Assembly (NCBI GenBank): GCA_903831085.1 | Contig: CAIKWE010000003.1 | Span: 23,468 to 87,467 of the forward strand | DNA from: an uncultured Verrucomicrobiota bacterium | Lineage (GTDB): Bacteria > Verrucomicrobiota > Kiritimatiellia > Kiritimatiellales > Tichowtungiaceae | Length of the DNA: 64,000 nt | Direction: 5' to 3' | Part shown: positions 1 to 64,000 of the stretch, piece after piece | How the letters are laid out: every line of letters starts with the position of its first letter | How positions within the stretch are numbered: position 1 is the stretch's first letter | Notes under the pieces: generated by a model | Told to the model about the DNA's origin: nothing | Seen by the model: only the letters and a program-made list of their open reading frames with translations | The model's database searches: none | Position numbers and translations under genes: made by a program

Positions 1-1372
1 GGATAAGCGCCACCTCTTCGTCAGGATGCCTAACCGGAGCGGCGGGCACTTCCGGCGCGGCGGGCGGTATAGGACGCTCTTTTTTACGGGCCAGATCGCG
101 CCGCAGCGCGGCGGTTGAAAGGCCCAGACGTTCCGCGGCGCGCTGCACCATGCGGTCGCGCTGAACCGCGCCGGGCGCATGCGCAATCAGCGACTGCACC
201 GCGCGGGCCGTGCGCATCAGACCGGCTTCCTCTTTCAAATTTTCGCGTGAAGCCATCACGTCGATTAGAAAATCAAGCGCGGAAACGGCTTCGGTGACAC
301 GTGAACGAAGCGCCTCGGCCCCGTGGTCGCGCACCAGCGAGTCGGGATCTTCACCATCAGGCAAAGACGCCACGCGCACACTGAGCTCTTCAGCAATAAA
401 AGACTCCGACGAGCGTAACGCAGCCTTTTGTCCGGCGGCATCGGCGTCAAGCACCAGAATCACTTCATCGGCATAGCGCCGGATCATGCGGGCATGGTCG
501 GCGGTCAGCGCTGTGCCCTGCGATGCGACAACATTTGCGAGTCCCGCTTCGTGACAGCGGATCGCATCAATCTGCCCTTCGCAAACAATCGCGACGCGGC
601 TGTCGGCCATGGCGCGGCGCGCTTTATCAATGGCAAACAGCACACGACTCTTGTGAAAAAGCGGCGTCTCAGGACTGTTGACATATTTGCCGGATTTTTC
701 GTCCTTAACGATGGCGCGGCCGCTGAAACCGATCACGCGGCCCGCCTCGTCGCGGATCGGAAACATCAGGCGGTTGCGGAAGCGGTCATAATATCCGCTG
801 CGCTTGTCGGACTTGATCATCAACCCCGCCTGCTCCATTAGCTCGAGCGGAATTTTTTTCTGCTGCGCCCATTTTTCGAGAGCATCGAAACGGTCAGGCG
901 CGAAGCCGACCTGAAAATCTTTGACGGTCTCCGGCTTTAAAGCCCGCGTGGCGAGATAGGCGCGGCCCGCCTCGCCCGATTCGTGTTCGAGCAGAATGCG
1001 CTGGTAGAGCTGCGCGACGCCTTCATGAATCTGAAAAAGCTTCCGCTTGTCCGCGCCGCCGCCCTCGCCGCCTTCCTCCAGACTCATCTCTATGCCCGCG
1101 CGATCAGCCAGCATTTGCAGAGCCGTCATGAAGTCGACTTTTTCATATTCCTGCACAAACCGGATCACATCGCCGCCCGCGCCGCAGCCGAAGCAGTGGT
1201 ATATCTGGCGGTCGGGACTGACGGTGAACGACGGGCTTTTCTCTTTATGAAACGGACAGAGCGCTTTGAAGCGCGTGCCGGCGTTTTTAAGCGAGAGGTA
1301 GGAGCCGATCACCTCGGCAATCTCATTGCGCGACCGAACTTCTTCGATAGTTTCTCTAGGGATCTGCTTCAT
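1..1372 (-). CDS. dnaG: DNA primase (3' part runs off the window)
   Basis: Not in the ORF track (no stop in window). Manual translation from ATG at 1372: MKQIPRETIEEVRSRNEIAEVIG...CPFHKEKSPSF...YHCFGCGAGGD (CHC2 zinc finger)...DRFRNRLMFPIRD. Confidence 0.95.
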   Translation of the reverse strand, partial: MKQIPRETIEEVRSRNEIAEVIGSYLSLKNAGTRFKALCPFHKEKSPSFTVSPDRQIYHCFGCGAGGDVIRFVQEYEKVDFMTALQMLADRAGIEMSLEEGGEGGGADKRKLFQIHEGVAQLYQRILLEHESGEAGRAYLATRALKPETVKDFQVGFAPDRFDALEKWAQQKKIPLELMEQAGLMIKSDKRSGYYDRFRNRLMFPIRDEAGRVIGFSGRAIVKDEKSGKYVNSPETPLFHKSRVLFAIDKARRAMADSRVAIVCEGQIDAIRCHEAGLANVVASQGTALTADHARMIRRYADEVILVLDADAAGQKAALRSSESFIAEELSVRVASLPDGEDPDSLVRDHGAEALRSRVTEAVSALDFLIDVMASRENLKEEAGLMRTARAVQSLIAHAPGAVQRDRMVQRAAERLGLSTAALRRDLARKKERPIPPAAPEVPAAPVRHPDEEVALI

Positions 1373-1385
1373 GAATCGGGCCGGT

Positions 1386-1943
1386 TCATCGGGTCACGTC
1401 GTTGAGTTTCTCACCCATTTTATCCTTTAAAACCGGCAGTTTCATGACACGCGGCTGCGCCCAGGGTGTAAGCGTATTGCAAACCCAGGCTCCGACCGAA
1501 GATTTTTCAGACAGCGTCCGGTAAAGTGATTCATTCGGAATCAGGCTGACTCCGGAGAAAACGGCCAGCCCCAGCAGCGCGCCGCGCAGCGCGCCGGCCA
1601 GCCCGCCGGCGATTTTATCCGCTGACTCGCCGAGTTTGCTTTTCAGCAATTGCTGGAACAGCGCGCGCACCAGCAGGAAAAGAAGAACCGCGGCCAGCAA
1701 CAGCATCACCGGCACGGCAATCTGCACAACCAACGGGGACAACGCGCGCCAGTGGTCGGACACCAACTGCGTGAGTTGCGAATAAAAAAAACAAACCCCG
1801 ATCAACAGCGCGATCAGCGTTACCACATGAGCGATCTCGCCGGACAGCCCGTGTTTTATTCCGCTGAACACAAACAGCAACACAAACACCGCGAACAGAA
1901 TATCTATTGTATAAAGTTGTTCAGGAAACCACATAGTTATCAC
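1386..1943 (-). CDS. cvpA: CvpA family membrane protein
   Basis: IDILF...GIKHGL...E N-terminus, four hydrophobic helices, DKIAGGLAGALRG and SxxG motifs. Confidence 0.8.
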   Translation of the reverse strand: MITMWFPEQLYTIDILFAVFVLLFVFSGIKHGLSGEIAHVVTLIALLIGVCFFYSQLTQLVSDHWRALSPLVVQIAVPVMLLLAAVLLFLLVRALFQQLLKSKLGESADKIAGGLAGALRGALLGLAVFSGVSLIPNESLYRTLSEKSSVGAWVCNTLTPWAQPRVMKLPVLKDKMGEKLNDVTR

Positions 1944-2156
1944 CTCGTGACGGTTTTATAGCACATCCGTTTCAGGAACGCAGAGATTTTTCCGAGTCTT
2001 GGAAAATCTGCGTCCGGGTTTCCCTGCGAATTGGAATAATGGCGGCCTTTCCTCCGATTTATTTTCCAATGTTTGGAACTATTTTTTAATGAAAAACTAA
2101 CGCATGGAGGGCCTTTTTACCGGAACGTTCTAAATCGCATAGATTTACAAAAAAAA

Positions 2157-2203
2157 ATACAATATGTTGTGGTTTCGTTTGACAGCCATACAGCATTTGG
2201 ATA
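2157..2203 (+). promoter_or_regulatory. Tandem NrdR boxes upstream of nrdD
   Basis: ATACAATATGTTGTGG (2157-2172) fits the NrdR consensus acaCwAtATaTwGtgt; a weaker ATACAGCATTTGGATA starts 31 bp later (2188-2203), the usual NrdR box spacing. Confidence 0.7.
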
Positions 2204-2205
2204 AT
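2179..2205 (+). promoter_or_regulatory. Putative sigma70 promoter of nrdD
   Basis: TTGACA at 2179-2184 and GATAAT at 2200-2205 (15-bp spacer, short); lies between and overlaps the NrdR boxes. Confidence 0.4.
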
Positions 2206-2279
2206 TTTTGTCCCGTCGCTCAGCGAATATTTACTAAAAAAGCCAGTTATAATCAGGTTATCAACAGGGGGAAAATTCT

Positions 2280-5009
2280 ATGGCTGAAACAATTACAGAA
2301 AAAAACACACTTTTCGACGGATTCCGCAAACGCTCCGGGTTGATCGTGCCTTTCAGTCCTAAAAAAATTGAAATGGCCATTCATCTCGCGGTTGAAGAAG
2401 TTTCACGCAAGCAGAATACACCGCGCAACGAAGGCCTCGCGCCGAAAATCACCGCTCAGGTTCTCGAGCAGCTCAACAACCCTCAATCCGAATTTTATGT
2501 GCGCGCTGAAGCCGATAACAAACGCATCCCGCACATCGAAGACGTGCAGGATCTGGTTGAAATTCTGCTGGCTGAAAGCGGAGAGACACTCGTTGTTGCG
2601 GCCTACAAACGTTACCGCAAACAGCGCGAACTGGCGCGTAACAACATCCGTGTCCGTGACGGCAGTCTGAAAAAAGATAAGGTGGATGTCACCGACGCCA
2701 GCCTGCTGCTGGTCGAGTCCCACTCCGCCGAAGTTACCCTGCCCTGGGACCGCAAGCGCATCGTGAAACAAATTCTCGACAAGACCGACCTCGCTGTTGA
2801 CGCCGCCATCGGCATCGCAAAGGCCGTTGAGAACCGCATCATCGCGAGCAACATAAAGGCCATCAGCACCACGCTCATCCGTGAGATGGTCAACAATGAA
2901 CTGGCCGAGCGCGGCCATCAGGCGCAGTTGCGCGACCTCTCGCTCTACGGCGTGCCGCTCGACTACGTCGAAAAACTGATGTTCACCAAGTCCACCGAAA
3001 ACAGCAATATCGTCAACAACAACCCCGAAGCGGTGAACCTCGGCATTGCTGAACTGGTGCTTAAACAATGGGCGCTGGATACCATTTTCACGCCCGATAT
3101 CAAGCGCGCGCACAACACCGGCGCCGTGCATCTGCACGACCTCGGCTATCCGCACCGCGTCTACTGCTCCAGCCACTCGATCGAGTACGTCAAGAAATAC
3201 GGCCTCAAAGGGCTGATCAATCTTAATACCGAATCCAGCCCGGCGAAAACCGCTTCGGTGCTCACCGGACATCTCAACACCTTCCTCGCTTCGATGCAGG
3301 CCAACTATGCCGGCGCGCTCGGCATCGCTTACATCAACATTCTTTACGCGCCATACCTCGAAAAGATGAGCCCGCGCGAACTTAAACAGATCGCGCAGGA
3401 GTTGATCTTCAACGGCTCACAGAACGCGTTCAGCCGCGGCGGGCAGACCCTGTTCCTCGACTTCAACATTCACTCCGGCGTTCCGGGCTACATGAAAACC
3501 GTTCCGGTCATCGGCCCGGGCGGCAAATACATGCTCAAGCTGAAATCCGGTCAGCGCGTCCGCCTCGAAGAGGTTCTGCGTGAAGACCGTGATGCCAGCG
3601 GTTATAAGCTGATGGATCTCTACCTCGAAGAGGATGACGGCTCTCAGCGCCTCGTCATGCGCGAAATCAAAGGCAAAGAAGGCCTTGAGTATGACGCAAC
3701 CGTAGCCGCCGACTTGGAAGCGCGCGGCGAGAAAATCGTCACTTACGGCGACTACACCAAAGAAGCTCAGGATTTCTGCCGCGCTCTGCTCGAAGTCTGG
3801 GGCGACGGCGACAGCAACGGACGCATCTTTGAATTTCCGAAATGCGATTTCCACATCAGCGATGAAACCTTCACCGATCCGGAGCAATATCAGATTTATC
3901 AGGCCGCCTGCCGTCTGGCCGCAAAGAACGGCTCGACCTATTTCATCTTCGACCGCGATGAAGTCACGCTGTCGGCCTGCTGCCGCCTGCGCACCACCAT
4001 CAGCGACAACCGCATGCTGCGCCATCCCGAAAATATGCGCTTCTGCGGCTTCCAGAACGTCACCATCAACATCCCGCAGGCCGCTTACCGCGCGGCGCGC
4101 AGAGGCGGCGACATTCTCCAGAACTTCTACGAAGAAATCGATAGCATGATGGAACTCGTCGCGCAGGCTCACCTGCAGAAGAAGGCCAAGATCGCCCAAA
4201 TGATGAGTGGCAACGGCCACCCGCTCTGGCAGATCGGCAAAGAGTCGAACGACGGCAAACCGTACGTCAACCTCGATACCTGCACCTATATCATTGGACT
4301 CATCGGCGTCAACGACACCGTGAAATTCCTGATCGGTCAGGAACTGCACGACAGCGACGAAGCCCAGCAGTTCGGTCTGCGGATCGTGGCCCACATGTAC
4401 ACCCGCACCAAGAAGCTGAGCAAGAAGTACAACCTCAAGTTCACGCTGGAAGAGTCGCCGGCCGAGAGCGCCGCGCGCCGCCTCGCCAAGACCGACCTCA
4501 TCTATTTCCACGACGAAGCCAAAGACATCGTTAAAGGTGAGACCGAGGATGTCTGCTACTACACCAATTCCATCCATCTCACCGCCGACGCCCCCGTCGG
4601 TCTGGTCGGCCGCATTGTGGAGCAGTCCAAATATCACAGCCTGATTGAATCCGGAGCCATCACCCACGCCTTCGTCGGCGAAGAACAGCCCTCAGCCGCT
4701 TCCATTGAGAAACTCATGACCGAGACCTTCTTCCGCACGCAGTCGGCGCAGGTGTGCATCTCGCCCGAGTTCACTTTCTGCAACAACTGCCACCACCAGG
4801 TGCGCGGACTGATCGAAACCTGCCCCGCCTGCCAATCCGCCGATGTTGTCGGCGAAACCCGCGTGGTCGGTTACTTCAGCAAGATTCAGAACTGGAATAA
4901 ATCCAAACGCTACGGCGAACTCAAAGCCCGTCAAAGAGGCAGCGAGTTTTACAGGGTTGAAACCGCCGACACCGTTGTCGAACAGCCGATGGTCAAAGTC
5001 GAAGGCTGA
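2280..5009 (+). CDS. nrdD: Anaerobic (class III) ribonucleoside-triphosphate reductase with two ATP cones
   Basis: Two N-terminal ATP-cone-like segments; HLHDL, YCSSHS, finger loop SACCRL, EESPAES, YYTNS; C-terminal CxxC..CPxC and glycyl-radical motif RVVGYF. Confidence 0.95.
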   Translation: MAETITEKNTLFDGFRKRSGLIVPFSPKKIEMAIHLAVEEVSRKQNTPRNEGLAPKITAQVLEQLNNPQSEFYVRAEADNKRIPHIEDVQDLVEILLAESGETLVVAAYKRYRKQRELARNNIRVRDGSLKKDKVDVTDASLLLVESHSAEVTLPWDRKRIVKQILDKTDLAVDAAIGIAKAVENRIIASNIKAISTTLIREMVNNELAERGHQAQLRDLSLYGVPLDYVEKLMFTKSTENSNIVNNNPEAVNLGIAELVLKQWALDTIFTPDIKRAHNTGAVHLHDLGYPHRVYCSSHSIEYVKKYGLKGLINLNTESSPAKTASVLTGHLNTFLASMQANYAGALGIAYINILYAPYLEKMSPRELKQIAQELIFNGSQNAFSRGGQTLFLDFNIHSGVPGYMKTVPVIGPGGKYMLKLKSGQRVRLEEVLREDRDASGYKLMDLYLEEDDGSQRLVMREIKGKEGLEYDATVAADLEARGEKIVTYGDYTKEAQDFCRALLEVWGDGDSNGRIFEFPKCDFHISDETFTDPEQYQIYQAACRLAAKNGSTYFIFDRDEVTLSACCRLRTTISDNRMLRHPENMRFCGFQNVTINIPQAAYRAARRGGDILQNFYEEIDSMMELVAQAHLQKKAKIAQMMSGNGHPLWQIGKESNDGKPYVNLDTCTYIIGLIGVNDTVKFLIGQELHDSDEAQQFGLRIVAHMYTRTKKLSKKYNLKFTLEESPAESAARRLAKTDLIYFHDEAKDIVKGETEDVCYYTNSIHLTADAPVGLVGRIVEQSKYHSLIESGAITHAFVGEEQPSAASIEKLMTETFFRTQSAQVCISPEFTFCNNCHHQVRGLIETCPACQSADVVGETRVVGYFSKIQNWNKSKRYGELKARQRGSEFYRVETADTVVEQPMVKVEG

Positions 5010-5035
5010 ACTATTTAAACCAAGGAAACTTAACC

Positions 5036-5431
5036 ATGGAAAAACCTTATAAAATTAAAGTGTTCGGCAAAGAGGGCTGTGCCAAGTGCAAAATACTAAA
5101 CCAGCGTCTCGATAAACTGCTCGAGGAAAAAGAGTGGTCCGACTTCGAAAAAGAATACTGCGATGTCGAAACGGTTGACGGTCTCGTCGCCTTCGCCTCC
5201 GCCGAATGTATCAACCCCCAGCGGATTCCGGCCATGCTCGTCACGCGCCGGAAGGAAGAAACCGGACGCTACGAACCGGTTCAGACCCGCGAACCCAAGC
5301 CGCGCTGTGAAGTCTGCGGCAAATCAAAGCTCTACCAGTACGTCGGCCTGCAAACCGATTACAGCGACGAAGGTAAAGGAATCATCTCCCCCCAGATGAT
5401 CACCATGGTTCTCGAAGAGGTCCGTGTGTGA
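5036..5431 (+). CDS. Small thioredoxin/glutaredoxin-like protein
   Basis: 131 aa, IKVFGKEGCAKCK redox-type motif, RIPAM cis-Pro-like loop, second CEVC; sits between nrdD and nrdG. Confidence 0.65.
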   Translation: MEKPYKIKVFGKEGCAKCKILNQRLDKLLEEKEWSDFEKEYCDVETVDGLVAFASAECINPQRIPAMLVTRRKEETGRYEPVQTREPKPRCEVCGKSKLYQYVGLQTDYSDEGKGIISPQMITMVLEEVRV

Positions 5432-6174
5432 TGCCCCCCGGAGCGTCAGCTCCGCGTAAGCAGGCGGCTCTGCCGCAAGGCGAGTCGCCTGTTTACGCAC
5501 TTTTAGAAAAGCCCTCGCTCATTGATTACCCCGGTTATTTGTGCGGGGTTTTTTTCATCAGCGGATGCAACTTTTCCTGCGGTTTCTGCCATAACGCCCC
5601 GCTCATGGGCAAAAAGCAGAACGGTCTGCCATGGAGCCGCCTCGACGAAGTCTGCCGCAAATTCAAAACTGAATGGGTCGATGCCGTCTGCATCACCGGC
5701 GGCGAGCCGACGCTCGCCGCCGACCTCATTCGGTTAATTGGGTTCTTCCGAGGCTACGGCTTCAAAATCAAACTCGACACCAACGGCGCACTACCCGAGG
5801 CACTCAAAGGATGCCTGCCGCTGATCGACTACGTTGCCATGGACATTAAAGCCGGACTCTCCGGCTATCCGGAACTCGTCGGCTTCACCCGCACCGAAAA
5901 AATTGCTGAATCAGTCAAACTCATCATGAGCAGCGGTGTGGATCACGAATTCCGCACCACCATCATCGAGCCGTTTCATACGGATGAACAGATGATCGAA
6001 GCTGGCGAACTCATCAAAGGTGCCCGGCGTTATTGCATCCAGCCCTTCATCCCCAAAGACAACCTGCCCAACCCGATTCTGCGCGAAACCAAACGCACCA
6101 CCCCCGCCCGTCTCCGCCGCATCGAACAGCTCATGAAGCCCTACGTTCAGGAAATCATCGTCCGCGGTGCGTGA
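5428..6174 (+). CDS. nrdG: Anaerobic RNR activating enzyme (radical SAM); start uncertain
   Basis: SLIDYPG, GCNFSCGFCHN (CxxxCxxC), ITGGEPT, KLDTNG, AMDIK, EFRTT. Confidence 0.92.
   Translation: MMPPGASAPRKQAALPQGESPVYALLEKPSLIDYPGYLCGVFFISGCNFSCGFCHNAPLMGKKQNGLPWSRLDEVCRKFKTEWVDAVCITGGEPTLAADLIRLIGFFRGYGFKIKLDTNGALPEALKGCLPLIDYVAMDIKAGLSGYPELVGFTRTEKIAESVKLIMSSGVDHEFRTTIIEPFHTDEQMIEAGELIKGARRYCIQPFIPKDNLPNPILRETKRTTPARLRRIEQLMKPYVQEIIVRGA
5439..5498. other. Double stem-loop at the 5' end of nrdG
   Basis: CGGAGC-gtca-GCTCCG, then GCGTAAGCAGGCGGCTC...GAGTCGCCTGTTTACGC (17-bp stem with G-U pairs, 5454-5498). Confidence 0.7.
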
Positions 6175-6298
6175 TAACATTCCCAATGTTTGGAAGAAAT
6201 GCGTCCAGCCCTTGGAAACGATTTGCCAGCCGCCCCCCATCCTGCTAGAGATTGATGGTTTCATAGATATTAATACAACCCGACAGGTGGAGGTTCCC

Positions 6299-7723
6299 AT
6301 GTGCAATTCAACTTACCGCGCCGTTCTGGCTCTTGTTCTCTGTTCCGCTTTTGTGACAGGAACTGTCTTAGCCAAAGAGATCATCATCGCCGACCCAACG
6401 AGCCTGAGCTTAATCGACACCGCTTTGCCTGGCGATGTCATCACTCTTAAGAACGGGAACTGGAACGATGCGTTGATCCAGATCAAAAAAGGAGGAACGG
6501 AAAAGGCACCCGTGCTGATCAAAGCCGAGACTCCCGGCGGAGTGGTTTTAAGCGGCACTTCCTCTCTCGTGATTGATGCGCCCTACGTCACGATCGATGG
6601 GCTCCTCTTCACGGATGGAGCGATTGCCAAGGAGTCGGTGATCTGGTTCAAATCCCACCACGGCATTGTACGAAACACGGCGATCATCAATTATAATCCC
6701 GCCAACTTCAAAACAAAATACTTCTGGGTGGTCTTTTCCGGCGAAAACAACCTCATAGATAAGTGCTATTTTAAGGGGAAAAACAACATGGGCCCTGTTG
6801 TAAATAATGACGACGGGGACTGCCGGTCCAACTCGGTAATCAGATCCTATTTCAAGGACATCCCGCTGAAAGCCAAGGTTAATGGCCGGGAAATTATGAG
6901 GATCTGGGGCGCCGGCCATGCAGATGCATCTTCCACGGACGGATCGTATTTCACCATCATGGAGAATCTGTTCGAGCATACCGATGGAGAAGGGGCGGAA
7001 ATCATCTCGCTCAAATCCAACAATAACAAGGTTCTCCGCAATACCATTATCACCTCGGCCGGGTGTCTCAATATCCGGAGGGGAAACTTCAATGAAGTTA
7101 AGGGCAATGTCATTCTCGGCCAGGGAATGCCGGGAGCTATGGGCATCCGGATGTCCGGAGAAAGCAATCTCGTTGAAGGGAATTTCGTGTCAGGATGCGA
7201 ATACGGTATTCAGGTTTCCAGCGGTGAACATTGGACAGATGCGATTACGCCAGCCTATGTCATCAATCAAAACCCAAACAATGCGAAGCTCGGGGTGGCC
7301 AATAAGGCCCGCTATCCGCAAAACAAGTACGTCACGATCGTCAGCAACATGATGATTGGAAATTCAGGACCTGACCTGAACATCGGCGGCAATTATAAAA
7401 AACACTGGCCTGAGCAGCAGAACATCCTGATCCCCGAGGAGTGTCTGATCAAAAACAATACATTCGTGCGTCCGAAAGGCGGCACCTCTGTTATCGGCGC
7501 GACACCTGACACTAACCCGCCGCTGGATCGCTTTACGTTCAAACCCAATATCTATGCGGGAAATCTCCTCTACGGCGGAAAGAACAGTTACGCCGAATCC
7601 GCCGCCGGTTTCAAGGAAGAGGTCATCCCGGCAGGATGGTCTGAGGACAAGGCCGTTGCCGGCTTCAAGCCGCTCACCCCGGTTGATGTGGGACCGGACT
7701 GGGTTCGTGAAAAAGGGCTGTAA
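6299..7723 (+). CDS. Secreted polysaccharide lyase family 6 (chondroitinase B/alginate lyase-like beta-helix)
   Basis: Start reassigned to ATG 6299 (GGAGG SD upstream, signal peptide MCNSTYRAVLALVLCSAFVTGTVLA); PGDVITLKNGNW, AETPGGVVLSG, EIISLKSNNN motifs. The ORF track starts at 6167. Confidence 0.85.
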   Translation: MCNSTYRAVLALVLCSAFVTGTVLAKEIIIADPTSLSLIDTALPGDVITLKNGNWNDALIQIKKGGTEKAPVLIKAETPGGVVLSGTSSLVIDAPYVTIDGLLFTDGAIAKESVIWFKSHHGIVRNTAIINYNPANFKTKYFWVVFSGENNLIDKCYFKGKNNMGPVVNNDDGDCRSNSVIRSYFKDIPLKAKVNGREIMRIWGAGHADASSTDGSYFTIMENLFEHTDGEGAEIISLKSNNNKVLRNTIITSAGCLNIRRGNFNEVKGNVILGQGMPGAMGIRMSGESNLVEGNFVSGCEYGIQVSSGEHWTDAITPAYVINQNPNNAKLGVANKARYPQNKYVTIVSNMMIGNSGPDLNIGGNYKKHWPEQQNILIPEECLIKNNTFVRPKGGTSVIGATPDTNPPLDRFTFKPNIYAGNLLYGGKNSYAESAAGFKEEVIPAGWSEDKAVAGFKPLTPVDVGPDWVREKGL

Positions 7724-7741
7724 CCTCTCCTAACTTCGCCG

Positions 7742-8764
7742 TCAGACGAAGTCGGCGGGACGAGAAACGCAGAAGGCGATCAGTCCGGGAATGGCGGCGG
7801 CGTCCATGCCGCGCCAGAAGACAACCCAGTCGCCGGCGGCGTGCCGTCCATCGGCGTGCCGGTCATACCACTGGTTGACCGGATTACCTTTCCGCGACCG
7901 CCAGAAAAAGGCCGGATGATTTTTGCAGACTTCATCCCACAGCTCCTGAGCCAGACCTTCGCCGCGCGCTTCCGGGCCGACGGCGAATTTAGAAAGGTAG
8001 AATCCTTCCGGTTTCTGTTCGAGCAGCGCCGCGCCACGGTAATTTTCTTCGAAATAAATCTGCGTGACGTCCGCAAGAACGCCCGGCCTTGGTTTTTTAC
8101 TGAAACTTTCCTCGAGTAGAGCCAGCAACCGCTTGGAATCGGCCTTCTTGCCGGAAAGAATGGTTGAGCCGCGCCGAAAGACAGTGCCCGCCCCTTTGAC
8201 AGTGAAAATTTCCTTGAGCAGGTTAATCGGCGAGGTGACGGAAATATGCGTTCCGGGCCGCGCTTCGAGCAATGCACCAGCTGTGTCAGCCATGGCCTTG
8301 TCTTCCGGCGAAAGCTCTGCGTCCGGCTTCTGGACGTAATAATATTCCGTGCTCAGCCCGCCGCCAGCGCGAATAAAGTGAACCCGTTTTCCAATGCTTG
8401 GAACTTTTTGCAGTAAACTTTCCAATGTCTGGACGTTCTCTTCGACGAAAACCGGTATACCTGCCTTCCGTTTTCCAATGCTTGGAAATTCCGTCAGCTC
8501 AAAAAGAGAGTTGTCTTTGAGCAGACTCCATTTGGCTCCGGCATCGGTGCCGCACAGCACGACAGCGGGCCGGAGTCCCAGCTTGAGGAGGAATTTCAGA
8601 TCGAAGGCCAACGCCTCGGCGCCCTGCTCCAGACTTTCGAGGTCGGGAACGAGCAACGCGAAACAGTCGGCACCGGCGGCCTGGAATTTATTGAGGTAAA
8701 ACTCATATTCCTCGCGCCGTCCAATGCTGTCCAAAAACAGCCGTATGGTTTTGTTAAGAAGCAT
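7742..8764 (-). CDS. DUF619-type N-acetylglutamate synthase-like protein with a shortened amino-acid-kinase domain
   Basis: C-terminal YLSKFAVGPEARGEGLAQELW..FFWRSRxxNPVNxWY..ADG NAT domain; LLKEIFTVKGAGTVF linker typical of NAGS/K. Confidence 0.8.
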   Translation of the reverse strand: MLLNKTIRLFLDSIGRREEYEFYLNKFQAAGADCFALLVPDLESLEQGAEALAFDLKFLLKLGLRPAVVLCGTDAGAKWSLLKDNSLFELTEFPSIGKRKAGIPVFVEENVQTLESLLQKVPSIGKRVHFIRAGGGLSTEYYYVQKPDAELSPEDKAMADTAGALLEARPGTHISVTSPINLLKEIFTVKGAGTVFRRGSTILSGKKADSKRLLALLEESFSKKPRPGVLADVTQIYFEENYRGAALLEQKPEGFYLSKFAVGPEARGEGLAQELWDEVCKNHPAFFWRSRKGNPVNQWYDRHADGRHAAGDWVVFWRGMDAAAIPGLIAFCVSRPADFV

Positions 8765-8878
8765 GCGCAGAAAAAACCATCATTCGCCGCAAAAGTACAC
8801 TAAAAACACCAGCCTGGGCTTGGAGAAAAAGCTAGTTGCGACTAGGATGATCCCGATTGGTAAATCCGTCAGTCCGTT

Positions 8879-9619
8879 ATGATTGTTAAAACGTCAGCGA
8901 TTCCGCTTTATTGGACAGATGTCTCGAACACCTCGCGCATCGTCACCTGGCTGACGGCGCATTATGGGAAACTCTCAACCACCATCAAAGGCGACCAGCG
9001 CAAAAACAGCCTCTTTCGCGGACAGTACGATTTGTTCTCTACCAGCGAACTGCTCTTCTACGACCGCACCGAACGAGGCACGCACATCGCCAAAGAATGC
9101 TCCATGCTCCACCAGCGAACCGTTTTCCGCACCGACTGGCGCGCCTGTACCAGCGCCGGTTACATCGCCGCCCTTTTCGCCCGCACCACGCCGCGCCACG
9201 GCCACGAACCGGGCCGTTTCGAATTTTTTGAGGAGATGCTCGGTCACGCCGAAGAATACGGACGGCATCCCGCTTTTCTCGTCTGGTTCGATCTGAAGTT
9301 TGCGGAATTTCAAGGTCAGCTTCTGCAACTCAACGACACCGAGCGCAAAGTCTACCGATTTTCTGCCGAGCATGGCGGCGTCATTCAGCCGGACTATGCC
9401 CGCTCGCAGCGCATTGCCGCCGCGCCGCTTGCCCCTGAGTCGGTTGCGCTACTCAAGGCGTGGCAGCAGGCGGAAACACCCGAAGACGTTCTGGCAACCG
9501 GTTGCCATCCGGCGCACATGGCACAGATTGAGCGCGTGATGGAAAAATTTGTGACCTACCAGTTCGACCTGCCGCCGCATGTGCGCCGCACCGCTGTCGG
9601 AACCCTCCGCGCCGCCTGA
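8879..9619 (+). CDS. recO: DNA repair protein RecO
   Basis: SRIVTWLTAHYGKLSTTIKG OB-fold start, recO-like length and helical C-terminus. Confidence 0.85.
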   Translation: MIVKTSAIPLYWTDVSNTSRIVTWLTAHYGKLSTTIKGDQRKNSLFRGQYDLFSTSELLFYDRTERGTHIAKECSMLHQRTVFRTDWRACTSAGYIAALFARTTPRHGHEPGRFEFFEEMLGHAEEYGRHPAFLVWFDLKFAEFQGQLLQLNDTERKVYRFSAEHGGVIQPDYARSQRIAAAPLAPESVALLKAWQQAETPEDVLATGCHPAHMAQIERVMEKFVTYQFDLPPHVRRTAVGTLRAA

Positions 9620-9640
9620 TTTTCCAATGACTGAAAACGT

Positions 9641-10708
<1,068 letters not shown>

Positions 10709-10791
10709 TTCGGCAACTCCTTCTGGATTAAATGAATGAAAGAGAGTAAATCAGAGAGCAATTGGATACGCATTAAAAAAGGGATGGAAAT

Positions 10792-11862
10792 ATGCAGTTT
10801 CGCCACATTCTGATTACCGGAGGCGCGGGCTTTGCCGGATCTTCGCTCGCGACGCTGTTCAAAGAGCACTTTGAAGGCGTTAAGGTCACGGCGCTCGACA
10901 GCCTGATGCGACGCGGAAGCGAGCTGAACCTGGCGTACCTGAGGGAATACGGCGTGGATTTTGTACACGGTGACGTGCGTTGCCGCGATGATTTCCAAAC
11001 CTTGGAAAAATTTGATCTGCTGATCGACTGCTCCGCTGAGCCGTCCGTGCATGCGGGCACCTCCGGCTCACCGCGCAAGGTGATTGATATCAACCTGAGC
11101 GGCACGGTCAATTGTCTGGAAGCGGCGCGCGAAAACGGTGCCGCCGTGCTGTTTCTGAGCACCAGCCGGGTCTATCCGATTGAGCCGATCCGGAATCTGA
11201 AATACACAGAAACAAAAACCCGCTTCGAGCTGGATGCCAAACAATCCCTGCCCGGCGTCTCGGCCAAGGGAGTCAGCGAAGATTTTCCGCTGGACGGCGC
11301 ACGATCGTTTTACGGCTCCACCAAACTGGCGAGCGAATATTTTCTGCAGGAGTACGTTTATAACTGCGGCATGCGCGGACTGATCAACCGTTGCGGACTG
11401 CTGACCGGCCCGCGCCAGATGGGCCGGGTGGATCAAGGCGTGATCACGCTTTGGCTGGCGCGGCATATTTATCAGAAGCCGCTGAAATACATCGGTTTCG
11501 GCGGAACCGGCAAACAGGTGCGCGACTTGCTACATATCCGCGACCTTTTCGACCTGATTGTGAAACAGATCGCGCAGCCGGATTGCTGGAACGGCGGCGT
11601 TTTCAACGCCGGCGGCGGACGCGAGGTGTCCGTTTCGCTTCAGGAGCTGACCGCTTTCTGCCAGACCATCACCGGAAAGAAAATTTCCGTAACTCCGCAG
11701 CCGGAAACCGCGGCGGTGGATATCCCGATTTATCTGACGGACAATACACGGGTTGAAAAGCAGTTCGACTGGAAACCGCGCACCGGCGTGGAGGAGACCC
11801 TGGGGGATATCGCCAACTGGATTGAGGAAAACAAAGCCGGACTGGAATCTGTTTTTGGTTAA
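10792..11862 (+). CDS. Second RfbE/Tyv-like NAD-dependent epimerase
   Basis: ILITGGAGFAG, RRGSELNL, AEPSV, YGSTK (YxxxK), GKQVRDLLH. Confidence 0.8.
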   Translation: MQFRHILITGGAGFAGSSLATLFKEHFEGVKVTALDSLMRRGSELNLAYLREYGVDFVHGDVRCRDDFQTLEKFDLLIDCSAEPSVHAGTSGSPRKVIDINLSGTVNCLEAARENGAAVLFLSTSRVYPIEPIRNLKYTETKTRFELDAKQSLPGVSAKGVSEDFPLDGARSFYGSTKLASEYFLQEYVYNCGMRGLINRCGLLTGPRQMGRVDQGVITLWLARHIYQKPLKYIGFGGTGKQVRDLLHIRDLFDLIVKQIAQPDCWNGGVFNAGGGREVSVSLQELTAFCQTITGKKISVTPQPETAAVDIPIYLTDNTRVEKQFDWKPRTGVEETLGDIANWIEENKAGLESVFG

Positions 11863-11875
11863 CCGCAGGAGCCGT

Positions 11876-12625
11876 ATGAACAACTCTCCGTTCTTTTCAA
11901 TGATTATCCCCGCTCACAATGAAGAGGGGTGTATCGCCGAGACCTGCGAGGCGATTGCCGCACGGTTTATGCAGGAAAAAATTGATGACTACGAAATTCT
12001 GGTCGTCAACGACAACAGCCGCGACCGGACGGAAGAGATTCTGAAAAAGCTGGCCGCGGAGAATCCGCACATCCGCTATGTCAACAACGCCCCGCCGAAC
12101 GGATTCGGGTTCGCCGTGCGCAAAGGTCTTCAGGAATTCCGCGGCGAATGCGCCTGCGTGGTGATGGGCGATCTCTCAGACCATCCTGACGATATCGTCG
12201 TTTACTACCGCGAAATGAAAAAAGGCGCCGAGTGTGTTTTCGGATCGCGGTTCATCAAGGGATCAAAGATCATTGATTATCCGAAACACAAAATGATGCT
12301 GAATCGGATGGCGAACGGTTTTATTAAAATGATTTTCCGACTTGGCCACAACGACATCACCAACGCCTTCAAGTGCTACCGGCGTGAAGTGATTGAAGGC
12401 ATTCAGCCTCTGCTCTCTCCCCATTTCAACCTCACGGTGGAAATGCCGCTGAAGGCGATTGTCCGCGGTTACCGTTTTGTGACCGTTCCGATTTCTTGGA
12501 CCAACCGCAAGGCGGGCGAGTCGAAACTGAAGATTAAAGAAATGGGCAGCCGCTATCTCTTCATCGTGCTCTACTGCTGGCTGGAAAAGCGGCTGGCCCG
12601 CGGCGATTATGTGCGACGCGGCTGA
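11876..12625 (+). CDS. GT2, polyprenol-phosphate glycosyltransferase (DPM1-like)
   Basis: Start reassigned to ATG 11876 (AGGAG upstream); IPAHNEEG, VNDNSRD, GFGFAVRKG, VFGSRF, DITNAFK, RKAGESK. Confidence 0.85.
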   Translation: MNNSPFFSMIIPAHNEEGCIAETCEAIAARFMQEKIDDYEILVVNDNSRDRTEEILKKLAAENPHIRYVNNAPPNGFGFAVRKGLQEFRGECACVVMGDLSDHPDDIVVYYREMKKGAECVFGSRFIKGSKIIDYPKHKMMLNRMANGFIKMIFRLGHNDITNAFKCYRREVIEGIQPLLSPHFNLTVEMPLKAIVRGYRFVTVPISWTNRKAGESKLKIKEMGSRYLFIVLYCWLEKRLARGDYVRRG

Positions 12626-15021
12626 TTTTTCAACGACAGCGCAACGCCCCATGCGATACAGATTAATCCGCCCCAGACCAACCAAAGGCTGCGGGCCAGA
12701 ATCCGGTCAGACCAAACGCTGACGGTGCTTTTTTCGCGCGGAGCGTGAAAGGCAAACCAGGCCACCGGATCATAATCCTCAGCCTCAATCACCAGATTCG
12801 CCTTACCCGGACATTTCATCGTTAACGGATTCCAGAGAATATCCGGCTCGACCAATCCTTTCGCCGAACTCTTTTCCCCGGACACTTCATCCATCACACT
12901 CAACCGGGTCTCAAAACCGCTGCCCAGCCGGTTGAGAACGGGAAATTCGAGCCAGGGATAAACCGGCGTTTGCATTATCCGGGCGCGTAATCTGCCGACG
13001 GTGCGATCGCCCTCCCGTCCGTAGGAGCCCCATGAGGGCTCGAACAAATCGATCTGAAGGGCGGGGTAAATCCCCGGAGAAACAAAACCGGTTTGCGCTT
13101 CGATTTTCAGAGGAAGCGGAGGCCGTACAGACGCCGGAAGAATCGCGCGGATCCGGTCGCTACGCAAGTAACAGAGCAAAGCCAGCGGATCGGGATATGG
13201 AAGCTCCCCTTCCTTTTTATCGAGCAAAGAAAAGATTTCAGGATTCTGCTGAAATTGAATCGTGGTGCGAATCGCACGATGCTGGCACGCAATGCGCTGC
13301 GCCGCAGGCACAGACAGTTGATACAGCGTGATCGCCATCACGCCGTAAACCATCAGCGCCGCCCAAACAGCGGCGAACCGGCGGGTGTATTTCTGCCAAA
13401 GGCCGTCCGGTCTGCTAAGCATCCAGAGAAGCGCCAGCGCGTTCACCAGCGCCGCCAGTGAGGTAATATCCATGTAGCGCGAGGCGGGGCCGCCGGAAAA
13501 TCCACCGCGATAAAGACCCATGCCGGCCGCATTGAGCAGACACCAGCCGCCCAGCGCGATAATCCAAAGCTCCATCCGGTCCGGCTTGCGCCGCGAAAGG
13601 AAGGCTGAGACCGCCAGTCCGCCCAGCGGAAGCCACAGCAGAGGCCAAAACCACTGTTGCGTAATAAACGGCCACGACAGGGTTTTGCCGAAGGTCGCCA
13701 GAAACTGCTGAACGTTTTTGGTCTGCATACCGTAGTTGTGCTGCTGGATCATGAACGGATAATTGAGCGCGGCAATCGCCGCTCCGGCCAGCAGAGTCGG
13801 CACAACGGCTCGCCAGTCACGCGGGTCGCGCAACAACCGATAGACGGAAAGACCGATCACCGTCACTACCGCCATCATGCCGGAACCGACGGTGAACATC
13901 GCCCAAAAGGCGACGGCGCAGCCCATCCACCAACGGGCGGAAAACGGACGACTGAGACCCAGCAGCCAGAAGGTCAAAAACGAGAACCCGGCGAAGAAAT
14001 AGAATTGCGACTGGTTGGCCCAGACCGTGTTCTCCCACGAAAAAGGAAGTGCACAGAAAGCAACCGTCAGGCCTCCGATCAACGCGGCGTGACGCCGCCC
14101 GGCGGAACACCACAGCGCCAGCATCAGACCAAAACAGGATAAAGAAAAAAACAGAGAGTTTAATGCCGCTTCATAGGTGTTGTCCCACTGGCCGTTCAGC
14201 CGGAAACTGAAAAGTGAAAAGACGCGGGTAAAGAAAATGCGGTGTTCATTGACCGGTGCGAAAAGCGATTTCCAGGAAAGGGTTCCGTCTTCGAAAGGAA
14301 AATAAACCGTCCAGGGAAACTGCCAGTAGTCCCAGAACGGCGAGGAAAATCCGAAATGACGGATTGTCAGCCAGCGCAGGCCGACCAGCAGAAGAAAGCA
14401 TCCGCCGAAAAGCCAGCGTTCGCCAGTACGGGCCGATTTCAGAACCTTCACAAGAACCAGCGCCAACCCAGCGGCGCAAAGACCGAGAAGGCTCCAAAGA
14501 ATCCACATGCCAACGGCGGTCACACGGGGCAGTTCGTCTACCGCCGTATCCAGCGGGCCGGGTGTTTTCAGCAGCAGCGCTGGATAATCTTCGGCACCCG
14601 TCCGTGAAATAGTCAACACTTCTCCTTCGACCTGCGGAGCAGAGCGCGGATTCATCGAATCCCAGTTCGTGGCAGTAACCGGAGTCAGTTTTCCGGAACT
14701 GCTACGGAACTGCACATTCCGTAACCGGATGGTTCCGGTGCGGTCGGGTAGCGGGTCGAGGCGGATGTTTAGAAGCGGGTCTGCGCCGACAGAAAGAGGA
14801 ATCTCGAACGGTTTAAATTCTGTACCAGCGGGCCATAGGAACCGGGAGGTTCGCACACCGTCGGCGACCACCTGCGCCTCAATCCGGCCGGACGCCTGCA
14901 CTTCGCCGATCAAGGCGGGTGGAACATGCGTCTTCACGGGCTTGTCCAGGAAGTTAGCCTTGTACACCCATCCGACACTGAGAATTAAAAACAAAGCAGA
15001 TAAAGCCGCTCTAGTTTTCAT
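12607..15021 (-). CDS. Large multi-pass membrane protein, probable GT-C glycosyltransferase with soluble N- and C-terminal domains
   Basis: About 11-13 hydrophobic segments; first-loop WDYWQ and NEHRIFF motifs; long C-terminal soluble domain. Confidence 0.55.
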   Translation of the reverse strand: MKTRAALSALFLILSVGWVYKANFLDKPVKTHVPPALIGEVQASGRIEAQVVADGVRTSRFLWPAGTEFKPFEIPLSVGADPLLNIRLDPLPDRTGTIRLRNVQFRSSSGKLTPVTATNWDSMNPRSAPQVEGEVLTISRTGAEDYPALLLKTPGPLDTAVDELPRVTAVGMWILWSLLGLCAAGLALVLVKVLKSARTGERWLFGGCFLLLVGLRWLTIRHFGFSSPFWDYWQFPWTVYFPFEDGTLSWKSLFAPVNEHRIFFTRVFSLFSFRLNGQWDNTYEAALNSLFFSLSCFGLMLALWCSAGRRHAALIGGLTVAFCALPFSWENTVWANQSQFYFFAGFSFLTFWLLGLSRPFSARWWMGCAVAFWAMFTVGSGMMAVVTVIGLSVYRLLRDPRDWRAVVPTLLAGAAIAALNYPFMIQQHNYGMQTKNVQQFLATFGKTLSWPFITQQWFWPLLWLPLGGLAVSAFLSRRKPDRMELWIIALGGWCLLNAAGMGLYRGGFSGGPASRYMDITSLAALVNALALLWMLSRPDGLWQKYTRRFAAVWAALMVYGVMAITLYQLSVPAAQRIACQHRAIRTTIQFQQNPEIFSLLDKKEGELPYPDPLALLCYLRSDRIRAILPASVRPPLPLKIEAQTGFVSPGIYPALQIDLFEPSWGSYGREGDRTVGRLRARIMQTPVYPWLEFPVLNRLGSGFETRLSVMDEVSGEKSSAKGLVEPDILWNPLTMKCPGKANLVIEAEDYDPVAWFAFHAPREKSTVSVWSDRILARSLWLVWGGLICIAWGVALSLKNQPRRT

Positions 15022-16999
15022 TTATTTTCCCTTCGGCTTGCGCAGGCTTCCAGCGGATATCGAAAACAAAGAGTGGATCGCCGGACGGGCTGGTGAATGG
15101 AATTTTATTTTCCCCGGGTTGGAGCGTCTGCGGTATCGTCCATGCCCTGATCCGGCCAGATGCGAAAACCGTGTTCACTCCGTTCACCGAAACGGTCTTG
15201 GGGTGCTGCGCCGTTACTGCGGAGATTTCGACTGATCCACTCAACGGAATCTCTTTCAGATTATAGAGTTTTACTGATGCCGTCTGGTTGAAGGTGCGAT
15301 AGTCCTCAAACCGGCCCTGCTGCCAGCCGGGTTTGGCATAGCCCCACCCTGCGCCGTAAAGGCGGAGGACGTCGCGTCCCTGTTGACGGGCGGCGGCAAT
15401 CAGATCTTCGGTCGTGTTGTAGAAAATCCGCACAACGACCCGATTGGTATTGGCTGCGGAAAAGTCATCCCCCGGTATCACTTTCATGCGGCGCAGAACC
15501 ATGCCGGCATCATTGGAGACAGAGGCAACGCGGGCAAAATAATGCTGAGGAAACGTCCACGAACCAAGCTGTTTTTCATAACGGCCGCGGCAGAGTTCGA
15601 GAAAGGCGGCATCCGGATATTTTTCAAAGAACTGCTCAACCGTCGCGGGCCAGTTAAACTGGCGATAAGTGTCGACCGGTTCGTCGGGAACAGTAAAGGT
15701 GTAATTAATGCCGCCGGGATTATGCACGGCCAGCTCGTTCCACGGCTCGAACCAGCGGTCGGTCAGCACGGGCGTTCCGGCGGGCAGATTCTGCAGAACC
15801 CAATTATTGATTTTATAAAACGGCGTCGGCTTGCCTTCGAGATGAACAATGGCCCAGTCCGGCAATGCAGTGAGTGCGATATACCCGCCGGCCAGCAATA
15901 CAACCAAACCTGTTCGCCATGGTTTCAGGGTCAACGCCTGAACCCCCAGATAAGAGCCAATCCCCATCAGCAGAATAAAGTGCGGCCAAATCGCCGAGAA
16001 GTAGGCGATTTTCGCGGCTCCGCCGCCGATGAACCCGACATAGAGCATGAGAACCGCGATGTGCAACGCACAAATCCACACCAGCGAGCGGAAGCGGCGA
16101 ATCGCGTCCGATGTTCGGAACAGAGCAAAGACCGCCAGCCCGACGAAAATCAGAAGCAACACGACGGCAAACATATTTTCACCGGCGAAGTAGGCCGGAA
16201 GAAGCCGTATAAATTCCGCTCGGGCATCTGTTCCAAGTTGCTTCGCACCGCTCTGGGAAAAATCCAAGGTCATTTTAACGGCCCGGAATACCCAGCGTCC
16301 CATCACCGCACCCAGCAACAATCCGCCGACAGAGAATTGCAGCAGGAACCGGTTCCGGTCTGCTCCTTTTAATCTGAGTCCGAAAATCAGAAGCAGAAGT
16401 CCTTGAAGACCGGCAACAACCCAGACAGACATGTGCATATGACAGGCCGCGACAGCGGCCAGAAACCACAGCCCCAACTGTTTTTTCGTCGGTGCTTCAT
16501 TTCGCTGCAACGTTTCTTTGATCGACCAGAAGGCCAGAAAAAGAGCCGCCGACCAGCAGACCGCGCCGGAATAGTGATAGGCCTCGCGTGAGAAATAAAT
16601 CTGGTATGGATTAAAAACTGCCAACAACAAGGTCAGCAGAGCCGCGCCAGCGCCGAACCAGCGGCGGGCAAATCGCCAGACAAAGAAAAGTGCCAAAACA
16701 CCCATGAGCGCAAACGGCAGGCACACCACAAACGGCGTCGGTGGCAATCCGGCTTTGACCAGCAAGAGGCTTAGTGTTTCGTTAAGTGGAATCTGGTTCA
16801 TCCACGGCGGATTTCTCCAGAACTCCACGATGTTCTGATTCCTCAGGGCCAGTTTATAAAATTCCATGGTATCGCTACGGAACGGCGCGGCCCCCAACAT
16901 CCAGAAGCGGAAAAAAACTCCGGTCAGGAACAGACAGAGAATCGACAGGAGACCAGCTCCGGAGGCAAAGGTCAGTTTGCGGCGTGTGATCATTTTCAT
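15011..16999 (-). CDS. GT-C (PMT_2/ArnT-like) membrane glycosyltransferase
   Basis: First-loop RSDTMEF, NPYQIYFSREAYHY motif, multiple TM helices, periplasmic C-terminal domain. Confidence 0.7.
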   Translation of the reverse strand: MKMITRRKLTFASGAGLLSILCLFLTGVFFRFWMLGAAPFRSDTMEFYKLALRNQNIVEFWRNPPWMNQIPLNETLSLLLVKAGLPPTPFVVCLPFALMGVLALFFVWRFARRWFGAGAALLTLLLAVFNPYQIYFSREAYHYSGAVCWSAALFLAFWSIKETLQRNEAPTKKQLGLWFLAAVAACHMHMSVWVVAGLQGLLLLIFGLRLKGADRNRFLLQFSVGGLLLGAVMGRWVFRAVKMTLDFSQSGAKQLGTDARAEFIRLLPAYFAGENMFAVVLLLIFVGLAVFALFRTSDAIRRFRSLVWICALHIAVLMLYVGFIGGGAAKIAYFSAIWPHFILLMGIGSYLGVQALTLKPWRTGLVVLLAGGYIALTALPDWAIVHLEGKPTPFYKINNWVLQNLPAGTPVLTDRWFEPWNELAVHNPGGINYTFTVPDEPVDTYRQFNWPATVEQFFEKYPDAAFLELCRGRYEKQLGSWTFPQHYFARVASVSNDAGMVLRRMKVIPGDDFSAANTNRVVVRIFYNTTEDLIAAARQQGRDVLRLYGAGWGYAKPGWQQGRFEDYRTFNQTASVKLYNLKEIPLSGSVEISAVTAQHPKTVSVNGVNTVFASGRIRAWTIPQTLQPGENKIPFTSPSGDPLFVFDIRWKPAQAEGKINEN

Positions 17000-17054
17000 T
17001 CCTTCGTATTCTTCTTTGCGGTCAAGACGTGCCCACCGGGCAACGCCAAACGGT

Positions 17055-17924
17055 CTATCTGATTTTCACCATTTCGTAAACCCTTATGCTGCGCGGCGCA
17101 CAGGCCGCTACCAGCATACCAACCGGCATCATGGCCAGGAATAAAAGGTGATGGTATTTTCCCGCCAGTACTGTGGCAAGACTGGCCGCCAGCAAATTCG
17201 GGAAATAGGCCGGACGCTCCGTCGCCACCCGCAAACCATGAGCGCGCCCGATTCGATCCAGCGCGGCCCGATCCGGAAAACAAATATGTCGCGGGGCATC
17301 GAGCCCGTGCCAATGCCGGCCAAAAAGGCGCGCTTCCCACGAGCGGATATCCGGCAAGGCCAGATGAATGCGCCCATCGGGACTCAGCAATGCGGACATG
17401 AGCTGGATCGAACCCTCTATATCGGTTACATGTTCCAGCACAAAATGCGCTGTGATCCGATCCACAGAGCCGGCGTGATCCTTTATAAGCTGTGTTGAAT
17501 CCGAATAAACGGGCAACGCCAGACGATCGGCCAGAATCGCCGCATGCGCGGCATCCGGCTCAAACCCCAAAAGCCGCCCCACCCGGCTTCGCCATTGCGA
17601 AAGATAGGATCCATCCCCGCAGCCGTAATCCAGCAGTGTCCAGTCACGGGCGGTCTGCGGCGGCTGGAAATAAGGACTGCGCAATACCGTCCGGCGCGCC
17701 AATTCGAGCAGACTCGAGCGTGGCTTGTGTTGCGGATATTGAGGATAAAACGGCGCAATGTCGGCTGGCACGGGCGCCTGTTGCACGAGCTTACAGTTCG
17801 GGCATTCATAATAGGTAACCCGAAAGGGCGTCCCTAGATACTCATCTGGACAATCTGTCAGCCAAGGCGCATCCAGAGGGGTCTTACACAACAGACAACT
17901 CAATTTTGACAAAGTCGATTCCAC
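17055..17924 (-). CDS. Class I SAM-dependent methyltransferase with N-terminal Cys cluster
   Basis: CLLC..CPNC; LLDYGCGDG; HFVLEHV; DAPRH. Confidence 0.8.
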   Translation of the reverse strand: MESTLSKLSCLLCKTPLDAPWLTDCPDEYLGTPFRVTYYECPNCKLVQQAPVPADIAPFYPQYPQHKPRSSLLELARRTVLRSPYFQPPQTARDWTLLDYGCGDGSYLSQWRSRVGRLLGFEPDAAHAAILADRLALPVYSDSTQLIKDHAGSVDRITAHFVLEHVTDIEGSIQLMSALLSPDGRIHLALPDIRSWEARLFGRHWHGLDAPRHICFPDRAALDRIGRAHGLRVATERPAYFPNLLAASLATVLAGKYHHLLFLAMMPVGMLVAACAPRSIRVYEMVKIR

Positions 17925-17931
17925 CGCATAC

Positions 17932-18546
17932 TCACTTTTTTAATTCAAGTCCGCCGGGGCGGTTTTCCAGTCTGAAAACTGTCATGTTGAAAATATAGTA
18001 ATCACCCGGAACGCGCCACGGGATAGGATGCCGGTACTGCCGGGCCAGCGTCAGTTGATGCTTCAGAGCCATTTGGTTAATTAATTCTTTATCAACGAAA
18101 GTTTTGTGGGTTGGATCACTCTCATAACCCCGCCGGTTTGGAACGATAACAAGCAGAACGCCGCCCGGCGCCCAGTATCGTTTTACGTTTGAAAAAAAGG
18201 CGTCAATTTCATCCGGAGACAGATGTTCCAGCACGTTGTCGCAAATCAGATTCGGCGCGGGCGGATAATCGGCTTTCGGACGGACAATATCTTCTAAGGT
18301 GACCGCGAGACCTTTCTTCAGACACCGCTCGACTAATTGTGGATTACTGTCAAATCCCTTTGCCGGAAGATTCTTCCGCTTGCAGTATTCCAGAAAAGCA
18401 CCCAATCCGCAGCCGATGTCATAAATAGGCCCGGAAGAAAACTCGGCCGCACAGCGGGGATAAATAAAATGTGTCAGATAAAAATCACGCCCGGGGCGGT
18501 ATTTTGTCTCCAGAAAATCAACGTATGCTTCTTCAGTGGTTTGCAT
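17932..18546 (-). CDS. Class I SAM-dependent methyltransferase
   Basis: IYDIGCGLG, NVLEHL, DPTHKTF. Confidence 0.8.
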   Translation of the reverse strand: MQTTEEAYVDFLETKYRPGRDFYLTHFIYPRCAAEFSSGPIYDIGCGLGAFLEYCKRKNLPAKGFDSNPQLVERCLKKGLAVTLEDIVRPKADYPPAPNLICDNVLEHLSPDEIDAFFSNVKRYWAPGGVLLVIVPNRRGYESDPTHKTFVDKELINQMALKHQLTLARQYRHPIPWRVPGDYYIFNMTVFRLENRPGGLELKK

Positions 18547-19375
18547 GGCACACCCTGCGGTAAATCAGATGGCGAAGCAAGGCCCCCGCCTTGGCTTTGC
18601 AACTTCCGACGAAGCAATCAGAAGAGGAAACTGCCGAATCGCCGGATTGCGCCGTTTCATAAATTAGCCCCGCAAATTGCCGGCTTTGTTTTTTCGCCAG
18701 CTGAAAACTCCAGCTCTGCGCAGAGATCCGGAAGTCGCACAGCGGTTCAGCCAGATAAAAGCAGTCCCCGCGCTTGAGCAGTTGAAACCAGAAATCCAAA
18801 TCGATGACGTACGGATAACGGGCGCTGAATCCATTCAGTGTATTCCAGTCCGAAGCGCGGAACAGCGCTGAGCCGGGCTCGCCGATCAGGTTAGTTCCCG
18901 ATCTGACGATCTGCCGAATGGCCTTGCTACCCTCAACCATTTGATCCCGTTTCTTCCAACAACGAGTGAGAATGGTCTTCCCCGATGGATTTACGATCCG
19001 TCGCGCAGCAGTAACCAGCGAAACAGACTCATTGCCGGACTGTTCAAAAACAGCCACCTGCCGGGCGAGGCAGTCGGGATGAAGTCTGTCGTCATGACAA
19101 AGCAGTTTGCGGTAAATCCCCCGCCCCTCATTCACGCAACGGTTCCAGTTACCCTCCGCGCCCAGCCGTTTCGGATTGAGCAGGTAACGAATGCGCGGAT
19201 CGGAATACGAAGAGACGATTTCCGCAGACCCGTCCGTAGAGCCGTCGTCGGTAATCACCAACTCCCAGTTGGTCAGAGTCTGAGACAGCACCGACTCGAT
19301 GGCCTCGCGAATATAAAGACCGCTGTTGTAGAGAGGAATGCAGACTGAAACAAGTGGCGTGTCGACCTGGCTCAT
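18533..19375 (-). CDS. GT2 family glycosyltransferase (soluble)
   Basis: VSVCIPLYN, ITDDGSTD, LCHDDRL, IGEPGS. Confidence 0.85.
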   Translation of the reverse strand: MSQVDTPLVSVCIPLYNSGLYIREAIESVLSQTLTNWELVITDDGSTDGSAEIVSSYSDPRIRYLLNPKRLGAEGNWNRCVNEGRGIYRKLLCHDDRLHPDCLARQVAVFEQSGNESVSLVTAARRIVNPSGKTILTRCWKKRDQMVEGSKAIRQIVRSGTNLIGEPGSALFRASDWNTLNGFSARYPYVIDLDFWFQLLKRGDCFYLAEPLCDFRISAQSWSFQLAKKQSRQFAGLIYETAQSGDSAVSSSDCFVGSCKAKAGALLRHLIYRRVCHANH

Positions 19376-20439
19376 ACATCTCCCGGCAAACCGGTTTCGA
19401 ACCGCTTAATCTGGCGAAGGGTTTCGACTTTCATATCCGCGCCCGCCAGCTGCGCCTTCCACCAGGCGACGGTCTGCTCCAACGCAATATCCAGCGTCCA
19501 TTGCGGATGCCAGCCGAGCGCAGAGCGGACCCGCGAAGAGTCGAGAAAGAGAAAGGCTGTTTCGTGCGGATGCTGACCCTTCGCGCATTCCCACGCAGCG
19601 TCACCGTCCCACAGGACAATCAGCTTTTCCAGCAACTGCTGCACTGAGACATGACTTTCTTCATCGGGCCCGAAATTCCAGGCGGATGCATACGCACCCG
19701 GATTTTCCGCCAGTTTTTGCGCCAGCATCAGGTATCCGTAAAGCGGATCCAGCGCATGCTGCCAGGGGCGTATCGCCTGCGGCGAACGGATGAGAGGCTT
19801 CTTTCCAGCGGCCAGCGCATTGAGCACGTCGGGCAACAGCCTGTCACGAGCGCGGTCGCCGCCGCCGATGACGTTACCGGCGCGTGCGGTTGCCACAGGC
19901 GGACAGTCAGCGAATGAATGACGGTAAGATGCCACCGCCAGTTCGGTGCAGGCTTTGCTGGCGGCATAAGGATCATGTCCGCCCAGCCGGTCGTTTTCCG
20001 TATAGCCACGGCGCAGTTCGCGATTTTCATACACCTTGTCCGTGGTGACCGCCACCACAGAGGAAACGCCGCCCGCATGGCGCAAGGTTTCGAGCAGATT
20101 CACGGTGCCCATGACATTAACTGCAAAGGTTTCAACCGGCTGTTCATAGGAGACGCGCACCAACGGCTGTGCGGCCAGATGGAAAACCACTTCGGGACGA
20201 GTGGCTTCCACGACGCGACCAAGCGCGGAAAGATCGCGCACATCGCCGATCACCGACTGCATGCCAGATGTGACATCTGCATCGGCAAAGAGACTTCCGG
20301 CGGCATCCGGCTCCAGTGCGTAACCAGTCACCTGCGCGCCGAGCTGCTGAAGCCACAAACACAGCCAGCTGCCTTTGAAGCCGGTATGTCCGGTCACCAG
20401 CACTCGCCGGTTTTTCCAAAATGAACGGTTCATTTCCAT
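19372..20439 (-). CDS. rfbG: CDP-glucose 4,6-dehydratase
   Basis: FWKNRRVLVTGHTGFKGSWL, HLAAQPLVR, TTDKVYEN, DPYAASK, RPWQH, WNFGP. Confidence 0.93.
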   Translation of the reverse strand: MEMNRSFWKNRRVLVTGHTGFKGSWLCLWLQQLGAQVTGYALEPDAAGSLFADADVTSGMQSVIGDVRDLSALGRVVEATRPEVVFHLAAQPLVRVSYEQPVETFAVNVMGTVNLLETLRHAGGVSSVVAVTTDKVYENRELRRGYTENDRLGGHDPYAASKACTELAVASYRHSFADCPPVATARAGNVIGGGDRARDRLLPDVLNALAAGKKPLIRSPQAIRPWQHALDPLYGYLMLAQKLAENPGAYASAWNFGPDEESHVSVQQLLEKLIVLWDGDAAWECAKGQHPHETAFLFLDSSRVRSALGWHPQWTLDIALEQTVAWWKAQLAGADMKVETLRQIKRFETGLPGDV

Positions 20440-20457
20440 AGCATCCTCGACACCCGT

Positions 20458-21381
20458 TTACTGATTGCGCAGAAAATACAACGGGCGTTTTTTACTCTCT
20501 TCAAAAATACGGCTGACATATTGACCGACCAGACCGAGGCAAAGCAGCTGGATTCCCGTCAGAAAAAGAATCAGCGCCACGACCGTGGCCCAGCCTGAAG
20601 CAAACTCCTCCGGATGCAGAATCTTCCCGACGATAACCCTCAAACCCTGGATGAAACCGCTGAAGGCAATTATCACACCGAGGCCCATAACCCAGCGCAA
20701 CGGCGCGGCGGAAAATGAAGTGATGGCATCGAAGGCCAGTTTGAGCGATTTCCAGACCGGATATTTGGTGACGCCCGCCTTGCGGGCGGCACGGTCGTAA
20801 TACACGGCGCCCTGTTTGAAACCGACCCAGCAGGTCAGGCCGCGCATGAAACGGTGCAGCTCGCGCACTTCTTTGAGCGCATTGATCACCTTGCGATCCA
20901 CCAGCCGGAAGTCGCCGGCATCCATCGGTACGTTCACTTTAGCGAGCCGGTGGAAAATCCGGTAGAAGGAGGCCGCCAGAAATTTCTTAAGCCAGGTTTC
21001 GCCCTCGCGGCTTTTACGGACGGCATAGACCACTTCAAATCCTTCACGCCACTTGGCGAGCAGATCCGCAACGACCTCCGGCGGATCCTGCAGGTCGGCA
21101 TCAATAATGACTACGGCATCGGCATCGGCGTGATCCATACCGGCAGTGATGGCGATCTGGTGGCCGAAGTTGCGGGAAAGCTGCAAGACTCCAACCCTTG
21201 GATCGCTCTGCCGTGTTTTTTCCAACCATTGGAAACTCCCGTCGGTCGAGCCGTCATCCACAAAAACAAACCGGAGTTCTTCCGGCTCTTTTTCAAAAAC
21301 CGCGCTTACCCGGCGGTAGAGCTCGGGCAGATTTCCCTCTTCGTTAAGAAAAGGAACCACGATGGCCACTGTTTTTTTCAT
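20458..21381 (-). CDS. GtrB-like polyisoprenyl-phosphate glycosyltransferase (GT2, two C-terminal TM helices)
   Basis: LSRNFGHQIAITAG, IDADLQDPP, DAGDFRL, FEESKKRPLY. Confidence 0.9.
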   Translation of the reverse strand: MKKTVAIVVPFLNEEGNLPELYRRVSAVFEKEPEELRFVFVDDGSTDGSFQWLEKTRQSDPRVGVLQLSRNFGHQIAITAGMDHADADAVVIIDADLQDPPEVVADLLAKWREGFEVVYAVRKSREGETWLKKFLAASFYRIFHRLAKVNVPMDAGDFRLVDRKVINALKEVRELHRFMRGLTCWVGFKQGAVYYDRAARKAGVTKYPVWKSLKLAFDAITSFSAAPLRWVMGLGVIIAFSGFIQGLRVIVGKILHPEEFASGWATVVALILFLTGIQLLCLGLVGQYVSRIFEESKKRPLYFLRNQ

Positions 21382-21423
21382 AAGTACCGCTCCGTTCCGT
21401 ACGCTAAATCAAAACCATCCCGA

Positions 21424-23511
21424 TCAGTTACCAGCCGCTTCGATACTAACCTGGTTCACAAACAATTCTCCAGCGACATTCGCCGAACGTGGAGTCACTT
21501 GAAAGTTAAAAATATTGGTGCCGGGAGCCAGAGGAACGGAAGGGATGGTCAATACACCCGGGCCTCCCGAAATGTCTGCGCCGGAAATCAAGGTATTACC
21601 TGCCGAATCGCGAACCGTCACGCGGCATCCGGGGCTCAGCACTGTCAGCTTAATAGCCGCAGTTGCCGGATTGGTTCCCGTGTTTCCAATCAGCATCTGA
21701 CCGACCCCGGACAGACCCATCCAGTTCATATTCAGGCGCGGCGAGCCGTCGCTTTGTTTTGCATAGCGCCACTGACGCCCCCATTCGTGGCTGAACGGAC
21801 GTTTATTGCGAGCGGCAAGGGCGAATGCATCGCCGGGCTCGTTCCAGGAAACCAACACTCTCGGCATATAAATCGAGGCGGCCTGCCGTTCGCCGATGGG
21901 CAGAGTTCTAAGGCGCACCAGCCATTCCCAGGCGTTATCGACGAGCCAGATATGGCGCATGAATAATTCGTCGCGGGGTATCGGCGGCTGACCCTGTTCG
22001 GGCACAAGAATGTCGTATGGGGTGATTTCCAGCAGGTAGGCGCTGGGTTGAAGGCTGAACAGGGCGCGGGTCAGGGCGGGCACCGGATTCATAAGGAAAT
22101 CCTGCGTGGTACTATTGGCGCTGACAAACGTCGCCTGACGTCCCGGTGTCGGATAGGCGCTTGGAACACCGCGCATTTCGTAGATGCTCATGTTGGCATA
22201 TAGGCCGCCTTCCGGCACATTCCGGCTGATCCATTGCGCCATATCCTTGTAGTTGTACCCTCTGCTTTTCAGGCCAATCACCAGCAAATCATTCAGCAGC
22301 AGCCACGATACGAGAATCGCCACCAGTGCAATGCCCGCCGTTCGCCGCACCATGCCCCCATTTTTCGTTCCGGTGAATAATCCGCCAAAAAGAGCATCCG
22401 CTCCGATCCCGGCAAATGTGATCAGGATCGGAAATAAACTGCAGAAGTAGCGAACCTCGAACCGGCTATTGGTTTGAATCTGATAGGTCGCCTGAAAAGC
22501 AACATAGATGATCGCCTGGAGCAACAGGATCATGCCGGCAGTGTGTGCGATATCTTTCCGGGAGACGCGGAAAATCCGGTAGATTCCCCAGCCGACCACC
22601 AGCAGGAAGAATGCTGCGGCGACCCAGGACTCGCCCCACCCCATGCGAGACACCAACGTCAGCGCGGCGGCGGGAGTGAAATAGTAGGTTCCTGCGCCGA
22701 CATCGGTGCTCTTATATCCACTGGTCAGCAGTCGAATTAAAAATGGTGAGAACAGCAGATATGGGATCACCATCATCAACCCCAGCAAAAGAAGCCGTCC
22801 GCGTTTCCACAGCGCCGGGAGTCCGTGTCGCCAGATCAATGCCAAACCAAGAATCGGCGTCCATACCGAAAGAAATACAGTCGCCGTCAAATGGGTTTGC
22901 AGGAAGAGCGACGCAAAAAGAACGTAGCCGGCGAGCCATCGCCACGGCACCGCGTCTTTTCGCCAATCCTCCATCAGGATACGCAACGAACACCACAGCA
23001 TGCCCGTGGAGAAAAACATCAGGTAGCCATAGGCATAGGCTTCGCGTGCATAATAAATGTGAAAGGGCGAAAGCGCCGCGAGCGACATCGCAACCAGTCC
23101 GGCCCGGCGGCCGGCCAAGGCCCGTGTAAGCCAGTACATCAAAGGCATCAGCAGACAACTGATTAACGCGCTGGGCAGGCGGAGATAAAATTCGGGAGGG
23201 AAGCCTTGGCTGACGCCTATCAATTTCCCGACGTAATGAATTGGAACCATGAACAGCGGCAGAACCCGGTACCAGTGAAACCGCTGCAGTTCGGTCTGAT
23301 AAATGGAAAAAACGTCGGACTGAAAAATAGCATCGCGGATGGTGACGATTTCATCAATCTGCAACGAAGCGCGTCCCAGCCAGAAAAGCCGGAGAAGCAG
23401 CCCGATCCAAAGAATCGTCATGAAAGCGTAGTCGCGTTTACGAGTCGTCGGAGCTTTTTCCGTGTGGACGTTCTTCTTCACGAAAGCTCTCCTGAGTGCG
23501 TCCTGTACCAT
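21424..23511 (-). CDS. GT-C (PMT_2-like) membrane glycosyltransferase
   Basis: ASLQIDE first loop, SPFHIYYAREAYAY, multiple TM helices; resembles 15011-16999. Confidence 0.7.
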   Translation of the reverse strand: MVQDALRRAFVKKNVHTEKAPTTRKRDYAFMTILWIGLLLRLFWLGRASLQIDEIVTIRDAIFQSDVFSIYQTELQRFHWYRVLPLFMVPIHYVGKLIGVSQGFPPEFYLRLPSALISCLLMPLMYWLTRALAGRRAGLVAMSLAALSPFHIYYAREAYAYGYLMFFSTGMLWCSLRILMEDWRKDAVPWRWLAGYVLFASLFLQTHLTATVFLSVWTPILGLALIWRHGLPALWKRGRLLLLGLMMVIPYLLFSPFLIRLLTSGYKSTDVGAGTYYFTPAAALTLVSRMGWGESWVAAAFFLLVVGWGIYRIFRVSRKDIAHTAGMILLLQAIIYVAFQATYQIQTNSRFEVRYFCSLFPILITFAGIGADALFGGLFTGTKNGGMVRRTAGIALVAILVSWLLLNDLLVIGLKSRGYNYKDMAQWISRNVPEGGLYANMSIYEMRGVPSAYPTPGRQATFVSANSTTQDFLMNPVPALTRALFSLQPSAYLLEITPYDILVPEQGQPPIPRDELFMRHIWLVDNAWEWLVRLRTLPIGERQAASIYMPRVLVSWNEPGDAFALAARNKRPFSHEWGRQWRYAKQSDGSPRLNMNWMGLSGVGQMLIGNTGTNPATAAIKLTVLSPGCRVTVRDSAGNTLISGADISGGPGVLTIPSVPLAPGTNIFNFQVTPRSANVAGELFVNQVSIEAAGN

Positions 23512-24455
23512 TCATATGTTCGAGCCAGCCCTTCGCGGAGCCCCACGGTGTTTTCCCAGTCCAGCAACTGCTTTTCGCGGGTCGGCACATAAATTTTATC
23601 CACCCGCTCATCGCATTTTTCGTGCAGGATACGGGGAACTAAGTCGTTCCAGCCTGAGATTTCAACAAGCTGACGGACGATATCCAGAACCGAACTGTTG
23701 ATCCCGGTGGAAAGCCGGAATATCTGCCCGCGAACATCCGTACGGTGCAATCGTTCAGCGATCGCACAATAGGCATTTACCGCATCTTCGATATACACAT
23801 AAGCCCGAGCGAGCTGCCCGTCGCCGCGGATGACCGGCACTTTTTCCTGCAACAAAGATCGTATGGTGCCGGGGATTAATCGCTGCCAATTGAGATCGCC
23901 GCCGCCGTAGAGATTGTCGGAGCGAACACAGGATGTCAGCAGACCGAATGTGTCATTGTAAGCTCTGGCCATCAACTCAGCGGAAGCCTTTGAAACCATG
24001 TACGGATGATGTGGCCGGACAGACTGTTCAGAGAAACACTCCTCCGCTTCCCGACTCGATGCGATTATGATACGGGCCTTTGGCGATGCCGCGCGACAGG
24101 CTTCCAGCACAGTATAAACACCGCGAATGTTTGCCTCCCACAATGCGTACGGCGGTTGGGTTCCTGTGTTGGAATTGATCGCGGCCAGATGAAAAACGGT
24201 ATTGATTCCGGAATCACCGCACAGGCCAGTCAGCAAAGATAAATCTGTTATGTCGCCGCGAACGATGGTTGCTCCGGCCGCCATCAGGTTTTTTACATCG
24301 CATTCCTGATTGCCGGACCATACCAAGGCATACACGGAGGCCCCGCGCGCCAGCAGGCTGCGCGTCATGGCCCCGCCTAAAAATCCGTCCGCACCGGTAA
24401 TCAGCACCCGCTGATCCGGCCAATGAAGTTTGGACGATTTTTCAGCGGCGTTCAT
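23478..24455 (-). CDS. NAD-dependent sugar epimerase/4-ketoreductase
   Basis: VLITGADGFLG, FHLAA, YMVSK (YxxxK), NLYGGGD. Confidence 0.8.
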   Translation of the reverse strand: MNAAEKSSKLHWPDQRVLITGADGFLGGAMTRSLLARGASVYALVWSGNQECDVKNLMAAGATIVRGDITDLSLLTGLCGDSGINTVFHLAAINSNTGTQPPYALWEANIRGVYTVLEACRAASPKARIIIASSREAEECFSEQSVRPHHPYMVSKASAELMARAYNDTFGLLTSCVRSDNLYGGGDLNWQRLIPGTIRSLLQEKVPVIRGDGQLARAYVYIEDAVNAYCAIAERLHRTDVRGQIFRLSTGINSSVLDIVRQLVEISGWNDLVPRILHEKCDERVDKIYVPTREKQLLDWENTVGLREGLARTYEWYRTHSGELS

Positions 24456-24458
24456 AAA

Positions 24459-25769
24459 TCAGAGCGAATAGGACTGATCTCCGAAATCGTTGTCCAGATA
24501 ACGTTCGTAGTTGTTGATGTCCACCAGGTGCAGACGCGGCAGCGAGAAAATCAAGGTGCCGCCGCGCCGGAGGAAATCCATTTCATCCCGGATGACTTCA
24601 CTGCGGAAGTGCCAGATAAAAACAAACAGGTACTCCGGTTTGAGAGCGCGCAATTTCTCGTGGGAGATAATCGGAATGCGTGCTCCCGGCGTCACGAGCC
24701 CGTCTTTTTCCGGGTTACGGTCGCCAATGGCAACGATGTCGCCGGGCCCGAGATCGCAATAGTTTATAACCACGTTCCCCTTGGTCGAAGCGCCATAGCC
24801 ATACACCTTTTTCCCTGCGGCGCGCATAATTTTGAAAAAGTTTTTGACATCATCGCGGTGGGCGAGCATCCGGTTGCGCAGACGCTGATAGGGCGGCGGG
24901 AAGTCCAGCTCAGCCTCAGAAGCAAGAAGGCTGTCGAGGTGTCTCTGCTCCGGAACATAGGGGCCGTCCGCGCGTCCGACATAAAGGTAGAAACTTCCGC
25001 CGTTCATATCGTTAAATGACACGTTCAGTATTTTAAGACCCTCCTTCCGCATCATCCAATCCATCTGGCGAAGGCCGTAATAGGTGACATGCTCGTGGCA
25101 GATCTGATCATAGGAAAGCTGCTTCAAAAAGAGCGGCATGTATGCCAGCTCCAGAGCCCACACCCCGTCAACGGCGAGCAAAGCACGGATTTGACGGATA
25201 AACGACAGCGGATCGTCGAGGTCGTAGAACATCGCGATCGACGTGATGATCTTGCAGTTCTTGCTGCCGATCATGGAACGCGTTCCCTTCTCCGAAAAGA
25301 AATCATATACGACATTGATGTCAGGCTGGTAGTTGTGGCGGAATTTTTCTGCGGAAGGATCCATTCCGATGCGGGTAAATCCGGCTTCGCTGCCGTAAGC
25401 GTTCAGCAGAGTTCCATCATTGCTGCCGATATCGAGGAGGACATCGCCGCGGCGGGGCTTGGCATACGCAACGAGATCGCGCACCTTGCCGGTCAGGTGG
25501 GCCGTCATGGTCGGACTGATGGACGAAAAATATCCGTAGGTGCTTCCGTACATTTCTCTAAGGTCCGCCGTGTCGCGGAGCTGAACCAACCCGCATGCGC
25601 CCGGTTTTGCGCTGATGTCACAGCGGATTAAATCCAGCGGGGAAGACGACGGATCAGGCTCCGATGGCTTCGGGAACACGCCGCTAAGGGGCTGCGTTCC
25701 CATGTCGACGACCGGGACGAGGTGGGGGTTGCCGCAAATGCGACATTGGTTCCATATTTTAGATGCCAT
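24459..25769 (-). CDS. NDP-hexose C-methyltransferase (TcaB9/KijD1 type)
   Basis: N-terminal CRICG and C..CGLVQL zinc ligands, LDIGSNDG, ICHEH..YY, YGASTKGN. Confidence 0.85.
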   Translation of the reverse strand: MASKIWNQCRICGNPHLVPVVDMGTQPLSGVFPKPSEPDPSSSPLDLIRCDISAKPGACGLVQLRDTADLREMYGSTYGYFSSISPTMTAHLTGKVRDLVAYAKPRRGDVLLDIGSNDGTLLNAYGSEAGFTRIGMDPSAEKFRHNYQPDINVVYDFFSEKGTRSMIGSKNCKIITSIAMFYDLDDPLSFIRQIRALLAVDGVWALELAYMPLFLKQLSYDQICHEHVTYYGLRQMDWMMRKEGLKILNVSFNDMNGGSFYLYVGRADGPYVPEQRHLDSLLASEAELDFPPPYQRLRNRMLAHRDDVKNFFKIMRAAGKKVYGYGASTKGNVVINYCDLGPGDIVAIGDRNPEKDGLVTPGARIPIISHEKLRALKPEYLFVFIWHFRSEVIRDEMDFLRRGGTLIFSLPRLHLVDINNYERYLDNDFGDQSYSL

Positions 25770-25773
25770 TTTG

Positions 25774-26784
25774 TCAGTTCCTTATTTCGTTGGGACACGG
25801 AGGAAGCCGACCGGCATCGACTCCGTGACTTTGGTCAATCACATACAAAGGCCTGTTTTGCACTTCGCGATAAACCCGGCCAAGATACTCGGCGACAACG
25901 CCGATGGAAATCAATTGGAAACCGCCCAGAAACAGAATGGCGGTCATCATACTGGCATAGCCCAGCACGTCTTTTCCAAACACCATGGTCCGAATGACGA
26001 GAGCGAGGGCTGCCAATATTGCCAGCATCGATATCCCCAAGCCGATGTAGGACCAGATGCGCAAGGGGCGGTTGGTGGTGGACAGGATAGCGTCTACGGC
26101 GTAATTCCAAAGGAAACCCCAGTTCGATTTGGATTTGCCTTTGATCCGTTCGGGGCGGTCGAACATGATGGCGGTGCTCTTGAATCCCGCCCACGCCGTC
26201 AGACTGCGGAGGAACCGTGATTTTTCCCGGATATGCCGGATCACTTCTACGATTTTGGCGTCAATCAGCCGGAAGTCCCCGGTGCGCTGCGGAATGCTGT
26301 TCTCGCTGACAACGTTGAACACCTTATAGAACAACGTGTTCAGGAATGTTTTGAATCCGCTGTCGATGCCGGAGCGGCAGCGGGTAGCGTACACCATATC
26401 GTAGCCTTCACGCCATTTGGCGACAAAATCCGCCATCATCGCCGGCGGATCCTGAAGATCCGGATCCATAAGAATCACGGCATCGCCTTTGGCATAATCA
26501 AGGCCTGCGGTAAGAGCCATCTCCTTGCCGAAATAACGGGAGAAACGAATGACTTTAATTTCCGGATGCCGCTGGCGCCACAACAGCAATTGTCCATACG
26601 TGTTGTCGGTGCTGGCATTATCCACACAGATCACCTCGAACGGCATGTTCAGTTTTTCCAGGTGAAGCATTAATTCCTCGAAAAACAGGTCGAGAATTTC
26701 GGTCTCGTTTAAAAACGGAACGATCACCGAAAGCAATTTATCCCCGGATGGATTGTTCATAGTTTGGTTAACTGTTTCAGTCAT
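25774..26784 (-). CDS. GtrB-like polyisoprenyl-phosphate glycosyltransferase
   Basis: FSRYFGKEMALTAG, MDPDLQDPP, TGDFRL, YREVQNRPLY, two C-terminal TM helices. Confidence 0.9.
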   Translation of the reverse strand: MTETVNQTMNNPSGDKLLSVIVPFLNETEILDLFFEELMLHLEKLNMPFEVICVDNASTDNTYGQLLLWRQRHPEIKVIRFSRYFGKEMALTAGLDYAKGDAVILMDPDLQDPPAMMADFVAKWREGYDMVYATRCRSGIDSGFKTFLNTLFYKVFNVVSENSIPQRTGDFRLIDAKIVEVIRHIREKSRFLRSLTAWAGFKSTAIMFDRPERIKGKSKSNWGFLWNYAVDAILSTTNRPLRIWSYIGLGISMLAILAALALVIRTMVFGKDVLGYASMMTAILFLGGFQLISIGVVAEYLGRVYREVQNRPLYVIDQSHGVDAGRLPPCPNEIRN

Positions 26785-26815
26785 TATCCGATTACTCCTG
26801 CCACTGCGCCCCTGC

Positions 26816-27589
26816 TCACGCCCACATTTTCCATGGGGCTTTGCCGCCGTCCCACAAATCCTGAAGAGTCGTTTTGTCGCGGAGCGTGTCGACCGGCTGC
26901 CAGAAGCCCTCGTGAAGATAAGTGGAAAGCTGCCCCTCAGATGTAAGCCGATTCAACGGTTCGCGTTCCCATACGGTTTGGTCGCCATCGATATAGTCCA
27001 GCACTTTGGGCGAGCAAACAAAAAATCCGCCATTAACCCAAGCGCGGTCACCGGCGGGCTTTTCCTCAAAATCCAATGCCTTGTTGTTGGCAATTCGCAA
27101 GGCACCAAAACGGCCAGGCGGACGAGTGGCCGTCAGAGTGGCCAGAGTCTTCTGCTTACGGTGAAACTCCAGAAGTTTCTTGATGTCCACATCGCCGACG
27201 CCGTCTCCGTAGGTAAGACAAAAATCTTCGCCTTCCACTAAGTACGGCTTAATTCTTTTGATTCGCCCGCCCGTCATGGTGTTTTCTCCGGTATCGACCA
27301 GCGTCACTGTCCACGGATCCGAGTAATTGTGGTGCACCTTGATCTCGTTATTGGCCAGATTGATGGTTACATCGGACATGTGCAGAAAATAGTTGGCGAA
27401 GAATTCCTTGATCATGTAGCCCTTGTGCCCGAGGCAGATGACAAAATCCGTAAGACCGAACGCGGAATAGATCTTCATCACGTGCCACAGAAGCGGCCGT
27501 CCGCCGACTTCGATCAGCGGCTTGGGCTTGATAGCCGTTTCCTCGCTGATCCGCGTGCCCAATCCACCTGCTAAAATCACCACTTTCAT
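26816..27589 (-). CDS. rfbF: Glucose-1-phosphate cytidylyltransferase
   Basis: ILAGGLGTRISEET..PKP, TMTGGRIKR, LTYGDG, GFWQPVDTLRDK. Confidence 0.95.
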   Translation of the reverse strand: MKVVILAGGLGTRISEETAIKPKPLIEVGGRPLLWHVMKIYSAFGLTDFVICLGHKGYMIKEFFANYFLHMSDVTINLANNEIKVHHNYSDPWTVTLVDTGENTMTGGRIKRIKPYLVEGEDFCLTYGDGVGDVDIKKLLEFHRKQKTLATLTATRPPGRFGALRIANNKALDFEEKPAGDRAWVNGGFFVCSPKVLDYIDGDQTVWEREPLNRLTSEGQLSTYLHEGFWQPVDTLRDKTTLQDLWDGGKAPWKMWA

Positions 27590-27778
27590 AACGTTTCGAC
27601 CTCAGAGCTCATATCTTACACCATCAGCAACCCACCGTGCGCCGGACGTATGTTCTACCCGATCTGTCCCTGTACTGCAAGAAACCCGTTTAAAAGAGAT
27701 GGCTCCTGTGGTTACTTTACTTGACTCCGGAAATCTTACGGCACCCCCCGCTGACTGTCCTGCGGAGGGAAGGTTGGG

Positions 27779-28354
27779 TTATATTCCGGGAAAGAGTTCG
27801 TTTTCCACCTGTTCACAGATGCAGTGATAGACTACCACTCCCACTTCTTGAATATGTGGCGTAAAGTTGGAGGGTATTTCGATCAGCACATCGGCCAGTT
27901 TCGCCAATGCACCTCCGCCGCAACCGGTCATGGCGATGGTTTTAACGCCCATAGTCTTCGCGGCTTTAAAGGCTTCCACTACGTTTTTGGAGTTGCCAGA
28001 CGTTGAGAAGCCGAAAGCAATATCGCCGAACGCTGCGTTAGCCTGCAATTGTCTGGAAAAAATCTGTTCATAGCCATAATCGTTGGCCAGGCAGGTTACC
28101 GTGGAGGCGTTGCAGACCAGCGCCTGAGCCTTGAGGGGCTTCCGCTCTTTAAGATAACGCCCATTCAGTTCGCCAGCCATGTGCTGCGCATCGGCCGCCG
28201 AGCCGCCGTTGCCAAAAAGGAACAGCCCGTGTTCTTCACGGTAGGCCGCAACAATCATACTGGCAGCACAGCTGATGGAACTCGCACTTTGCTCCAATGT
28301 CTTGCGCAAAAGCTGTTCGACTTCCTGAAAGCGTTTGGTAAGCAGTTCTTTCAT
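27779..28354 (-). CDS. gmhA: D-sedoheptulose-7-phosphate isomerase
   Basis: GNGGSAADAQH, NDYGYEQIFSRQ, STSGNS, IQE. Confidence 0.93.
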   Translation of the reverse strand: MKELLTKRFQEVEQLLRKTLEQSASSISCAASMIVAAYREEHGLFLFGNGGSAADAQHMAGELNGRYLKERKPLKAQALVCNASTVTCLANDYGYEQIFSRQLQANAAFGDIAFGFSTSGNSKNVVEAFKAAKTMGVKTIAMTGCGGGALAKLADVLIEIPSNFTPHIQEVGVVVYHCICEQVENELFPGI

Positions 28355-28386
28355 TACATACTCCTGTTCAACAGTTCATTACCTGC

Positions 28387-28902
28387 TCAAACCGGCAGAT
28401 CCAGCACCTCAATCAGTTCGGAAATCCGGCGCGTACATCGCGTTGACTCTGCCCCGCCTAACATTATCCGGTTCGGGATACCGGCAGTTTCGGCGGCGGC
28501 CATATCGGTATCCTTGTCACCAAGCATCCATGAATGCAACGGATCAATATCATATTCTCTAATGGCCTGCAGAAACATCCCCGGTGCGGGTTTCCGGCAG
28601 GAACATCTCTCCTCCGGAGCGTGCGGACAGCTGTATACAGCCGCAATTTCAACATCCTGCTCTGCAAACTTCTGTATCATCCATTCATTGAGCTTTCTGA
28701 AGTCCTCTTTGGTGTAATATCCCCGTCCAATCCCTGACTGGTTAGTCACCACGACCAGTTTATACCCCTTCTCCGCTAACTGTCTTAAGACCGGAAAAAC
28801 CGACTTGATGAACTCAAAATCCTCAATGCGGAATACATATCCGTGATCCACATTGATCACCCCGTCACGATCCAGAAAAAAAGCTTTTTGCCCGCCACTC
28901 AT
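28387..28902 (-). CDS. gmhB: D,D-heptose 1,7-bisphosphate phosphatase (HAD)
   Basis: Start reassigned to ATG 28902; FLDRDGVIN, VTNQSGIGRG, CPH..CSCRKP, GDKDTD. Confidence 0.92.
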   Translation of the reverse strand: MSGGQKAFFLDRDGVINVDHGYVFRIEDFEFIKSVFPVLRQLAEKGYKLVVVTNQSGIGRGYYTKEDFRKLNEWMIQKFAEQDVEIAAVYSCPHAPEERCSCRKPAPGMFLQAIREYDIDPLHSWMLGDKDTDMAAAETAGIPNRIMLGGAESTRCTRRISELIEVLDLPV

Positions 28903-29099
28903 ATATCTCTTCGTTCCCACATATCCTCGGCCCGACAGGTGAGCAGGCAAGGTATCAGACTGAAAAACCGATTCAAGTGCAATACACCGATTCACAGCCG
29001 GAAGCCACGGTTCAAAAAGGTAACACGAATTTTTAATTTCCGTAATCCGGGGTTCTCCGGTATGTTTAACGGGATTTTTTACGAAAGGATCTCCTGGAT

Positions 29100-30032
29100 A
29101 TGAATATTCTTATTACCGGCGGAGCCGGTTACATTGGTTCCATACTGACCCCACGCCTGCTGTCCCTGGGACACAAGGTTACCGTGATCGACAACTTCAT
29201 GTACGGGCAGACGTCTCTGCTCGATTGCTGCCATAACCCCGATCTGACCATCGTCCGTGGCGACATCCGTCATCCGGATTTTGTTAAAAAGCATCTGGCT
29301 AAAGCGGATGTCATCATTCCGCTGGCCTGTCTGGTTGGTGCTCCGGTCTGCAATCAGAAACCCATTGAGGCGCGCACCATCAATCTGGATGCCATTAAAA
29401 TGCTGGCCGACCTGAGCGGTAAGGGACAGATTCTTCTCTCCCCCACCACCAACAGCGGCTACGGCATCGGCGAAGAAGGCCTGTTCTGCACTGAGGAAAC
29501 GCCGCTCCGCCCCGTTTCGCTCTATGGCACGCTCAAAGTGGAACTGGAGGAATATCTGCTGGCCACCGGCCGCGCCGTTTCGCTCCGCCTTGCGACGGTC
29601 TGCGGCATCAGCCCGCGTATGCGCCTCGATCTGCTGGTCAACGACTTCACCTACCGCGCCGTGACCGACCGTTTCGTCATCCTGTTCGAAGCGCACTTCA
29701 AGAGGAACTACATCCATGTGCAGGATGTCGCCTCCGCCTTCATTCATGCGATAAAGAACTTCGATGCGATGAAAAATCAGGCCTACAACGTCGGCCTGAG
29801 CGAAGCCAATCTCTCGAAGATGGAGCTCTGTCTTGAAATTAAGAAGTTGGTTCCTGACTTCTGTATCATGGAATCGGAAATCGGCAAAGACCCCGACCAG
29901 CGCAACTACATCGTCAGCAACGATAAGATTGAAAAAACCGGCTTCAAGCCGCAGGTTTCAATCCAGCAGGCGATCAGCGAGTTGATCAAAGGCTATCAGG
30001 TGATCCGCCGCCACGACTTCACCAATCTCTAA
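29100..30032 (+). CDS. SDR dehydrogenase resembling Campylobacter Cj1427 (GDP-D-glycero-D-manno-heptose 4-dehydrogenase)
   Basis: GGAGYIGS, IIPLACLVGAP, TNSGYGIG, PRMRLDLLVNDF, RNYIHV, DPDQRNY motifs, which I recall from Cj1427; needs alignment. Confidence 0.75.
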   Translation: MNILITGGAGYIGSILTPRLLSLGHKVTVIDNFMYGQTSLLDCCHNPDLTIVRGDIRHPDFVKKHLAKADVIIPLACLVGAPVCNQKPIEARTINLDAIKMLADLSGKGQILLSPTTNSGYGIGEEGLFCTEETPLRPVSLYGTLKVELEEYLLATGRAVSLRLATVCGISPRMRLDLLVNDFTYRAVTDRFVILFEAHFKRNYIHVQDVASAFIHAIKNFDAMKNQAYNVGLSEANLSKMELCLEIKKLVPDFCIMESEIGKDPDQRNYIVSNDKIEKTGFKPQVSIQQAISELIKGYQVIRRHDFTNL

Positions 30033-30042
30033 CGGAGCAGAC

Positions 30043-30987
30043 ATGTTCAAGAGGATCCTCGTCACCGGCAGCACTGGCTTTCTCGGGCATCATTTCATGC
30101 CGCGACTGAAAGAAGCCTTTCCGAATGCCGAACTGATTGGACTTGGCCGCCGCGACTACGATCTACTCGAACCCGACGCGCCCTCTGCCATGCTGAAAAA
30201 GATCAAGCCCGACTGTGTCGTCCACATGGCCGCGAAGTCCGGCGGCATCATCACCAATAAAAAGAGGCCGGCCGATTTCTTCTATGAAAACCTGACGATG
30301 AACACCCACACGCTCCACGAATCGTGGAAGGCGGGTGTCAAAAAGTTCATCACCTTCATGGGAGGATGCTCCTATCCGTCAAACGCCCAATCGCCGATCG
30401 GCGAAGACCAGATGTGGAACGGCTACCCGCAGATTGAAAGCGCCGGTTACTCCGTCGCCAAGAAAATGCTCATCACCCAGTCGTGGGCCTATCGAGTTCA
30501 GCATAACTTCAACTCGATCGTGCTGATCCCCGGCAATGTTTACGGCGAATGGGATAATTTCAACCTCGAAGAGTCCCACGTTATTCCTGCACTGATTCGC
30601 AAATACATCGAGGCACAGGAGCGCAGCGACAAGACCATCACCGCTTTCGGCACCGGCCGCCCCACCCGCGATTTTGTCTACGCCGGCGACGTCGCCGCCA
30701 CCGTGCCGTGGTTCATCAAGAACTACAACTCCAGCGAGCCGGTCAACATTTCCGCTGGACGGCGCATCTCCATCCGCGAGCTGGCCGAAACCGTCAAAAA
30801 AGCCACTGGCTTTACTGGAGAAATCGTCTGGGACGCCACCAAGCCCGATGGTCAAATGGATAAAATTTTCTCTGTGTCGCGACTGAATGAGCTCGGTCTC
30901 TCCTGCAACACCACGCTCGAAGAAGGCCTGCGCCGCACCGCGCAATGGTTTCTCAAAGCCCGCAAAGAAGGAACTGTGCGCCTGTAG
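30043..30987 (+). CDS. GDP-L-fucose synthase-like epimerase/reductase
   Basis: HMAAKSGG, CSYP, GYSVAKK, PGNVYGEWDNF, HVIPALI, DGQ. Confidence 0.85.
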   Translation: MFKRILVTGSTGFLGHHFMPRLKEAFPNAELIGLGRRDYDLLEPDAPSAMLKKIKPDCVVHMAAKSGGIITNKKRPADFFYENLTMNTHTLHESWKAGVKKFITFMGGCSYPSNAQSPIGEDQMWNGYPQIESAGYSVAKKMLITQSWAYRVQHNFNSIVLIPGNVYGEWDNFNLEESHVIPALIRKYIEAQERSDKTITAFGTGRPTRDFVYAGDVAATVPWFIKNYNSSEPVNISAGRRISIRELAETVKKATGFTGEIVWDATKPDGQMDKIFSVSRLNELGLSCNTTLEEGLRRTAQWFLKARKEGTVRL

Positions 30988-31049
30988 GGTTGATTATACA
31001 GGGCGTAACCGGATATAAGAACGCCCGAAGGAAATAAGGTAAAATAGAA

Positions 31050-32036
31050 ATGATCATCGCACGCACCCCTTTTAGAATCAGTTTTTTCGGTGGCGGCACC
31101 GACTTCCCCGCTTTCTTCCAGCAGCACGGCGGCACGGTTCTTGGCAGTACCATCAACAAATACTGTTACATTTCCGTGCATCACCTGACTGCCTTCTCCA
31201 AACACCGTTTTCGTGCCAGCTACTCGCGCACCGAATCGGTTCTCAAGCCGGAAGAATTTCAGCATCCACTGATCCGCGAAACGCTCCTGTTGCTCAACCA
31301 GCAGGAAGGCGTTGAAATCTCGCATGTCGCTGACTTGCCCGGACAGACCGGACTCGGCTCTTCCTCGGCGTTCACTGTCGGACTGCTCAACGCGCTCTAC
31401 GCCTTCCGCGGACAACGCATCACCCCCGAAGAGCTGGCGCGGCAGGCGATCCACATTGAACGTGACCGCGTCGGCGATGCCGGTGGCTGGCAGGATCAGT
31501 ACGAAGCGGCCTACGGCGGGTTCCGCCGCATCAATTTCCGCAAAGGACAGCCGGTGCAGGTGCTGAGTATCGGCGTCACCGCCGACCGCCTGCAGGAACT
31601 CGAAAACAATCTGCTTCTTTTCTATATGGGCACCGAAAGCTCCGCCGAAAAAATCCTGCAGGATCAGAAAAAACGAGCCGGCGAAAATGAAAAAGCGTTG
31701 CTCACCATGATGCAAATGGTGGATCACGCCGAACGCATCCTCGCCGATGGCGGCCCGCTCGCTGGATTCGGCGACCTGCTCGACGAATCCTGGCGGCTCA
31801 AACGTTCCCTTGCCGATGGCGTCAGTAACCCGCAGATTGACCAGGCCTACGAGGCCGCTCGCGCCGCCGGAGCGCGCGGTGGCAAACTGCTCGGCGCAGG
31901 CGGACGCGGGTTCATCTGCCTTTACGTCGAACCGGAAAAACAGGCCGCCGTGCGTGAAATGCTCAAAGGTCTCAACGAGGTCCGTTTCGGTTTCAGCGCC
32001 GAAGGCAGCCGCATTATTTTCCAAGCATTGGAATAA
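31050..32036 (+). CDS. hddA: D-glycero-D-manno-heptose-7-phosphate kinase (GHMP)
   Basis: RTPFRISFFGGGTD, GLGSSS, GGWQDQY, GGKLLGAGGRG. Confidence 0.85.
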   Translation: MIIARTPFRISFFGGGTDFPAFFQQHGGTVLGSTINKYCYISVHHLTAFSKHRFRASYSRTESVLKPEEFQHPLIRETLLLLNQQEGVEISHVADLPGQTGLGSSSAFTVGLLNALYAFRGQRITPEELARQAIHIERDRVGDAGGWQDQYEAAYGGFRRINFRKGQPVQVLSIGVTADRLQELENNLLLFYMGTESSAEKILQDQKKRAGENEKALLTMMQMVDHAERILADGGPLAGFGDLLDESWRLKRSLADGVSNPQIDQAYEAARAAGARGGKLLGAGGRGFICLYVEPEKQAAVREMLKGLNEVRFGFSAEGSRIIFQALE

Positions 32037-32041
32037 CTTCT

Positions 32042-33136
32042 ATGAAATCAAATCGCGAAATCCCTTGGTTTATTCCTGTTCTCGATGACGCCGACAGCGA
32101 GGCTGTTCGGCAGACAGTCGTATCCGGCTTCGTCAATGAGGGCCCTGAAAACCGGGCCTTTGAGCGCGAGTTGCAGTCTTACTTTGACGTTCCGTACGCC
32201 GTCACCATGCCCAGCTGTACAACGTCCATTGCGCTGGCGCTCAAGGCGCTCGGTGTCGGTCACGGCGATACTGTGCTGGTACCAACGGTCACCTTTATCG
32301 GCACAGCCAGCGCTGTCCGCCTGACCGGTGCCGAGCCGATTCTTGTTGATGTTGATCCGGTGTCTTTCAACATGGATCCGGCCGATGCCGCCCGCCGTGT
32401 GCAAAAGAATACCAAGGCCATTGTGCCGGTACACCTGAACGGACGCCCTGCGGCATTACCGGCTTTGCGAAAAATCGCCCTGAAACATAATCTGGCCATT
32501 GTGGAAGATACCGCCGAGGGGCTGGCTTCAAAAAGCGGTGAAGGCTGGCTGGGCACCCTCTCGGATGCCGGCTGTTTTTCGCTCGCACCAACTAAAATCA
32601 TCACCAGCGGACAAGGCGGCTTTGTTCTGACCCGCCGCGAAGACGTTCGCGACAATCTGATCCGGCTCCGCGATCACGGACGGCTGTCGCGCAGCAGTGA
32701 TGTTCATCCCGTTACCGGATTTAATTTTAAGGTCACCGATATGCAGGCGGCGCTGGCCCGATCGCAATTTAAAAAACTGCCGGGCCGCATCGAACGCTCC
32801 CGCGAAATTGACCGGCGTTATCTGGATGGATTGAGCGACCTTCCGGAAATGATCTTCACGCCCCGTCCGGAGGACGGTGGATATTTGATGTGGCCGGATT
32901 TTAAGAGTAAACAGCGCGACGCACTGGTGGAGTCACTCAAGGCTCAAGGGATCACTCTTCGTCCCTTCTGGCCGGCGTTGCATAACCAGCCGGCCTACGC
33001 TTCATCGTCGGCATATCCCGGCGCAGACGAAGCAAGCCGCGAGGGTTGCTGGCTACCCTGTTCGCCGAACATTACGGATGAAGAACTCGACCGGGTCATT
33101 GACGCTATTCGTAAATTTTTCAAGGGAAATAAATAA
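32042..33136 (+). CDS. DegT/DnrJ/EryC1/StrS PLP-dependent sugar aminotransferase
   Basis: PVHLNG, IVEDTAE, FSLAPTKIITSGQGG (PLP lysine present), GFNFK. Confidence 0.9.
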   Translation: MKSNREIPWFIPVLDDADSEAVRQTVVSGFVNEGPENRAFERELQSYFDVPYAVTMPSCTTSIALALKALGVGHGDTVLVPTVTFIGTASAVRLTGAEPILVDVDPVSFNMDPADAARRVQKNTKAIVPVHLNGRPAALPALRKIALKHNLAIVEDTAEGLASKSGEGWLGTLSDAGCFSLAPTKIITSGQGGFVLTRREDVRDNLIRLRDHGRLSRSSDVHPVTGFNFKVTDMQAALARSQFKKLPGRIERSREIDRRYLDGLSDLPEMIFTPRPEDGGYLMWPDFKSKQRDALVESLKAQGITLRPFWPALHNQPAYASSSAYPGADEASREGCWLPCSPNITDEELDRVIDAIRKFFKGNK

Positions 33137-34380
33137 TGCCGGAATCTCTGCAACCCGCTCAGCGCCGCAAACGGATCGCCGTTTTTTCACGTTACCAACT
33201 GGCCGAGCAGTATGACCTGGCCGCCGAGTTCAAAGGGATGCTGACCGCTCTGGCAGAGAACAACGATGTGCTCCATCTGAGCTTTCGCAACACCCGCCTG
33301 CCTGCCGGAGGAGTCCCCGCCGGAGTGGAACTGGCGGAAATTCCTCTGACTGTTGACCGCCGTTGCGCCCGCGACATCACCGTCAAATCCATGCTGATGT
33401 TTCTCTACCTGCCGCTGGCCGCGTGGAAAATGCGCCGCTTCAAACCGGATGCCATTTTTGTTTCTGAAATTCTCCCGCTGTGCGGCCTGTTTTTTAAACT
33501 GTTCTGCAACACACATGTGGCCACCGCCTACGGCGACTGGCATGTTCATAATTTTCTGGGACGAAAAGTATGGAGCCGCCCGTTTGTCAAACTGGCGGAA
33601 GTACTGGAACGGCTTGAAATCCGCTGTCTGGACGGCTTCTTCTGCCGGGCCGACGCCGCAGGTAAAAGACTAATCACCTGCGGTGCCCGCGAAGAACAGA
33701 TTCGTGTCGTCAATGACGCTCCCGATCTGTCCGCCTTCTTTCCTCAGGATCAAAGTGACTTGCGCCATCGCAACGGTTTTTCCGATGAAGATGTGGTGCT
33801 GCTCTACCATGGAGTTATGCATCAAGGCAAAGGCCTCGACCGCCTGCTGGAATGGACGGCTGATCTATACCGCGAAGATCCCCGCATTGGCATCTTTCTG
33901 GTCGGTGCCGGTGCTGAATTGAAAGCGCTTCAGGAACAGGCCGTGCGACTCGGTCTCGGCTCGCGGGCCGTCTTTACCGGCTGGCTTAAAACTGTCCACG
34001 AAGTCGGGCAGTTCTGCAACGCCGCCGACATTTGCATCGCCATGCGCACCGGTGCCGAGTCAAATGTTCATATCATTCCCGGAGCCCTGCTCCATTCCAT
34101 GGCCTGCCGCAAAACAGTCATCGGCCCCGACCTGCCGGGAATCCTTGAAGTCATCCGCGACGGCGAAAACGGTTTTGTGTTCAAAGCCGACGACGGCAAT
34201 TCCTTCAAAGCACTGATCCGCAGGCTGGCCGCAGATCCGGTTCTGCGCAACCGGACGGCCGTGCAGGCTGAGCTGGATATTCTGGATCGATTCTCGGTTC
34301 CCGCCACCGCAAAGAAATATGCCGCAGCCATTGAACATTACGCGGCGCTGCCGCGAAAAAAAGAAAGGGCCAGATCATGA
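33136..34380 (+). CDS. GT4 family glycosyltransferase
   Basis: YHGVMHQGKG, D-x-CIA, EVIRDGENGF. Confidence 0.85.
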   Translation: MPESLQPAQRRKRIAVFSRYQLAEQYDLAAEFKGMLTALAENNDVLHLSFRNTRLPAGGVPAGVELAEIPLTVDRRCARDITVKSMLMFLYLPLAAWKMRRFKPDAIFVSEILPLCGLFFKLFCNTHVATAYGDWHVHNFLGRKVWSRPFVKLAEVLERLEIRCLDGFFCRADAAGKRLITCGAREEQIRVVNDAPDLSAFFPQDQSDLRHRNGFSDEDVVLLYHGVMHQGKGLDRLLEWTADLYREDPRIGIFLVGAGAELKALQEQAVRLGLGSRAVFTGWLKTVHEVGQFCNAADICIAMRTGAESNVHIIPGALLHSMACRKTVIGPDLPGILEVIRDGENGFVFKADDGNSFKALIRRLAADPVLRNRTAVQAELDILDRFSVPATAKKYAAAIEHYAALPRKKERARS

Positions 34381-34955
34381 CCGGCAACAACATATTCTTC
34401 GACCTCGCAGAGCTTAAAAGCCTTGGCCACGACAGCATCGTCGGACGCACCGTCCGTATCCGCAAACCGAAACTTTGCTCTGTCGGCCATCACACTATTC
34501 TGGACGACTTCACCTATGTCTCCTGCGGCATAACTGTCGGGGACTACACGCATATCGGTGCCAACGGCGTGTTGATCGGCGGCGAGGCACACATCACCAT
34601 CGGCCATTTTGTAAACATCGCCCCCGGTTGCCGCCTGATCGCCGCCTCCAACGACTTCAGCGGCGGCGGATTGGTCGGCCCGACCATCCCGCCCGAATTT
34701 GCGGCGCGTTCCATCATCAGCAAAATCACGCTGGAAGATCATGCTTTGCTGGGAACCAACACGGTCATTCTCCCCGGCGTCCATGTACCGGAAGGGGTTT
34801 CTACCGGAGCCATGACGTTGCTGACCGCCGATATGAAACTTGAGCCGTGGACGCTGTATGTCGGAAGCCCGGCGCGTCCGCTGCGCAAACGGGATTCATC
34901 ACAAATACTGGCAACCGCCGCCCGTCTGCGGGCCGCAGAAAAATCCAAAGGATAA
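34377..34955 (+). CDS. Hexapeptide-repeat acyltransferase
   Basis: Left-handed beta-helix repeats (SVGHHT, TVGDYT, TIGHFV), PWTLYVGSPAR. Confidence 0.8.
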   Translation: MTGNNIFFDLAELKSLGHDSIVGRTVRIRKPKLCSVGHHTILDDFTYVSCGITVGDYTHIGANGVLIGGEAHITIGHFVNIAPGCRLIAASNDFSGGGLVGPTIPPEFAARSIISKITLEDHALLGTNTVILPGVHVPEGVSTGAMTLLTADMKLEPWTLYVGSPARPLRKRDSSQILATAARLRAAEKSKG

Positions 34956-34960
34956 AAAAC

Positions 34961-35722
34961 ATGCAGCTACATCTGTTTCACTTCACTCCGCATGGGCTTG
35001 CCAGAGCTTACAGTCATCTCGTGGCTGGAAAAAAACTTTGCCGTGCGGCAGGACTTAAACTCAGACCCTTGATTCCCGATTCCGTAAACAGCATGACCGC
35101 CGCATGGAACGTGTACCAGACCTTCGAAAAGTCCGGACTGCCCCGTCCCAGAACCATCATCGATGTGGGGGCAAATGTCAGCCAGATGACCCGCCTGTTA
35201 CTTGGAACAGCACCTGACGCCAGGGTGCTGTCCTTTGAGCCGAATCAGAAACTTCTTCCGGCCGGAGAGGTCCACCGGGTTGCTCTTTCCGATACGGACG
35301 GAACAACGGATTTTTTCATCCCGCAGAATGATTCTGACTGGGGAACTATCGAATCAGGCAAGGTTAACATTACTTCGAATACAGCCCGGTATTCCGTCCC
35401 GACCCGACGCATGGAATCGCTGATTGAAAATGGCGAAATCGAATGGACGGGGGATGGGCAACCGATTTTTGTAAAAATTGATACTGAGGGCAGCGAAAAA
35501 AAGGTCATTGATGGATTTGGCAAATACCTTGGCGATGTCTCGTACCTGCTGGTCGAAGTGGAGAATCAGGAAGCACGGGGCCAAAACTACAATCTGATTT
35601 CGTTGTGTACCGCATTGGCTGAAAAAGGATTCGACTGCGCAAAAATAGTCTATTCCTGCTACGACGGTCCTGAAGCACCCGCATACAGCGACATTCTCTT
35701 CTGGCGAAGCAACAAATCCTAG
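34961..35722 (+). CDS. FkbM family methyltransferase
   Basis: Start reassigned to ATG 34961; IIDVGANV, SFEPN, VKIDTEGSE. Confidence 0.85.
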   Translation: MQLHLFHFTPHGLARAYSHLVAGKKLCRAAGLKLRPLIPDSVNSMTAAWNVYQTFEKSGLPRPRTIIDVGANVSQMTRLLLGTAPDARVLSFEPNQKLLPAGEVHRVALSDTDGTTDFFIPQNDSDWGTIESGKVNITSNTARYSVPTRRMESLIENGEIEWTGDGQPIFVKIDTEGSEKKVIDGFGKYLGDVSYLLVEVENQEARGQNYNLISLCTALAEKGFDCAKIVYSCYDGPEAPAYSDILFWRSNKS

Positions 35723-35738
35723 ACTTCAAGAAACAAAA

Positions 35739-36455
35739 ATGGGTAATGCTGAAACCAAATCGATGGCTGTCATTCTGCTCGGCGGAAAAGGAACCCGGAT
35801 TCAGTCGCTCTACGGCGACCGTCCGAAATGTCTGGTGCCTGTTGCCGGCAAACCGATTCTGCTCTGGCAGCTCGAATGGTTGCGGCGCGGCGGTATCAAA
35901 CGCGTCCACCTCGCCGCCGGCTACATGGCTGATGTTCTGCGCGACTGGCTCAAAACCGACGCACCAAAAGACATGGAGATCACCTTTTCCGTCGAACCCG
36001 AACCGCGCGGCACCGGCGGCGCGATTAAATTCGCCGTGCCGTGGATTCAGAGTGACCCCTTTTTCGTTTTGAACGGTGACAGCCTTACGCCCGGCCTCGA
36101 TTTCCACACCTTGGAAAAGGTGCACCGCAATTCTTCCGATGTCTGGATAACGCTCGGTGTCGCGCAGATCGAAAAGACCGGACGTTACGGAACCGTTGAG
36201 TTTGACGAGCAGAACCGCGTCACCGCGTTCCTCGAAAAATCCGAACGTGAACACGGCTGGATCAACACCGGCGTTTACTGCATCAGCCGCCGCGCACTGG
36301 AAGCGATTGCGCCGGATAAAAACATCTCGATTGAAACCGATGTTTTCCCGTCGCTGGCTTCCGCCGGCCGCCTCCGCGTCTTCCGCGCCGCGCCGCCCCT
36401 GCTCGACATGGGCACCCCCGACGGCCTTGCGGCGATGGAAAAATTTCTGAGCTGA
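35739..36455 (+). CDS. hddC: Heptose-1-phosphate guanylyltransferase-like nucleotidyltransferase
   Basis: LLGGKGTR..PK, EPEPRGTGGA, NGDS, INTGVY, DMGTPD; context with gmhA/gmhB/hddA. Confidence 0.75.
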   Translation: MGNAETKSMAVILLGGKGTRIQSLYGDRPKCLVPVAGKPILLWQLEWLRRGGIKRVHLAAGYMADVLRDWLKTDAPKDMEITFSVEPEPRGTGGAIKFAVPWIQSDPFFVLNGDSLTPGLDFHTLEKVHRNSSDVWITLGVAQIEKTGRYGTVEFDEQNRVTAFLEKSEREHGWINTGVYCISRRALEAIAPDKNISIETDVFPSLASAGRLRVFRAAPPLLDMGTPDGLAAMEKFLS

Positions 36456-36461
36456 CCGGCC

Positions 36462-37475
36462 CTATTTATTTTCGCTGAGGTCGCGATTCGGGCGGAAAAA
36501 TTCAAACCATTCGGCGAGGCCGTAGCTCAGGTGCATGATGGGAATCATAAAGAAGACCAGCAGGTCACGCGCCCGACGGGTCTGTACAGCCGTTTCCAGA
36601 GCAACCGCCGCCGCCATTAGCGCATAAAGCCCGAGATCCAGCTTGAGCAGAAAAGCGTAAAGGTTACAGACCAGCGCGGCAGGCACCAGCACAACGAGCG
36701 AGAAAACCCAGACCGCAGGAATCAGCGTGGTCCATTCGAAATCAGTGCCGGCGCGTTTCAGGCGAATGCGCGTGGCGCCGTAGCCCCACATCTGCCGGCA
36801 GAAGCGTTTCACCGACTGCCTCGGATAGTGATAAACCCATGCGGACGGAATGAAGAGCAGTTTATGTCCGAGCTGCTGGGTGCGCCATGCGGCAATCATC
36901 TCTTCGCCCGGATAAAATTCCGGCGGGAATCCGCCCATCTGTTGAAAGACGGTTTTGCGATAGGCGGCATTACAACCGATAATCCGACTCCAGGTTATTT
37001 CCCGTACAGCGGTGTTCCCAATCCGGTAACGCTCCGCCACATAACCGGCGGCACGCGAGGTCAGTGCCAGACCAGCCAGCCGTGCCGATAAATTAATATC
37101 CTCCGGCACAAGACTCGGGCCGCTGACCAGACCGACCGCAGGATTTTCAAATGCTTTTAAAATATGTTCCGGCCAGTCAGGAGCGATCACCACATCGTCG
37201 TCCAGAAACGCGACAATGTCCGCGCGACTTTCCTCCGCGCCGCGGTTTTTCTTACGGCTGGAGTCGCCGTCCGGATACGAAATGGCAATATGGCGCACGT
37301 TCGGATTGGCCGAAACGATCGCCGTAACTTTCCGCAGTACGTCGCTGTCGCGGATTTCGCCGACAACGATCACTTCCATCTGATCCGCGCCTTTCGTTGC
37401 CAGAACAGACTCCAATGTGCGCACCAGAATCGGGCGGCCCATGGTTGGAATAACGATAGAAAGATTCGGGTTCAT
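36462..37475 (-). CDS. GT2 glycosyltransferase with C-terminal TM helices
   Basis: Start reassigned to ATG 37475 (ATGA overlap with the upstream gene); FLDDDV, GCNAAYR, PGEE, VYHYPR. Confidence 0.85.
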   Translation of the reverse strand: MNPNLSIVIPTMGRPILVRTLESVLATKGADQMEVIVVGEIRDSDVLRKVTAIVSANPNVRHIAISYPDGDSSRKKNRGAEESRADIVAFLDDDVVIAPDWPEHILKAFENPAVGLVSGPSLVPEDINLSARLAGLALTSRAAGYVAERYRIGNTAVREITWSRIIGCNAAYRKTVFQQMGGFPPEFYPGEEMIAAWRTQQLGHKLLFIPSAWVYHYPRQSVKRFCRQMWGYGATRIRLKRAGTDFEWTTLIPAVWVFSLVVLVPAALVCNLYAFLLKLDLGLYALMAAAVALETAVQTRRARDLLVFFMIPIMHLSYGLAEWFEFFRPNRDLSENK

Positions 37476-39880
37476 ACGGTTTTCTTTTTCTTCGGCAGAA
37501 TAACGCAAACAACAGCGGCCGCACAAACCGCCATGCCGCCAAACTGGAGCCAGAGAGTTTGATGCGGAGCGGTGATTTTCAGTTCGACTTCGTGTGTACC
37601 GGCAGGAACATAGACCGCCTGGAAAAGATAATCGGCGCGCAGAACAACGCCAGGTTTCCCGTCTACTACCACCCGCCAGCCGGGATCGAATTTATCGGCG
37701 ATGCGCAACAGCGCGGCCTGCTCCGACTGTGTGCGCAACTGAACGTGTCCGGTTTTGTAACCAAGCACTTCCACCGTTCCGGTGATACCCTGCCCTGAGG
37801 ACGCAGGCACGTCGGCATCCGGCGCAAGCAGGACGCTTCCAAACATCGGAACTTTCGTATCGGCAAGTTCGGCCAGCGCCTGCTGGTCCGTCATTTTTTT
37901 CCATCCGGCGATCAGCGCAAAACGCGGCGCGGGCTGGCGGTCACGCAAAATGATGTGCTGGCCCCGCGGGGCGGCAGAAACGAGAATGTCTCCTTCAGGC
38001 GTGCCGCTGACGTTATAGGAAAAAACCGGCTCATACTCACCGGCGGGAAGCTGCGCAGCAACCTGTGCTGGGCCCATCAGATGAGTGACGCCCGCCAGCC
38101 GCCACATACGCAACGGATTTCTCCCGAACGCACTGAGAAACCGGCTGTACTCTTCGGGCATGCGCGGCATCTGGGTGATGTTGAAAGCACGAATGTCATG
38201 ATATGGAAAGAGGTAGGTAAGCCAGTTGTTATAAAAGCTCTCCTGAGTAATCAGTGCGACACGCTGCACGCCGAGCTGCTGTTTTAACAAGCGGGTAACG
38301 TCGTTTTCAGCAATTAAACTTTCGGGAAGCGGTTGAATATAGTGGCGCGACAGCAACGCGGCGTCACCAGCGACCAGAAGAACCGCGACAGCAGTAAGCG
38401 CAGGTTTCCAATGGTTGGAACCGGCGAGGCCGGATTTTAGTTTTTTTCCAATCATTGGAAACCCAGCGAATAGCGCGGTGGTCGCGGCGGCCATAGCCGC
38501 CGCATACCACAAGGCCTGAACCTGATTGGAGGCGATCACCTGAGCCATTTGCGCCGGCCAGCCCTGAGTCATGAGTCCGGACACGGCTTCGCCCCGGCCA
38601 AAGGAGGCGCTCAGCGCCCCCAGCAGAACAACTCCCGCAACGCCCGTAGCAACCCACAAAAATTTATTGCGCGGGTTCTTTTCTTCACGATTGAACAGTT
38701 CCTGCGCGCCGAATGCGGCGAGCACGGCGACGGCCAGCTGAAAGACCTGCAGAAATTTATTCGGATTGCGGATATTGTTGATGACGGGCAGATGGTAGAG
38801 CGCACCATAAAGCGGAAAATATTTCCCGAAGGCGAGCAGTAGCGTCACTCCGGCGGCGCAACCCCAGAACACCGTGTCGGCGCGCCCCTCGCGGCGGCTG
38901 ACACCGCGGACAACAGCGAAAAGCGCGAACATCAGCGGAAGGATGCCGAGATACGTGTTCTCCAGTTTAAAATTCATGAAGCCTTGCCGGGTGGATTCCC
39001 AGCCGGCGCTGCGGCCCATTCGTCCCCAGTACGGGCCGGCGGGCTCGCCACTGCGCCAGCCGGTGTAGCCTGGAGCGATAAAATCAATACTCTCTTCCGG
39101 CGGCCAGCTCCACTGGGTGGCGAACTCCCATTTGGCCTGCGGATTTTCCGCCGACTGCGAGGCGATTCCCTGCACGGCGCTGCGGTAGCCGCTGAGCAGT
39201 GAGTGTGAAGCGACCAGTAAGGCAACGACAAAAGCAGGCGCGGCGAATTTGAGCATGAATTTCAAAAAGGCTTTTTTGTCTTCGCGCCAGAGAGCGAAAA
39301 GCAGATATGGACCGAGCATCAGCGCCATGAAAAGCGCACTGTCCTGCTGTTCGGTGAACATCGCGCCGAGCGCACCGCCCGTCAGCACAGCCCACGGAAT
39401 CCGGCGGGTTTGCGCAGTCTTTTCGATGCAATAAAGCGCGGCGGAAGCAAAAAGAACCACGCCGAATTTTCCAATATGCCCGGCATAGGTGAGCGTGAAG
39501 TTGCTTCCGACCCAGAAGGCCGTCAGCGCGCCAAGCAGGCAGGCGGGCAGTCCGCAACGGCGAAGCCGCAGGAATCCGGCCAGCAGTAGCGAACTGAGAA
39601 TCAGGTCGATCGCATGCATCCAGTTGGTGAAGAAGCGTAACGGCTGGAACCAGAGGTTGAGGTTCGTCCAACTGAGATTCAAAGAATCAGGAAACCCGGC
39701 CAGCGCACTGTCATACCAGCCGCCAAAGAAAACAGACGGGATGCCGGAGGCGCGGGCGGCGAGGTGGCCGATGTTGTCGTCGGTGGTAAAGAGAACCCCG
39801 CCAGTCAGGCAGCAGCGGAAAATAATCAGAGCGAAGATCAAAAAGAACAGCGCGGCGGAAATTTGCGGATGTTTTTTCAT
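37472..39880 (-). CDS. YfhO-family (GT-C) membrane protein
   Basis: Start reassigned to ATG 39880; LFTTDD first loop, AGHIGK, RNPNKF, C-terminal GWRV.VDGK..ADYLFQAV.VPAG.HEV typical of YfhO. Confidence 0.8.
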   Translation of the reverse strand: MKKHPQISAALFFLIFALIIFRCCLTGGVLFTTDDNIGHLAARASGIPSVFFGGWYDSALAGFPDSLNLSWTNLNLWFQPLRFFTNWMHAIDLILSSLLLAGFLRLRRCGLPACLLGALTAFWVGSNFTLTYAGHIGKFGVVLFASAALYCIEKTAQTRRIPWAVLTGGALGAMFTEQQDSALFMALMLGPYLLFALWREDKKAFLKFMLKFAAPAFVVALLVASHSLLSGYRSAVQGIASQSAENPQAKWEFATQWSWPPEESIDFIAPGYTGWRSGEPAGPYWGRMGRSAGWESTRQGFMNFKLENTYLGILPLMFALFAVVRGVSRREGRADTVFWGCAAGVTLLLAFGKYFPLYGALYHLPVINNIRNPNKFLQVFQLAVAVLAAFGAQELFNREEKNPRNKFLWVATGVAGVVLLGALSASFGRGEAVSGLMTQGWPAQMAQVIASNQVQALWYAAAMAAATTALFAGFPMIGKKLKSGLAGSNHWKPALTAVAVLLVAGDAALLSRHYIQPLPESLIAENDVTRLLKQQLGVQRVALITQESFYNNWLTYLFPYHDIRAFNITQMPRMPEEYSRFLSAFGRNPLRMWRLAGVTHLMGPAQVAAQLPAGEYEPVFSYNVSGTPEGDILVSAAPRGQHIILRDRQPAPRFALIAGWKKMTDQQALAELADTKVPMFGSVLLAPDADVPASSGQGITGTVEVLGYKTGHVQLRTQSEQAALLRIADKFDPGWRVVVDGKPGVVLRADYLFQAVYVPAGTHEVELKITAPHQTLWLQFGGMAVCAAAVVCVILPKKKKTV

Positions 39881-39970
39881 GCTTTTTCCAATGAGGTGGT
39901 TCTGGATTAATTTAGAGGAAGAGAGTAAATCAGAGAACCAACTGGTAAGCATTAAAAAAGGAATGGATTC

Positions 39971-42067
39971 ATGCACTTACGCTCTGCTTCGATTTATGCC
40001 GCGTTTTCCCTGCTTGTGCTGACGGGCTGCTCTGACGGGCCGAAGGGTGAAACGGTTCCGTATGAAACACTCGTGAAGCGGCTCGCCGATCCAGCGCAAA
40101 TGTCCAGTCTGGATACGCCGGGCGCAAAAATCGCCACTTCGTACGACCGGAGCGGCAGCAATAATGACTACGGAAACTTTCTGAAAAAAGGGCCGGACGG
40201 CTGGATGGTGCTGGCGGACTTAAAGGGTCCCGGCTACGTCTCACGCACCTGGTTTACCGGATCCAAGGATGGCTCGAAAAAAATCCGTCTCTATTTTGAC
40301 GGCGAAAAGTCGCCCTCCATCGAAATCACGCTGGACGAATGGTGCGGAAAAAAAGAGCCTCTTACTCTGCCGCTGGCAGGCTACGAACCTTACTGCTGGT
40401 ATTCATGGCTTCCGGTTCCTTTCAAAAAGCGTCTAATCATCATGGAGCAGGCTCCGGTTCGGGATGAAAAGCTCTACTACCAGATCGCTTATAACGCCCT
40501 GCCTGCCGGTCAGACGGTGGAAAGCTTTAAGCTCCCGTTGAGCGCAACGGCCATAGCGGCGATCGCCGAAGTAAAGACCCGCTGGAACGAACGTGGACCG
40601 GCGCAACCTGGGCCGGGAAAACAAAATCGCCTCGAACTACAGGGGCCGGGCCTCATTCAGGAACTTCAATTCACTCCGGACTGGTCCAGCCTTCCGTCTC
40701 CCGCCGCGATTGAAAAGGCCTTACAGGAGACGATCGTTCGCATTTACTGGGATGGAAACACCTCACCCAGCGTAGAAGCGCCGCTCGGCGCGCTGTGCGG
40801 CAGTATGTGGAGCCGCATGCGCTACCAGAGTCTCTATTTTGGCATGACCAATGAAACTCTCAGTCTGCGTTTCCCGATGCCATTCAAGTCATTGGCGGTT
40901 GTTAAAATTGACGGGCCGGCGCCCGTTAACATCGCGGCTGTTACCGGGAAGCCGCAGCTGGCGCAAGGATACCTGCACAGCGGATGGAAAAAAAGCACGG
41001 CACAGGCCGTCGGCAGTCCGCACACGATTTTACAAACGTCCGGCTCCGGCAAATACGTTGGCTGCATCCTTGGCGTACGCAGTCTGGATCAAAGCTGGTG
41101 GGTCCTTGAGGGCGACGAACTGACCGCCGTGGACGGCGAAACAACGCCGGGCTGGAAAGGAACAGGTCTGGAGGATTATTTCAACGGCGGCTGGTATTAC
41201 GGCAACGCGCTGGCCGCGCCGCTAAACGGCGTTGTTTTCAAGGCGCCGTTCCGTATTGTGCAGTACCGGATTCATCAGGCCGACCCGGTCGCCTTCACCA
41301 ATTCGTTCAACATGATTTTTGAACGCGGCCCGGACCACGCCAGCCACGCCGCTTTTGAAAGCGTCTCCTTCTATTATCTGGATCGGCCGCAGAAAGCGGA
41401 TTCCGACATTGGGAAACAGCCTCTCCATCCGGAACCCGACCCGCTCAGCAAACTGACCCTGATGACCGAGATTAACGACAGGGAACGTCTGGGTGATTAC
41501 ACCGCGGCGCAGGACACGATTAAAATGTATCTGGAAGAGTTCAAGGATGCGCCATTCGCCCCGCAGCTTTTCCAGAGACTGGAAAACTACCGTAACGGCG
41601 AAACGATTCCTGAAGGGCAAGCCCTGCTCGGCGTCTATGCCAATATGTCCGCCACGGTTTTTCTGGACGGCACAGTCATTGGCCGGTTCGGCGACCCGCA
41701 GGCTATGCAGTTTAAAACTGTAAACCTCGCCCCGGGCAAACACGTTCTGGCTGTTCAAACCGCTCGGCAGAATTACCCCGACTGGCTACAGGTAGGGCTG
41801 AAATACGGAAACAAGATCGTCGGCACCGACGGCACGTGGAAGTTTTCGTTTAATCAGGGTTCCGATTGGAATACGGCAAACTTCGACGACTCATCGTGGG
41901 AAACTTTGAGCTGCTGGGTGAAAGGTCCGCCGGAAGAGCCGTACATTTTCTGCAAGCCGAACGAACACGTCGGCATGCAATCGGTTCCGTGGGGAATCCG
42001 TCCGGCGAAAGACTGGCCGGCGAACGCCCGGCAGGTTTTCTACCGGAAGGTGTTTACGGTCGAATAA
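39971..42067 (+). CDS. DUF2961 (GH172-like) lipoprotein
   Basis: Lipobox LTGC; SYDRSGSNND, GPGYVSRTW, YFDGE..PSI, WEGDE-like LEGDE, GTGLEDYFNGGW, YRIH..DPV.F motifs. Confidence 0.8.
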   Translation: MHLRSASIYAAFSLLVLTGCSDGPKGETVPYETLVKRLADPAQMSSLDTPGAKIATSYDRSGSNNDYGNFLKKGPDGWMVLADLKGPGYVSRTWFTGSKDGSKKIRLYFDGEKSPSIEITLDEWCGKKEPLTLPLAGYEPYCWYSWLPVPFKKRLIIMEQAPVRDEKLYYQIAYNALPAGQTVESFKLPLSATAIAAIAEVKTRWNERGPAQPGPGKQNRLELQGPGLIQELQFTPDWSSLPSPAAIEKALQETIVRIYWDGNTSPSVEAPLGALCGSMWSRMRYQSLYFGMTNETLSLRFPMPFKSLAVVKIDGPAPVNIAAVTGKPQLAQGYLHSGWKKSTAQAVGSPHTILQTSGSGKYVGCILGVRSLDQSWWVLEGDELTAVDGETTPGWKGTGLEDYFNGGWYYGNALAAPLNGVVFKAPFRIVQYRIHQADPVAFTNSFNMIFERGPDHASHAAFESVSFYYLDRPQKADSDIGKQPLHPEPDPLSKLTLMTEINDRERLGDYTAAQDTIKMYLEEFKDAPFAPQLFQRLENYRNGETIPEGQALLGVYANMSATVFLDGTVIGRFGDPQAMQFKTVNLAPGKHVLAVQTARQNYPDWLQVGLKYGNKIVGTDGTWKFSFNQGSDWNTANFDDSSWETLSCWVKGPPEEPYIFCKPNEHVGMQSVPWGIRPAKDWPANARQVFYRKVFTVE

Positions 42068-43382
42068 CCGGCTTCAGCCGGAGCACCGCATAAAGTCCAG
42101 TCAGCAGCGCGGCAACGTTAAAAATACCGGATGCCACGGCAATCTGCTGGGCGGTACCGTGGAAAAGGTGTGCAGACAGCAGGTAAAGAAGACAGGATCC
42201 CCCCACCCCAAGAGTCTCTTTGAACCGGCGCTGCGCCAGTAGAAACTGCACAACCACATTCAGCAGCGCGGAAGCCGACATGGCCAGCGCCATCAGCCGG
42301 GTCAACTGCACCATTGAATCGGACGCGGCGTGAATCCCGAACAGGATGTGGAGCAGCAGGCGCGGCAGAAGAAGGCAACCGACCGCCGCCGCCGCTACGC
42401 ATATCGCCGTGTAGCTGAATGAATGGAGGAATATTTTCCGGTGCTCCGCAGTTGCGCCGCCCGATGAAGCCACTTTGGGGAACATGGCCATCGCCACCGG
42501 CATTGGAAGCCAGGCCACGAGTCGCCCCAGCGTTGAGGCAAAGGCTAATTCCGTATTATCCGGCAGGTAATGTTTCACCAGCACCACATCGGCGTTCAGC
42601 AGTACCGCAAAGGCCGTCAAAACAAAAGAGCTCTGCAATAGATAGAAGCGCATACTCGGCAGAGCCGTGCTGGTTTCGGCCCCGCCGCGCAGAACCAGAA
42701 ACAGTCCGACCGCCAGCACCGCCGCCGACAGGTAAATGCCCGCGCTGTGCCCCAGCATCGCCCATCCGCAAGCCGGATACCAGAACCAGACCAGCCCGGC
42801 ACCAAGCAACAGACGAAGAACTGAACCTAAGATTCCCGAAAGTGAACTCCAGCCGAAAAGCTGCAAGCCCTGCGCTGCGCCGGTCAGCACCGGAAGCCAG
42901 AACATTGCCGGAAGCACCGCGCCGGCAATGATAACCGGCGCAAAGCGGTTCAGATTCATATACCCCGCCACCGGATGGTTGAATACGACAGCCGCCGCGC
43001 CCAGCAGAAAAGCGGGCGCACTGCTCAGTAACAGCCATTTACGAAGTAACCGTTTCACATCACCCGCGCGGCCTTCCTGCTGAAGCAGGCTGCTATAGTG
43101 GCTCAATCCCGTAGTGAGTGTGGCAAGTGGATAGCTGATAATTGCCAGTACACCGAGAAAAGCCGCCAGCAATGCATATTCTTCCGGTGTTTTTCGGAAG
43201 GCGCGACTGACCGCCATCTGATAGACCAGATTGCAGACATGCACCACCGCCATACCGGCGAACAGGACCGCCGTATGTCTCAGCAGATCATCCGCGAAAA
43301 GCGCGGTGAGTCTGCCACGAAGTTTTTTTATTGTATTCAAGCGGCGTAAACATAACCGGAACCCGGCTCCGGCGGCAGTCAA
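42054..43382 (-). CDS. Oligosaccharide flippase (Wzx/MOP family); start uncertain
   Basis: About 12 hydrophobic helices, DVVLVKHY, MFPKVA. Confidence 0.8.
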   Translation of the reverse strand: MTAAGAGFRLCLRRLNTIKKLRGRLTALFADDLLRHTAVLFAGMAVVHVCNLVYQMAVSRAFRKTPEEYALLAAFLGVLAIISYPLATLTTGLSHYSSLLQQEGRAGDVKRLLRKWLLLSSAPAFLLGAAAVVFNHPVAGYMNLNRFAPVIIAGAVLPAMFWLPVLTGAAQGLQLFGWSSLSGILGSVLRLLLGAGLVWFWYPACGWAMLGHSAGIYLSAAVLAVGLFLVLRGGAETSTALPSMRFYLLQSSFVLTAFAVLLNADVVLVKHYLPDNTELAFASTLGRLVAWLPMPVAMAMFPKVASSGGATAEHRKIFLHSFSYTAICVAAAAVGCLLLPRLLLHILFGIHAASDSMVQLTRLMALAMSASALLNVVVQFLLAQRRFKETLGVGGSCLLYLLSAHLFHGTAQQIAVASGIFNVAALLTGLYAVLRLKPVIRP

Positions 43383-43561
43383 AATTTCGTTTTTTAACTC
43401 CCTAAAGCATTGAAAAATAAGAGTTCCCTTTTAAAAGGCAATGTGTCATCTTTCCGGTCGCGTTCGTCCAAAGGGACGTTGCATCGGTTCAAAAGCCCTG
43501 TGTCATGGGTTAAGAATTGGTTGAAATAGAGTTGAGTATGACACATGAGAGGAAAGAACAG

Positions 43562-43906
43562 ATGGACATCTACGTAGGAAATCTGCCGTATTCGGCAACA
43601 GACCCTGACCTGCAGGAACTCTTTGAGCAGCACGGCAAGGTCACTTCGGCCCGTGTTATTCTCGACCGCATGTCGGGACGCTCCAAAGGCTTTGGCTTTG
43701 TCGAAATGCCTGAACAGAGCGAAGGTCAGGCTGCAATCGAAGCGCTGAACGGCTCAGAGTTCATGCAACGTGCAATCCGCGTCAACGAATCCCAGCCCAA
43801 ACCGGCCGGCGAACGTCGTAGCGGTGGTGGCGGCGGCGGCGGCGGCGGACGCGGCTTCGGCGGCGGCGGCGACCGTGGCGGCGAACGCCGTGAATCTCGC
43901 TGGTAA
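43562..43906 (+). CDS. RRM RNA-binding protein with Gly-rich tail
   Basis: Start reassigned to ATG 43562 (GAGG upstream); IYVGNL (RNP2), SKGFGFVEM (RNP1). Confidence 0.93.
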
Positions 43907-43927
43907 ACAGCGATTCACATCGTAAAG

Positions 43928-43958
43928 ACGGCGCACTTTCGAGTGCGCCGTTTTTTTT
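43928..43958 (+). terminator. Rho-independent terminator
   Basis: ACGGCGCAC-tttcga-GTGCGCCGT followed by a T run. Confidence 0.85.
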
Positions 43959-43959
43959 G

Positions 43960-44727
43960 TTATCCGGAATAGCGCAACAGCCGTTCGGCCAGCCGTCCGA
44001 GCATCGGAATCATGAAGCGCAACGGCGAATAGAACATCCGTAGCCGGACCATCGCCACAAACATATTCACCGACGATCGGCCGATCTCAACTTTAGAACC
44101 GCTCACATCGTGCCAGACCGTCGGAACCTCGCGGATGGTGGCCCCGAGGCGTTTAGCCTGAAACAGCATATCCACGTCGAACGCCCAGTTCGTCACACCC
44201 AGATTGCGCAGTACCGGCTGAATCACTTCGCGCCGAAACAGCTTGGCTCCGCACTGCGTGTCCGTCAACTTAAGCCCAAACAGCACCCTCACCAGCAGAT
44301 TGAAACAGCGCGAAGCCGCGCGCCGCGAAAGCGGCTGTTTCGGACTGACATCCGCCCCTTTCATCCAGCGGGAAGCAATGATACAGCCGTCCAGACTGAT
44401 TTTTTGAACGAGGTCATCAAACGCTTCGGGTGAAGTCGCGCCGTCGGCATCAACAAAACCGATCAGGTCGCCCTCCGCCGACTGCGCACCCAGCAGCACC
44501 GCACCACCCTTACCGACGCGTTTCGGCTCCTCAATCACCTTCACCTGCGGATAACGCAGGCCAATGCCGCGCGCCACCTCCGCCGTGCGGTCGCTGCAAA
44601 AATTGGGCACCACAATCAGTTCGGCCTCGTCCCCGTACTTTTCGTCAAAGTATTTAGCGTAGGCTTCCAACATCGGCGGAAGCCGATGTTCTTCGTTGTG
44701 GGCCGGAATGACGATGGAGAGCTTCAT
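43960..44727 (-). CDS. Dolichyl-phosphate glucosyltransferase-like GT2 (ALG5 type)
   Basis: IPAHNEEHRL, GKGGAV, FVDADGAT, DTQCGAK, WAFDVD. Confidence 0.85.
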   Translation of the reverse strand: MKLSIVIPAHNEEHRLPPMLEAYAKYFDEKYGDEAELIVVPNFCSDRTAEVARGIGLRYPQVKVIEEPKRVGKGGAVLLGAQSAEGDLIGFVDADGATSPEAFDDLVQKISLDGCIIASRWMKGADVSPKQPLSRRAASRCFNLLVRVLFGLKLTDTQCGAKLFRREVIQPVLRNLGVTNWAFDVDMLFQAKRLGATIREVPTVWHDVSGSKVEIGRSSVNMFVAMVRLRMFYSPLRFMIPMLGRLAERLLRYSG

Positions 44728-46352
44728 TTGCGTTCGAAGATTTCAAGCGTGGTAGAGGCCTGACCGAAATTTTGGACTTCCCGGCATTTTGTGTAATTCG
44801 TTTCTAAAACAGCCTGCAGAGCCTTCCGATCACTGGAAGAAAGCTCCGCGATTTCCGGCGAACGGATGGTCAGGCCATAGCCGCTGAGAGCCGCGACCGG
44901 GGCGTGAGCTTTCGAAAGAATCTGGATCAGCATCTCTTTATTCAGCAGATTTAATTTTTCCGCCTTTTCCTTCGGCATGTCGGGATAATAGGAGAACGGC
45001 CCCATCTCCATGCCGTGCGGCACGCGGGCTCCGGCTTCAACCGCCAGATAAGTGTCCTGCGTCAGCAAAAGACCATCGTCGCCGAGTTTCCCGCGCAGTT
45101 CCGCGCCGACCTTCTGCAACGCTGCGAGATCCGGTGTTTCTTTAAACTTCCACCAGATCCGGTCGCGCCCGCGGATCAGCCAATCCTGATTCATTGGTGA
45201 AGAAAACGAGGCGGCGGTACAGATCAGTAGCACGGCGAAAACCGCCCGCAACTGCTGCCGTTCCGGACAATGCGGCACCAGCGTCACCGCCAGCGCGGCG
45301 GACAGTAACGGATAGACAATCACCTGATAATCGTCATACGGAAACGGCGCCATAAAGTGCACCAGCGTAATCAGCGCGCCGGAAAACCAGAGAAGCGAAA
45401 CGAAACTCCGCGCAAATGGCGAGCGTTCCGCATTCGCCTCGCGCAGCAGTTCGATGAGGTTGGGACGGCTGTCGAGTGTCATTTCCTCGAACCCACGCTC
45501 CCGAACCGGCCAATGCAACCGTTGCAGAGCAAACGTCACCAAAAGTCCGGCGAAGAAGACAAAGTAGGCCTGAACGGAACGGGAAATGAAACCGGCTTTC
45601 AGCGCGATCATCTGCATCAGACTGCCGGGCGAACGCCCCGCATGATAGCCGAACAGCGCAAATTCCGTATTTCCCGGAGCCAGAAAAAAGAACGTGCCCA
45701 GTCCGAGCAGCAGAATAAAACCGCCGCCGAGCCCGAATGCGATCCACGACAATGGAAAAACCTTTTTGCGGTTCCAGAGCAGCCAGAGCCCTGCCACCGG
45801 CAGCGCGATTCCGGCCGAGAGGCGCGTACAGGCCGCCAGTGCCAGCAGAAATCCGCCCCAGAAAGCGGCCATAGCGCCGCGACGGCTGTTGCTGGTGTAG
45901 CTCAGCGCCACAAAACCGGCCGTCAGAAAAAAGGCGCAGAGCGCGTAGGTTTTCACGATGACGGTGAAATAGCTCTGATACACGTTAACGCCAGCCAGAA
46001 TAAGCGCACAGAGCGCGGCGGCTTTCCGGTGTTTGGAAGAAACCGAACGAACAGCCAGCCAGGCCGCACAGCCGACGGCGGCCAGCCCGAATAGCGCGGT
46101 GATCAGCCGTCCGCCCGCAACACCGAACTTTTCAATGATTGGAAAAAGCACGCCGTAGATGTAAGGAAGCGCGGCCCCTTGCGTGAACATGAAGTCGCGA
46201 TAGAGCACCTGTCCCTGGGTGATTTGTTTCGCGGCGTAAAGATACCAGCCTTCATCCTGATTTAAACCGCCCAGAAAAAGGTTGGCCGTGCTCAGCAGAA
46301 TACACAGCCCGACCGCAATCACAGTGATGGAAACCCATGTGGCTCGTTTCAT
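44724..46352 (-). CDS. GT-C-like membrane glycosyltransferase
   Basis: First-loop LNQDEGWY (DE motif), G...YRDF, multiple TM helices. Confidence 0.7.
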   Translation of the reverse strand: MKRATWVSITVIAVGLCILLSTANLFLGGLNQDEGWYLYAAKQITQGQVLYRDFMFTQGAALPYIYGVLFPIIEKFGVAGGRLITALFGLAAVGCAAWLAVRSVSSKHRKAAALCALILAGVNVYQSYFTVIVKTYALCAFFLTAGFVALSYTSNSRRGAMAAFWGGFLLALAACTRLSAGIALPVAGLWLLWNRKKVFPLSWIAFGLGGGFILLLGLGTFFFLAPGNTEFALFGYHAGRSPGSLMQMIALKAGFISRSVQAYFVFFAGLLVTFALQRLHWPVRERGFEEMTLDSRPNLIELLREANAERSPFARSFVSLLWFSGALITLVHFMAPFPYDDYQVIVYPLLSAALAVTLVPHCPERQQLRAVFAVLLICTAASFSSPMNQDWLIRGRDRIWWKFKETPDLAALQKVGAELRGKLGDDGLLLTQDTYLAVEAGARVPHGMEMGPFSYYPDMPKEKAEKLNLLNKEMLIQILSKAHAPVAALSGYGLTIRSPEIAELSSSDRKALQAVLETNYTKCREVQNFGQASTTLEIFERK

Positions 46353-46419
46353 AATTGGGATGCATCATGCCCTGCCACAACCCGTTTTCCGAATCTTTTT
46401 TTTCAAACCTTAGAAACTT

Positions 46420-47319
46420 TTACGCCAGAACGATCAGAATCACCCCGGCGAGAACCCCGGCCAGCGCCCAGGCTTTACTGCGGCGGTTGACGTCGCCAAA
46501 CAGAAAGGCGCCGACCGCAAAGGAAACGACCACGCTGCTGCGCCGCAGAAGGGAAAGGATGACGATTAGTGCATCGGGGTTTTTGACAGCGTTAAAGTAG
46601 ACAAAGTCGGCGGCCACCAGCAACAGCCCGATCATTGGAATACTCCAGCGCCATTCAAGCGGTGTGTATTCCTTGCGTTTTGGCCACCAGACACAGGCGG
46701 TGAAAGGCCCGAGCAGTGCCACGTTGTAAAAAGAGAACCAGAACTGGACGAGCATCGGGGTGTAGCCGAGTTGCTGGATCAGATATTTGTCGTAAAGAGT
46801 GCTGATGCTGCCGATCAGGGTGGCTAGAAAGATATAAAGAATCCAGCGGCTACGATGGAACACCACTCCTTCTTTCTGCCCGATAACCGAAAAGGCGTAG
46901 TAGGAGCAGAAGATTACGGCAATGCCGGCCCATTGCATCGGAAGCGGGCGTTCGTGGAAAAGAAGCACTGCGCCAAGCAGCGTCCAGGCCGGGCCCGAGG
47001 CTCGGATGGGGGAAAAGAGAGAAATTGGCAGGTGCTTCACCGCGAAGTAGGCCAGCACCCACGAAACGGTCACAATGCCTGATTTGAGCAGGATGTGCAG
47101 ATGTTCGGAAAGTGTGGCAATGGGCACATAACAGTGAATCTGCTGCATCACCTCCGGAGCGAGCCGGGAAGCCGCCAAAAAGAACGGCATCGGCATAAAA
47201 CCGGCGACCGTGGACAAAAACAGTACCGGCAGGACGGCGTTATGGTTCAGCGCGTGCTTTTTACAAACGTCGTAAAGGCCCAGCAATACAGATGAAATCA
47301 GCCCAAGGTATATCCACAT
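46420..47319 (-). CDS. EamA/DMT family transporter
   Basis: Ten TM helices in two repeats, AVKHLPIS, RRSSVV. Confidence 0.8.
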   Translation of the reverse strand: MWIYLGLISSVLLGLYDVCKKHALNHNAVLPVLFLSTVAGFMPMPFFLAASRLAPEVMQQIHCYVPIATLSEHLHILLKSGIVTVSWVLAYFAVKHLPISLFSPIRASGPAWTLLGAVLLFHERPLPMQWAGIAVIFCSYYAFSVIGQKEGVVFHRSRWILYIFLATLIGSISTLYDKYLIQQLGYTPMLVQFWFSFYNVALLGPFTACVWWPKRKEYTPLEWRWSIPMIGLLLVAADFVYFNAVKNPDALIVILSLLRRSSVVVSFAVGAFLFGDVNRRSKAWALAGVLAGVILIVLA

Positions 47320-47552
47320 AATGGGTCCGCCATGCGTTTAAAACAGGAAACCGGACATGGTACGGATTCCAATCAGGCGTACAAGGCGAAACCGGCTGAT
47401 CGGCGTTCCTCTAATTTTTCATTTCTTTCCCGTTGCACTCTGGCATCAAGACCTTATAGTTCATGTCCGATAGATGTACTCGGCAAAATAGATATGAATA
47501 CCGTGAAAATCCGCATCGGTCTAAAAATTGACTTTAACGGTTCTCGAACACC

Positions 47553-48311
47553 ATGAAATCGATTCTGCTAATAGATGATGATAAGTTTGTAACCACGCTC
47601 TACGCAGCCAAATTGCAGAGCGAAGGGTTCGCTGTGGATACGGCGCACAGCGGGGATGAGGCCATTGAAAAGCTCGAGAAAAACCGCCCGGATGTGATCA
47701 TCCTCGACCTGAATATGCCCGGCATCTCCGGCGTGGAATTGCTCAGGGCAATTCGGGCCGTTCCGCTGTTTCAGCATGTTCCCGTTATCATTTTTTCCAG
47801 CGGATACATCCGGACGCTGGTCGATGAGGCCAGGCAGCTGGGTATTAATAAAATTCTCGCAAAATCACAGTGTCCGCCCAAGATGCTGATTTCTGAAGTC
47901 AAAGCGATTCTGGATCGGGTGCCCGCAATGGCGGATTTTCTGGCCACTGATGCCGCCACCCTGCCCGCGAATCCGACAACCAATGATATTCCCGGCCTCC
48001 TTGAGCAGTTCGTTTCTTCCCAGGAAGCCGCTGTGTTGCACAATGTGCTGCTGAAAATCTACAAGGCCTCACTTCAATGTATCAACGAGGCGCTGAAAGA
48101 GCCTGAGAGTACGATACGGGGTCAACTGGGCCGGGCACTCGAAAAACTGATTGAAGACCTCTATGCCAACCCCGGACACATCACTGAATCGACCAAACAA
48201 ACGCTGGTCGCAGGACTTCAGAAACTGATCCGAAGTGAAGCCGAAAAGTCCAAAGCGGAGCTGGGATCCGAGCTGGCATTAAAGGACATCCTCCGGTCGC
48301 TCGAAGAGTAA
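47553..48311 (+). CDS. Response regulator receiver plus helical C-terminal domain
   Basis: ILLIDDD, PDVIILDLNMPGISG, K motif; no DNA-binding domain recognised. Confidence 0.8.
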   Translation: MKSILLIDDDKFVTTLYAAKLQSEGFAVDTAHSGDEAIEKLEKNRPDVIILDLNMPGISGVELLRAIRAVPLFQHVPVIIFSSGYIRTLVDEARQLGINKILAKSQCPPKMLISEVKAILDRVPAMADFLATDAATLPANPTTNDIPGLLEQFVSSQEAAVLHNVLLKIYKASLQCINEALKEPESTIRGQLGRALEKLIEDLYANPGHITESTKQTLVAGLQKLIRSEAEKSKAELGSELALKDILRSLEE

Positions 48312-50084
48312 TCAGTCTGCCCGGCATTCTTCGATCTCAGCCCAGCGGGCAAAGGCGGCATCCATCTCTGCTGAAACAGCTCCGGCGCATTCCGTGACCG
48401 TTTTAATTTCATCTGCCGGGCGGCGATAAAAATCCGGCTCATTCAGCTTCCGATTCAGCTCGGCCAGTTCCGCTTCGAGCTGCTCAATTTTTTTTGGAAG
48501 ATTTTTTAGATCTTCGCGTTCACGGTTGGTCAGCTTGCGCGTCTTCCTCGTTTTCTCTGCCGAAGACGGCTGATCTCTGCCGTCTGACTTCTGATTTCTG
48601 GCTCCTGCGGCCTGTTGCAACCAGTCGTCGTAACCGCCGGCATATTCGCCGATCTGCCCGTTGCCTTCGAACACGAGCGTCTCAGTTACCACGTTATTGA
48701 TAAACGCGCGGTCGTGGCTCACCAGTAGCACGGTGCCCTGATATTCCACCAGTAACTCTTCGAGCAAATCGAGCGTTTCGACGTCGAGATCGTTGGTTGG
48801 CTCGTCGAGCACCAGTACGTTGGAGGACTGGGCAAAAATTTTGGCCAGCATCAGCCGGTTGCGCTCGCCGCCCGAAAGCGATCCGACCGGTTGCCGGGCA
48901 TCAGCGGGCGAAAAAAGAAAATTCTGCAGATACCCGATCGCATGCTGCCGCCCGGTGCCGGTCTGGACATAGTCGTTATCCATGCAGAGGTTCCACTTCA
49001 CGCTCTTTTCCTCATTGAGCGTAATGCGGTGCTGATCGAAATAGGCAATTTCCAGCTTTGTACCGTGCCGAACCTCACCCTGCCGCGGCGCGAGCTGTCC
49101 CAGTAGCGCGTTGAGCAGCGTCGACTTCCCGCATCCGTTGGGGCCGATAATCCCGATGCGGTCGCCACGCAGGATTTCGACAGAAAAGCCGTTAATGACA
49201 TCCGCGCCGCCGTAGCCGCACGAAATATTTTTGGCCGTGATGACCTTACGCCCAGACATCTCCGCTTCGTTCAGTTGCATTTTGACGGTGCCGGTCCGTT
49301 CGCGCCGCTGGGAGCGCTCGACCCGCAGTTTTTCGAGTTCGCGGACGCGGCCTTCGTTACGCGTCCGGCGCGCTTTGATCCCTTTACGGATCCAGACTTC
49401 TTCCTGTGCGAGCTTGCGGTCGAATTCAGCCCTTTGCCCTTCCTCGGCTTCGAGCAGCGCCTGCCGGCGGCTCAAATAGGTTTCATAGTCGCATGCCCAG
49501 CTGGTCAGATTCCCGCGATCAAGCTCCACAATGCGCGTGGCCAGCTTTTTGAGAAATACGCGGTCATGAGTAACAAACAACACCGTACCGCGCCAGCGCA
49601 GCAGAAAGTTTTCCAGCCATTGGATCGATTCGATATCGAGGTGGTTGGTCGGCTCGTCGAGGATCAGCAGATCCGGTTCATTCACCAGCGCTTTGGCAAG
49701 CAGCGCGCGGCGGCGCATCCCGCCGGACAGCGAGGAAAATTCCTGGTCTGGATCGAGACCCAGCAGAGAAATCGCCTTCTCCACCGGATGATCTAGGGCG
49801 TGTTCGTGGTTCCAATCTTTGGACACCAGATCGAAAACCGTCCCTTGAATATCCTGCGGAACCGTCTGTTGAAGCCGTGCAATCCGCACCTCGCGCGAGC
49901 GGACAATCTCACCTTTGTCCGGCTCCAGCTCGCCGCTGACAATTTTCAGCAGTGTGGACTTGCCTTGGCCGTTACGTCCGACCAGACAGATGCGCTCGCC
50001 CGGCTCGATTTGCAACGTCACGCCGTCCAGCAATGCCGGTCCGCCGAACGCGATATGAAGATTCTGTAAACTAAGTAATGCCAT
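48312..50084 (-). CDS. uup: ABC-F family ATPase Uup
   Basis: Start reassigned to ATG 50084; two ABC cassettes (GRNGQGKS, GPNGCGKS, LSGG, DEPTN), EEVWIRKGIKARRTRNEGRVR linker. Confidence 0.9.
   Translation of the reverse strand: MALLSLQNLHIAFGGPALLDGVTLQIEPGERICLVGRNGQGKSTLLKIVSGELEPDKGEIVRSREVRIARLQQTVPQDIQGTVFDLVSKDWNHEHALDHPVEKAISLLGLDPDQEFSSLSGGMRRRALLAKALVNEPDLLILDEPTNHLDIESIQWLENFLLRWRGTVLFVTHDRVFLKKLATRIVELDRGNLTSWACDYETYLSRRQALLEAEEGQRAEFDRKLAQEEVWIRKGIKARRTRNEGRVRELEKLRVERSQRRERTGTVKMQLNEAEMSGRKVITAKNISCGYGGADVINGFSVEILRGDRIGIIGPNGCGKSTLLNALLGQLAPRQGEVRHGTKLEIAYFDQHRITLNEEKSVKWNLCMDNDYVQTGTGRQHAIGYLQNFLFSPADARQPVGSLSGGERNRLMLAKIFAQSSNVLVLDEPTNDLDVETLDLLEELLVEYQGTVLLVSHDRAFINNVVTETLVFEGNGQIGEYAGGYDDWLQQAAGARNQKSDGRDQPSSAEKTRKTRKLTNREREDLKNLPKKIEQLEAELAELNRKLNEPDFYRRPADEIKTVTECAGAVSAEMDAAFARWAEIEECRAD
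48571..48605. repeat. 7-nt periodic motif inside the uup linker
   Basis: TGATCTCTGCCGTCTGACTTCTGATTTCTGG, encoding RNQKSDGRDQ on the - strand. Confidence 0.45.
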
Positions 50085-50130
50085 AAGAGGCGGAGAAGGT
50101 ATCAGTCCGGCGGGCCGATGAAAACAGCAT

Positions 50131-51792
50131 TTACACAAAATGGCGGCCGAGCAGTTCTTCGACCTGATCGCGCCAGATGGCGTCATATTTACAGCCTTTT
50201 TTCAGCCGCACAAAAATACGGCGTGAAGCGATCTGATCGAACAGCGCCGCCGAAGCGTAACGATCCAGCAGATGCGGCGGCTGCTTTTTGATGGTTTCAA
50301 TCATCGCTTCTAGCAGTCCGATCGGTTCTTCGCGCTCCGAACAAAGCACAAACTGCCAAAGTATGTCCGGCTCGCGAACGATTGCCTGCTCGATCATTTG
50401 GCAGATTTCTTTTCGGCGGGCGTTGAGGTCGTCGCCACGAATAATCACTGCGCAGCGGTTCTGTCCGGCCTGTTCCTTAAACAGCCCTTCAAGCCGATAG
50501 CCGGTAAAGCGCGACGTCACCGGATCGGCGGGCAACTCGATACTGTCGTGTAGTAAAACTTCAATGCGCGTCATTTCCTCTTCGGACATCGTCGAAGTGG
50601 AAAACACGCCGTACGGCGGAAGCGGCATCGCTTTCATTCCATATAGTTCGGACTGATCGCGCAGATCGGTACCCGGTAGCAAAAGCGTCTGCATGCACTG
50701 AATACTGATATTCGGCCCGAAACCGCGCGCCCATTCAATACTGCGGAGTACATCGTCTATCGTCTGCTCCGGCAAACCGTACATCAGGTCGAGCGTCACC
50801 TTCACGCCCGCGCCAGTCAGCAAACGGATTCCTTTTTCAACCTGCGCGATATTCACCGGACGGCGGATCGCGCGCAGTACTTTCGGATCGGTGCTCTGCA
50901 CACCGACTTCCACCTCCACAAAATTAGCTTTGGCCATCAGTTCCGCCTGTTCCGGCGTCAGCGTATCGGCGCGCAGCTCGGCAAAAAATCCAAGCTTCCG
51001 GTCGGTGTTAATTTCCGCCAACCGTTTCAGCAAACCGGTGAAGTCGGCGCGGGCATTAAAGGTCGGGTCAACAAAGCGGATTTCCCGCGCACCAGCGGCG
51101 CGTAGCTCCTGAACCCGTTGCGCCGCCGCTTCCGCCGGAAGTGCTCGAACGCCCTTCTGCAAATGGTGATAACGGCAGTATGTGCAGGTCAGCGGACAGC
51201 CACGCGAGGTTTCCACATAAACTGACGGGCGTACTTTGATGCACTCCCGCAACATCGCCACCGGAACTTGAACTGACGCCAGATCAATCTGTGGCGGCGG
51301 TTTACTGCCGCGATTCCAACCTTTGGAACCTGAAACCAGCACGTTGTCATACGCCGGCAGTTTGCCGATGCGGATTCCTTTCAGAATCTCCGGAAAAACC
51401 GCCTCACCTTCGCCGGTTACCAGCGCGTTAAAAAACGGCTCTTCCAGCAGAAATGGATGATCCTCCGAAATCTCCGGGCCGCCCGCCATCAGGAAAAGTT
51501 CCGGACAAGATTTGCGGAGCATTCCAGCAATTCGCAGACCGCGTTCGACATTCCAGAGACAAAGCGTAAACGCTACGGCTTCGACGCCACTCACCAGAAT
51601 CTTCTGGATCAGATTCGCGTTATCCAGTTCGTCCCACTTCGCCGGAGCCGGAACAACTTCCCAGAACTCGCCTTCGGAGTGCTGAGACAGCGCATGTGAA
51701 AGCCAGAGACCGGCGAACGGAAAATTTTCGCGTTGCGTCGAAGTGTCGTTGTCCAGCAACGGAAGCTGGATGAATAAAATCTTCTTTTTCAT
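50131..51792 (-). CDS. B12-binding domain radical SAM protein
   Basis: Start reassigned to ATG 51792; GGPEI, VTGEGE, ETSRGCPLTCTYC, EVGVQS, DLMYGLP. Confidence 0.85.
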   Translation of the reverse strand: MKKKILFIQLPLLDNDTSTQRENFPFAGLWLSHALSQHSEGEFWEVVPAPAKWDELDNANLIQKILVSGVEAVAFTLCLWNVERGLRIAGMLRKSCPELFLMAGGPEISEDHPFLLEEPFFNALVTGEGEAVFPEILKGIRIGKLPAYDNVLVSGSKGWNRGSKPPPQIDLASVQVPVAMLRECIKVRPSVYVETSRGCPLTCTYCRYHHLQKGVRALPAEAAAQRVQELRAAGAREIRFVDPTFNARADFTGLLKRLAEINTDRKLGFFAELRADTLTPEQAELMAKANFVEVEVGVQSTDPKVLRAIRRPVNIAQVEKGIRLLTGAGVKVTLDLMYGLPEQTIDDVLRSIEWARGFGPNISIQCMQTLLLPGTDLRDQSELYGMKAMPLPPYGVFSTSTMSEEEMTRIEVLLHDSIELPADPVTSRFTGYRLEGLFKEQAGQNRCAVIIRGDDLNARRKEICQMIEQAIVREPDILWQFVLCSEREEPIGLLEAMIETIKKQPPHLLDRYASAALFDQIASRRIFVRLKKGCKYDAIWRDQVEELLGRHFV

Positions 51793-51801
51793 TTTGGTTT
51801 T

Positions 51802-51891
51802 ACAGAAGGGAACAAAGGGCAACGAAGGTTGCCGGGCAAATCATTCTTCTCTCTATTCAATCTACCTTGGTTTTCCTTCGTTTCCTTCTGT
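51802..51891. repeat. Inverted repeat with 9-nt periodic arms
   Basis: Left ACAGAAGGGAACAAAGGGCAACGAAGG; reverse complement of right arm ACAGAAGGAAACGAAGGAAAACCAAGG. Confidence 0.75.
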
Positions 51892-51898
51892 TAGAAAA

Positions 51899-52687
51899 TT
51901 ATTCATTGGAAGTCAATGGGGGACGGACATACGGCGGATAGCCGGGCAGAATTTCCGAAAGCGCCTGCTTGATGCGGGCGATGGCGAACGGACCGGAAAA
52001 CTGCGCATAAACTTTATCCACCGCGGCCTGATTCTCCGCGCTCTGGTCCGTTTCGATGCGGACGTACGGTAGCGGATCGGCATTTGATGCTGCGCTGACA
52101 AATCCTTTCGCTCCGGCGGTGTACGCGGCGCAGATTTTCCGGTCGCCGCCGACGAAATAGCGCGGCGTCGCCGGAATAAGCGACAGATCGGCGGAAGAAT
52201 CTTTCATTCCGTAATGCGGCACCTGCGCCAGAATTTCCGGTGTCAGTGGATTGCCGGTATGTTTCGGAAAGTTATAGAGAATCAGCGGGAGCGCGGTGGA
52301 TTCCGCCAGTGCGGTGAACCATTCCACCAGACCGGCGGCGGGCGCACCGGCAAAATAAAACGGCGGAAGTGCGGCGATAAAGTCAGCACCCTCGCCTTCG
52401 GCGGCGCGGGCGGTTTCCAGACATTGGAAAAGCACCGGACTGCCGGTATGGGCGATAATGATTCCGTCCCAGTTTTCGCGGGCGACTTGCAGCAATTGCA
52501 ACTGCTCGGCGGGCGTCAGAGAAAAAAACTCACCGGTCGTTCCGTTCACCAGCAGATTGCGCACGCCGCATTCGGCCAGCCAGTCGAGATGCGCCAGAAA
52601 CGCCCCAAAATCCACCGCACCGCTCTCCGTAAACGGCGCCGGCGCCGGGACAACTAACCCCTTGAGCTCAAAATCGGTTTTGTTCAT
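51899..52687 (-). CDS. Dihydrodipicolinate synthase (DapA/NAL) family aldolase
   Basis: Start reassigned to ATG 52687; NGTTGEF, LYNFP, GMKDSS. Confidence 0.85.
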   Translation of the reverse strand: MNKTDFELKGLVVPAPAPFTESGAVDFGAFLAHLDWLAECGVRNLLVNGTTGEFFSLTPAEQLQLLQVARENWDGIIIAHTGSPVLFQCLETARAAEGEGADFIAALPPFYFAGAPAAGLVEWFTALAESTALPLILYNFPKHTGNPLTPEILAQVPHYGMKDSSADLSLIPATPRYFVGGDRKICAAYTAGAKGFVSAASNADPLPYVRIETDQSAENQAAVDKVYAQFSGPFAIARIKQALSEILPGYPPYVRPPLTSNE

Positions 52688-52715
52688 GGGCGGATATGCT
52701 AATCTGTCCGGCCTG

Positions 52716-53390
52716 ATGACGAAACAAGAATCTATTCCGGCCTGCCCGCTCTGCGCCAACGGCTCGACGGAGCCGTTTCACCGTGACCGGAAGCGCGAGT
52801 TTTTCCGCTGTCCGCAGTGCGATCTGGTTTTCGTGCCGCCGGAATTCCACCTTTCACCGGAAGCGGAAAAGGCGCGCTATGATTTTCACAGCCAAAGTCT
52901 GGACGATTCCGGCTACAGCGATTTTTTGAACCGGCTGTTCCAGCCTGTGCAAAAGAAACTTCTGCCCGGCGCGCGCGGACTCGACTTCGGCTGCGGCCGG
53001 GAACCGACGCTCTCCGTGCTGTTCGAGGGCGCCGGATTTCCTTGCGCCAACTATGACCTGCACTTCGCCAACGATCCGGCGGTTTTAGAAAAGCAGTACG
53101 ACTTTCTCACCTGCTCGGAAACGATGGAGCATTTCTATCGTCCGCGCGAAGAATTCGCGCGCTTCCTGCAAATGGTGAAGCCCGGCGGCTGGATCGGCAT
53201 TATGACCCAGTTGCGCGATGAAGCTCCGCCGTTCTCAACGTGGTTCTACAAAGATGACGCAACGCACGTCTGCTTTTTCTCGCGGAAAACTTTCCAATGG
53301 TTGTCAGAAACATACAGCCTGAAACTGGAGTTTCACCCGAACGGAGTCACCCTCTTCCAGACATTGGAAGCTTCGCAGGATTTCGTTTAG
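52716..53390 (+). CDS. Class I SAM methyltransferase with N-terminal zinc ribbon
   Basis: Start reassigned to ATG 52716; CPLC..CPQC, LDFGCG, ETMEHF, YKDDATHVCFF. Confidence 0.8.
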   Translation: MTKQESIPACPLCANGSTEPFHRDRKREFFRCPQCDLVFVPPEFHLSPEAEKARYDFHSQSLDDSGYSDFLNRLFQPVQKKLLPGARGLDFGCGREPTLSVLFEGAGFPCANYDLHFANDPAVLEKQYDFLTCSETMEHFYRPREEFARFLQMVKPGGWIGIMTQLRDEAPPFSTWFYKDDATHVCFFSRKTFQWLSETYSLKLEFHPNGVTLFQTLEASQDFV

Positions 53391-53459
53391 CCACAAAAAA
53401 CACAAAAAGTCACGAAGCGGAAAATCCTGTTTTTGTGGGTTTTCGTGTTTTTGGTGGCC
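53390..53459. repeat. Inverted repeat with CACAAAA-periodic arms
   Basis: Left GCCACAAAAAACACAAAAAGTCACGAA; reverse complement of right arm GCCACCAAAAACACGAAAACCCACAAA. Confidence 0.75.
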
Positions 53460-53477
53460 AATAATTTTTCCAATGTT

Positions 53478-53514
53478 TAAAAATAAAAAGGCCGGACACA
53501 CCGTCCGACCTTTT
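53478..53514 (-). terminator. Rho-independent terminator after infC
   Basis: On the - strand: AAAAGGTCGGAC-ggtgt-GTCCGGCCTTTT followed by ATTTTT. Confidence 0.7.
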
Positions 53515-53533
53515 GTCTTCCAATCCCTGGAAA

Positions 53534-54082
53534 CTATTTGGTCTTTTTGGGAACAATCATCATGTAGATGTTGCGGCCCATGAGTTTCGGAGTCTGCTCA
53601 ACGGTCGCCACTTCTGTGCAGTCGGTGATGATGCGCTTCATCAGCTCGAATCCGAGTTCACGGTGAGCGTTTTCGCGTCCGCGGAACATGAGAGAAACTT
53701 TCACGCGGTCGCCGCCCTCAATAAAGTCATGCGTGTGGCGAAGCTTGGTCTGGTAGTCGTGGTCGCCGATGTTGACGTGGAATTTGACCTCTTTGAGCTT
53801 GGCAGCCGTCTGCTTCTTCTTCTGCTCTCTCTTTTTCTTCTCCGTCTCAAACTTGAATTTGCCGTGGTCCATGATGCGGCAGACTGGCGGTTTGCAGGTG
53901 GCGGAGATTTCTACGAGGTCGAGGCCTGCTTCGTGAGCGCGTACCAGCGCCTGGCGGGTCGGGATGATACCCATCTGTTCGCCGTTTTCGTCGATACAGC
54001 GAATCTCGGGAACGCGGATCATGTTGTTCATTCTCGGGCCGAACTCTCTGCGCGGCCTCTCTTTATAATTCGGATTACTAAT
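53534..54082 (-). CDS. infC: Translation initiation factor IF-3, AUU start
   Basis: PPVCRIMDHGKFKFE, KEVKFH, DRVKVSLMFRGRE; in-frame ATT at 54082 preceded by GGAGG (54088-54092), 17 codons upstream of the ORF-track ATG. Confidence 0.93.
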   Translation of the reverse strand: MSNPNYKERPRREFGPRMNNMIRVPEIRCIDENGEQMGIIPTRQALVRAHEAGLDLVEISATCKPPVCRIMDHGKFKFETEKKKREQKKKQTAAKLKEVKFHVNIGDHDYQTKLRHTHDFIEGGDRVKVSLMFRGRENAHRELGFELMKRIITDCTEVATVEQTPKLMGRNIYMMIVPKKTK

Positions 54083-54106
54083 AGCTTCCTCCCAGGTTTC
54101 TCTTAA

Positions 54107-55828
54107 TCAGGCCTTACTCTGCACGGCCTTTTTAACTTTTTCAACAAAATCAGCCAGCGTCATGACTTCCTGCGCGCCGCTACGATCGCGCACGGCGACG
54201 GTGCCGCTCTCGATTTCTTTGGCGCCGAGCACCAGCATATACGGCACTTTGTCCATCTGCGCCGTACGGATTTTCGCGCCGATCTTGCCAGACTTCTGGT
54301 CAACCGTCGCGCGGATATCCTGCTGGCGAAGTTCTGCGGCCATCTTGACCGCAACGGCCGTCTGGTCTTCGGAAAGAGGCAGTACGCGCACCTGCTCCGG
54401 CGCAAGCCATGCCGGGAACGCGCCGCTGTAATGTTCAACCAGAATGCCGAAAAACCGTTCGATGCTACCGAACAGCGCGCGGTGCACCATATAGGGTCGG
54501 TGCGGCTTGCCGTCTTCGCCGATATAACTGAGGTCGAAACGGTCGGGCAGGTTGAAATCGAACTGGATGGTGCTCATCTGCCACTCGCGGCCGATGGCGT
54601 CCTTGATCTTCAAGTCGATCTTCGGGCCGTAGAACGCGCCGCCGCCGATATCGGTCTCGTACGGAAGGCCCGACGCCTTGAGCGCGGATTCGAGCGAAGC
54701 CGTCGCCTGCTCCCAGCGGGCCGGATCGCCGACCGCTTTTTCAGGCCGCGTGGAGAGATAGGCGGTAATGCTTTCGAAACCGAAGGTTTTCCAGATGAAG
54801 GTCGAGAAGCGCAGCACTTCTTTGATTTCGTCCTCAATCTGATCCGGCGTGCAGAAAATGTGTGCATCGTCCTGCGTGAAGCCACGGACACGGAGCAACC
54901 CGTGAAGTACGCCAGCCTTTTCGTAGCGATACACGGTGCCCAGCTCGGCCCAGCGCAGCGGCAGGTCGCGGTAGGAACGGATGTCGGATTTATAAATATT
55001 GATGTGGAACGGACAGTTCATCGGCTTGACGTAATAGTCCGACTTGTCGATTTCCATCGGGGCGTACATGCCTTCCTTGTAGAAATCGAGATGGCCGGAG
55101 GTCTGCCAGAGATTGGCTTTGCCGACGTGCGGGGTGTAGAGCAGTTCGTAGCCGTTACGGAAATGTTCCTGCCGCCAGAACTCTTCGATCAGCGAACGGA
55201 TGCGTGCGCCTTTCGGATGCCAGTGGATCAGCCCCGGGCCGACTTCTTCGTGCACGCTGAACAGATCGAGTTCTTTGCCGAGCTTGCGATGGTCGCGCAG
55301 TTTAGCCTCTTCGAGTTGCTTCAGGTAAAGACCGAGCTGCTTGTCATTGGTGAAAGCCGTTCCGTTGATGCGCTGAAGCATCGGGTTGGTTTCTTTGCCG
55401 CGATAGTAGGAACCGGCGAGCGTCAGCAGTTTGAAGGCTCTGATTTTACCGGTGCTCTCGACGTGCGGGCCGCGGCAGAGATCGAAGAACGTTCCGCATT
55501 TATAAAAGCTGATCGCTTCGCCTTCCGGAATGTCGGCCAGACGTTCGAGCTTATACTTCTGCCCGGCCAGCATTTTGACCGCTTCGGCGCGGCTGACTTC
55601 AATGCGCTCAAACGGCAGATCTTCGGCGACAATTTTCGCCATCTCCGCCTCAATGGCCGGAAAGTCCTCCGGCGTCAGGCGCTGCGGCAGATCAAAGTCG
55701 TAGTAAAAGCCGTCATCGGTCGAAGGGCCGATGTCGAGATGGACGTTTTCGTAAAGCCGGCAGACGGCGGCGGCCATGACGTGGGCCGTGCTGTGCCGAA
55801 GAGTTTCGAGTTGCAGGTCGTTTTTCAT
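54107..55828 (-). CDS. thrS: Threonyl-tRNA synthetase
   Basis: Start reassigned to ATG 55828; LRHSTAH, DLCRGPH, RDHRKLG, KPMNCP, RVRGFTQDDAH, FYGPKID. Confidence 0.97.
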   Translation of the reverse strand: MKNDLQLETLRHSTAHVMAAAVCRLYENVHLDIGPSTDDGFYYDFDLPQRLTPEDFPAIEAEMAKIVAEDLPFERIEVSRAEAVKMLAGQKYKLERLADIPEGEAISFYKCGTFFDLCRGPHVESTGKIRAFKLLTLAGSYYRGKETNPMLQRINGTAFTNDKQLGLYLKQLEEAKLRDHRKLGKELDLFSVHEEVGPGLIHWHPKGARIRSLIEEFWRQEHFRNGYELLYTPHVGKANLWQTSGHLDFYKEGMYAPMEIDKSDYYVKPMNCPFHINIYKSDIRSYRDLPLRWAELGTVYRYEKAGVLHGLLRVRGFTQDDAHIFCTPDQIEDEIKEVLRFSTFIWKTFGFESITAYLSTRPEKAVGDPARWEQATASLESALKASGLPYETDIGGGAFYGPKIDLKIKDAIGREWQMSTIQFDFNLPDRFDLSYIGEDGKPHRPYMVHRALFGSIERFFGILVEHYSGAFPAWLAPEQVRVLPLSEDQTAVAVKMAAELRQQDIRATVDQKSGKIGAKIRTAQMDKVPYMLVLGAKEIESGTVAVRDRSGAQEVMTLADFVEKVKKAVQSKA

Positions 55829-55949
55829 AAATAAGGCGCAAACTGTACATTTACAGCTATAGCGTGTCAATCAGACGCCTTGTTAGATGGCTGTTTTCCG
55901 ATGCTTGGAAGCCCGAAGGTCAGTCGGTGAGCCTGTAGATGCGAGTCGT

Positions 55950-56510
55950 CTATTTCCTCTTGAGAACAGCGCGCCAGCCGGTCGATTCTTCATAGACCGG
56001 CATTTGCTGGTGGCTCACTTCGCGGGCCTGTTCGATGATGTAGAAGGCATCGGGATCATCCGCCTTGATGAGATCAAGAATCCATTTAATGTCCCGGCGG
56101 CGGCAGACAATCAGCAGTTCCATCACCGGGCCTTCGCGTCCCTCACCTTCAAATGTGGTGACGATCTGCCCCGCCGCGCGCAGTTTCGCGGTCAGAACCG
56201 CGCACGCCGTGCGGGTGAAAACCCGCAGGGCAAGATGCCCCAGAGCCAGTTTACGTTCCAGCGCGATGCCGACAACATTGCCGGTGGCGAAGCCAAGTCC
56301 GTAAAAAATCGCCAGCACCGGCGCGGTGTGAATCTTTGCGACAATAGTTGAAATGATCGTCACCCAGAGAGTGACTTCCATGAAGCCCAGCGCAAACGCC
56401 AGCCGCGTCCGGCCCTGCACGGTGACAATCGTCCGGAGCGTGCCGATGGAAACGTCCACAATGCGGGCGCAGAAAATCAAAAGCCCGATCAATAGAATAT
56501 GCCAATTCAA
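55950..56510 (-). CDS. DUF2179/DUF5698 (UPF0316) membrane protein
   Basis: IFCARIVDVSIGTLR, GFMEV, GFATGN.VG, GEGREG. Confidence 0.85.
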   Translation of the reverse strand: MNWHILLIGLLIFCARIVDVSIGTLRTIVTVQGRTRLAFALGFMEVTLWVTIISTIVAKIHTAPVLAIFYGLGFATGNVVGIALERKLALGHLALRVFTRTACAVLTAKLRAAGQIVTTFEGEGREGPVMELLIVCRRRDIKWILDLIKADDPDAFYIIEQAREVSHQQMPVYEESTGWRAVLKRK

Positions 56511-56522
56511 AACCGGCCTCCG

Positions 56523-56771
56523 TTAGCCGTGGTTGGTGGCATCAATGACCGACTGAACGGCGGGAACTTTTTCTTTAAGCAGACGTTCGATGCCGTTTTT
56601 CATGGTCATACGGGCGCCCATGCAGCCGCGGCATCCGCCCTGCAGTTCCACATAAACCTTGCCGTCTTTGACGGTCGTGATCTTCGCGCCGCCGCCGTGA
56701 CCGGCCAGCGCCGGATTGATTTCCTCTTCAAAAATTTTCTCTACCGCTTCGAGTATTTCAGCATCGTTCAT
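56523..56771 (-). CDS. NifU-C/Nfu-type Fe-S carrier
   Basis: INPALAGHGGG, LQGGCRGC, TMKNGIE. Confidence 0.88.
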   Translation of the reverse strand: MNDAEILEAVEKIFEEEINPALAGHGGGAKITTVKDGKVYVELQGGCRGCMGARMTMKNGIERLLKEKVPAVQSVIDATNHG

Positions 56772-56836
56772 GACTCATTTCCTCTCATTGAATAAAACGT
56801 AATTCATTGCCCCGCGATTGGCAAACATCATGTTTT

Positions 56837-57574
56837 CTATAACTCCTCTTCGACCAGCCGTATCTTTTTCTGGGGTTTCCTCACCTTTTTATGGTATTTC
56901 CGGAGCACCCGGGCGAAGCGGATCAGATCGCGGAACGGAGCGATCAAACTCTTGTGATGCTTCGGCGGCTTAGTGATACGAACCGAGCCAACACGAATGC
57001 GGCGCGAGGCGATATTGAGCAGAGTTTCAAACTCGGACGGAAGCGACGACTTCTCCTCAAGAATAAACGGCAGCACGTCACAGCGGTAAAAACGGAACCC
57101 GCACGGCGGATCGGGCACATACACGCCCAGCAGGCGGTAAATCCAGAAACTCATCGTCCGGATCGTCCAGCGACGCACCAGCGGAATACGTTTAACATCC
57201 GCCATCCGGTTGCCGATCAGCACCGGCAGATGCGTCCGGTAATAGGCTTCAAAAAAATTCGATATCTCGGCCGGATCGTGAAATCCATCGGCGTCCAGAG
57301 CGATCACCGCGTCGAATCCCTGGGCGAGAATATACTTAAAACCCTCGGTCAGCGCGGCGCCTTTGCCGCCGTTTTCCTTACGCCGAATAACAGTGGCTCC
57401 GGCGGCCTCGGCGCGCGCGGCGGTCTCATCCGTCGAGGCATCATCCACCACGATCACATCCGGCAGATAGTTGAGGGCCTTGGAAACAACATCTCCGACG
57501 GTCCGCTCCTCGCAGAAGGCGGGCATCAACACCGCGACCTTGGCCACCTCTTTATATTGCGCAATTGTTGCCAT
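56837..57574 (-). CDS. GT2 glycosyltransferase (DPM-like)
   Basis: VVDDASTD, GKGAAL, LDADG.HDP, IGNR, GFRFY. Confidence 0.85.
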   Translation of the reverse strand: MATIAQYKEVAKVAVLMPAFCEERTVGDVVSKALNYLPDVIVVDDASTDETAARAEAAGATVIRRKENGGKGAALTEGFKYILAQGFDAVIALDADGFHDPAEISNFFEAYYRTHLPVLIGNRMADVKRIPLVRRWTIRTMSFWIYRLLGVYVPDPPCGFRFYRCDVLPFILEEKSSLPSEFETLLNIASRRIRVGSVRITKPPKHHKSLIAPFRDLIRFARVLRKYHKKVRKPQKKIRLVEEEL

Positions 57575-57576
57575 CG

Positions 57577-58440
57577 TTATTTCCGATTCCGGGCCAACTC
57601 GTCCGCCCGATAGGAGGAGCGCACCAGCGGGCCCGCCGCCACGCCCTCAAATCCGATTCCCCGAGCAAGTGCGGCCAGTTTATCAAAATGTTCGGGGGAA
57701 AGATAGCGTTCAACCGGATGATGTTCGCGTGTCGGCGCCAGATACTGCCCCAGCGTCAGCAGGCGGACGCCCGCCGCATACAAATCTTCCAGACATTGGA
57801 AAATCTCCTCATCGGTTTCGCCAAGCCCCAGCATCAGTCCCGACTTCACCTGCACTCCACATCGCTCCGCCGCCTTGCGCAACGTCGCCAGCGACTTTTC
57901 ATAGCTCGCCTGCGGACGAACCGTTGCCTGAAGCCGCTCGACCGTTTCAAGGTTGTGATTAAATACATCCGGTTTCGCATCCAGCACGATATCGAGATGC
58001 TCTACAAAATCGGGCGTCAAAACTTCGACCGATGCTTCCGGCATCGCCGCCTTTACCGCGCAAATCGTGTTGGCAAAAGCCTGCGCGCCGCCGTCAGGCA
58101 GATCGTCGCGCGTTACGCTGGTGATCACCACATGCCGCAAATTCAGCCTTTTGGCGGCCTCGGCCACGCGGGCCGACTCGTCCGGATCGACCGGCGACGG
58201 CTTGCCGGTGTTCACATTGCAGAAACGGCAGTTGCGTGTGCAGATGTTACCAAGAATCATCACCGTCGCTGTTCCGCTGTTCCAGCACTCATGGCGGTTG
58301 GGACACTTTGCGCTGGCGCAGACCGTATTCAGCTGAAGACTCTCCAGCAGCTTTCTCACATCCGGATAGCTCTGATCCGTCGCGATCGGCCGCCGCATCC
58401 ACCGCGGCAGCCGCTGCGCTTTGGGTTTGAGCTCATTCAT
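57577..58440 (-). CDS. lipA: Lipoyl synthase
   Basis: TVCASAKCPNRHEC, CTRNCRFC, VFNHNLETV, LGQYL, LVRSSYRA. Confidence 0.97.
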   Translation of the reverse strand: MNELKPKAQRLPRWMRRPIATDQSYPDVRKLLESLQLNTVCASAKCPNRHECWNSGTATVMILGNICTRNCRFCNVNTGKPSPVDPDESARVAEAAKRLNLRHVVITSVTRDDLPDGGAQAFANTICAVKAAMPEASVEVLTPDFVEHLDIVLDAKPDVFNHNLETVERLQATVRPQASYEKSLATLRKAAERCGVQVKSGLMLGLGETDEEIFQCLEDLYAAGVRLLTLGQYLAPTREHHPVERYLSPEHFDKLAALARGIGFEGVAAGPLVRSSYRADELARNRK

Positions 58441-58448
58441 GGCGAATC

Positions 58449-61121
58449 TCAGGCGGACAGCGTTTCGATCAGCTTCTGGAGTTTTTCGCGTTTTTCAAGC
58501 AGCTCGCCTTTACGCTTCTCTTCACCGGCAACGACGTCGGCAGGCGCCTTGCTCATGAACCCGGCGTTGGAAAGTTTTTTGACGATTCCGGTGATGCCGT
58601 TCTCGACGATCTCAATCTGCTTTTTCAGCTTCTTGATCTCGGCATCGGTGTCCACCAGTCCTTCGATGGACATATACACTGTGCCAAGTTGGCTGATGCC
58701 GCTGGGCATCGCGCCTTCCGGCGTGAAGTCGCGGTCGATCCCGATGGATTCCGCGCCGAGCAGTGACGAAACCGACGCGATGTCCTCGCGGAGCAGTTTA
58801 CCGGTGCGTTCCTGCGCCGGACGGATATAAAACTTCGCCTGTTGTTTCGGCGTGAGGTTGTAGTCGGTGCGCAAAGTACGGCCGACGCGGATCAAGTCGT
58901 GCTTGGCATCCACATAATCAACCGTTTCACGTTTCACGCCCCACGCACTCAGGTCTTCATAGGAAAGCGCCTTCGGCCACGGCGCGGTTTGAATGGACTC
59001 GCAGGAACCGTTATATCCCATGCCGTGCCACAGCTCTTCGGTGATGAACGGGATAAACGGATGCAGCAGACGGATGGCGCTGGAGAAAACATAGTGCATC
59101 ACCTGCTCGACTTCCTGTTTGCGCTGCGCGTCTTCGCCGCGGAACACGCTCTTCGAATATTCGACGTACCAGTCGCAGTAGTGATGCCACATGAAGTCGT
59201 ACATCGCCAGCGAGGCATCGTTGAAGCGGCAGCGCGCCAGATTATCCTCGGTGTTGCGGACGGCTTCGCTCAGCTTGGCGAGAATATGCTGATCGTCCGG
59301 ACTGAGCGTCATCTTGCTGAAATCAATCTTATCGGGATCGATCGGCGCGCCGGTGGCGTTCATCTGCATAAAGCGCGCGGCGTTCCAGATCTTGGTGCAG
59401 AAGTTGCGACCCAACTCAAATTTTTCGTCACTGATATAAACGTCCTGCCCCGTCGCGGTCAGCATCATCAGACTGAAGCGCAGCGCGTCGGCGCTGTATT
59501 TATCGATGATGTTAAGCGGATCGATCGAGTTGCCGAGACTCTTGCTCATCTTGCGGCCCTGATCGTCGCGCACGGTGCCGTGGATATAAACCGTGTCGAA
59601 CGGAATCTTATCCATGAACTCCATGCCCGCCATAATCATACGCGCCACCCAGAAGAAAATAATTTCCGAAGCGGTCACCAGTGTTTTGGTCGGGTAAAAA
59701 TGTTTCAGATCAGCGGTCTGCTCCGGCCAGCCGAATACGCTGAACGGCCAGAGCCACGACGAAAACCAGGTATCAAGAACGTCTTCGTCCTGACGAATGT
59801 CCTTCACGCCGCAAACCGGACAGCTTCCGGGAACTTCCCGCGCCGCCCATTCATGGCCGCAGGCATCGCAGTAGAACACCGGAATGCGGTGGCCCCACCA
59901 GATCTGACGCGAAATGCACCAGTCGCGGATGTTTTCCATCCAGTCGAGATACACCTTGTTCCAGCGCTCCGGCACAAACTTGATGCGGCCGTCGCGTACC
60001 GCTTCGATGGCAGGCTTGGCCAGCGGCTTCATGTTGACGAACCACTGCGGTGACAAGCGAGGTTCGACAACCGTCGCACAGCGGTAGCAGTGACCAACCG
60101 AGTGCATGTGCTTGTCGATCTTCTCCATCAGCCCGCCGTGCTTCAGGTCTTCGACCAGCTGTTTGCGGCAGTCGAACCGGTCCAGTCCGGCGTACGGCCC
60201 GGCGGCTTCATTCATCACGCCGTGATCGTCCATCACATTGATCGGCGTCAGCTTGTGGCGCAGACCGATTTCAAAGTCGTTCGGATCATGCGCCGGCGTC
60301 ACCTTAACACAACCGGTTCCAAAGCTCGGATCGACAAACTCGTCGGCGACGACCGGAATTTCTCTTCCAAGGATTGGAAGAATCAGCGTCTTGCCGACCA
60401 GGTCGCTGTAGCGTTTATCGCGCGGGCTGACGGCGACAGCCACGTCGCCGAGCATCGTTTCCGGACGCGTAGTGGCGACCGTGATCTTACGCTTTTCGTC
60501 TTTGACGGTGTAGCGGATGTAATACAGCGCGCCCTCGGTCTCGACGTGTTCACTCTCTTCATCGGAAAGCGCGGTGGTGCAGCGCGAGCACCAGTTGATG
60601 ATGCGGTTGCCGCGGTAAATCAGTCCCTTGTCATACAGACGGCAGAAAACTTCCAGAACGGCTTTGCTCAAACCCTCGTCCATCGTGAAGCGCTCGCGCT
60701 CCCAGTCGCAGGACGAGCCGAGCTTCTTGAGCTGGCTGACAATCGTGCTGCCGTACTCCTCTTTCCACGTCCAGACTTCCTTCAAAAATTCATCGCGCGA
60801 AAGGTCGTGGCGGCTCTTGCATTCTTTAGCCAGCTTGCGCTCGACCACGTTCTGCGTCGCGATACCGGCGTGGTCGGTGCCCGGCACCCACAGCGCATTC
60901 TTGCCCTGCATGCGCTGCCAGCGGATCAGCACGTCCTGAATCGTGTTATTCAGCGCGTGGCCCATGTGCAAAATACCGGTCACGTTCGGCGGCGGAATGA
61001 CAATCGTCCACGGCTCTTTGCTCGCGTCCGGCTTCGCGCTGAAGGCTTTCTCCTCCAGCCACTTCGCATACCACTTCGCCTCAACGCCGGCGGGTTCATA
61101 ATTCTTCGGTAACTCAGCCAT
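58449..61121 (-). CDS. valS: Valyl-tRNA synthetase
   Basis: PPPNVTGILHMGH (HIGH-type), DWCISRQIWWGH, KMSKS, C-terminal coiled coil. Confidence 0.98.
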   Translation of the reverse strand: MAELPKNYEPAGVEAKWYAKWLEEKAFSAKPDASKEPWTIVIPPPNVTGILHMGHALNNTIQDVLIRWQRMQGKNALWVPGTDHAGIATQNVVERKLAKECKSRHDLSRDEFLKEVWTWKEEYGSTIVSQLKKLGSSCDWERERFTMDEGLSKAVLEVFCRLYDKGLIYRGNRIINWCSRCTTALSDEESEHVETEGALYYIRYTVKDEKRKITVATTRPETMLGDVAVAVSPRDKRYSDLVGKTLILPILGREIPVVADEFVDPSFGTGCVKVTPAHDPNDFEIGLRHKLTPINVMDDHGVMNEAAGPYAGLDRFDCRKQLVEDLKHGGLMEKIDKHMHSVGHCYRCATVVEPRLSPQWFVNMKPLAKPAIEAVRDGRIKFVPERWNKVYLDWMENIRDWCISRQIWWGHRIPVFYCDACGHEWAAREVPGSCPVCGVKDIRQDEDVLDTWFSSWLWPFSVFGWPEQTADLKHFYPTKTLVTASEIIFFWVARMIMAGMEFMDKIPFDTVYIHGTVRDDQGRKMSKSLGNSIDPLNIIDKYSADALRFSLMMLTATGQDVYISDEKFELGRNFCTKIWNAARFMQMNATGAPIDPDKIDFSKMTLSPDDQHILAKLSEAVRNTEDNLARCRFNDASLAMYDFMWHHYCDWYVEYSKSVFRGEDAQRKQEVEQVMHYVFSSAIRLLHPFIPFITEELWHGMGYNGSCESIQTAPWPKALSYEDLSAWGVKRETVDYVDAKHDLIRVGRTLRTDYNLTPKQQAKFYIRPAQERTGKLLREDIASVSSLLGAESIGIDRDFTPEGAMPSGISQLGTVYMSIEGLVDTDAEIKKLKKQIEIVENGITGIVKKLSNAGFMSKAPADVVAGEEKRKGELLEKREKLQKLIETLSA

Positions 61122-61133
61122 AAGAAATCTCCA

Positions 61134-61195
61134 TGGAACGGTGGAATAAAGGAATGTTGGAATATTGGCGTAAATTCGCGTTCATTCGCCGGTTT
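61134..61195. repeat. Short periodic low-complexity tract upstream of valS
   Basis: 8-nt units TGGAACGG TGGAATAA AGGAATGT TGGAATAT, then ATTCGCGTTCATTCGCCG. Confidence 0.55.
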
Positions 61196-61406
61196 TGTAT
61201 TCGCCCGGTTCTTCCGCAACCTTCAGCTCCGCATCGCCGTTGCGCTTTTCCGTCAGTCGGCGGTACATCGGACCCAGAATTGGATCCGATAAAATCTCGC
61301 GCTTCATTTTCTTTTTTTGCTCCGCCAAGGTCAGTCCGGCATACTCCGCCTGCAACTTGCGCTGAATTTCATTTTTCATTTCAACACAATCAAATGTCTT
61401 TTTCAT
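61182..61406 (-). CDS. Small hypothetical protein, putative partner (antitoxin-like) of the PIN protein
   Basis: MKKTFDCVEMKNEIQ...; GGAGGTG SD upstream of ATG 61406; overlaps the PIN gene end. Confidence 0.6.
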   Translation of the reverse strand: MKKTFDCVEMKNEIQRKLQAEYAGLTLAEQKKKMKREILSDPILGPMYRRLTEKRNGDAELKVAEEPGEYKTGE

Positions 61407-61857
61407 AACCGACCACCTCCTGTGGACTGCGAATGTCAATTTGACCGTAGCCTTTCAATACATTGATTGCATTATAGGCCTTAATCTTATCAAAGTGAAC
61501 GATATGCTTGAAATTCCAGCTAACCAGCAAATCAACCTCTGCAACGCTTGCTACTGCAATATGCTCAGCATCATTCAGGCTCGATTTACCTAGAATTCCA
61601 GCCTCTAAATACGAATCTCGTAAAACTGTGATTTCATCGGTTAAACCAACGGATTCCACATGATCTTCCAGGTCAAAAAGAACTCTCTTTACTTCCTCAC
61701 GAGCCCGGCTGACTTCCATCACAATCCGCTCAGAAACGACAACATTAAACCGTCCGGCTCTTACCTCATCAAAAAACTGACAGCTCGCTTTATCGAATCC
61801 TTCGTCAAAGCATCCGCCGAACACCGACGTATCAACAAACACTCTTAATTTCCGCAT
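61390..61857 (-). CDS. PIN-domain nuclease (VapC-like)
   Basis: VFVDTSVFGG, NDAEHIAVAS, LVSWNFKH; visibly AT-richer than flanks. Confidence 0.8.
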   Translation of the reverse strand: MRKLRVFVDTSVFGGCFDEGFDKASCQFFDEVRAGRFNVVVSERIVMEVSRAREEVKRVLFDLEDHVESVGLTDEITVLRDSYLEAGILGKSSLNDAEHIAVASVAEVDLLVSWNFKHIVHFDKIKAYNAINVLKGYGQIDIRSPQEVVGYEKDI

Positions 61858-61891
61858 GATTCAGCCTTGCCGTTTTCCAACCATTGGAAAA

Positions 61892-63481
61892 TTACTTCTT
61901 CGCTTTTTCCTCTTCGAGGAACAGCTTGTACTCCACGCTGTCGACCAGCGCTTCCCACGACGCTTCGATGATATTTTCCGAAACGCCGACCGTGCCCCAC
62001 GTCTTCACGCCGTCGCTCGACTCGATCAGCACGCGGGTTTTGGCCGCAGTCGCCTCTTCGGGATCGAGGATGCGCACCGAGTAGTCGATCAGCGCGACAT
62101 CGGCGATCACCGGATAAAACTTCACCAGCGCGTCACGCAACGCATGGTTCAGCGCATCGACCGGGCCGTCGCCTGTGCCGGTAGCCGAAACATTCTCGCC
62201 GTTGACACTCAGTTTCACATTCGCTTCGGAACGGCAACCGGTGCCCGCGCCCTGCTTATCGACCGTGACGCTGAAACTCTTCAGGTCAAAGAAGGACTGA
62301 TGCTTTTTGAGCACCTTCTTGATCAGCATCTGGAACGACGCGTCGGCCGACTCATATTCGTAGCCGTCCTTCTCCATCTGCTCGAGCTGCTTGAGCACCT
62401 CGCGCACTTCCGGCGACTTACGGTCGAGTTCCAGCCCCATCTCGATGGCTTTCAGAAACACATTGCTCGCGCCCGACAGCTCAGAGATCAGGATGCGGCG
62501 GCTGTTGCCGACCGCTTCGGGGTTAACATGCTCAAAACTGCGCGACACCTTGCGCACGCCGTCCACATGCATCCCCGCCTTATGGGCAAACGCGCTGTCG
62601 CCGACAAACGCCTGCTTGGTATAGGCGCGCATATTGGCCTGCTCATAAACAAACTGCGAAAGCGCGCGAAGCTGCTTGAGATTGTCCGCCTTCGTCAGGC
62701 AGGCGCATCCCATCTTCAGCATCAGGTTAGGTATCGCTGAACTCAAATTGCAATTGCCGACCCGCTCGCCGATCCCGTTGATCGTCCCCTGCACATGAAC
62801 CGCGCCGACGTCTACAGCGGCCAGCGCGTTGGCCACGCCCAGCTCGCCGTCGTTATGCGTATGGATGCCGACCGGCGTCTTAAACGCCTTGATCACCGTG
62901 GCAGTGATTTCCGCCACTTCGTGCGGAAGCGCGCCGCCGTTCGTTTCGCACAGAACAAGACAGTCGGCTCCGGCGTCCGCCGCCGCTTTGAGCGCGGACA
63001 TCGCGTATTCCGGGCTGTCTTTGTAGCCGTCGAAAAAATGCTCGGCATCGTAGATCACCTCTTTGCCGTGCGCTTTCAGAAACCGGACGCTATCAGCGAT
63101 CATCGCCAGATTTTCTTCGGCGGTTGTCTGAAGCACTTCGGTCACATGCAAAAGCCAGCTCTTGCCGAAGATCGTGCAAACGGGCGTATCGGCCTCCAGC
63201 AGCGCGGCGAGACCTTTGTCCTCTTCCGGCTTAATGTTCGCGCGGCGGGTCGAACCGAATGCGGCGACCTTGGCGTTCTTGAGGGTCTCCTTCTTAATCA
63301 GGCGGAAAAACTCCATGTCTTTGGGATTGGACGCGGCGAACCCGCCTTCAATGTAGGCGAGGCCGAACTCGTCGAGACGTTTGGCAACCTGCACTTTGGC
63401 GACGGCGGAAAAGGAAACTCCCTCCGCCTGTGCGCCGTCGCGCAGCGTCGTGTCATAGATGGCTATCTTTTTCGTACTCAT
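61892..63481 (-). CDS. cimA: Citramalate synthase (IPMS family)
   Basis: Start reassigned to ATG 63481; YDTTLRDGAQ, YDAEHFFDG, HTHND, AHKAGMH, GVSENIIEASW.AL.D. Confidence 0.92.
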   Translation of the reverse strand: MSTKKIAIYDTTLRDGAQAEGVSFSAVAKVQVAKRLDEFGLAYIEGGFAASNPKDMEFFRLIKKETLKNAKVAAFGSTRRANIKPEEDKGLAALLEADTPVCTIFGKSWLLHVTEVLQTTAEENLAMIADSVRFLKAHGKEVIYDAEHFFDGYKDSPEYAMSALKAAADAGADCLVLCETNGGALPHEVAEITATVIKAFKTPVGIHTHNDGELGVANALAAVDVGAVHVQGTINGIGERVGNCNLSSAIPNLMLKMGCACLTKADNLKQLRALSQFVYEQANMRAYTKQAFVGDSAFAHKAGMHVDGVRKVSRSFEHVNPEAVGNSRRILISELSGASNVFLKAIEMGLELDRKSPEVREVLKQLEQMEKDGYEYESADASFQMLIKKVLKKHQSFFDLKSFSVTVDKQGAGTGCRSEANVKLSVNGENVSATGTGDGPVDALNHALRDALVKFYPVIADVALIDYSVRILDPEEATAAKTRVLIESSDGVKTWGTVGVSENIIEASWEALVDSVEYKLFLEEEKAKK

Positions 63482-63615
63482 GGTTTTCCCCGATGGAATA
63501 GAAGGCAGGAAAGATATACGACCCCCCCGCAGATTTAAAGCCTTCACCGGCCCTTTTTTCGGGGGAATTTAACCGCTGGAGCATATTCAAAAATTTTGTG
63601 GCCGTCTGCTTCTTC

Positions 63616-63671
63616 TGTAGGTGCGGCCGGTGGCCGCGCTCTTTCTTCCGCGGTCACCGACCGCGGCTACA
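63616..63671. repeat. GTAG-type REP-like inverted repeat
   Basis: TGTAGGTGCGGCCGGTGGCCGCG versus reverse complement of right arm TGTAGCCGCGGTCGGTGACCGCG. Confidence 0.75.
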
Positions 63672-63734
63672 GTTCAGATAAAAATGCTCTAACTGGACGC
63701 TAATCGACGCAAATGGGTTCCAGATATTGGAAAT

Positions 63735-63814
63735 GTGGAAACGGCTTCCTGCGGCGGGGCGAAGCTCTATGCGAAGACCGCAGCCGCTGGCCAGAGGCAG
63801 GATGCCTCTTCCAC
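63735..63814. repeat. GTGG..CCAC REP-like inverted repeat
   Basis: GTGGAAACGGCTTCCTGC versus reverse complement of right arm GTGGAAGAGGCATCCTGC. Confidence 0.6.
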
Positions 63815-63945
63815 CTTAAAATCTTTACCGCCCGCGACACCTGCCCGCAGTGCTACAGCGTTGCAGGCGGGAGACACCAAGGCCGCAAAGATAATCCCCT
63901 CGGCCGAAGGACGGGGTGGGTATTTCCAATGCTTGGAAACAGAGA

Positions 63946-64000
63946 GCGCCCGGTGAGGTCACCGGGCCTACAAAAGATCCGTCATCTGTAGGCCGGGCGC
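63946..64000. repeat. GTAG-type REP-like units (second unit truncated by the window end)
   Basis: CCCGGTGA-gg-TCACCGGG-CCTACA, then TGTAGGCCGGGCGC. Confidence 0.65.

Follow-up and report, generated by a model that had tools for sequence, protein, structure and literature searches.

Why does the DNA of a freshwater bacterium repeat one gapped palindrome, TTCCA-N5-TGGAA, over and over again? The question arises from a 64-kb stretch of DNA (hereafter the window) belonging to the MAG of an uncultured lake-water Kiritimatiellales bacterium, in which an earlier note had reported 19 perfect and about 15 near-perfect copies. Our count returns the same 19 perfect copies, starting at positions 2064 to 63924, against 0.11 expected on the basis of dinucleotide shuffles (maximum 1). 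Allowing at most one mismatch, the window holds 33 copies, 14 of them with exactly one mismatch; since 2.24 are expected, about two of these 14 may be chance matches. The over-representation of the palindrome in the window is confirmed, and in the source bacterium and some of its relatives the motif occurs at more than 100 times its chance frequency. We found no published description of it.

A palindrome of fixed geometry

The arm pair TTCCA/TGGAA yields 0 copies at any other spacing from N0 to N12, and TTCCA-N5-TGGAA is the sole outlier when all 5-Nx-5 dyads are scanned without bias. The full consensus reads tt-TTCCAAT-S-ATTGGAA-aa, a 7-1-7 palindrome of 15 bases that forms a 19-bp unit together with its flanks. 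The TTCCA blocks of the dyad are centred 10 bp apart, which is one helical turn. The first spacer base is A in 82-87% of the copies and the centre base is C or G in 92-96%; the extra T/A flanks described in the earlier note are recovered as well (T in 51-63% at -1/-2, A in 51-68% at +1/+2). Variants with two mismatches show symmetric complementary changes more often than expected (17 against 7.6), an outcome that a hairpin would also predict.

The inner six specified bases are identical to those of the PflMI/Van91I site CCANNNNNTGG, from which a restriction or methylation link had been proposed. The counts do not support this link in the form given: outside the full motif the bare CCA-N5-TGG is found 16 times against 14.1 expected, which is chance frequency, neither enriched nor avoided. 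Moreover, the information reaches the TT/AA flanks and the C/G-only centre, which an enzyme recognising CCA-N5-TGG would not impose, and with its constrained spacer the motif is not a PflMI-type target. A Pfam scan of 50 window genes found no DNA methyltransferase or restriction gene. The same observations bear on a mutational drive like that proposed for HIP1, in which a methyltransferase plus a very-short-patch-type mismatch endonuclease, or another form of biased repair or gene conversion, would convert near-cognate sequences into the motif without any structural role. That genes, intergenic regions and (pro)phage DNA are under like pressure would suit such a drive, but the core shows no enrichment, and 15-19 informative positions, including flanks and centre, exceed the usual methyltransferase specificities. 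We regard this explanation as unlikely.

Pressure on coding sequence

Thirteen of the 19 perfect copies lie in called CDS and six between genes. Measured against the codon-aware null that the earlier note had called for, the genic copies are clearly in excess: 13 are observed, where 1.69 are expected after shuffling synonymous codons (maximum 7 in 1000 shuffles) and 0.13 after shuffling codon order. Seven of the 13 are in frame 0. Such frame 0 copies are found in an epimerase gene (10993..11007, FQTLE), a GT2 glycosyltransferase gene (21220..21234, FQWLE), a nucleotidyl-transferase gene (36102..36116, FHTLE), a DUF2961 gene (41570..41584, FQRLE) and a DHDPS-family gene (52415..52429, FQCLE). 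The copy in a GHMP-kinase gene (32019..32033) makes up the final five codons, FQALE, with the stop codon directly after it, and a lipoyl-synthase-like radical-SAM gene also encodes FQCLE (57787..57801). Of the eight occurrences of the peptide F[QH]x[LMV]E, seven use the exact motif.

The N-acetylglutamate-synthase-like (NAT) gene carries perfect copies at 8389..8403, in the conserved peptide VPSIGKR, and at 8473..8487 (FPSIGKR), with a one-mismatch copy (8420..8434, VQTLE) at 31 bp from the former and 53 bp from the latter. Two perfect copies 40 bp apart are located in an ORF for an 834-aa membrane protein (38406..38420, SNHWK, and 38446..38460, FPMIGK), which has a one-mismatch copy at 37837..37851. 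The remaining perfect genic copies belong to a B12/radical-SAM gene (51314..51328, frame 2) and to valS (60365..60379, LPILGR). Further one-mismatch copies are seen in a 542-aa ORF (44824..44838 and 46024..46038, both with a TTCCG arm), at a distance of 106 bp from the latter (46130..46144, TTTCA arm), in an ABC-F ATPase gene (49611..49625 and 49810..49824) and in an epimerase gene (10563..10577), where the atypical spacer might indicate a chance match. Copies are sparse in the glycan-synthesis cluster at 11-32 kb, with one lying wholly inside.

Comparison with relatives shows that motif-bearing genomes have created the site in valS and the lipA-like gene through changes of synonymous codons and of amino acids. 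Motif-free relatives encode the same or a near-identical ValRS peptide with other codons, and the lipoyl-synthase-like position, which reads FECLN, LECLQ or MECLQ in motif-free relatives, has gone from FECLN/Q to FQCLE where the motif is present. Pressure at the DNA level overrides codon, and even amino-acid, choice, and in this one respect the earlier comparison with HIP1 and uptake sequences stands.

Given that seven intragenic copies encode one peptide type, FQxLE, one might suspect an artefact of chance or composition, produced by biased codon or amino-acid usage, by a recurrent protein motif or by the end of a MITE. FQxLE is itself over-represented, however, and arises through substitutions in relatives; none of the three nulls (dinucleotide, synonymous-codon, codon-order) reproduces the counts, which exceed them by 8- to 170-fold; and six of the 19 copies are intergenic. 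Nothing is conserved beyond the 19-bp unit, linkers between copies are unrelated and flanks are unconserved to +/-60 nt, so that the motif is not the end of a MITE, a possibility that the earlier note had raised. The nulls, the unconserved flanks and the codon comparisons refute the artefact, to which we assign a negligible probability.

Elsewhere, enrichment of more than 100-fold in coding sequence is characteristic of uptake sequences and HIP1, and to our knowledge no nucleoid or regulatory protein has perfect sites enriched to this extent (>100-fold) inside coding sequence, which weighs against a site for such a protein. HIP1 of cyanobacteria (GCGATCGC), whose function is still debated, is likewise a short palindrome that is about 100-fold over-represented in genes and spacers, at the DNA level and against codon preference. 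Our motif also exceeds a codon-aware null, but it is neither GCGATCGC nor a close ungapped variant. HIP1 is an ungapped G+C-rich 8-mer, found phylum-wide and targeted by a methyltransferase, whereas the present motif is a 15-19 bp 7-1-7 palindrome, variable within a genus and arranged in helically phased arrays, for which no methylation link was found.

Similarities are of another kind with the DUS of Neisseria and the USS of Pasteurellaceae. If the motif were a self signal for DNA uptake and recombination, a receptor would favour DNA containing it, and biased uptake and recombination would spread it. This would account for a density near 0.3 copies per kb that covers coding as well as non-coding DNA (DUS/USS: 0.3-1 per kb), for genic copies that favour certain reading frames and have replaced amino acids, for the enrichment just downstream of genes and for the AT-rich flanks, which USS have too; the sparse copies in the glycan-synthesis cluster would fit recently acquired DNA. 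On the other hand, DUS and USS are asymmetric, come in family-wide dialects, are tied to known competence and lack intervals of 31-32 bp, whereas our motif is not shared across its family or genus and even differs in presence among congeneric species. Helically phased pairs and arrays are not known for uptake sequences, nor would uptake drive predict them. In addition, no competence is known in Kiritimatiellia and no competence gene is seen in the window. All in all, an uptake signal seems improbable to us.

Placement between genes and helical phasing

Over the annotated loci, intergenic DNA has 1.94 copies per kb and genic DNA 0.18 (about 11-fold, p = 1.5e-14), and 26 of the 51 perfect copies in these loci are inside genes. 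Copies occupy genes, positions past stop codons and spacers of three kinds (divergent, convergent and tandem), without restriction to the promoters of a regulon, and the motif is not a promoter element. They are enriched just downstream of genes, often 1-12 nt past the stop codon.

The window offers several examples. A perfect copy (61875..61889) lies 2 nt past the leuA stop, with a PIN-domain ORF 17 nt downstream. Two more are found upstream of leuA, one at 170 nt (63718..63732) and one adjoining a conserved hairpin (63924..63938); both are kept in the relative L001 with a different spacer. At such orthologous intergenic sites the arms are conserved and the spacer sequence differs. Downstream of infC there are perfect copies at 53355..53369 and at 53518..53532, the latter 1 nt past the stop and between the stop and an intrinsic terminator (53486-53514). 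Copies in such a position are transcribed, so a role in RNA may exist. A one-mismatch copy (9622..9636) fills the 21-nt gap between the convergent recO and epimerase genes, 2 nt past the recO stop. Another (6181..6195) follows the stop of a radical-SAM activase gene by 6 nt, with a further intergenic one at 22 bp (6203..6217). As a side observation, the gene after these has its true start at 6300. In the divergent cvpA/nrdD region the one-mismatch copy TTCCGAGTCTTGGAA (1990..2004) is 74 bp from a perfect copy (2064..2078) that lies 201 nt upstream of nrdD. The spacer between the DUF2179 gene and thrS holds a one-mismatch copy (55896..55910), and the orthologous spacer has three copies in L321 and one in L322. 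The intergenic copy at 52938..52952 has an atypical spacer and may be a chance match.

We analysed the spacing of neighbouring copies over about 50 related loci, which gave 106 neighbour distances. As many as 61 of the 106 fall at 30-33 bp, with the main peak at 31-32 bp and minor peaks at 22, 41-42, 52-53, 63, 73-74, 94-95 and 105-106 bp. The best-fitting period is 10.5 bp with phase 0 (Rayleigh p = 8e-28 for all distances, 2.5e-6 without the 30-33 peak). At the unascertained locus L323, four of the five clusters are pairs 31-32 bp apart. Part of the minor peaks could result from adding up units of 22, 31.5 and 42 bp where the site in the middle is degenerate. Linkers between neighbouring copies are 7-17 bp long, and the 66 linkers taken from 46 loci are unrelated in sequence (mean best identity 0.45), so it is the spacing that is constrained and not the linker. 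With its TTCCA blocks one turn apart and its neighbours at integral turns, the motif behaves, on double-stranded DNA, as the dimeric-protein site that the earlier note had envisaged. A mutational drive leaves both the 31-32 bp interval and the 10.5-bp phasing unexplained.

Other known elements do not match. A unit of 15-19 bp with linkers of 7-17 bp is not a CRISPR array, and there is no Rfam CRISPR match at the gathering score. The motif is not an intrinsic terminator either, its stem being weak and A/T-rich with T before and A after; the infC terminator is a separate element.

The placement does raise the question whether the motif works as a REP-like hairpin in RNA or single-stranded DNA, either as a 3' UTR stem-loop that stabilises or processes mRNA or as a target that a REP-associated transposase binds and spreads. 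Copies shortly past stops, sometimes ahead of an intrinsic terminator, would agree with this, as would the BIME-like regular spacing within clusters, the excess of symmetric complementary double changes and one composite array with similar linkers, which has expanded through tandem duplication and is found in four distinct flanking contexts. Yet the hairpin folds only weakly (sequences of 15-21 nt, -3.3 to -6.0 kcal/mol), one copy in two is genic, and a 10.5-bp period is a property of duplex DNA. A centre base limited to C/G serves no evident purpose in a loop, our own tally of copy orientation with respect to genes (12 to 5) shows only a weak bias, and the motif has no match in Rfam. No Y1 transposase domain was found in the window genes scanned or in the gene tables of the carrier loci L085, L317, L321, L322 and L323; the motif-free locus L319 has a Y1 transposase gene. 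The dRS3/NIME arrays of Neisseria (ATTCCC-N8-GGGAAT) and the REP/BIME of enterobacteria are gapped or imperfect palindromes too, with hundreds of copies in regularly spaced intergenic clusters near gene 3' ends. Unlike our motif, with its many genic copies and unrelated linkers, they are exclusively intergenic, have conserved intervening segments and are linked to phage integration or a RAYT transposase. The genic share and the unstable hairpin place the motif outside the REP/BIME/REPIN class, and we consider a hairpin function very unlikely.

Patchy distribution and a putative dimeric protein

The distribution of the motif, based on loci of 13-23 kb per genome and one ValRS tree, is patchy. 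Of five congeners sampled, four carry it, and it also occurs in Pontiellaceae, in one relative further away and in a second lineage of Kiritimatiellia. Related genomes have 0.24-0.40 copies per kb, so that the enrichment extends beyond the window, which answers the survey of relatives suggested earlier. The motif is absent from K. glycovorans, from L081, L083, L318, L084 and L319, and from the congener L320, where 12.8 kb contain neither a perfect nor a one-mismatch copy although 4.0 perfect ones would be expected (P = 0.018). In the single-gene ValRS tree L320 is nested among carriers in a five-species clade with 99.7% bootstrap, which suggests that the motif depends on a lineage-variable factor. 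Patchiness would also fit a mutational drive, as fast gain and loss are expected from mobile methyltransferase and repair genes, and the motif-rich viral contig L194 encodes a DNA methyltransferase. Viral contigs in general carry multiple copies, which speaks against an uptake signal.

The reading we prefer, with a probability of about 0.5, is that the motif is the high-affinity operator of a putative abundant, sequence-specific, homodimeric DNA-binding protein that binds cooperatively on one face of the DNA. Each monomer would read one TTCCA(AT) half-site, and both half-sites would be on the same face because they are one helical turn apart, while the C/G centre base and the T/A flanks may tune DNA shape. 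Dimers on neighbouring sites could contact one another or wrap the DNA, which would place sites integral turns apart, chiefly three (31-32 bp). The density comes to roughly one site in 3 kb, which extrapolates to about 10^3 in the genome, with single sites within genes where the protein sequence tolerates them, and pairs and arrays in unconstrained intergenic DNA, mainly right after stop codons. This density and placement suggest that the protein probably has an architectural role, for instance in organising the nucleoid or insulating the ends of genes, and not one in gene-specific regulation. Binding activity would vary by lineage, the gene being absent or its specificity changed, and a genome without the activity would retain no sites. 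A search for the cognate protein by clustering array-flanking genes returned only ECF sigma factors, a multi-copy family, and a PIN-domain ORF.

Known protein sites offer two partial parallels for such an operator. NrdR boxes, the NtrC enhancer, Lrp/AsnC sites and ComK boxes are dyads of 15-17 bp that are bound cooperatively on one DNA face, with dyad centres separated by about 31-32 bp or by some other integral number of helical turns. Our motif matches them in its palindrome length and integral-turn neighbours, but these sites are confined to the promoters of one regulon, number tens at most and differ in consensus; we know of none that is written genome-wide into coding sequence. The Noc binding site (NBS, ATTTCCCGGGAAAT), parS, matS and SlmA sites differ in that they number 10-70 per genome, form no phased arrays and are conserved with their protein across orders. 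Like the present motif, they are palindromes scattered over the chromosome, often within genes, and they are bound by a dimeric architectural protein; the Noc half-site even has TTTCC in common with it.

Frequency and anatomy of the motif

The gapped palindrome TTCCA-N5-TGGAA is present in 19 perfect copies in the 64-kb window, at the coordinates that the earlier note gave, against 0.11 expected from dinucleotide-preserving shuffles. With up to one mismatch allowed the count rises to 33, where 2.24 are expected. A blind scan of the window over all 5-Nx-5 dyads (x = 0-10) yields this motif as the sole outlier, and the same arms have zero occurrences at the other spacings from 0 to 12.

A consensus was built from 31 unascertained copies and 112 copies at metagenome loci, both strands pooled, and reads tt-TTCCA-A-t-S-a-T-TGGAA-aa. 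Spacer position 1 is A and position 5 is T in 82-87% of copies, position 2 is T and position 4 is A in 43%, and 92-96% have C or G as the centre base, where A or T almost never occurs. Of the two bases beyond each arm, T is found on the 5' side in 51-63% and A on the 3' side in 51-68%. The unit is a 7-1-7 palindrome, TTCCAAT-S-ATTGGAA, within a 19-bp T...A frame, and the invariant TTCCA blocks have their centres 10 bp apart, so that the half-sites are one helical turn from each other. The spacer looked asymmetric between the strands (TTCCAATG), which is explained by the C/G centre together with the T that extends the half-site. Beyond the frame no conservation is seen out to 60 nt, except the echo of a neighbouring copy. 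With flanks unconserved over this distance the motif does not terminate a longer element, and the objection that it might be a MITE end can be set aside.

Variants with two mismatches, counted in the pooled motif-bearing loci, more often keep one perfect half-site with both errors in the other (133 against 90 expected), and symmetric complementary changes are in excess (17 against 7.6). No excess is seen for one error per arm (88 against 86).

Pressure on codons and proteins

The iteration also survives a codon-aware null. Called genes hold 13 perfect copies, against 1.69 after synonymous-codon shuffling (maximum 7 in 1000) and 0.13 after shuffling the codon order. Seven genic copies lie in frame 0 and encode F-Q/H-x-L-E. 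The peptide F[QH]x[LMV]E is found 8 times in approximately 19,300 residues, where about 0.5 is estimated from typical amino-acid frequencies, and the exact motif encodes 7 of the 8. The pressure thus acts at the DNA level, as can be followed in single genes. In a codon alignment of valS, genomes with the motif (carriers) spell the conserved peptide LPILGR as CTT CCA ATC CTT GGA AGA, and non-carriers use different codons or have D/N replacing G. A lipoyl-synthase-like radical-SAM gene has FQCLE, FQTLE or FQALE in carriers against FECLN, LECLQ or MECLQ in non-carriers and one outgroup, which indicates that this site was made through two amino-acid replacements.

The copies at 8389, 8420 and 8473 in the N-acetylglutamate-synthase-like (NAT) gene fall in the conserved peptides VPSIGKR, VQTLE and FPSIGKR. 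The NAT protein has its full length and its conservation extends across Kiritimatiellales, so these copies arose by codon choice. Origin by insertion or from a mobile element was considered for these three copies and for two in an 834-aa ORF, and was rejected; the NAT protein is intact. Chance, codon bias and a MITE are excluded as explanations.

In its manner of invading coding sequence the motif resembles HIP1 and the uptake sequences. An uptake or recombination signal, as the earlier note had proposed among other readings, would account for the genic copies and the amino-acid effects, but leaves the palindromy, the phasing and the differences within a genus (both described below) unaccounted for, and we consider it unlikely.

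Helically phased arrays and their placement

Metagenome contigs were scanned for TTTCCAANNNTTGGAAA, which gave 120 loci, 51 of them with at least two perfect copies. Each locus was ascertained by one copy, and the spacing to further copies is unbiased by that. Of the 106 nearest-neighbour distances between 16 and 160 bp, 61 measure 30-33 bp, and the remainder cluster at 22, 41-42, 52-53, 63, 73-74, 94-95 and 105-106 bp. A period of 10.5 bp fits these distances best, the mean phase being 0.0 bp (Rayleigh p = 8e-28 for all distances, 2.5e-6 without the main peak). Apart from one family of four loci, the 66 linkers at the 30-33 bp spacing (46 loci) are unrelated sequences, with a mean best identity of 0.45. 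Spacings in the window are 31 and 53 bp (8389/8420/8473), 22 bp (6181/6203), 74 bp (1990/2064) and 106 bp (46024/46130); the 40 bp between 38406 and 38446 fits the phasing more poorly. In L323, a related locus fetched via a gene and not via the motif, the 10 copies all lie between genes, in five clusters of which four are pairs at a distance of 31-32 bp.

Whole-turn spacing with free linkers is what duplex DNA shows when interacting proteins bind it on one face, and such strict phasing over unconserved linkers is a direct physical mark of proteins that bind cooperatively. The copy spacing resembles that of NrdR, NtrC or Lrp-type operator arrays and of BIME/NIME clusters. Each of the families compared nevertheless has at least one defining test that the motif fails, and to our knowledge strict phasing with unconserved linkers has never otherwise been seen together with a HIP1/USS-like pressure that alters proteins.

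We favour, at a probability of about one half for the reading as a whole, a development of the dimeric-protein site suggested earlier. A homodimeric protein would read the dyad, its half-sites one turn apart, and dimers at neighbouring sites would interact or wrap the DNA, best at three turns. The protein would be abundant enough for some 10^3 sites to matter, and would act in an architectural role, by organising the nucleoid or insulating gene ends, and not as the regulator of a regulon. Binding activity would differ among lineages, and sites would decay or revert in its absence. A more specific version is tentative: a protein whose binding activity comes and goes between species may have written about 1000 copies of its operator, rewriting codons and amino acids on the way. 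The protein would assemble on phased pairs and arrays right after genes. The PVC superphylum would then have a new, sequence-directed means of organising the nucleoid or insulating gene ends (roadblock termination), switched on or off between congeneric species. Clustering of all ORFs from 58 motif-rich loci identified no binding protein; the ORFs that recurred were limited to ECF sigma factors and one PIN ORF.

A composite array with 31-30-22 bp spacing and similar linkers recurs between different flanks in four metagenome loci (L202 2992-3089; L207 1007-1156; L223 5140-5237; L282 6421-6518), and in L207 it has an additional 52-bp unit. Block-wise copying of arrays is thus possible, as is growth through tandem duplication. 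A BLAST comparison of one array with annotated plasmids and phages gave no match. A 41-bp tandem repeat containing TTCCAAAATTTGGAA was also met at L307 9249-9550, on a contig of 32% G+C. Given its A/T centre base and conserved linkers, it is probably an unrelated satellite that matches the search pattern.

Copies prefer unconstrained DNA: over six loci with gene calls the density is 0.18 per kb within genes against 1.94 per kb between them (p = 1.5e-14). They adjoin stop codons 5 times more often than random positions do. In the window, the copy at 32019 occupies the last five codons of a gene, those at 53518 and 61875 lie 1 nt past infC and 2 nt past leuA, and those at 9622 and 6181 lie shortly after stop codons. 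Copies likewise follow valS in L001, L317, L321 and L085, and in both L321 and L322 they follow a DUF2179 gene. Two genes, infC in the window and nifU in L085, have an intrinsic terminator distinct from the motif, and the copy is placed ahead of it, after the stop codon. Other copies occupy a divergent spacer (1990/2064) or lie a few nt ahead of start codons, and no fixed geometry relative to promoters or genes was found.

A promoter was rejected, as there is no -10-like or other fixed-distance signal to +60 nt and sigma-70-like sites are not enriched. An intrinsic terminator was rejected too: T precedes the stem and A follows it, the reverse of the terminator order, and the stem is weak. A relative's metatranscriptome and the source metagenome were compared over 51-64 kb, on contigs too broken for transcript ends at the copies. 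A REP-like hairpin, formed in RNA or single-stranded DNA, would fit the position after stop codons as well as the excess of symmetric complementary variants, yet it conflicts with the genic copies, the 10.5-bp period and the weak stem (-3.3 to -6.0 kcal/mol for an RNA fold of the unit), and we regard it as very improbable.

The motif is scarce in the large glycan/LPS-type biosynthesis cluster (9641-37526; epimerases, GT2/GT1 transferases, PMT_2 proteins, a sugar C-methyltransferase and a DegT aminotransferase). Its 11-32 kb part has one perfect copy wholly inside and another at the edge. This DNA could have been acquired recently.

Distribution and neighbouring elements

The window is a bacterial chromosome segment of 55% G+C from a lake-water metagenome. 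Its genes include nrdD, valS, thrS, infC, leuA and the glycan cluster, and no tRNA genes are present. Homologues of ValRS and the NAT protein put the organism in Kiritimatiellales, with a window identity of 69% to Kiritimatiella glycovorans and 68% to Pontiellaceae B12227. The organism is marked as an anaerobe by an operon for anaerobic ribonucleotide reductase (2280-6174), in which NrdD with an ATP-cone (2280-5009) is followed by a small glutaredoxin-like ORF (5036-5431) and a radical-SAM activase (5428-6174).

The distribution described here rests on 13-23 kb per genome and a single-gene (ValRS) tree. The window has 0.30 perfect copies per kb. Other carriers are the congeners L001 (ValRS identity 92%; 4 perfect copies in 15.5 kb), L321 (92%; 6 in 15.2 kb) and L322 (90%; 4 in 13.7 kb), then L317 (82%; 9 in 22.7 kb), Pontiellaceae B12227 (L085; 68%; 8 in 22.7 kb) and a second, higher-G+C Kiritimatiellia lineage (L201, 6 in 9.0 kb; L323, 5 in 21.1 kb). 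Zero perfect copies are found in L081 (86%), L083 (80%), L318 (70%), K. glycovorans (L084; 69%) and L319 (66%), and L316 (87%) is nearly motif-free with one. The congener L320 (1-12853; 93%) has neither perfect nor one-mismatch copies in 12.9 kb, where 4.0 perfect copies are expected at carrier density (P(0) = 0.018). It is nested among four carrier congeners in the ValRS tree, with bootstrap values of 99.7% for the five-species clade and 0% for a carrier-only clade. Its orthologous spacers and codons hold no motif relics, and the spacers have ordinary sequence instead. Presence and absence change rapidly. In the region common to the window and L001, three of five window copies are conserved with intact arms and different spacers; of the other two, one has a mismatch in L001 and the other is missing there. 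No relative exceeds L320 in ValRS amino-acid identity to the window; L320 also has an extra 23S_rRNA_IVP gene in a two-component operon.

Two IMG/VR viral contigs bear the motif as well. L194 (1-9101) has an integrase, a 562-aa DNA methyltransferase and 5 perfect copies in 9.1 kb; L180 (1-11140; 43% G+C) has tail-fibre and virion genes and 4 perfect copies, all genic. A HIP1-like drive by methylation or repair would account for this occurrence in phage DNA and for the patchiness, but it leaves the phasing unaccounted for. The PflMI link proposed in the earlier note is not supported either, as the bare PflMI core is at chance frequency in the window (16 against 14.1 expected), and such a drive seems to us an improbable source of the motif. 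A search for shared genes as a guide to taxonomy found no orthologues common to the metagenome loci and the window; one high-GC locus was assigned to Kiritimatiellia by a BamD homologue search.

Genome-wide iterated motifs (HIP1, DUS/USS, Chi, REP) are rare, and each has exposed some DNA biology. The present motif is of this known kind. It has an unusual phasing and a new carrier lineage, which belongs to a phylum of anaerobic polysaccharide degraders that has been little studied. Full-text literature searches found no published description of it. Presence and absence within one genus amount to a natural experiment, in which a comparison of carrier and non-carrier genomes should single out the responsible gene, and as Pontiellaceae B12227 is a cultured carrier, biochemistry is possible. 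The motif may also serve as a practical marker that aids binning and host assignment of Kiritimatiellia contigs and phages.

Some further elements were observed in the window. Rfam gave no match to the window at the gathering score, and none to the leuA leader at E <= 1. A hairpin, CCCCGTCC-TTCG-GCCGAGGGG followed by ATTATCTTTG, adjoins the motif copy upstream of leuA (63890-63925). It has no Rfam match, is kept in L001 (7714-7750) and is inverted relative to leuA in L085 (8250-8306). The window (approximately 63800-63850, - strand) also shares an element, GCTGTAGCACTGCGGGCAG, with the unrelated metagenome locus L226 (9211-9229). This element is part of a larger inverted repeat and is close to motif copies in both. 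A PIN-domain ORF with a weak PIN_3 match has the motif directly upstream in three genomes (window 61390-61857, L001 12700-13230, L317 12810-13292); as its position relative to valS and leuA differs in each, it looks like a mobile toxin-type gene. Finally, the window encodes a 129-aa protein with an RRM_1 RNA-recognition motif (43517-43906), a domain that is uncommon in bacteria.

Follow-up and report, generated by a model that had tools for sequence, protein, structure and literature searches.

The analysed window, a 64 kb stretch of DNA from an uncultured Kiritimatiellales bacterium, carries a 15-base interrupted palindrome, TTCCAA-N3-TTGGAA, within and between its genes. The palindrome occurs in 12 exact copies, compared with 0.00 in shuffled sequences, and a further 12 copies carry one mismatch. 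The mismatch spectrum for 0, 1, 2 and 3 mismatches was 12, 12, 13 and 19 copies, while 0, 0.2, 3.1 and 23 were expected. Of all 30 TTCCAA hexamers in the window, 12 were followed by N3-TTGGAA and none by TTGGAA at any other spacing. An unbiased palindrome scan identified this motif as the sole hyperabundant palindrome. The fuller consensus is (t)TTTCCAA-W-S-W-TTGGAAA(a), with T in 65–75% of flanks and G or C at the central base in 90–96%; the A/T flanks prolong the symmetry of the motif. Nine of the 12 exact copies lie in genes and the rest are intergenic, and both strands are used. The motif is massively over-represented in this bacterium and its relatives, chiefly within genes.

Between genes, an exact copy (TTCCAATGTTTGGAA, 2064..2078) was found upstream of nrdD, with a one-mismatch copy (1990–2004) 74 nt away. 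Exact copies are also located between a PIN-domain gene and cimA (61875..61889) and upstream of cimA (63924..63938), and, for the latter, the matching and roughly collinear stretch of the relative L001 contains an exact copy with another spacer. One-mismatch copies lie between thrS and a DUF2179 gene (55896..55910) and upstream of cimA (63718..63732). A degenerate pair between convergent genes (53468..53532; two mismatches at 53468 and one at 53518) brackets a 13-pair terminator hairpin (53486–53514).

A sequence-only reading of the window had described the palindrome as written into protein sequences, and every peptide and coordinate that it quoted was present. The exact sites among these were FQTLE (10993..11007, phase 0) in an NAD-dependent sugar epimerase/dehydratase gene (10792–11862, + strand); FQWLE (21220..21234, phase 0) in a GtrB-like GT2 glycosyltransferase gene (20458–21381, −), with a two-mismatch copy 31 nt upstream at 21189; FQALE (32019..32033), the last five codons before TAA of an HddA-like sugar kinase gene (31050–32036, +); SNHWK (38406) and FPMIGK (38446), two copies 40 nt apart in a loop (38406..38460) of an 834-residue YfhO-like membrane protein (gene 37472–39976, −); SKGWN (51314..51328, phase 2) in a B12-binding radical SAM gene (50131–51822, −); and LPILGR (60365..60379, phase 1) in valS (58449–61121, −). 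Sites with one mismatch were FHTLE (36102..36116) in an HddC-like nucleotidyltransferase gene (35739–36455, +), VPMFGS (37837..37851) in the YfhO-like membrane protein, FQCLE (52415..52429, synonymous CTG) in a DapA-like gene (51899–52687, −), FQTLE (53355..53369, synonymous CAG) near the C-terminus of a methyltransferase (gene 52716–53390, +) and FQCLE (57787..57801, synonymous CTG) in lipA (57577–58440, −). The FQRLE site (41570..41584, TTCCAGAGACTGGAA) has two mismatches, both synonymous (CAG and CTG), and its gene (39971–42067, +) encodes a DUF2961/GH172 protein. The naming of the gene at 10993 as HddC had to be corrected to the epimerase/dehydratase, the HddC-like gene being that with site 36102. 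Coding copies absent from the sequence-only reading were VPSIGK (8389..8403) and FPSIGK (8473..8487), both exact and in phase 1 of a NAT-domain protein gene (7742–8764, −), with a two-mismatch copy (8420..8434) lying between them, at distances of 31 and 53 nt respectively; and three one-mismatch copies, namely, IPNVWK (6181..6195) at the start of a chondroitinase-B-like gene (6167–7723, +), followed 22 nt later by a two-mismatch copy at 6203, FPIIEK (46130..46144; gene 44724–46352, −) and SKDWN (49810..49824) in uup (48312–50084, −). The lipopolysaccharide gene cluster at 11–32 kb is poor in the motif, and exchange of this cluster between lineages is likely.

Coding copies use three frames, giving the peptides FQxLE, [FLV]PxxG and SxxW[KN], and the nine exact genic copies confirm that the palindrome is read in all three. 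Three peptide types are an arithmetic necessity for an intragenic palindrome; the informative part is the nine genic copies and their rare codons (CAA 22%, TTG 12% and CCA 7%). With the proteins held constant and synonymous codons redrawn, 0.14 coding copies were expected compared with the nine observed. All three peptide types exceeded expectation in the window: FQxLE was found 7 times (0.21 expected), [FLIV]P.[FLIV]G. 6 times (0.65 expected) and S[KN]xW[KN] 4 times (0.14 expected), a 10–30-fold excess. FQxLE is the most frequent reading, accounting for 18 of 33 exact coding copies. In the cultured Tichowtungia aerotolerans, FQxLE was detected 12 times in 7031 residues (0.08 expected), and four motif-free loci contained it once (0.8 expected); the peptide excess follows the motif across lineages. 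These peptides are one DNA-level signal translated in three frames on either strand. The suggestion that the motif reshapes the proteome holds in the statistical sense of this excess, but the effect is local, since approximately 0.4% of residues are affected, mostly at variable positions. Such a local imprint at the peptide level has precedent in HIP1 (PMC5861425) and in uptake sequences (Findlay and Redfield 2009, PMC2817400).

Compared with motif-free relatives and solved structures, approximately 17 of 19 coding sites showed no indel. At the ValS site (60365), no gap was found among 79 motif-free orthologues, in which LPILGR falls within a conserved block, LP[ILV]x[GNED]R; the site is identical in L001. 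No gap was found in 121 sequences at the epimerase site (10993), which is identical in L085, reads FQALG or FQNLG in close motif-free relatives and [FL][ED]xLP in distant homologues, forming a graded series from LExLP via FQxLG to FQTLE. Alignment was likewise gapless for LipA (FQCLE at 57787; RTALG, IETLK and YATMK in solved structures, FQALE in L001), the GtrB-like protein (FQWLE at 21220; LKQLI in 5EKP, VRLLK in L084), the DapA-like site 52415 against solved DapA structures, the membrane protein site 37837 (VPMFGS; IPPFKN in L093), site 46130 (FPIIEK; FPIIKK, FPIVEK or FPVIEK in relatives, with 4–5 mismatches) and the radical SAM site 51314 (SDGWK with 2 mismatches in L087, SGGWR in L093). 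No indel was detected at the Uup site (49810) relative to relatives, or at any of five copies in a HemW-like gene of one relative. In the NAT-domain protein, motif-free L081 has VPAIGK at 8389, with all four arm differences synonymous, and the same FPSIGK at 8473, with four synonymous differences (TTC, CCG, ATC and GGT), neither with an indel. Arm positions differed from L081 in 11 of 36 cases, compared with a background of approximately 15%, as clustered point changes.

The lack of indels at approximately 17 of 19 sites, together with the clustered substitutions, supports the earlier proposal that the sites arise by substitution and not by insertion of the Rickettsia palindromic element (RPE) type, with reservations at two places. 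The loop at 38406–38460 exceeds its L093 counterpart by 13 residues and its L087 counterpart by 8, and between its copies lie a small GC hairpin and a run of T; as the copies fall within a length-variable segment, insertion or duplication is possible there, and 38446 (possibly also 38406) is the one indel-linked case. At FHTLE (36102), the closest solved homologue of the HddC-like protein, 5xhw, is 3 residues shorter. As regards ancestry, two of the peptides, the LPILG of ValS and the NAT-domain protein's FPSIGK, pre-exist in motif-free orthologues, and the motif there is therefore purely a choice of synonymous, rare codons, whereas the differences in the epimerase, LipA, GtrB-like and DapA-like proteins change amino acids. 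Overall, the sequence-only interpretation is partly supported. The direction of change was settled by outgroups at some sites only. These comparisons show that genic copies are made and lost through base substitution at existing codons, without an element being inserted. If a protein already has a compatible peptide, as in ValS and the NAT-domain protein, only synonymous, usually rare, codons are recruited; elsewhere, tolerant positions change their amino acids, typically to F-Q-x-L-E over a variable helix that already holds the leucine, as in the epimerase, LipA, GtrB-like, DapA-like and HemW-like proteins.

Outside the window, copies were counted in loci of 8–22 kb. Exact copies numbered 11 in 21.7 kb of T. 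aerotolerans, 6 in 9.6 kb of L085, 4 in 20 kb of L087 and 4 in 15.5 kb of L001, while none was found in L081 (21 kb), L086, L083, L084 or Pontiella desulfatans, nor in 1.2 Mb from other phyla. Some relatives with approximately 85% DNA identity lack the motif. In a 2.2-kb tree, lineages with and without the motif radiate almost as a star, a shape compatible with both loss of the motif and its original absence in L081 and L086. The sites in the Uup, DapA-like, radical SAM and GH172 genes show varying states across the window, L087, L089, L091, L092 and L093. The Uup site (49810), present in six lineages, has no mismatch in L087 and one or two in T. aerotolerans, L093, L089 and L091. The DapA-like site (52415) is exact both in T. 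aerotolerans, as FQCLE, and in L087, as FQTLE with a reverse-complemented spacer; at the position matching the GH172 site (41570), L087 carries a copy with one mismatch. Between the window and L087, conservation of exact sites was not above neutral (0 of approximately 5 exact in both, all with two or fewer mismatches). Synonymous codons in the arms were kept in 46 of 59 cases among motif-bearing relatives (34.5 expected; several relatives were pooled per site and the counts are non-independent), and in 4 of 15 cases among motif-free relatives (6 expected). Synonymous arm positions thus appear to be retained among motif-bearing lineages more than identical codons elsewhere. The persistence of orthologous sites at 0–2 mismatches indicates that continuing pressure at the DNA level offsets decay.

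Neighbouring copies were stepped by 10.5 bp, at 22, 31–32 and 42 nt (Rayleigh test at 10.5 bp, R 0.75, p about 1e-8). Among metagenome pairs allowed to lie 20–50 nt apart, 123 of 123 were spaced at 22–23, 30–33 or 41–42 nt, and L100 contains an intergenic array of six copies. The spacing in multiples of 10.5 bp, the symmetry-extending A/T flanks and the central G or C suggest that the motif is recognised by a putative dimeric DNA-binding protein, whose bound dimers would touch along one helix face. Judged by its geometry alone, the spacing points to cooperative binding by this putative protein.

Selection might instead act on the peptide, for instance on FQxLE as a helix-capping or binding motif, with the palindrome as a by-product of codons. 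FQxLE is indeed the commonest reading, and it suits amphipathic helices of the LipA, DapA-like and HemW-like proteins, but we regard this alternative as extremely improbable. It is contradicted by the recurrence of the identical 15-mer in each of the three frames, on either strand and between genes, by the codon redraw on fixed proteins, by the use of rare codons, by the retention of FPSIGK in L081 where the DNA motif is missing, and by spacing that obeys the DNA helix, non-coding arrays included. A second alternative, very unlikely, treats the copies as small mobile palindromes that entered genes without breaking the reading frame, similar to RPEs or miniature inverted-repeat elements, and the peptides as added segments. 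The lengthened loop with two copies around a hairpin and T run, the 3 additional residues of the HddC-like protein and the intergenic arrays of L100, whose approximately 52-nt two-copy rhythm could expand by duplication, are in its favour. As a general mechanism, however, insertion is refuted by the unchanged length of nearly all coding sites and by the point-diverged forms of the same 15 bases in motif-free orthologues; in addition, flanks and between-pair sequences are dissimilar among copies, and the unit is merely 15–19 bp, without target duplications. RPEs are likewise palindromic DNA translated within protein-coding genes, but they are in-frame inserts of approximately 100–150 bp that add a peptide segment, whereas nearly all copies of the 15–19 bp Kiritimatiellales unit replace existing codons with length kept. 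REP/BIME and miniature inverted-repeat elements are also short, repeated and palindromic, with many copies per genome; they are extragenic, longer and imperfect and spread in a transposition-like manner, whereas the Kiritimatiellales palindrome is approximately 90% intragenic and substitution-derived.

Taken as a whole, the motif is probably one DNA signal, a palindrome of a Kiritimatiellales clade, made by substitution in genes, kept by pressure and serving as a putative dimer site. Its accumulation could result from selection for binding (nucleoid organisation or self-marking), from biased uptake with recombination or from biased repair. A role as a DNA uptake sequence is conceivable but unlikely: competent cells would take up DNA bearing the motif, and biased uptake with recombination would make the motif accumulate by point mutation. 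Like the USS of Pasteurellaceae and the DUS of Neisseriaceae, it accumulates by point mutation, is mostly genic, occurs in all frames with a reading-frame bias and a peptide excess, prefers poorly conserved residues and varies in content among related lineages (PMC2817400). The sharp contrast in content between close lineages is what would be expected upon loss of receptor specificity or competence, and the motif-poor, probably exchanged lipopolysaccharide cluster and the A/T-rich flanks also favour uptake. On the other hand, the motif is palindromic and its neighbours are phased at 10.5 bp, and the phased intergenic arrays are more akin to operator arrays. Known uptake sequences are non-palindromic and are not known to have neighbours strictly phased at 10.5 bp, nor is this phylum known to be competent. 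The peptide excess per motif also differs, being 10–150-fold (pentapeptides) for the Kiritimatiellales palindrome and approximately 2-fold (tripeptides) for uptake sequences, and the codons used are rare in the former but preferred in the latter.

Biased repair linked to a DNA methyltransferase that recognises the motif core, which would require no function of the sites, has been proposed for the hyperabundant palindrome HIP1, and the Kiritimatiellales motif resembles HIP1 in its hyperabundance, its use of all frames and, in L093, a skew of decayed copies to outer positions (PMC4390886). The motif also embeds CCA-N5-TGG, a pattern known to be recognised by type II systems of the PflMI class, and this pattern is not avoided outside the motif (approximately 11 sites, 14 expected). 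Nevertheless, we consider this origin quite unlikely, as helical phasing and intergenic arrays are not obviously accounted for by repair bias, and the evidence on HIP1 itself favours selection over neutral replenishment (PMC5861425). HIP1 (GCGATCGC) and the variant HIPs of cyanobacteria are likewise short palindromes, hyperabundant lineage-wide, but HIP1 has 8 contiguous bases, compared with an interrupted 6-N3-6 arrangement of 12 fixed bases plus flanks in Kiritimatiellota. Sequence and phylum also differ, and the Kiritimatiellota motif is sparser (1 per 2–5 kb), with neighbours strictly phased at short range.

The putative dimer site resembles chromosomal protein-binding palindromes such as Noc-binding sites, SlmA-binding sites and paired ARG boxes, which are also dimer-type palindromes with whole-helical-turn spacing and intergenic arrays. 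Systems of this type have tens of sites per genome, whereas the Kiritimatiellales palindrome extrapolates to hundreds or thousands, mainly intragenic.

The palindrome TTCCAA-N3-TTGGAA occurs in 12 exact copies in the 64 kb of the window, compared with 0.00 in dinucleotide-preserving shuffles, and in an additional 12 copies with one mismatch in the arms. Under an order-3 Markov model, the sites with 0, 1, 2 and 3 mismatches (12, 12, 13 and 19 observed) were set against expectations of 0, 0.2, 3.1 and 23. Of the 30 TTCCAA hexamers in the window, 12 are followed by TTGGAA exactly three bases on and none at any other spacing, and when every palindrome with arms of 5 or 6 bases was scanned without bias, no other was over-represented. 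Forty exact copies, taken from the window together with its relatives, gave the extended consensus (t)TTTCCAA-W-S-W-TTGGAAA(a), with a preceding T in 65 % of copies and a central G or C in 36; an independent metagenome sample agreed (75 and 96 %, respectively). The motif is a perfect interrupted palindrome with symmetric flanks, and ACA/TGT is its commonest spacer overall. Approximately 90 % of the copies are intragenic. Within the window, nine of the 12 exact copies are located in genes (three, four and two in phases 0, 1 and 2) and three are intergenic, while the 33 exact coding copies pooled from all loci are distributed as 18, 7 and 8 over the three phases, intergenic copies also being present. 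A hairpin function of the motif was rejected because folding of the single strand is weak (−4.5 to −5.2 kcal/mol). Every window copy also contains CCA-N5-TGG, the kind of pattern recognised by type II enzymes of the PflMI class; it is found at 35 places where 14 would be expected, the motif accounts for the whole excess, and no depletion indicative of restriction avoidance was detected outside the motif copies in the window.

The 56 genes called in the window (20,595 codons) contain nine exact coding copies, against 0.14 when the proteins were held fixed and synonymous codons were redrawn from window usage; the codons that build the motif are rare there (CAA, 22 % of Gln; TTG, 12 % of Leu; CCA, 7 % of Pro). 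The sequence-only reading had listed peptides produced by the palindrome in all three frames, and each of them was recovered at its site, from exact copies at 10993, 21220, 32019, 38406, 38446, 51314 and 60365, one-mismatch copies at 36102, 37837, 52415, 53355 and 57787, and a two-mismatch copy at 41570, in a DUF2961/GH172 protein. It had overlooked two exact copies in a NAT-domain protein (VPSIGK at 8389 and FPSIGK at 8473), together with copies at 49810 (SKDWN in Uup), 46130 and 6181, and had misnamed the gene at 10993, which encodes an NAD-dependent sugar epimerase/dehydratase; the HddC-like gene is the one carrying the copy at 36102. The expected excess of motif-type peptides was borne out for all three classes: compared with amino-acid composition, the window genes encode seven FQxLE (0.21 expected), six [FLIV]P.[FLIV]G. 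(0.65) and four S[KN]xW[KN] (0.14). In the cultured relative Tichowtungia aerotolerans, 12 FQxLE were found in 7031 residues against 0.08 expected, while four motif-free loci pooled gave one motif-type peptide against 0.8. The peptide excess tracks the motif across lineages. The signal sits in the DNA, and the proteins bear its mark. Four of the seven window FQxLE peptides use synonymous CAG or CTG, as decay of the DNA with retention of the peptide would look. Three identical 15-mers, TTCCAGACATTGGAA, are accounted for as FQ[CT]LE copies that carry these synonymous codons. The motif offers a clean and quantified example of a DNA-level signal that overrides codon preference and nudges amino-acid sequences without indels.

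The central claim of the sequence-only reading, that sites arise by substitution and not by in-frame insertion in the manner of Rickettsia palindromic elements, is supported by comparison with orthologues and solved homologues, in which added length was absent at approximately 17 of 19 coding sites. In ValS, LPILGR lies within the block LP[ILV]x[GNED]R, and no gap was found among 79 orthologues; the peptide is ancestral here, the codons alone making the motif. The epimerase is gap-free within 20 residues around its site in 121 sequences, of which distant homologues have [FL][ED]xLP and close motif-free relatives FQALG or FQNLG, and FQTLE is confined to the window and two others (P0004 and P0006). 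Aligned with solved structures, LipA shows no gap, with FQCLE opposite RTALG, IETLK or YATMK; the same holds for the GtrB-like protein (FQWLE opposite LKQLI) and for the DapA-like protein at the motif. Uup, the radical SAM protein and the sites at 46130 and 37837 were gap-free against two to five relatives. Compared with the motif-free metagenome locus L081, the NAT-domain protein keeps FPSIGK unchanged and has VPAIGK for VPSIGK, with eight arm differences, all synonymous, and over three window sites 11 of the 36 arm positions differ from L081 against a background of approximately 15 %. In the related locus L085, the motif occurs in all three frames of one HemW-like gene, as five exact copies plus a near copy, with no gaps inside the motif peptides relative to HemN and NocN (for example, FQTLE opposite LDALE). 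Two exceptions would suit insertion. The copy at 38446, together with that at 38406 40 nt away (region 38406–38460), lies in a loop of a membrane protein that exceeds its counterparts in L093 and L087, both loci of relatives, by 13 and 8 residues, respectively. The HddC-like protein is 3 residues longer at FHTLE (36102) than its closest solved homologue; its D-F-x-x-L-x-x-x-H spacing is usual for the family. The motif fails the defining test of Rickettsia palindromic elements and likewise that of repeats of the REP or miniature inverted-repeat (MITE) type, which are extragenic and similar beyond the core; the present copies are mostly intragenic, and their flanks are unrelated.

The window comes from an uncultured member of Kiritimatiellales, and its closest named relatives are metagenome-assembled Kiritimatiellales or Pontiellaceae genomes; in Uup it shares 78 % identity with T. 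aerotolerans and 64 % with Pontiella desulfatans. In T. aerotolerans (CP047593.1, 1149948–1171702; locus L092), 11 exact and six one-mismatch copies were found in 21.7 kb, all in genes. Among the other loci of relatives, six exact copies were detected in 9.6 kb of L085, four in 20 kb of L087 (GCA_037141075.1), four in 15.5 kb of L001, and one each in 8.3 kb of L089, 13.8 kb of L091 and 21.8 kb of L093. The last also has eight one-mismatch copies, their mismatches mostly at the outer bases, which would fit a decaying or a shorter motif in that lineage. The motif is also carried by L124, a Pontiella-like metagenome contig. No copies were present in 21 kb of L081, in 10 kb of L086, in the loci examined of L083, L084 and P. 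desulfatans (L094), or in 1.2 Mb comprising 79 ValS loci of other phyla. Over the same genes, DNA identity to the window was 83–86 % for the motif-free L081 and L086 and 84 % for the motif-rich L085. A neighbour-joining tree of 2172 columns was nearly a star and did not resolve a single clade of motif-bearing lineages; L081 and L086 may have lost the motif or may never have had it. As to a possible 'ghost' of the motif, these two loci have four sites with up to two mismatches against 1.2 expected, a weak excess, and no excess of motif-type peptides. L081 and L082 come from the same source, JGI 3300047491. Two look-alikes were rejected: a distinct and longer palindrome of 23 bp, GGAGTTCCAAACTTTGGAACTCC, present six times in a viral contig (L228, 7600–7850), and an 82-nt tandem repeat containing TTCCAAAATTTGGAA in a low-GC metagenome contig (L133, 9249–9550). 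A scan of viral sequences returned mostly single pairs. With 12 fixed bases, chance copies are negligible, so that each site can be scored for gain or loss individually, and relatives of approximately 85 % DNA identity that are either motif-dense or motif-free allow direct inference of polarity and a gene-content comparison for the responsible protein.

The state of the motif varies among lineages at orthologous sites. The Uup site is common to six lineages: L087 has it intact, while the window, T. aerotolerans, L093, L089 and L091 each depart from it by one or two mismatches. At the DapA-like site, L087 and T. aerotolerans have exact copies and the window a copy with a single mismatch, which is synonymous; for the radical SAM site, the window alone has an exact copy, and no site was exact in both the window and L087. 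At third positions of arm bases where the amino acid is unchanged, codons were identical between motif-bearing relatives 46 times out of 59, where the behaviour of these codons at other places predicts 34.5 (CAA kept in 4 of 4 against 38 %, CCA in 3 of 5 against 10 %), and the cases are not independent, so that this retention is supportive only as a sign of maintenance. With motif-free relatives, the same test gave 4 of 15 against 6 expected. At the DapA-like site, the spacer on the coding strand is TGT (Cys) in the window (52415–52429) and L092 (8611–8625) and ACA (Thr), its exact reverse complement, in L087 (6021–6035); such a swap would result in one step from inversion of the palindrome, or of its loop alone, and otherwise takes three point changes. 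At the Uup site (window 49810–49824), Tichowtungia-side proteins have SKDWN (phase 2) and the Pontiella group FQGLE; in the uup gene of P. desulfatans (approximately 10260 in L094), the DNA, TTCCAGGGGCTGGAG, is the motif with three synonymous departures in phase 0. These may be one DNA site read in two frames, or a coincidence, and a 3-residue length difference adjoins the site. The polysaccharide/lipopolysaccharide cluster at approximately 11000–32000 is motif-poor, with one exact copy (21220) between those at 10993 and 32019, and is the least conserved region among relatives (73–76 % identity), in keeping with a motif that accumulates only in genes already resident for some time.

A feature that the sequence-only reading had not described is the helical phasing of neighbouring copies. 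In loci not chosen for pairs, adjacent copies up to 200 nt apart were separated by 22 nt (four times), 31 nt (eight times), 40–43, 53, 63, 72–74, 84, 93–95 and 103–106 nt, among others, and a Rayleigh test of these distances peaked at 10.5 bp (R 0.75, p about 1e-8; p 5e-5 with each distinct distance counted once). Phased neighbours in the window are 8389/8420/8473, 21189/21220, 6181/6203 and 38406/38446, and others were found in L085, L092 and L093. A metagenome scan for two exact copies 20–50 nt apart returned 80 loci (L095–L174), in which all 123 adjacent distances fell at 22–23 (14), 30–33 (93) or 41–42 nt (16), using only 8 of the 31 permitted distances. The flanks of paired copies and the sequences between them are unrelated, and a longer repeat unit behind the 31-nt pairs was rejected, the intervening 16 nt having nothing in common. 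The periodicity of the alpha-helix (3.6 residues, approximately 10.8 nt) was also rejected as the cause: paired copies differ in frame, a non-coding array shows identical spacings, and so few of the allowed distances are used. That array, on a 63 % GC contig (L100, 1007–1156), is intergenic and consists of six exact copies spaced at 31, 30, 22, 30 and 22 nt; the genes on its two sides encode a GNAT acetyltransferase and a membrane protein. Arrays of this type may grow by duplication rather than substitution. Judged from the spacings, the phasing is the geometry expected of dimers that sit on the palindrome and touch along one face of the DNA.

We favour a cooperatively binding dimeric protein as the predicted reader of the motif, a view to which we would give roughly an even chance. 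The broader proposition, that the palindrome is a genome-wide operator of an abundant protein of this kind, with sites placed through genes at whole helical turns across Kiritimatiellales, is offered tentatively and is judged rather less likely than not. The candidate protein could be a sequence-specific nucleoid organiser, a marker of self DNA or an uptake receptor. Alternatively, accumulation may be driven by biased uptake, as for the DNA uptake sequences, which accumulate by point mutation, approximately double the frequency of the encoded tripeptides and sit at poorly conserved residues (PMC2817400). Both accumulation by point mutation and an imprint on encoded peptides are found for the present motif, but the known USS and DUS cores are asymmetric and this one is a perfect interrupted palindrome. 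Biased repair is a further alternative, and a methylation-linked repair model has been proposed for HIP1 (PMC4390886). The motif resembles HIP-type palindromes in being short and far above expectation throughout a lineage (the window has 12 copies where 0 are expected, and T. aerotolerans 11 in 21.7 kb) and in its enrichment in all three frames and in non-coding DNA; it differs from HIP1 proper, which is GCGATCGC in cyanobacteria. HIP palindromes also have cognate orphan DNA methyltransferases with specificity for their core, and in the present motif the embedded CCA-N5-TGG is the one pattern noted in this context. With HIP1 and the uptake sequences as precedents, the behaviour described by the sequence-only reading is known in kind; its core was right, and the peptide excess agrees with its statement that the motif reshapes the proteome, but the reach of that statement was too wide. 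A literature search with the motif string gave no match, and nothing connecting Tichowtungia with palindromes. Four features appear to be new: the motif, the phylum in which it occurs, an interrupted architecture of the dimer type, and helical phasing that is strict at short range.

Why the genomes of some bacterial lineages, and even their genes, become filled with a single short palindrome is a question dating from the description of HIP1, to which the present motif adds a further case from a phylum that is unrelated. To our knowledge, the mechanism is understood, among lineages that fill their genomes with one short repeated motif, for uptake sequences only. The helical-repeat spacing is a concrete structural clue of a kind that neither HIP1 nor the uptake sequences gave at this range. 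The motif is experimentally accessible, as T. aerotolerans is cultured and fully sequenced. If the operator proposition were true, this would be a second, independent HIP-like system, and the binding protein and function of hyperabundant palindromes would be directly testable, T. aerotolerans having the motif and close relatives lacking it.

Copies also bracket a hairpin followed by a T run at two places in the window. At 38406–38460, a 5-pair GC hairpin lies in the loop of the membrane protein whose length exceeds that in relatives, and at 53468–53532 a 13-pair terminator between convergent genes is flanked by two degenerate copies 50 nt apart.

Follow-up and report, generated by a model that had tools for sequence, protein, structure and literature searches.

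The window, a stretch of 64,000 nucleotides, comes from an uncultured Kiritimatiellales bacterium. Positions 19372-27589 are filled exactly by seven minus-strand open reading frames with intergenic gaps of -34 to +42 nt. This tiling, together with the domain matches, bears out the initial annotation, which had seen rfbF, rfbG, a C-methyltransferase and an SDR reductase interleaved with two GtrB genes and one GT-C gene. From rfbF onward, the genes of the array are the following.

26816..27589, minus strand: RfbF, glucose-1-phosphate cytidylyltransferase, 257 aa (TIGR02623); first gene of the module
25774..26784, minus strand: GtrB1, polyprenyl-phosphate glycosyltransferase, 336 aa (GT2 domain and two C-terminal TM helices)
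24459..25769, minus strand: sugar C-methyltransferase (C-MT) of the TylC3/TcaB9/MtmC family, 436 aa (PF08421, PF13489 and PF08484)
23478..24455, minus strand: extended SDR, putative NAD(P)H-dependent 4-ketoreductase, 325 aa (PF01370, 132.8 bits)
21424..23511, minus strand: GT-C1, membrane glycosyltransferase, 695 aa (about 9 TM helices; GT-C fold)
20458..21381, minus strand: GtrB2, ordinary Asp43-type polyprenyl-phosphate glycosyltransferase, 307 aa
19372..20439, minus strand: RfbG, CDP-glucose 4,6-dehydratase, 355 aa (TIGR02622)
18533..19375, minus strand: soluble GT2 glycosyltransferase, 280 aa (PF00535, 95 bits; no TM helices)
17932..18546, minus strand: class I SAM methyltransferase, 204 aa (PF13489/PF08242; 91% conserved in L001)
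17055..17924, minus strand: class I SAM methyltransferase, 289 aa (PF13489, 67.8 bits; 93% conserved in L001)
15011..16999, minus strand: GT-C2, 662 aa (PMT_2, 24.1 bits; about 9 TM helices)
12607..15021, minus strand: membrane protein, 804 aa (about 12 TM helices); last gene of the same-strand array

The same-strand array runs on past rfbG, through the soluble GT2, two SAM methyltransferases and two large multi-TM proteins, to position 12607. The soluble GT2 gene overlaps the rfbG stop by 4 nt, and the genes for GT-C2 and the 804-aa protein overlap by 11 nt. The gene order is retained in L001, a Kiritimatiellales metagenome-assembled genome whose proteins are 90 to 98% identical, and the core is also found in other phyla. 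Hence, the arrangement did not originate by chance juxtaposition; we refer to it as an operon. The two downstream SAM methyltransferases are possibly sugar O-methyltransferases.

RfbF matches the TIGR02623 equivalog model over its full length (residues 1-256; 440.4 bits, cutoff 300.25), and RfbG matches TIGR02622 with 453 bits (cutoff 278.45). Strong homology thus shows that the two convert glucose-1-phosphate, by way of the CDP-glucose that RfbF makes, to CDP-4-keto-6-deoxyglucose. In 51 of 66 related loci, an RfbF-like gene is found no more than 10 kb from C-MT. C-MT combines a zinc-binding (PF08421), a SAM-binding (PF13489) and a C-terminal (PF08484) domain, and an alignment of homologues shows C9, C12, C50, C59, D113-I-G and H225-E226-H227 to be invariant, the last of which supplies the putative catalytic Glu-His and lines up with the HEH of MtmC. 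Its closest solved relatives, MtmC (4rv9; 1.8e-50), TcaB9 and 5t6b, are 3-C-methyltransferases without exception, and C-3 of CDP-4-keto-6-deoxyglucose is probably the target here too. The SDR has the motifs TGADGFLGG at residue 20 and Y152-x3-K156, and a homologue with 36 to 56% identity is located directly 3' of C-MT in most loci, consistent with a putative C-4 reductase that completes the CDP-sugar. RfbF, RfbG, C-MT and SDR form a recurrent and widespread four-gene cassette whose product, we infer, is a CDP-3-C-methyl-6-deoxyhexose. The initial annotation had named a sugar of this kind, of the cereose/cillose type; the four-enzyme module is indeed present, on the grounds of the two equivalog matches, the C-MT domains and the recurrent cassette, while the 3-C position and the cereose/cillose identity come from family homology only.

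How could such a sugar be linked to a polyprenyl-phosphate glycosyltransferase? GtrB1 aligns over its full length with Synechocystis GtrB (PDB 5EKP; 325 bits, 48 to 52% identity) and has two predicted TM segments (246-264 and 279-297). The DxDLQD metal/diphosphate motif is present as D107-P-D109-L-Q-D, and R135, D170, R210 and R213, which correspond to the acceptor and catalytic residues R122, D157, R197 and R200, are invariant in the alignment. The nucleotide pocket is altered. In the Synechocystis GtrB structure, Asp43 contacts uracil N3 by a hydrogen bond; in DPMS, its hydrogen bonds are to guanine N1/N2 (PMC5526996). This base-binding position is occupied by Asn56 in GtrB1 and by Asn in all of its 56 closest homologues; GtrB2, ArnC, sll0501 and 142 of the 150 top diverse representatives have Asp. 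The orthologues of GtrB1 form a separate clade (SH-aLRT 99), and the replacements D43N, N71Y and A95P occur together in 13/13 clade members versus 0/81 others (in GtrB1, the codons are 26617-26619 for N56, 26533-26535 for Y84 and 26461-26463 for P108). The enzyme family counts 39,031 proteins at an E-value of ≤0.001 in a representative library. The best 56 database matches of GtrB1 all carry the Asn43/Tyr71/Pro95 signature and the next 64 all lack it. Four clade members have Asn-Asn, which leaves their base site without any carboxylate. The UDP-sugar user ArnC retains D/N/A at positions 43, 71 and 95, and GtrB1 scores 143 bits on the ArnC model (cutoff 529). Asn at position 43 would fit adenine as well as cytosine, and the assignment to CDP comes from gene context.

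That context is constant within the clade. Orthologues of GtrB1 with 58 to 77% identity sit beside C-MT in Verrucomicrobiota, Kuenenia (Planctomycetota), Elusimicrobiota and Methylomirabilota, as do more distant clade members (~40%) in SAR11. In unbiased samples, a clade member adjoined C-MT in 6/6 cases and ordinary GtrBs in 0/86. A metagenome sample seeded with GtrB contained Asn43/Tyr71 in 2 of 86 GtrB genes, and C-MT adjoined those two only (Fisher P = 2.7e-4). Four further clade members all had C-MT and a PMT_2 GT-C within 8 kb, versus neither of two Asp43 controls. Among 41 related genomes, GtrB1 and C-MT orthologues are present in exactly the same three (the bacterium's own, G016 and G021); within the genus, they occur together in 3/25 genomes and are both missing from the remainder. 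Two Asn43 lineages outside the GtrB1 clade adjoin RfbH (679 bits) or RfbF (315 bits), which indicates that the common neighbor is a CDP pathway and not one particular sugar. An AU test left a single Asn43 clade unrejected (P = 0.56). The signature may therefore have had one origin, in which case the correlation between residue and context may equal one evolutionary event.

GtrB2 is 38% identical to GtrB1, and the tree places it well apart from the GtrB1 clade. Like GtrB1, it has a PF00535 GT2 domain; it retains VDDGS, SRNFG and DADLQD and has predicted TM segments at 226-244 and 267-285. It has no specific tie to the CDP pathway, and it probably uses a UDP-sugar on behalf of one of the other GT-C proteins. 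The AF2 model of GT-C1 (mean pLDDT, 86.8; pTM, 0.84) shows an N-terminal multi-helix membrane part, a periplasmic alpha/beta domain and a C-terminal beta-sandwich (encoded at about 21436-21726) that resembles CBM4/6 in Foldseek. The same program matched the membrane part exclusively to GT-C enzymes (STT3, AglB, PglB, ArnT, ALG9, PMT and AftD; E-values of 2e-9 to 1e-4), and we are confident, on the basis of the model, that GT-C1 has a GT-C fold with a CBM-like C terminus. D53-E54, the acidic motif of the first extracytoplasmic loop, directly follows TM1 and is invariant among 19 homologues. GT-C1 reaches 24.8 bits with Pfam PMT_2 (cutoff 26.1) and its orthologue in locus L002 reaches 28.5 bits; a search of PDB sequences gave no match. 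Orthologues of GT-C1 come after C-MT and SDR in L002 and L009. GT-C2, a candidate partner of GtrB2, is a distant paralogue of GT-C1, with which it shares 23% identity over 631 residues (E-value of 3e-17). The 804-aa membrane protein had no match in Pfam. The window contains no GtrA-like flippase (PF04138), and the matches in the genome are on contigs 6 and 9 only.

On balance, we think it rather probable that the operon serves glycosylation in the periplasm and draws on a CDP-sugar for it. In this scheme, RfbF and RfbG convert glucose-1-phosphate to CDP-4-keto-6-deoxyglucose, C-MT would introduce the methyl branch, for which C-3 is the most likely position, and the SDR encoded next to it would reduce C-4. 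GtrB1, with its Asn43, Tyr71 and Pro95, would then load the branched sugar from CDP onto undecaprenyl phosphate on the cytoplasmic side of the membrane, a step suggested by comparative genomics and the pocket residues. A flippase would export the lipid-linked sugar, and in the periplasm GT-C1 would pass it from Und-P to a surface glycan. For GT-C2 or the 804-aa protein, GtrB2 would probably load a UDP-hexose of the ordinary kind, and O-methyl groups may be added to the glycan by the two downstream methyltransferases. The idea of polyprenyl-phosphate loading and transfer outside the membrane, initially extended to both GtrBs, is thus supported for GtrB1 and GT-C1, given the strict co-occurrence with C-MT, the separate clade and the Asp-to-Asn exchange at the uracil-binding residue, but not for GtrB2, which is of the ordinary Asp43 type. 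The route had also been thought to be undescribed, and we found no paper that describes the loading of a CDP-branched sugar followed by periplasmic transfer. PMC11127046 presents enzymes of the GtrB type as users of UDP-sugars, and our literature search found no paper describing CDP donors for them.

A different view is that GtrB1 is an ordinary Und-P loader of a UDP-hexose, such as UDP-glucose, that a Leloir enzyme incorporates the CDP-linked branched sugar into the repeat unit while still in the cytoplasm, and that GtrB1 and GT-C1 add a plain hexose branch. We regard this as unlikely. A plain hexose side branch on the same glycan would account for the genes traveling together, and the soluble GT2 directly after rfbG is a possible cytoplasmic user of the CDP-sugar. 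No GtrB is found near C-MT in 54 of 66 C-MT cassettes, which suggests that such sugars are usually transferred by Leloir enzymes in the cytoplasm. Moreover, the closest characterized relative, Synechocystis GtrB (~50% identity), makes Und-P-glucose, which accumulates when the enzyme is present in E. coli, and its donor in vitro is UDP-glucose; GtrB1 retains all the catalytic and acceptor residues (DxDLQD and the counterparts of R122, D157, R197 and R200), and GtrB binds the sugar loosely, tolerating UDP-Gal and 6''-caged UDP-Glc. However, a UDP-hexose donor leaves unexplained why the otherwise invariant pocket residues D43, N71 and A95 are all swapped in exactly the clade bound to CDP genes and why Asn43 lineages outside this clade are found beside RfbH or RfbF, and the operon already has an Asp43 GtrB for a UDP-sugar in GtrB2.

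Could GtrB1 instead take an early CDP donor, CDP-glucose or CDP-4-keto-6-deoxyglucose, with tailoring later or with the branched sugar going elsewhere? Asn43 lineages neighbor various CDP pathways, and once RfbF alone, which points to the nucleotide and not the sugar as the common factor. ArnD modifies its sugar once on the lipid, as Und-P-Ara4FN, as do DprE1/E2 and ORF13 of pentofuranose systems. There is precedent for lipid-level tailoring (PMC11127046). Nevertheless, we consider an early donor improbable: the constant neighbor of the GtrB1 clade is C-MT itself and not RfbF alone, C-MT and SDR are soluble and have solved relatives whose family annotation is that of nucleotide-sugar enzymes, and the additional changes in the clade near the sugar/product exit, W207S, F215Y and E198P, suggest adaptation to an altered sugar. 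There is also a slight chance that C-MT methylates another carbon or a different intermediate, so that the product is not of the cereose/cillose type and the rest of the scheme stands. NovU-type enzymes methylate C-5, and C-MT shares only ~30% identity with the solved 3-C-methyltransferases. Against this view, every solved relative found acts at C-3, and the sole characterized CDP-linked pathway with such a gene set, as cited in PMC7725333 and PMC9095892, leads to 3-C-methyl sugars.

Returning to a CDP-sugar donor for GtrB1, we give an even chance to the broader reading that GtrB1 stands for a whole family of polyprenyl-phosphate glycosyltransferases whose donors are CDP-sugars in place of UDP- or GDP-sugars. 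Its marker would be Asn in place of the base-binding Asp43, with Tyr71 and Pro95 in addition in the C-methyl-sugar clade. The family would span at least six phyla, would work with GT-C partners that are interchangeable and belong to at least four unrelated families, and would put C-methyl-6-deoxyhexoses and 3,6-dideoxyhexoses on surface glycans outside the cytoplasm. It could be the source of the 174-Da "dimethylated deoxyhexose" side unit of the S-layer O-glycan of Kuenenia stuttgartiensis. The sugars known to be added in the periplasm by way of Und-P and GT-C enzymes are glucose, galactose, GlcNAc, aminoarabinose, galacturonate and pentofuranoses, and the donors of the loaders in these cases are UDP-sugars, GDP-sugars or PRPP. 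A CDP-dependent loader would hence add a new donor class and would offer rare branched and dideoxy sugars a way to the cell surface that needs no Leloir transferase of their own, and the change from Asp43 to Asn would be a simple sequence marker from which the nucleotide specificity of members of a very large enzyme family could be predicted. The patchiness of the cassette within the genus is a pattern typically seen with variable surface antigens, and possibly with phage-receptor variation.

Three known systems come close to GtrB1 and its partners, and a fourth to the sugar pathway. The Bacillus cereus operon BC3358-61 makes CDP-cereose and CDP-cillose (Li et al. 2017, J Biol Chem 292:7636, as cited in PMC6976573, PMC7725333 and PMC9095892). 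Likened by activity, it has the same four enzymes as predicted here: a cytidylyltransferase, a 4,6-dehydratase, a C-methyltransferase and a reductase. In B. cereus, the sugars reportedly decorate the spore, and to our knowledge the operon has no polyprenyl-phosphate glycosyltransferase or GT-C partners, whereas here the pathway genes are interleaved with both. In the three-component Gtr systems for O-antigen glucosylation of Shigella and Salmonella phages, GtrA is the flippase, GtrB the Und-P-glucose synthase and GtrC/Gtr* the GT-C. Like GtrB (Synechocystis structures 5EKP and 9NYC-9NYK), GtrB1 is a GT2 enzyme that ends in two TM helices and carries DxDLQD and the conserved acceptor arginines, and it has a GT-C-fold partner for extracytoplasmic side-chain addition. 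It differs in having Asn for Asp43 together with N71Y, A95P and W207S, in being embedded in a CDP-sugar pathway instead of relying on UDP-glucose, and in lacking an adjacent GtrA gene. The ArnC/ArnT system for lipid A aminoarabinose also places a GtrB-family loader within the operon of its own unusual nucleotide sugar, followed by a GT-C (ArnT), and shows that pathway-embedded PI-GTs use the product of their pathway; unlike GtrB1, ArnC takes a UDP-sugar and retains Asp43, Asn71 and Ala95. Finally, in the three-component pentofuranose side-chain systems of Citrobacter youngae O1/O2 (Kelly et al. 2024, PMC11127046), an unusual sugar that is not Leloir-supplied in the form needed is likewise attached to Und-P and flipped, and a GT-C adds it once polymerization has taken place, but the loader is a PRPP-dependent phosphoribosyltransferase and not a GT2/GtrB, and the donor is not a nucleotide sugar.

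The stretch of the window from 19372 to 27589 is filled by seven minus-strand open reading frames with no leftover space, and neighboring genes overlap by up to 34 nt or are separated by up to 42 nt. The gene list that the initial annotation gave for this stretch was correct. In transcription order, the genes are:

27589..26816, minus strand: RfbF, first in transcription order, glucose-1-phosphate cytidylyltransferase equivalog (TIGR02623, 440 bits; cut-off, 300)
26784..25774, minus strand: GtrB1, second in transcription order, a GtrB-like GT2
25769..24459, minus strand: C-MT, sugar C-methyltransferase of 436 aa (PF08421, PF13489, and PF08484)
24455..23478, minus strand: extended SDR
23511..21424, minus strand: GT-C1, multi-spanning membrane protein of 695 aa with a sub-threshold PMT_2 match
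21381..20458, minus strand: GtrB2, a second GtrB-like GT2
20439..19372, minus strand: RfbG, CDP-glucose 4,6-dehydratase equivalog (TIGR02622, 453 bits; cut-off, 278)

Downstream, as far as 12607, the same strand goes on to encode a soluble GT2, two SAM methyltransferases, another GT-C-like protein, and a membrane protein of 804 aa. It is the gaps and overlaps that suggest an operon; a scan of 12000-29200 for promoters and terminators gave counts no higher than those of shuffled sequences. The block is embedded in a larger glycan locus (~9.6-46 kb) with heptose-pathway genes and further glycosyltransferases, on contig 3 of a 2.14-Mb genome that is 94.6% complete, and another Kiritimatiellales MAG (L001) keeps the whole block at 90-98% protein identity. 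Window positions 9641-12625 hold a divergent pair of CDP-tyvelose-2-epimerase-like SDRs and a DPM1-like soluble GT2, whose motif VVNDNSRD keeps Asp at position 43 (Synechocystis GtrB numbering, used for all GtrB positions) and whose DxD region reads GDLSD; CDP-sugar chemistry beyond the branched-sugar module may feed the same locus.

The product of RfbF, RfbG, C-MT, and the SDR is, as a well-founded prediction from sequence, a CDP-activated, C-methylated 6-deoxyhexose. The prediction draws on the two equivalog assignments, on the features of C-MT and the SDR, and on the recurrence of the four-gene order. The best solved relatives of C-MT are all sugar 3-C-methyltransferases (MtmC [4rv9, E 1.8e-50], TcaB9, and 5t6b). 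Its zinc-domain cysteines C9, C12, C50, and C59 are invariant in an alignment of 26 homologues, as are D113-I-G of the SAM fold and H225-E226-H227, which aligns with the HEH of MtmC. The SDR carries a Rossmann motif and Y152-x3-K156 and directly follows C-MT in most loci. The C-MT family is large, and in 66 loci from named genomes a cytidylyltransferase is almost always nearby, with an RfbF-like gene within 10 kb in 51; several Verrucomicrobiota show the plain order RfbF-RfbG-C-MT-SDR. The same four-gene set is reported for Bacillus cereus, where it makes CDP-cereose and CDP-cillose; papers citing that work name the operon and its gene numbers, BC3358-61 (PMC6976573, PMC7725333, PMC9095892). 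We infer the position of the methyl group (C-3) and the stereochemistry of the sugar. The same genome encodes a second C-MT paralogue on another contig (G000:C55:27965-29185; 29% identical, 156 bits), and paralogues at 26-28% identity likewise occur in several related genomes.

We propose that GtrB1 would load the branched sugar from its CDP form onto undecaprenyl phosphate (Und-P) and that a GT-C enzyme would then transfer it, a route that we consider fairly probable. The strongest argument against CDP-sugar loading is the likeness of GtrB1 (325 bits, ~50% identity) to Synechocystis GtrB (sll0501, PDB 5EKP), a UDP-glucose user: Und-P-glucose accumulates when it is present in E. coli, and it uses UDP-glucose in vitro (PMC4728340). 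Against this argument, gene context points to GtrB1 taking the sugar of the module. Orthologues with 58-77% identity directly adjoin C-MT in two Verrucomicrobiota MAGs, a Luteolibacter, "Candidatus Kuenenia stuttgartiensis," one Elusimicrobia MAG, and one Methylomirabilota MAG, and remoter members of the same clade (~40% identity) also do so in SAR11 genomes. Among 41 genomes of the genus and order, GtrB1 and C-MT orthologues occur in the same three and are both absent from the rest. The same branched sugar may also be used by a cytoplasmic route, which is probably the norm for C-MT cassettes elsewhere: here rfbG is immediately followed by the gene for a soluble GT2, and a GtrB is missing from most C-MT cassettes. 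Loading by GtrB1 draws further support from the residues of its nucleotide pocket.

Set against 81 other GtrBs, the 13 clade members that were compared differ absolutely at three positions (D43N, N71Y, and A95P, with A95P at the x of DxD) and show V165I, E198P, W207S, and F215Y as additional changes specific to the clade. According to Gandini et al., the uracil N3 of UDP is hydrogen-bonded by GtrB Asp43, the counterpart of this residue in Pyrococcus DPMS, Asp39, binds guanine N1/N2, and the base-binding loop follows a conserved arginine (R70 in GtrB, hence N71 onward) (PMC5526996). ArnC, a UDP-sugar user, retains Asp, Asn, and Ala at positions 43, 71, and 95, as does GtrB2, and of the 150 top-ranking diverse representatives of the family, 142 have Asp43. 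In uracil, N3 donates a hydrogen bond; in cytosine, it accepts one. A base switch from U to C would, we infer, call for a change from carboxylate to amide at position 43. Four members of the clade carry an Asn-Asn pair at positions 42 and 43, which leaves the site without any carboxylate. W207 has been described as a product-exit gate (PMC12698845), and W207S suggests that the enzyme has adapted to another sugar head group.

The signature Asn43/Tyr71/Pro95 and the C-MT neighborhood go together. A control sample chosen by GtrB similarity alone comprised 80 metagenome loci with 86 GtrB genes, 34-48% identical to GtrB1 among the matches listed; made up of relatives at no more than 48% identity, it served as a control and not as a census of the clade. 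The signature occurs in 2 of these 86 genes (among the matches listed), and exactly those 2 have a C-MT neighbor (Fisher p = 2.7e-4). In a collection of 5.8 billion proteins, the best 56 matches (≥56% identity, ≥390 bits) all carry the signature and the next 64 (≤55%, ≤365 bits; many cyanobacterial) all lack it. The representative library lists two distant clade members and none of the close ones. Signature-bearing proteins form one clade (SH-aLRT 99) on a long stem, nested among ordinary GtrBs, with sll0501 in a neighboring group. For each of four further clade members on long contigs, C-MT and a GT-C of the PMT_2 type lie no more than 8 kb away, and a TIGR02623 RfbF is present for three of the four; two Asp43 control GtrBs are surrounded by housekeeping genes. 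The Methylomirabilota locus also encodes, in addition to its true GtrB1 orthologue, a divergent GtrB-like protein (L011:5617-6606; 29% identity) with the motif IDNGSDD and without DxD ("LMDM-ASDPP"), possibly a paralogue that is inactive or acts differently.

Asn43 also occurs in two GtrB representatives of the library outside the clade. P0383 (Asn43, Cys95; a D-C-D variant) adjoins RfbH (NF011936, 679 bits), the dehydrase of the CDP-3,6-dideoxyhexose pathway, and P0386 (Asn43, Ala95) is followed by RfbF (TIGR02623, 315 bits). The free tree requires three changes for the Asn43 state, but a single Asn43 clade is not rejected by the AU test on a reduced set (p = 0.56), and we therefore do not claim independent origins. 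Single origin or not, the factor common to these neighborhoods is the CDP pathway, while the sugars differ, as would fit an altered residue at the base contact.

GtrB2 is of the ordinary Asp43 type. It shares 38% identity with GtrB1, branches in the tree at a distance from the GtrB1 clade, and most likely uses a UDP-sugar to supply a different GT-C. We considered a reading in which both GtrBs load the branched sugar onto polyprenyl phosphate; we retain this for GtrB1, given its clade, C-MT adjacency, and D43N, and reject it for GtrB2 as an ordinary Asp43 GtrB. Two more GtrB-like genes lie in tandem on another contig (G000:C60:40886-42762; 26% and 30% identical to GtrB1), and the genome hence encodes at least four polyprenyl-phosphate glycosyltransferases. 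No GtrA-type flippase is present within the window; the visible candidates for this role are limited to a 299-aa EamA/DMT-family transporter at the edge of the glycan locus (46420-47319) and two membrane proteins without family assignment (42054-43382 and 44724-46352).

The family of GT-C1 is small (~21 full-length sequences, one named family 39 glycosyltransferase by NCBI). GT-C1 has about nine TM helices, with D53-E54 invariant immediately after TM1, and its AlphaFold model is confident (mean pLDDT 86.8, pTM 0.84). A fold search with the membrane part returned solely GT-C enzymes (STT3, AglB, PglB, AftD, ArnT, ALG9, DPY19, PMT, and Emb; E 2e-9 to 1e-4). The C-terminal beta-sandwich (residues ~596-692, window 21436-21726) matches CBM4-2, CBM6, and a porphyran-binding CBM (E ~6e-4 to 1e-3), and this modeled CBM-like domain suggests a polysaccharide as the acceptor. 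In two Verrucomicrobiota loci, C-MT and SDR are followed by a GT-C1 orthologue. Elsewhere the clade pairs with PMT_2 proteins (Elusimicrobia, Methylomirabilota, and three metagenome contigs), with an unassigned family of large membrane proteins (Kuenenia and Luteolibacter), or with yet another unassigned family (SAR11). Profile comparison found no similarity between the GT-C1 family and the Kuenenia/Luteolibacter and SAR11 proteins, which are separate families, those termed B and D being putative GT-Cs. This variety suggests a conserved loader with an interchangeable (putative) transferase. Three metagenome contigs with clade members (L149, L150, and L154) share a larger conserved block with a GT2-methyltransferase fusion, two PMT_2 proteins, two or three SAM methyltransferases, a Wzx-like Polysacc_synt flippase, a GT2, and the clade GtrB, which suggests that their glycan is heavily methylated and that part of its assembly is periplasmic.

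The "Ca. Kuenenia stuttgartiensis" MAG encodes a GtrB1 orthologue (~70% identity), C-MT, and SDR (L037:7151-14336); RfbG and RfbF are encoded close by, and upstream lies a multi-TM protein of 574 aa. In the Kuenenia S-layer O-glycan, a side unit of 174 Da has been given as a "putative dimethylated deoxyhexose" (PMC5088730), and a 6-deoxyhexose with one C-methyl and one O-methyl group has a residue mass of 174 Da. Tying this sugar to the cassette is speculative, as no O-methyltransferase was seen in the 21-kb locus.

The initial annotation knew of no description of such a route, and our full-text literature search likewise turned up no paper that connects CDP-sugars or C-methyltransferases with GtrB/GT-C systems. 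GtrB-type loaders have been described as UDP-sugar users (Kelly et al. 2024, PMC11127046), and a swap of the residues at positions 43, 71, and 95 offers a concrete handle on the reading of GtrB1 as a CDP-donor enzyme. The proposed route would operate in the manner of Gtr, ArnC/ArnT, and the three-component systems for pentofuranose.
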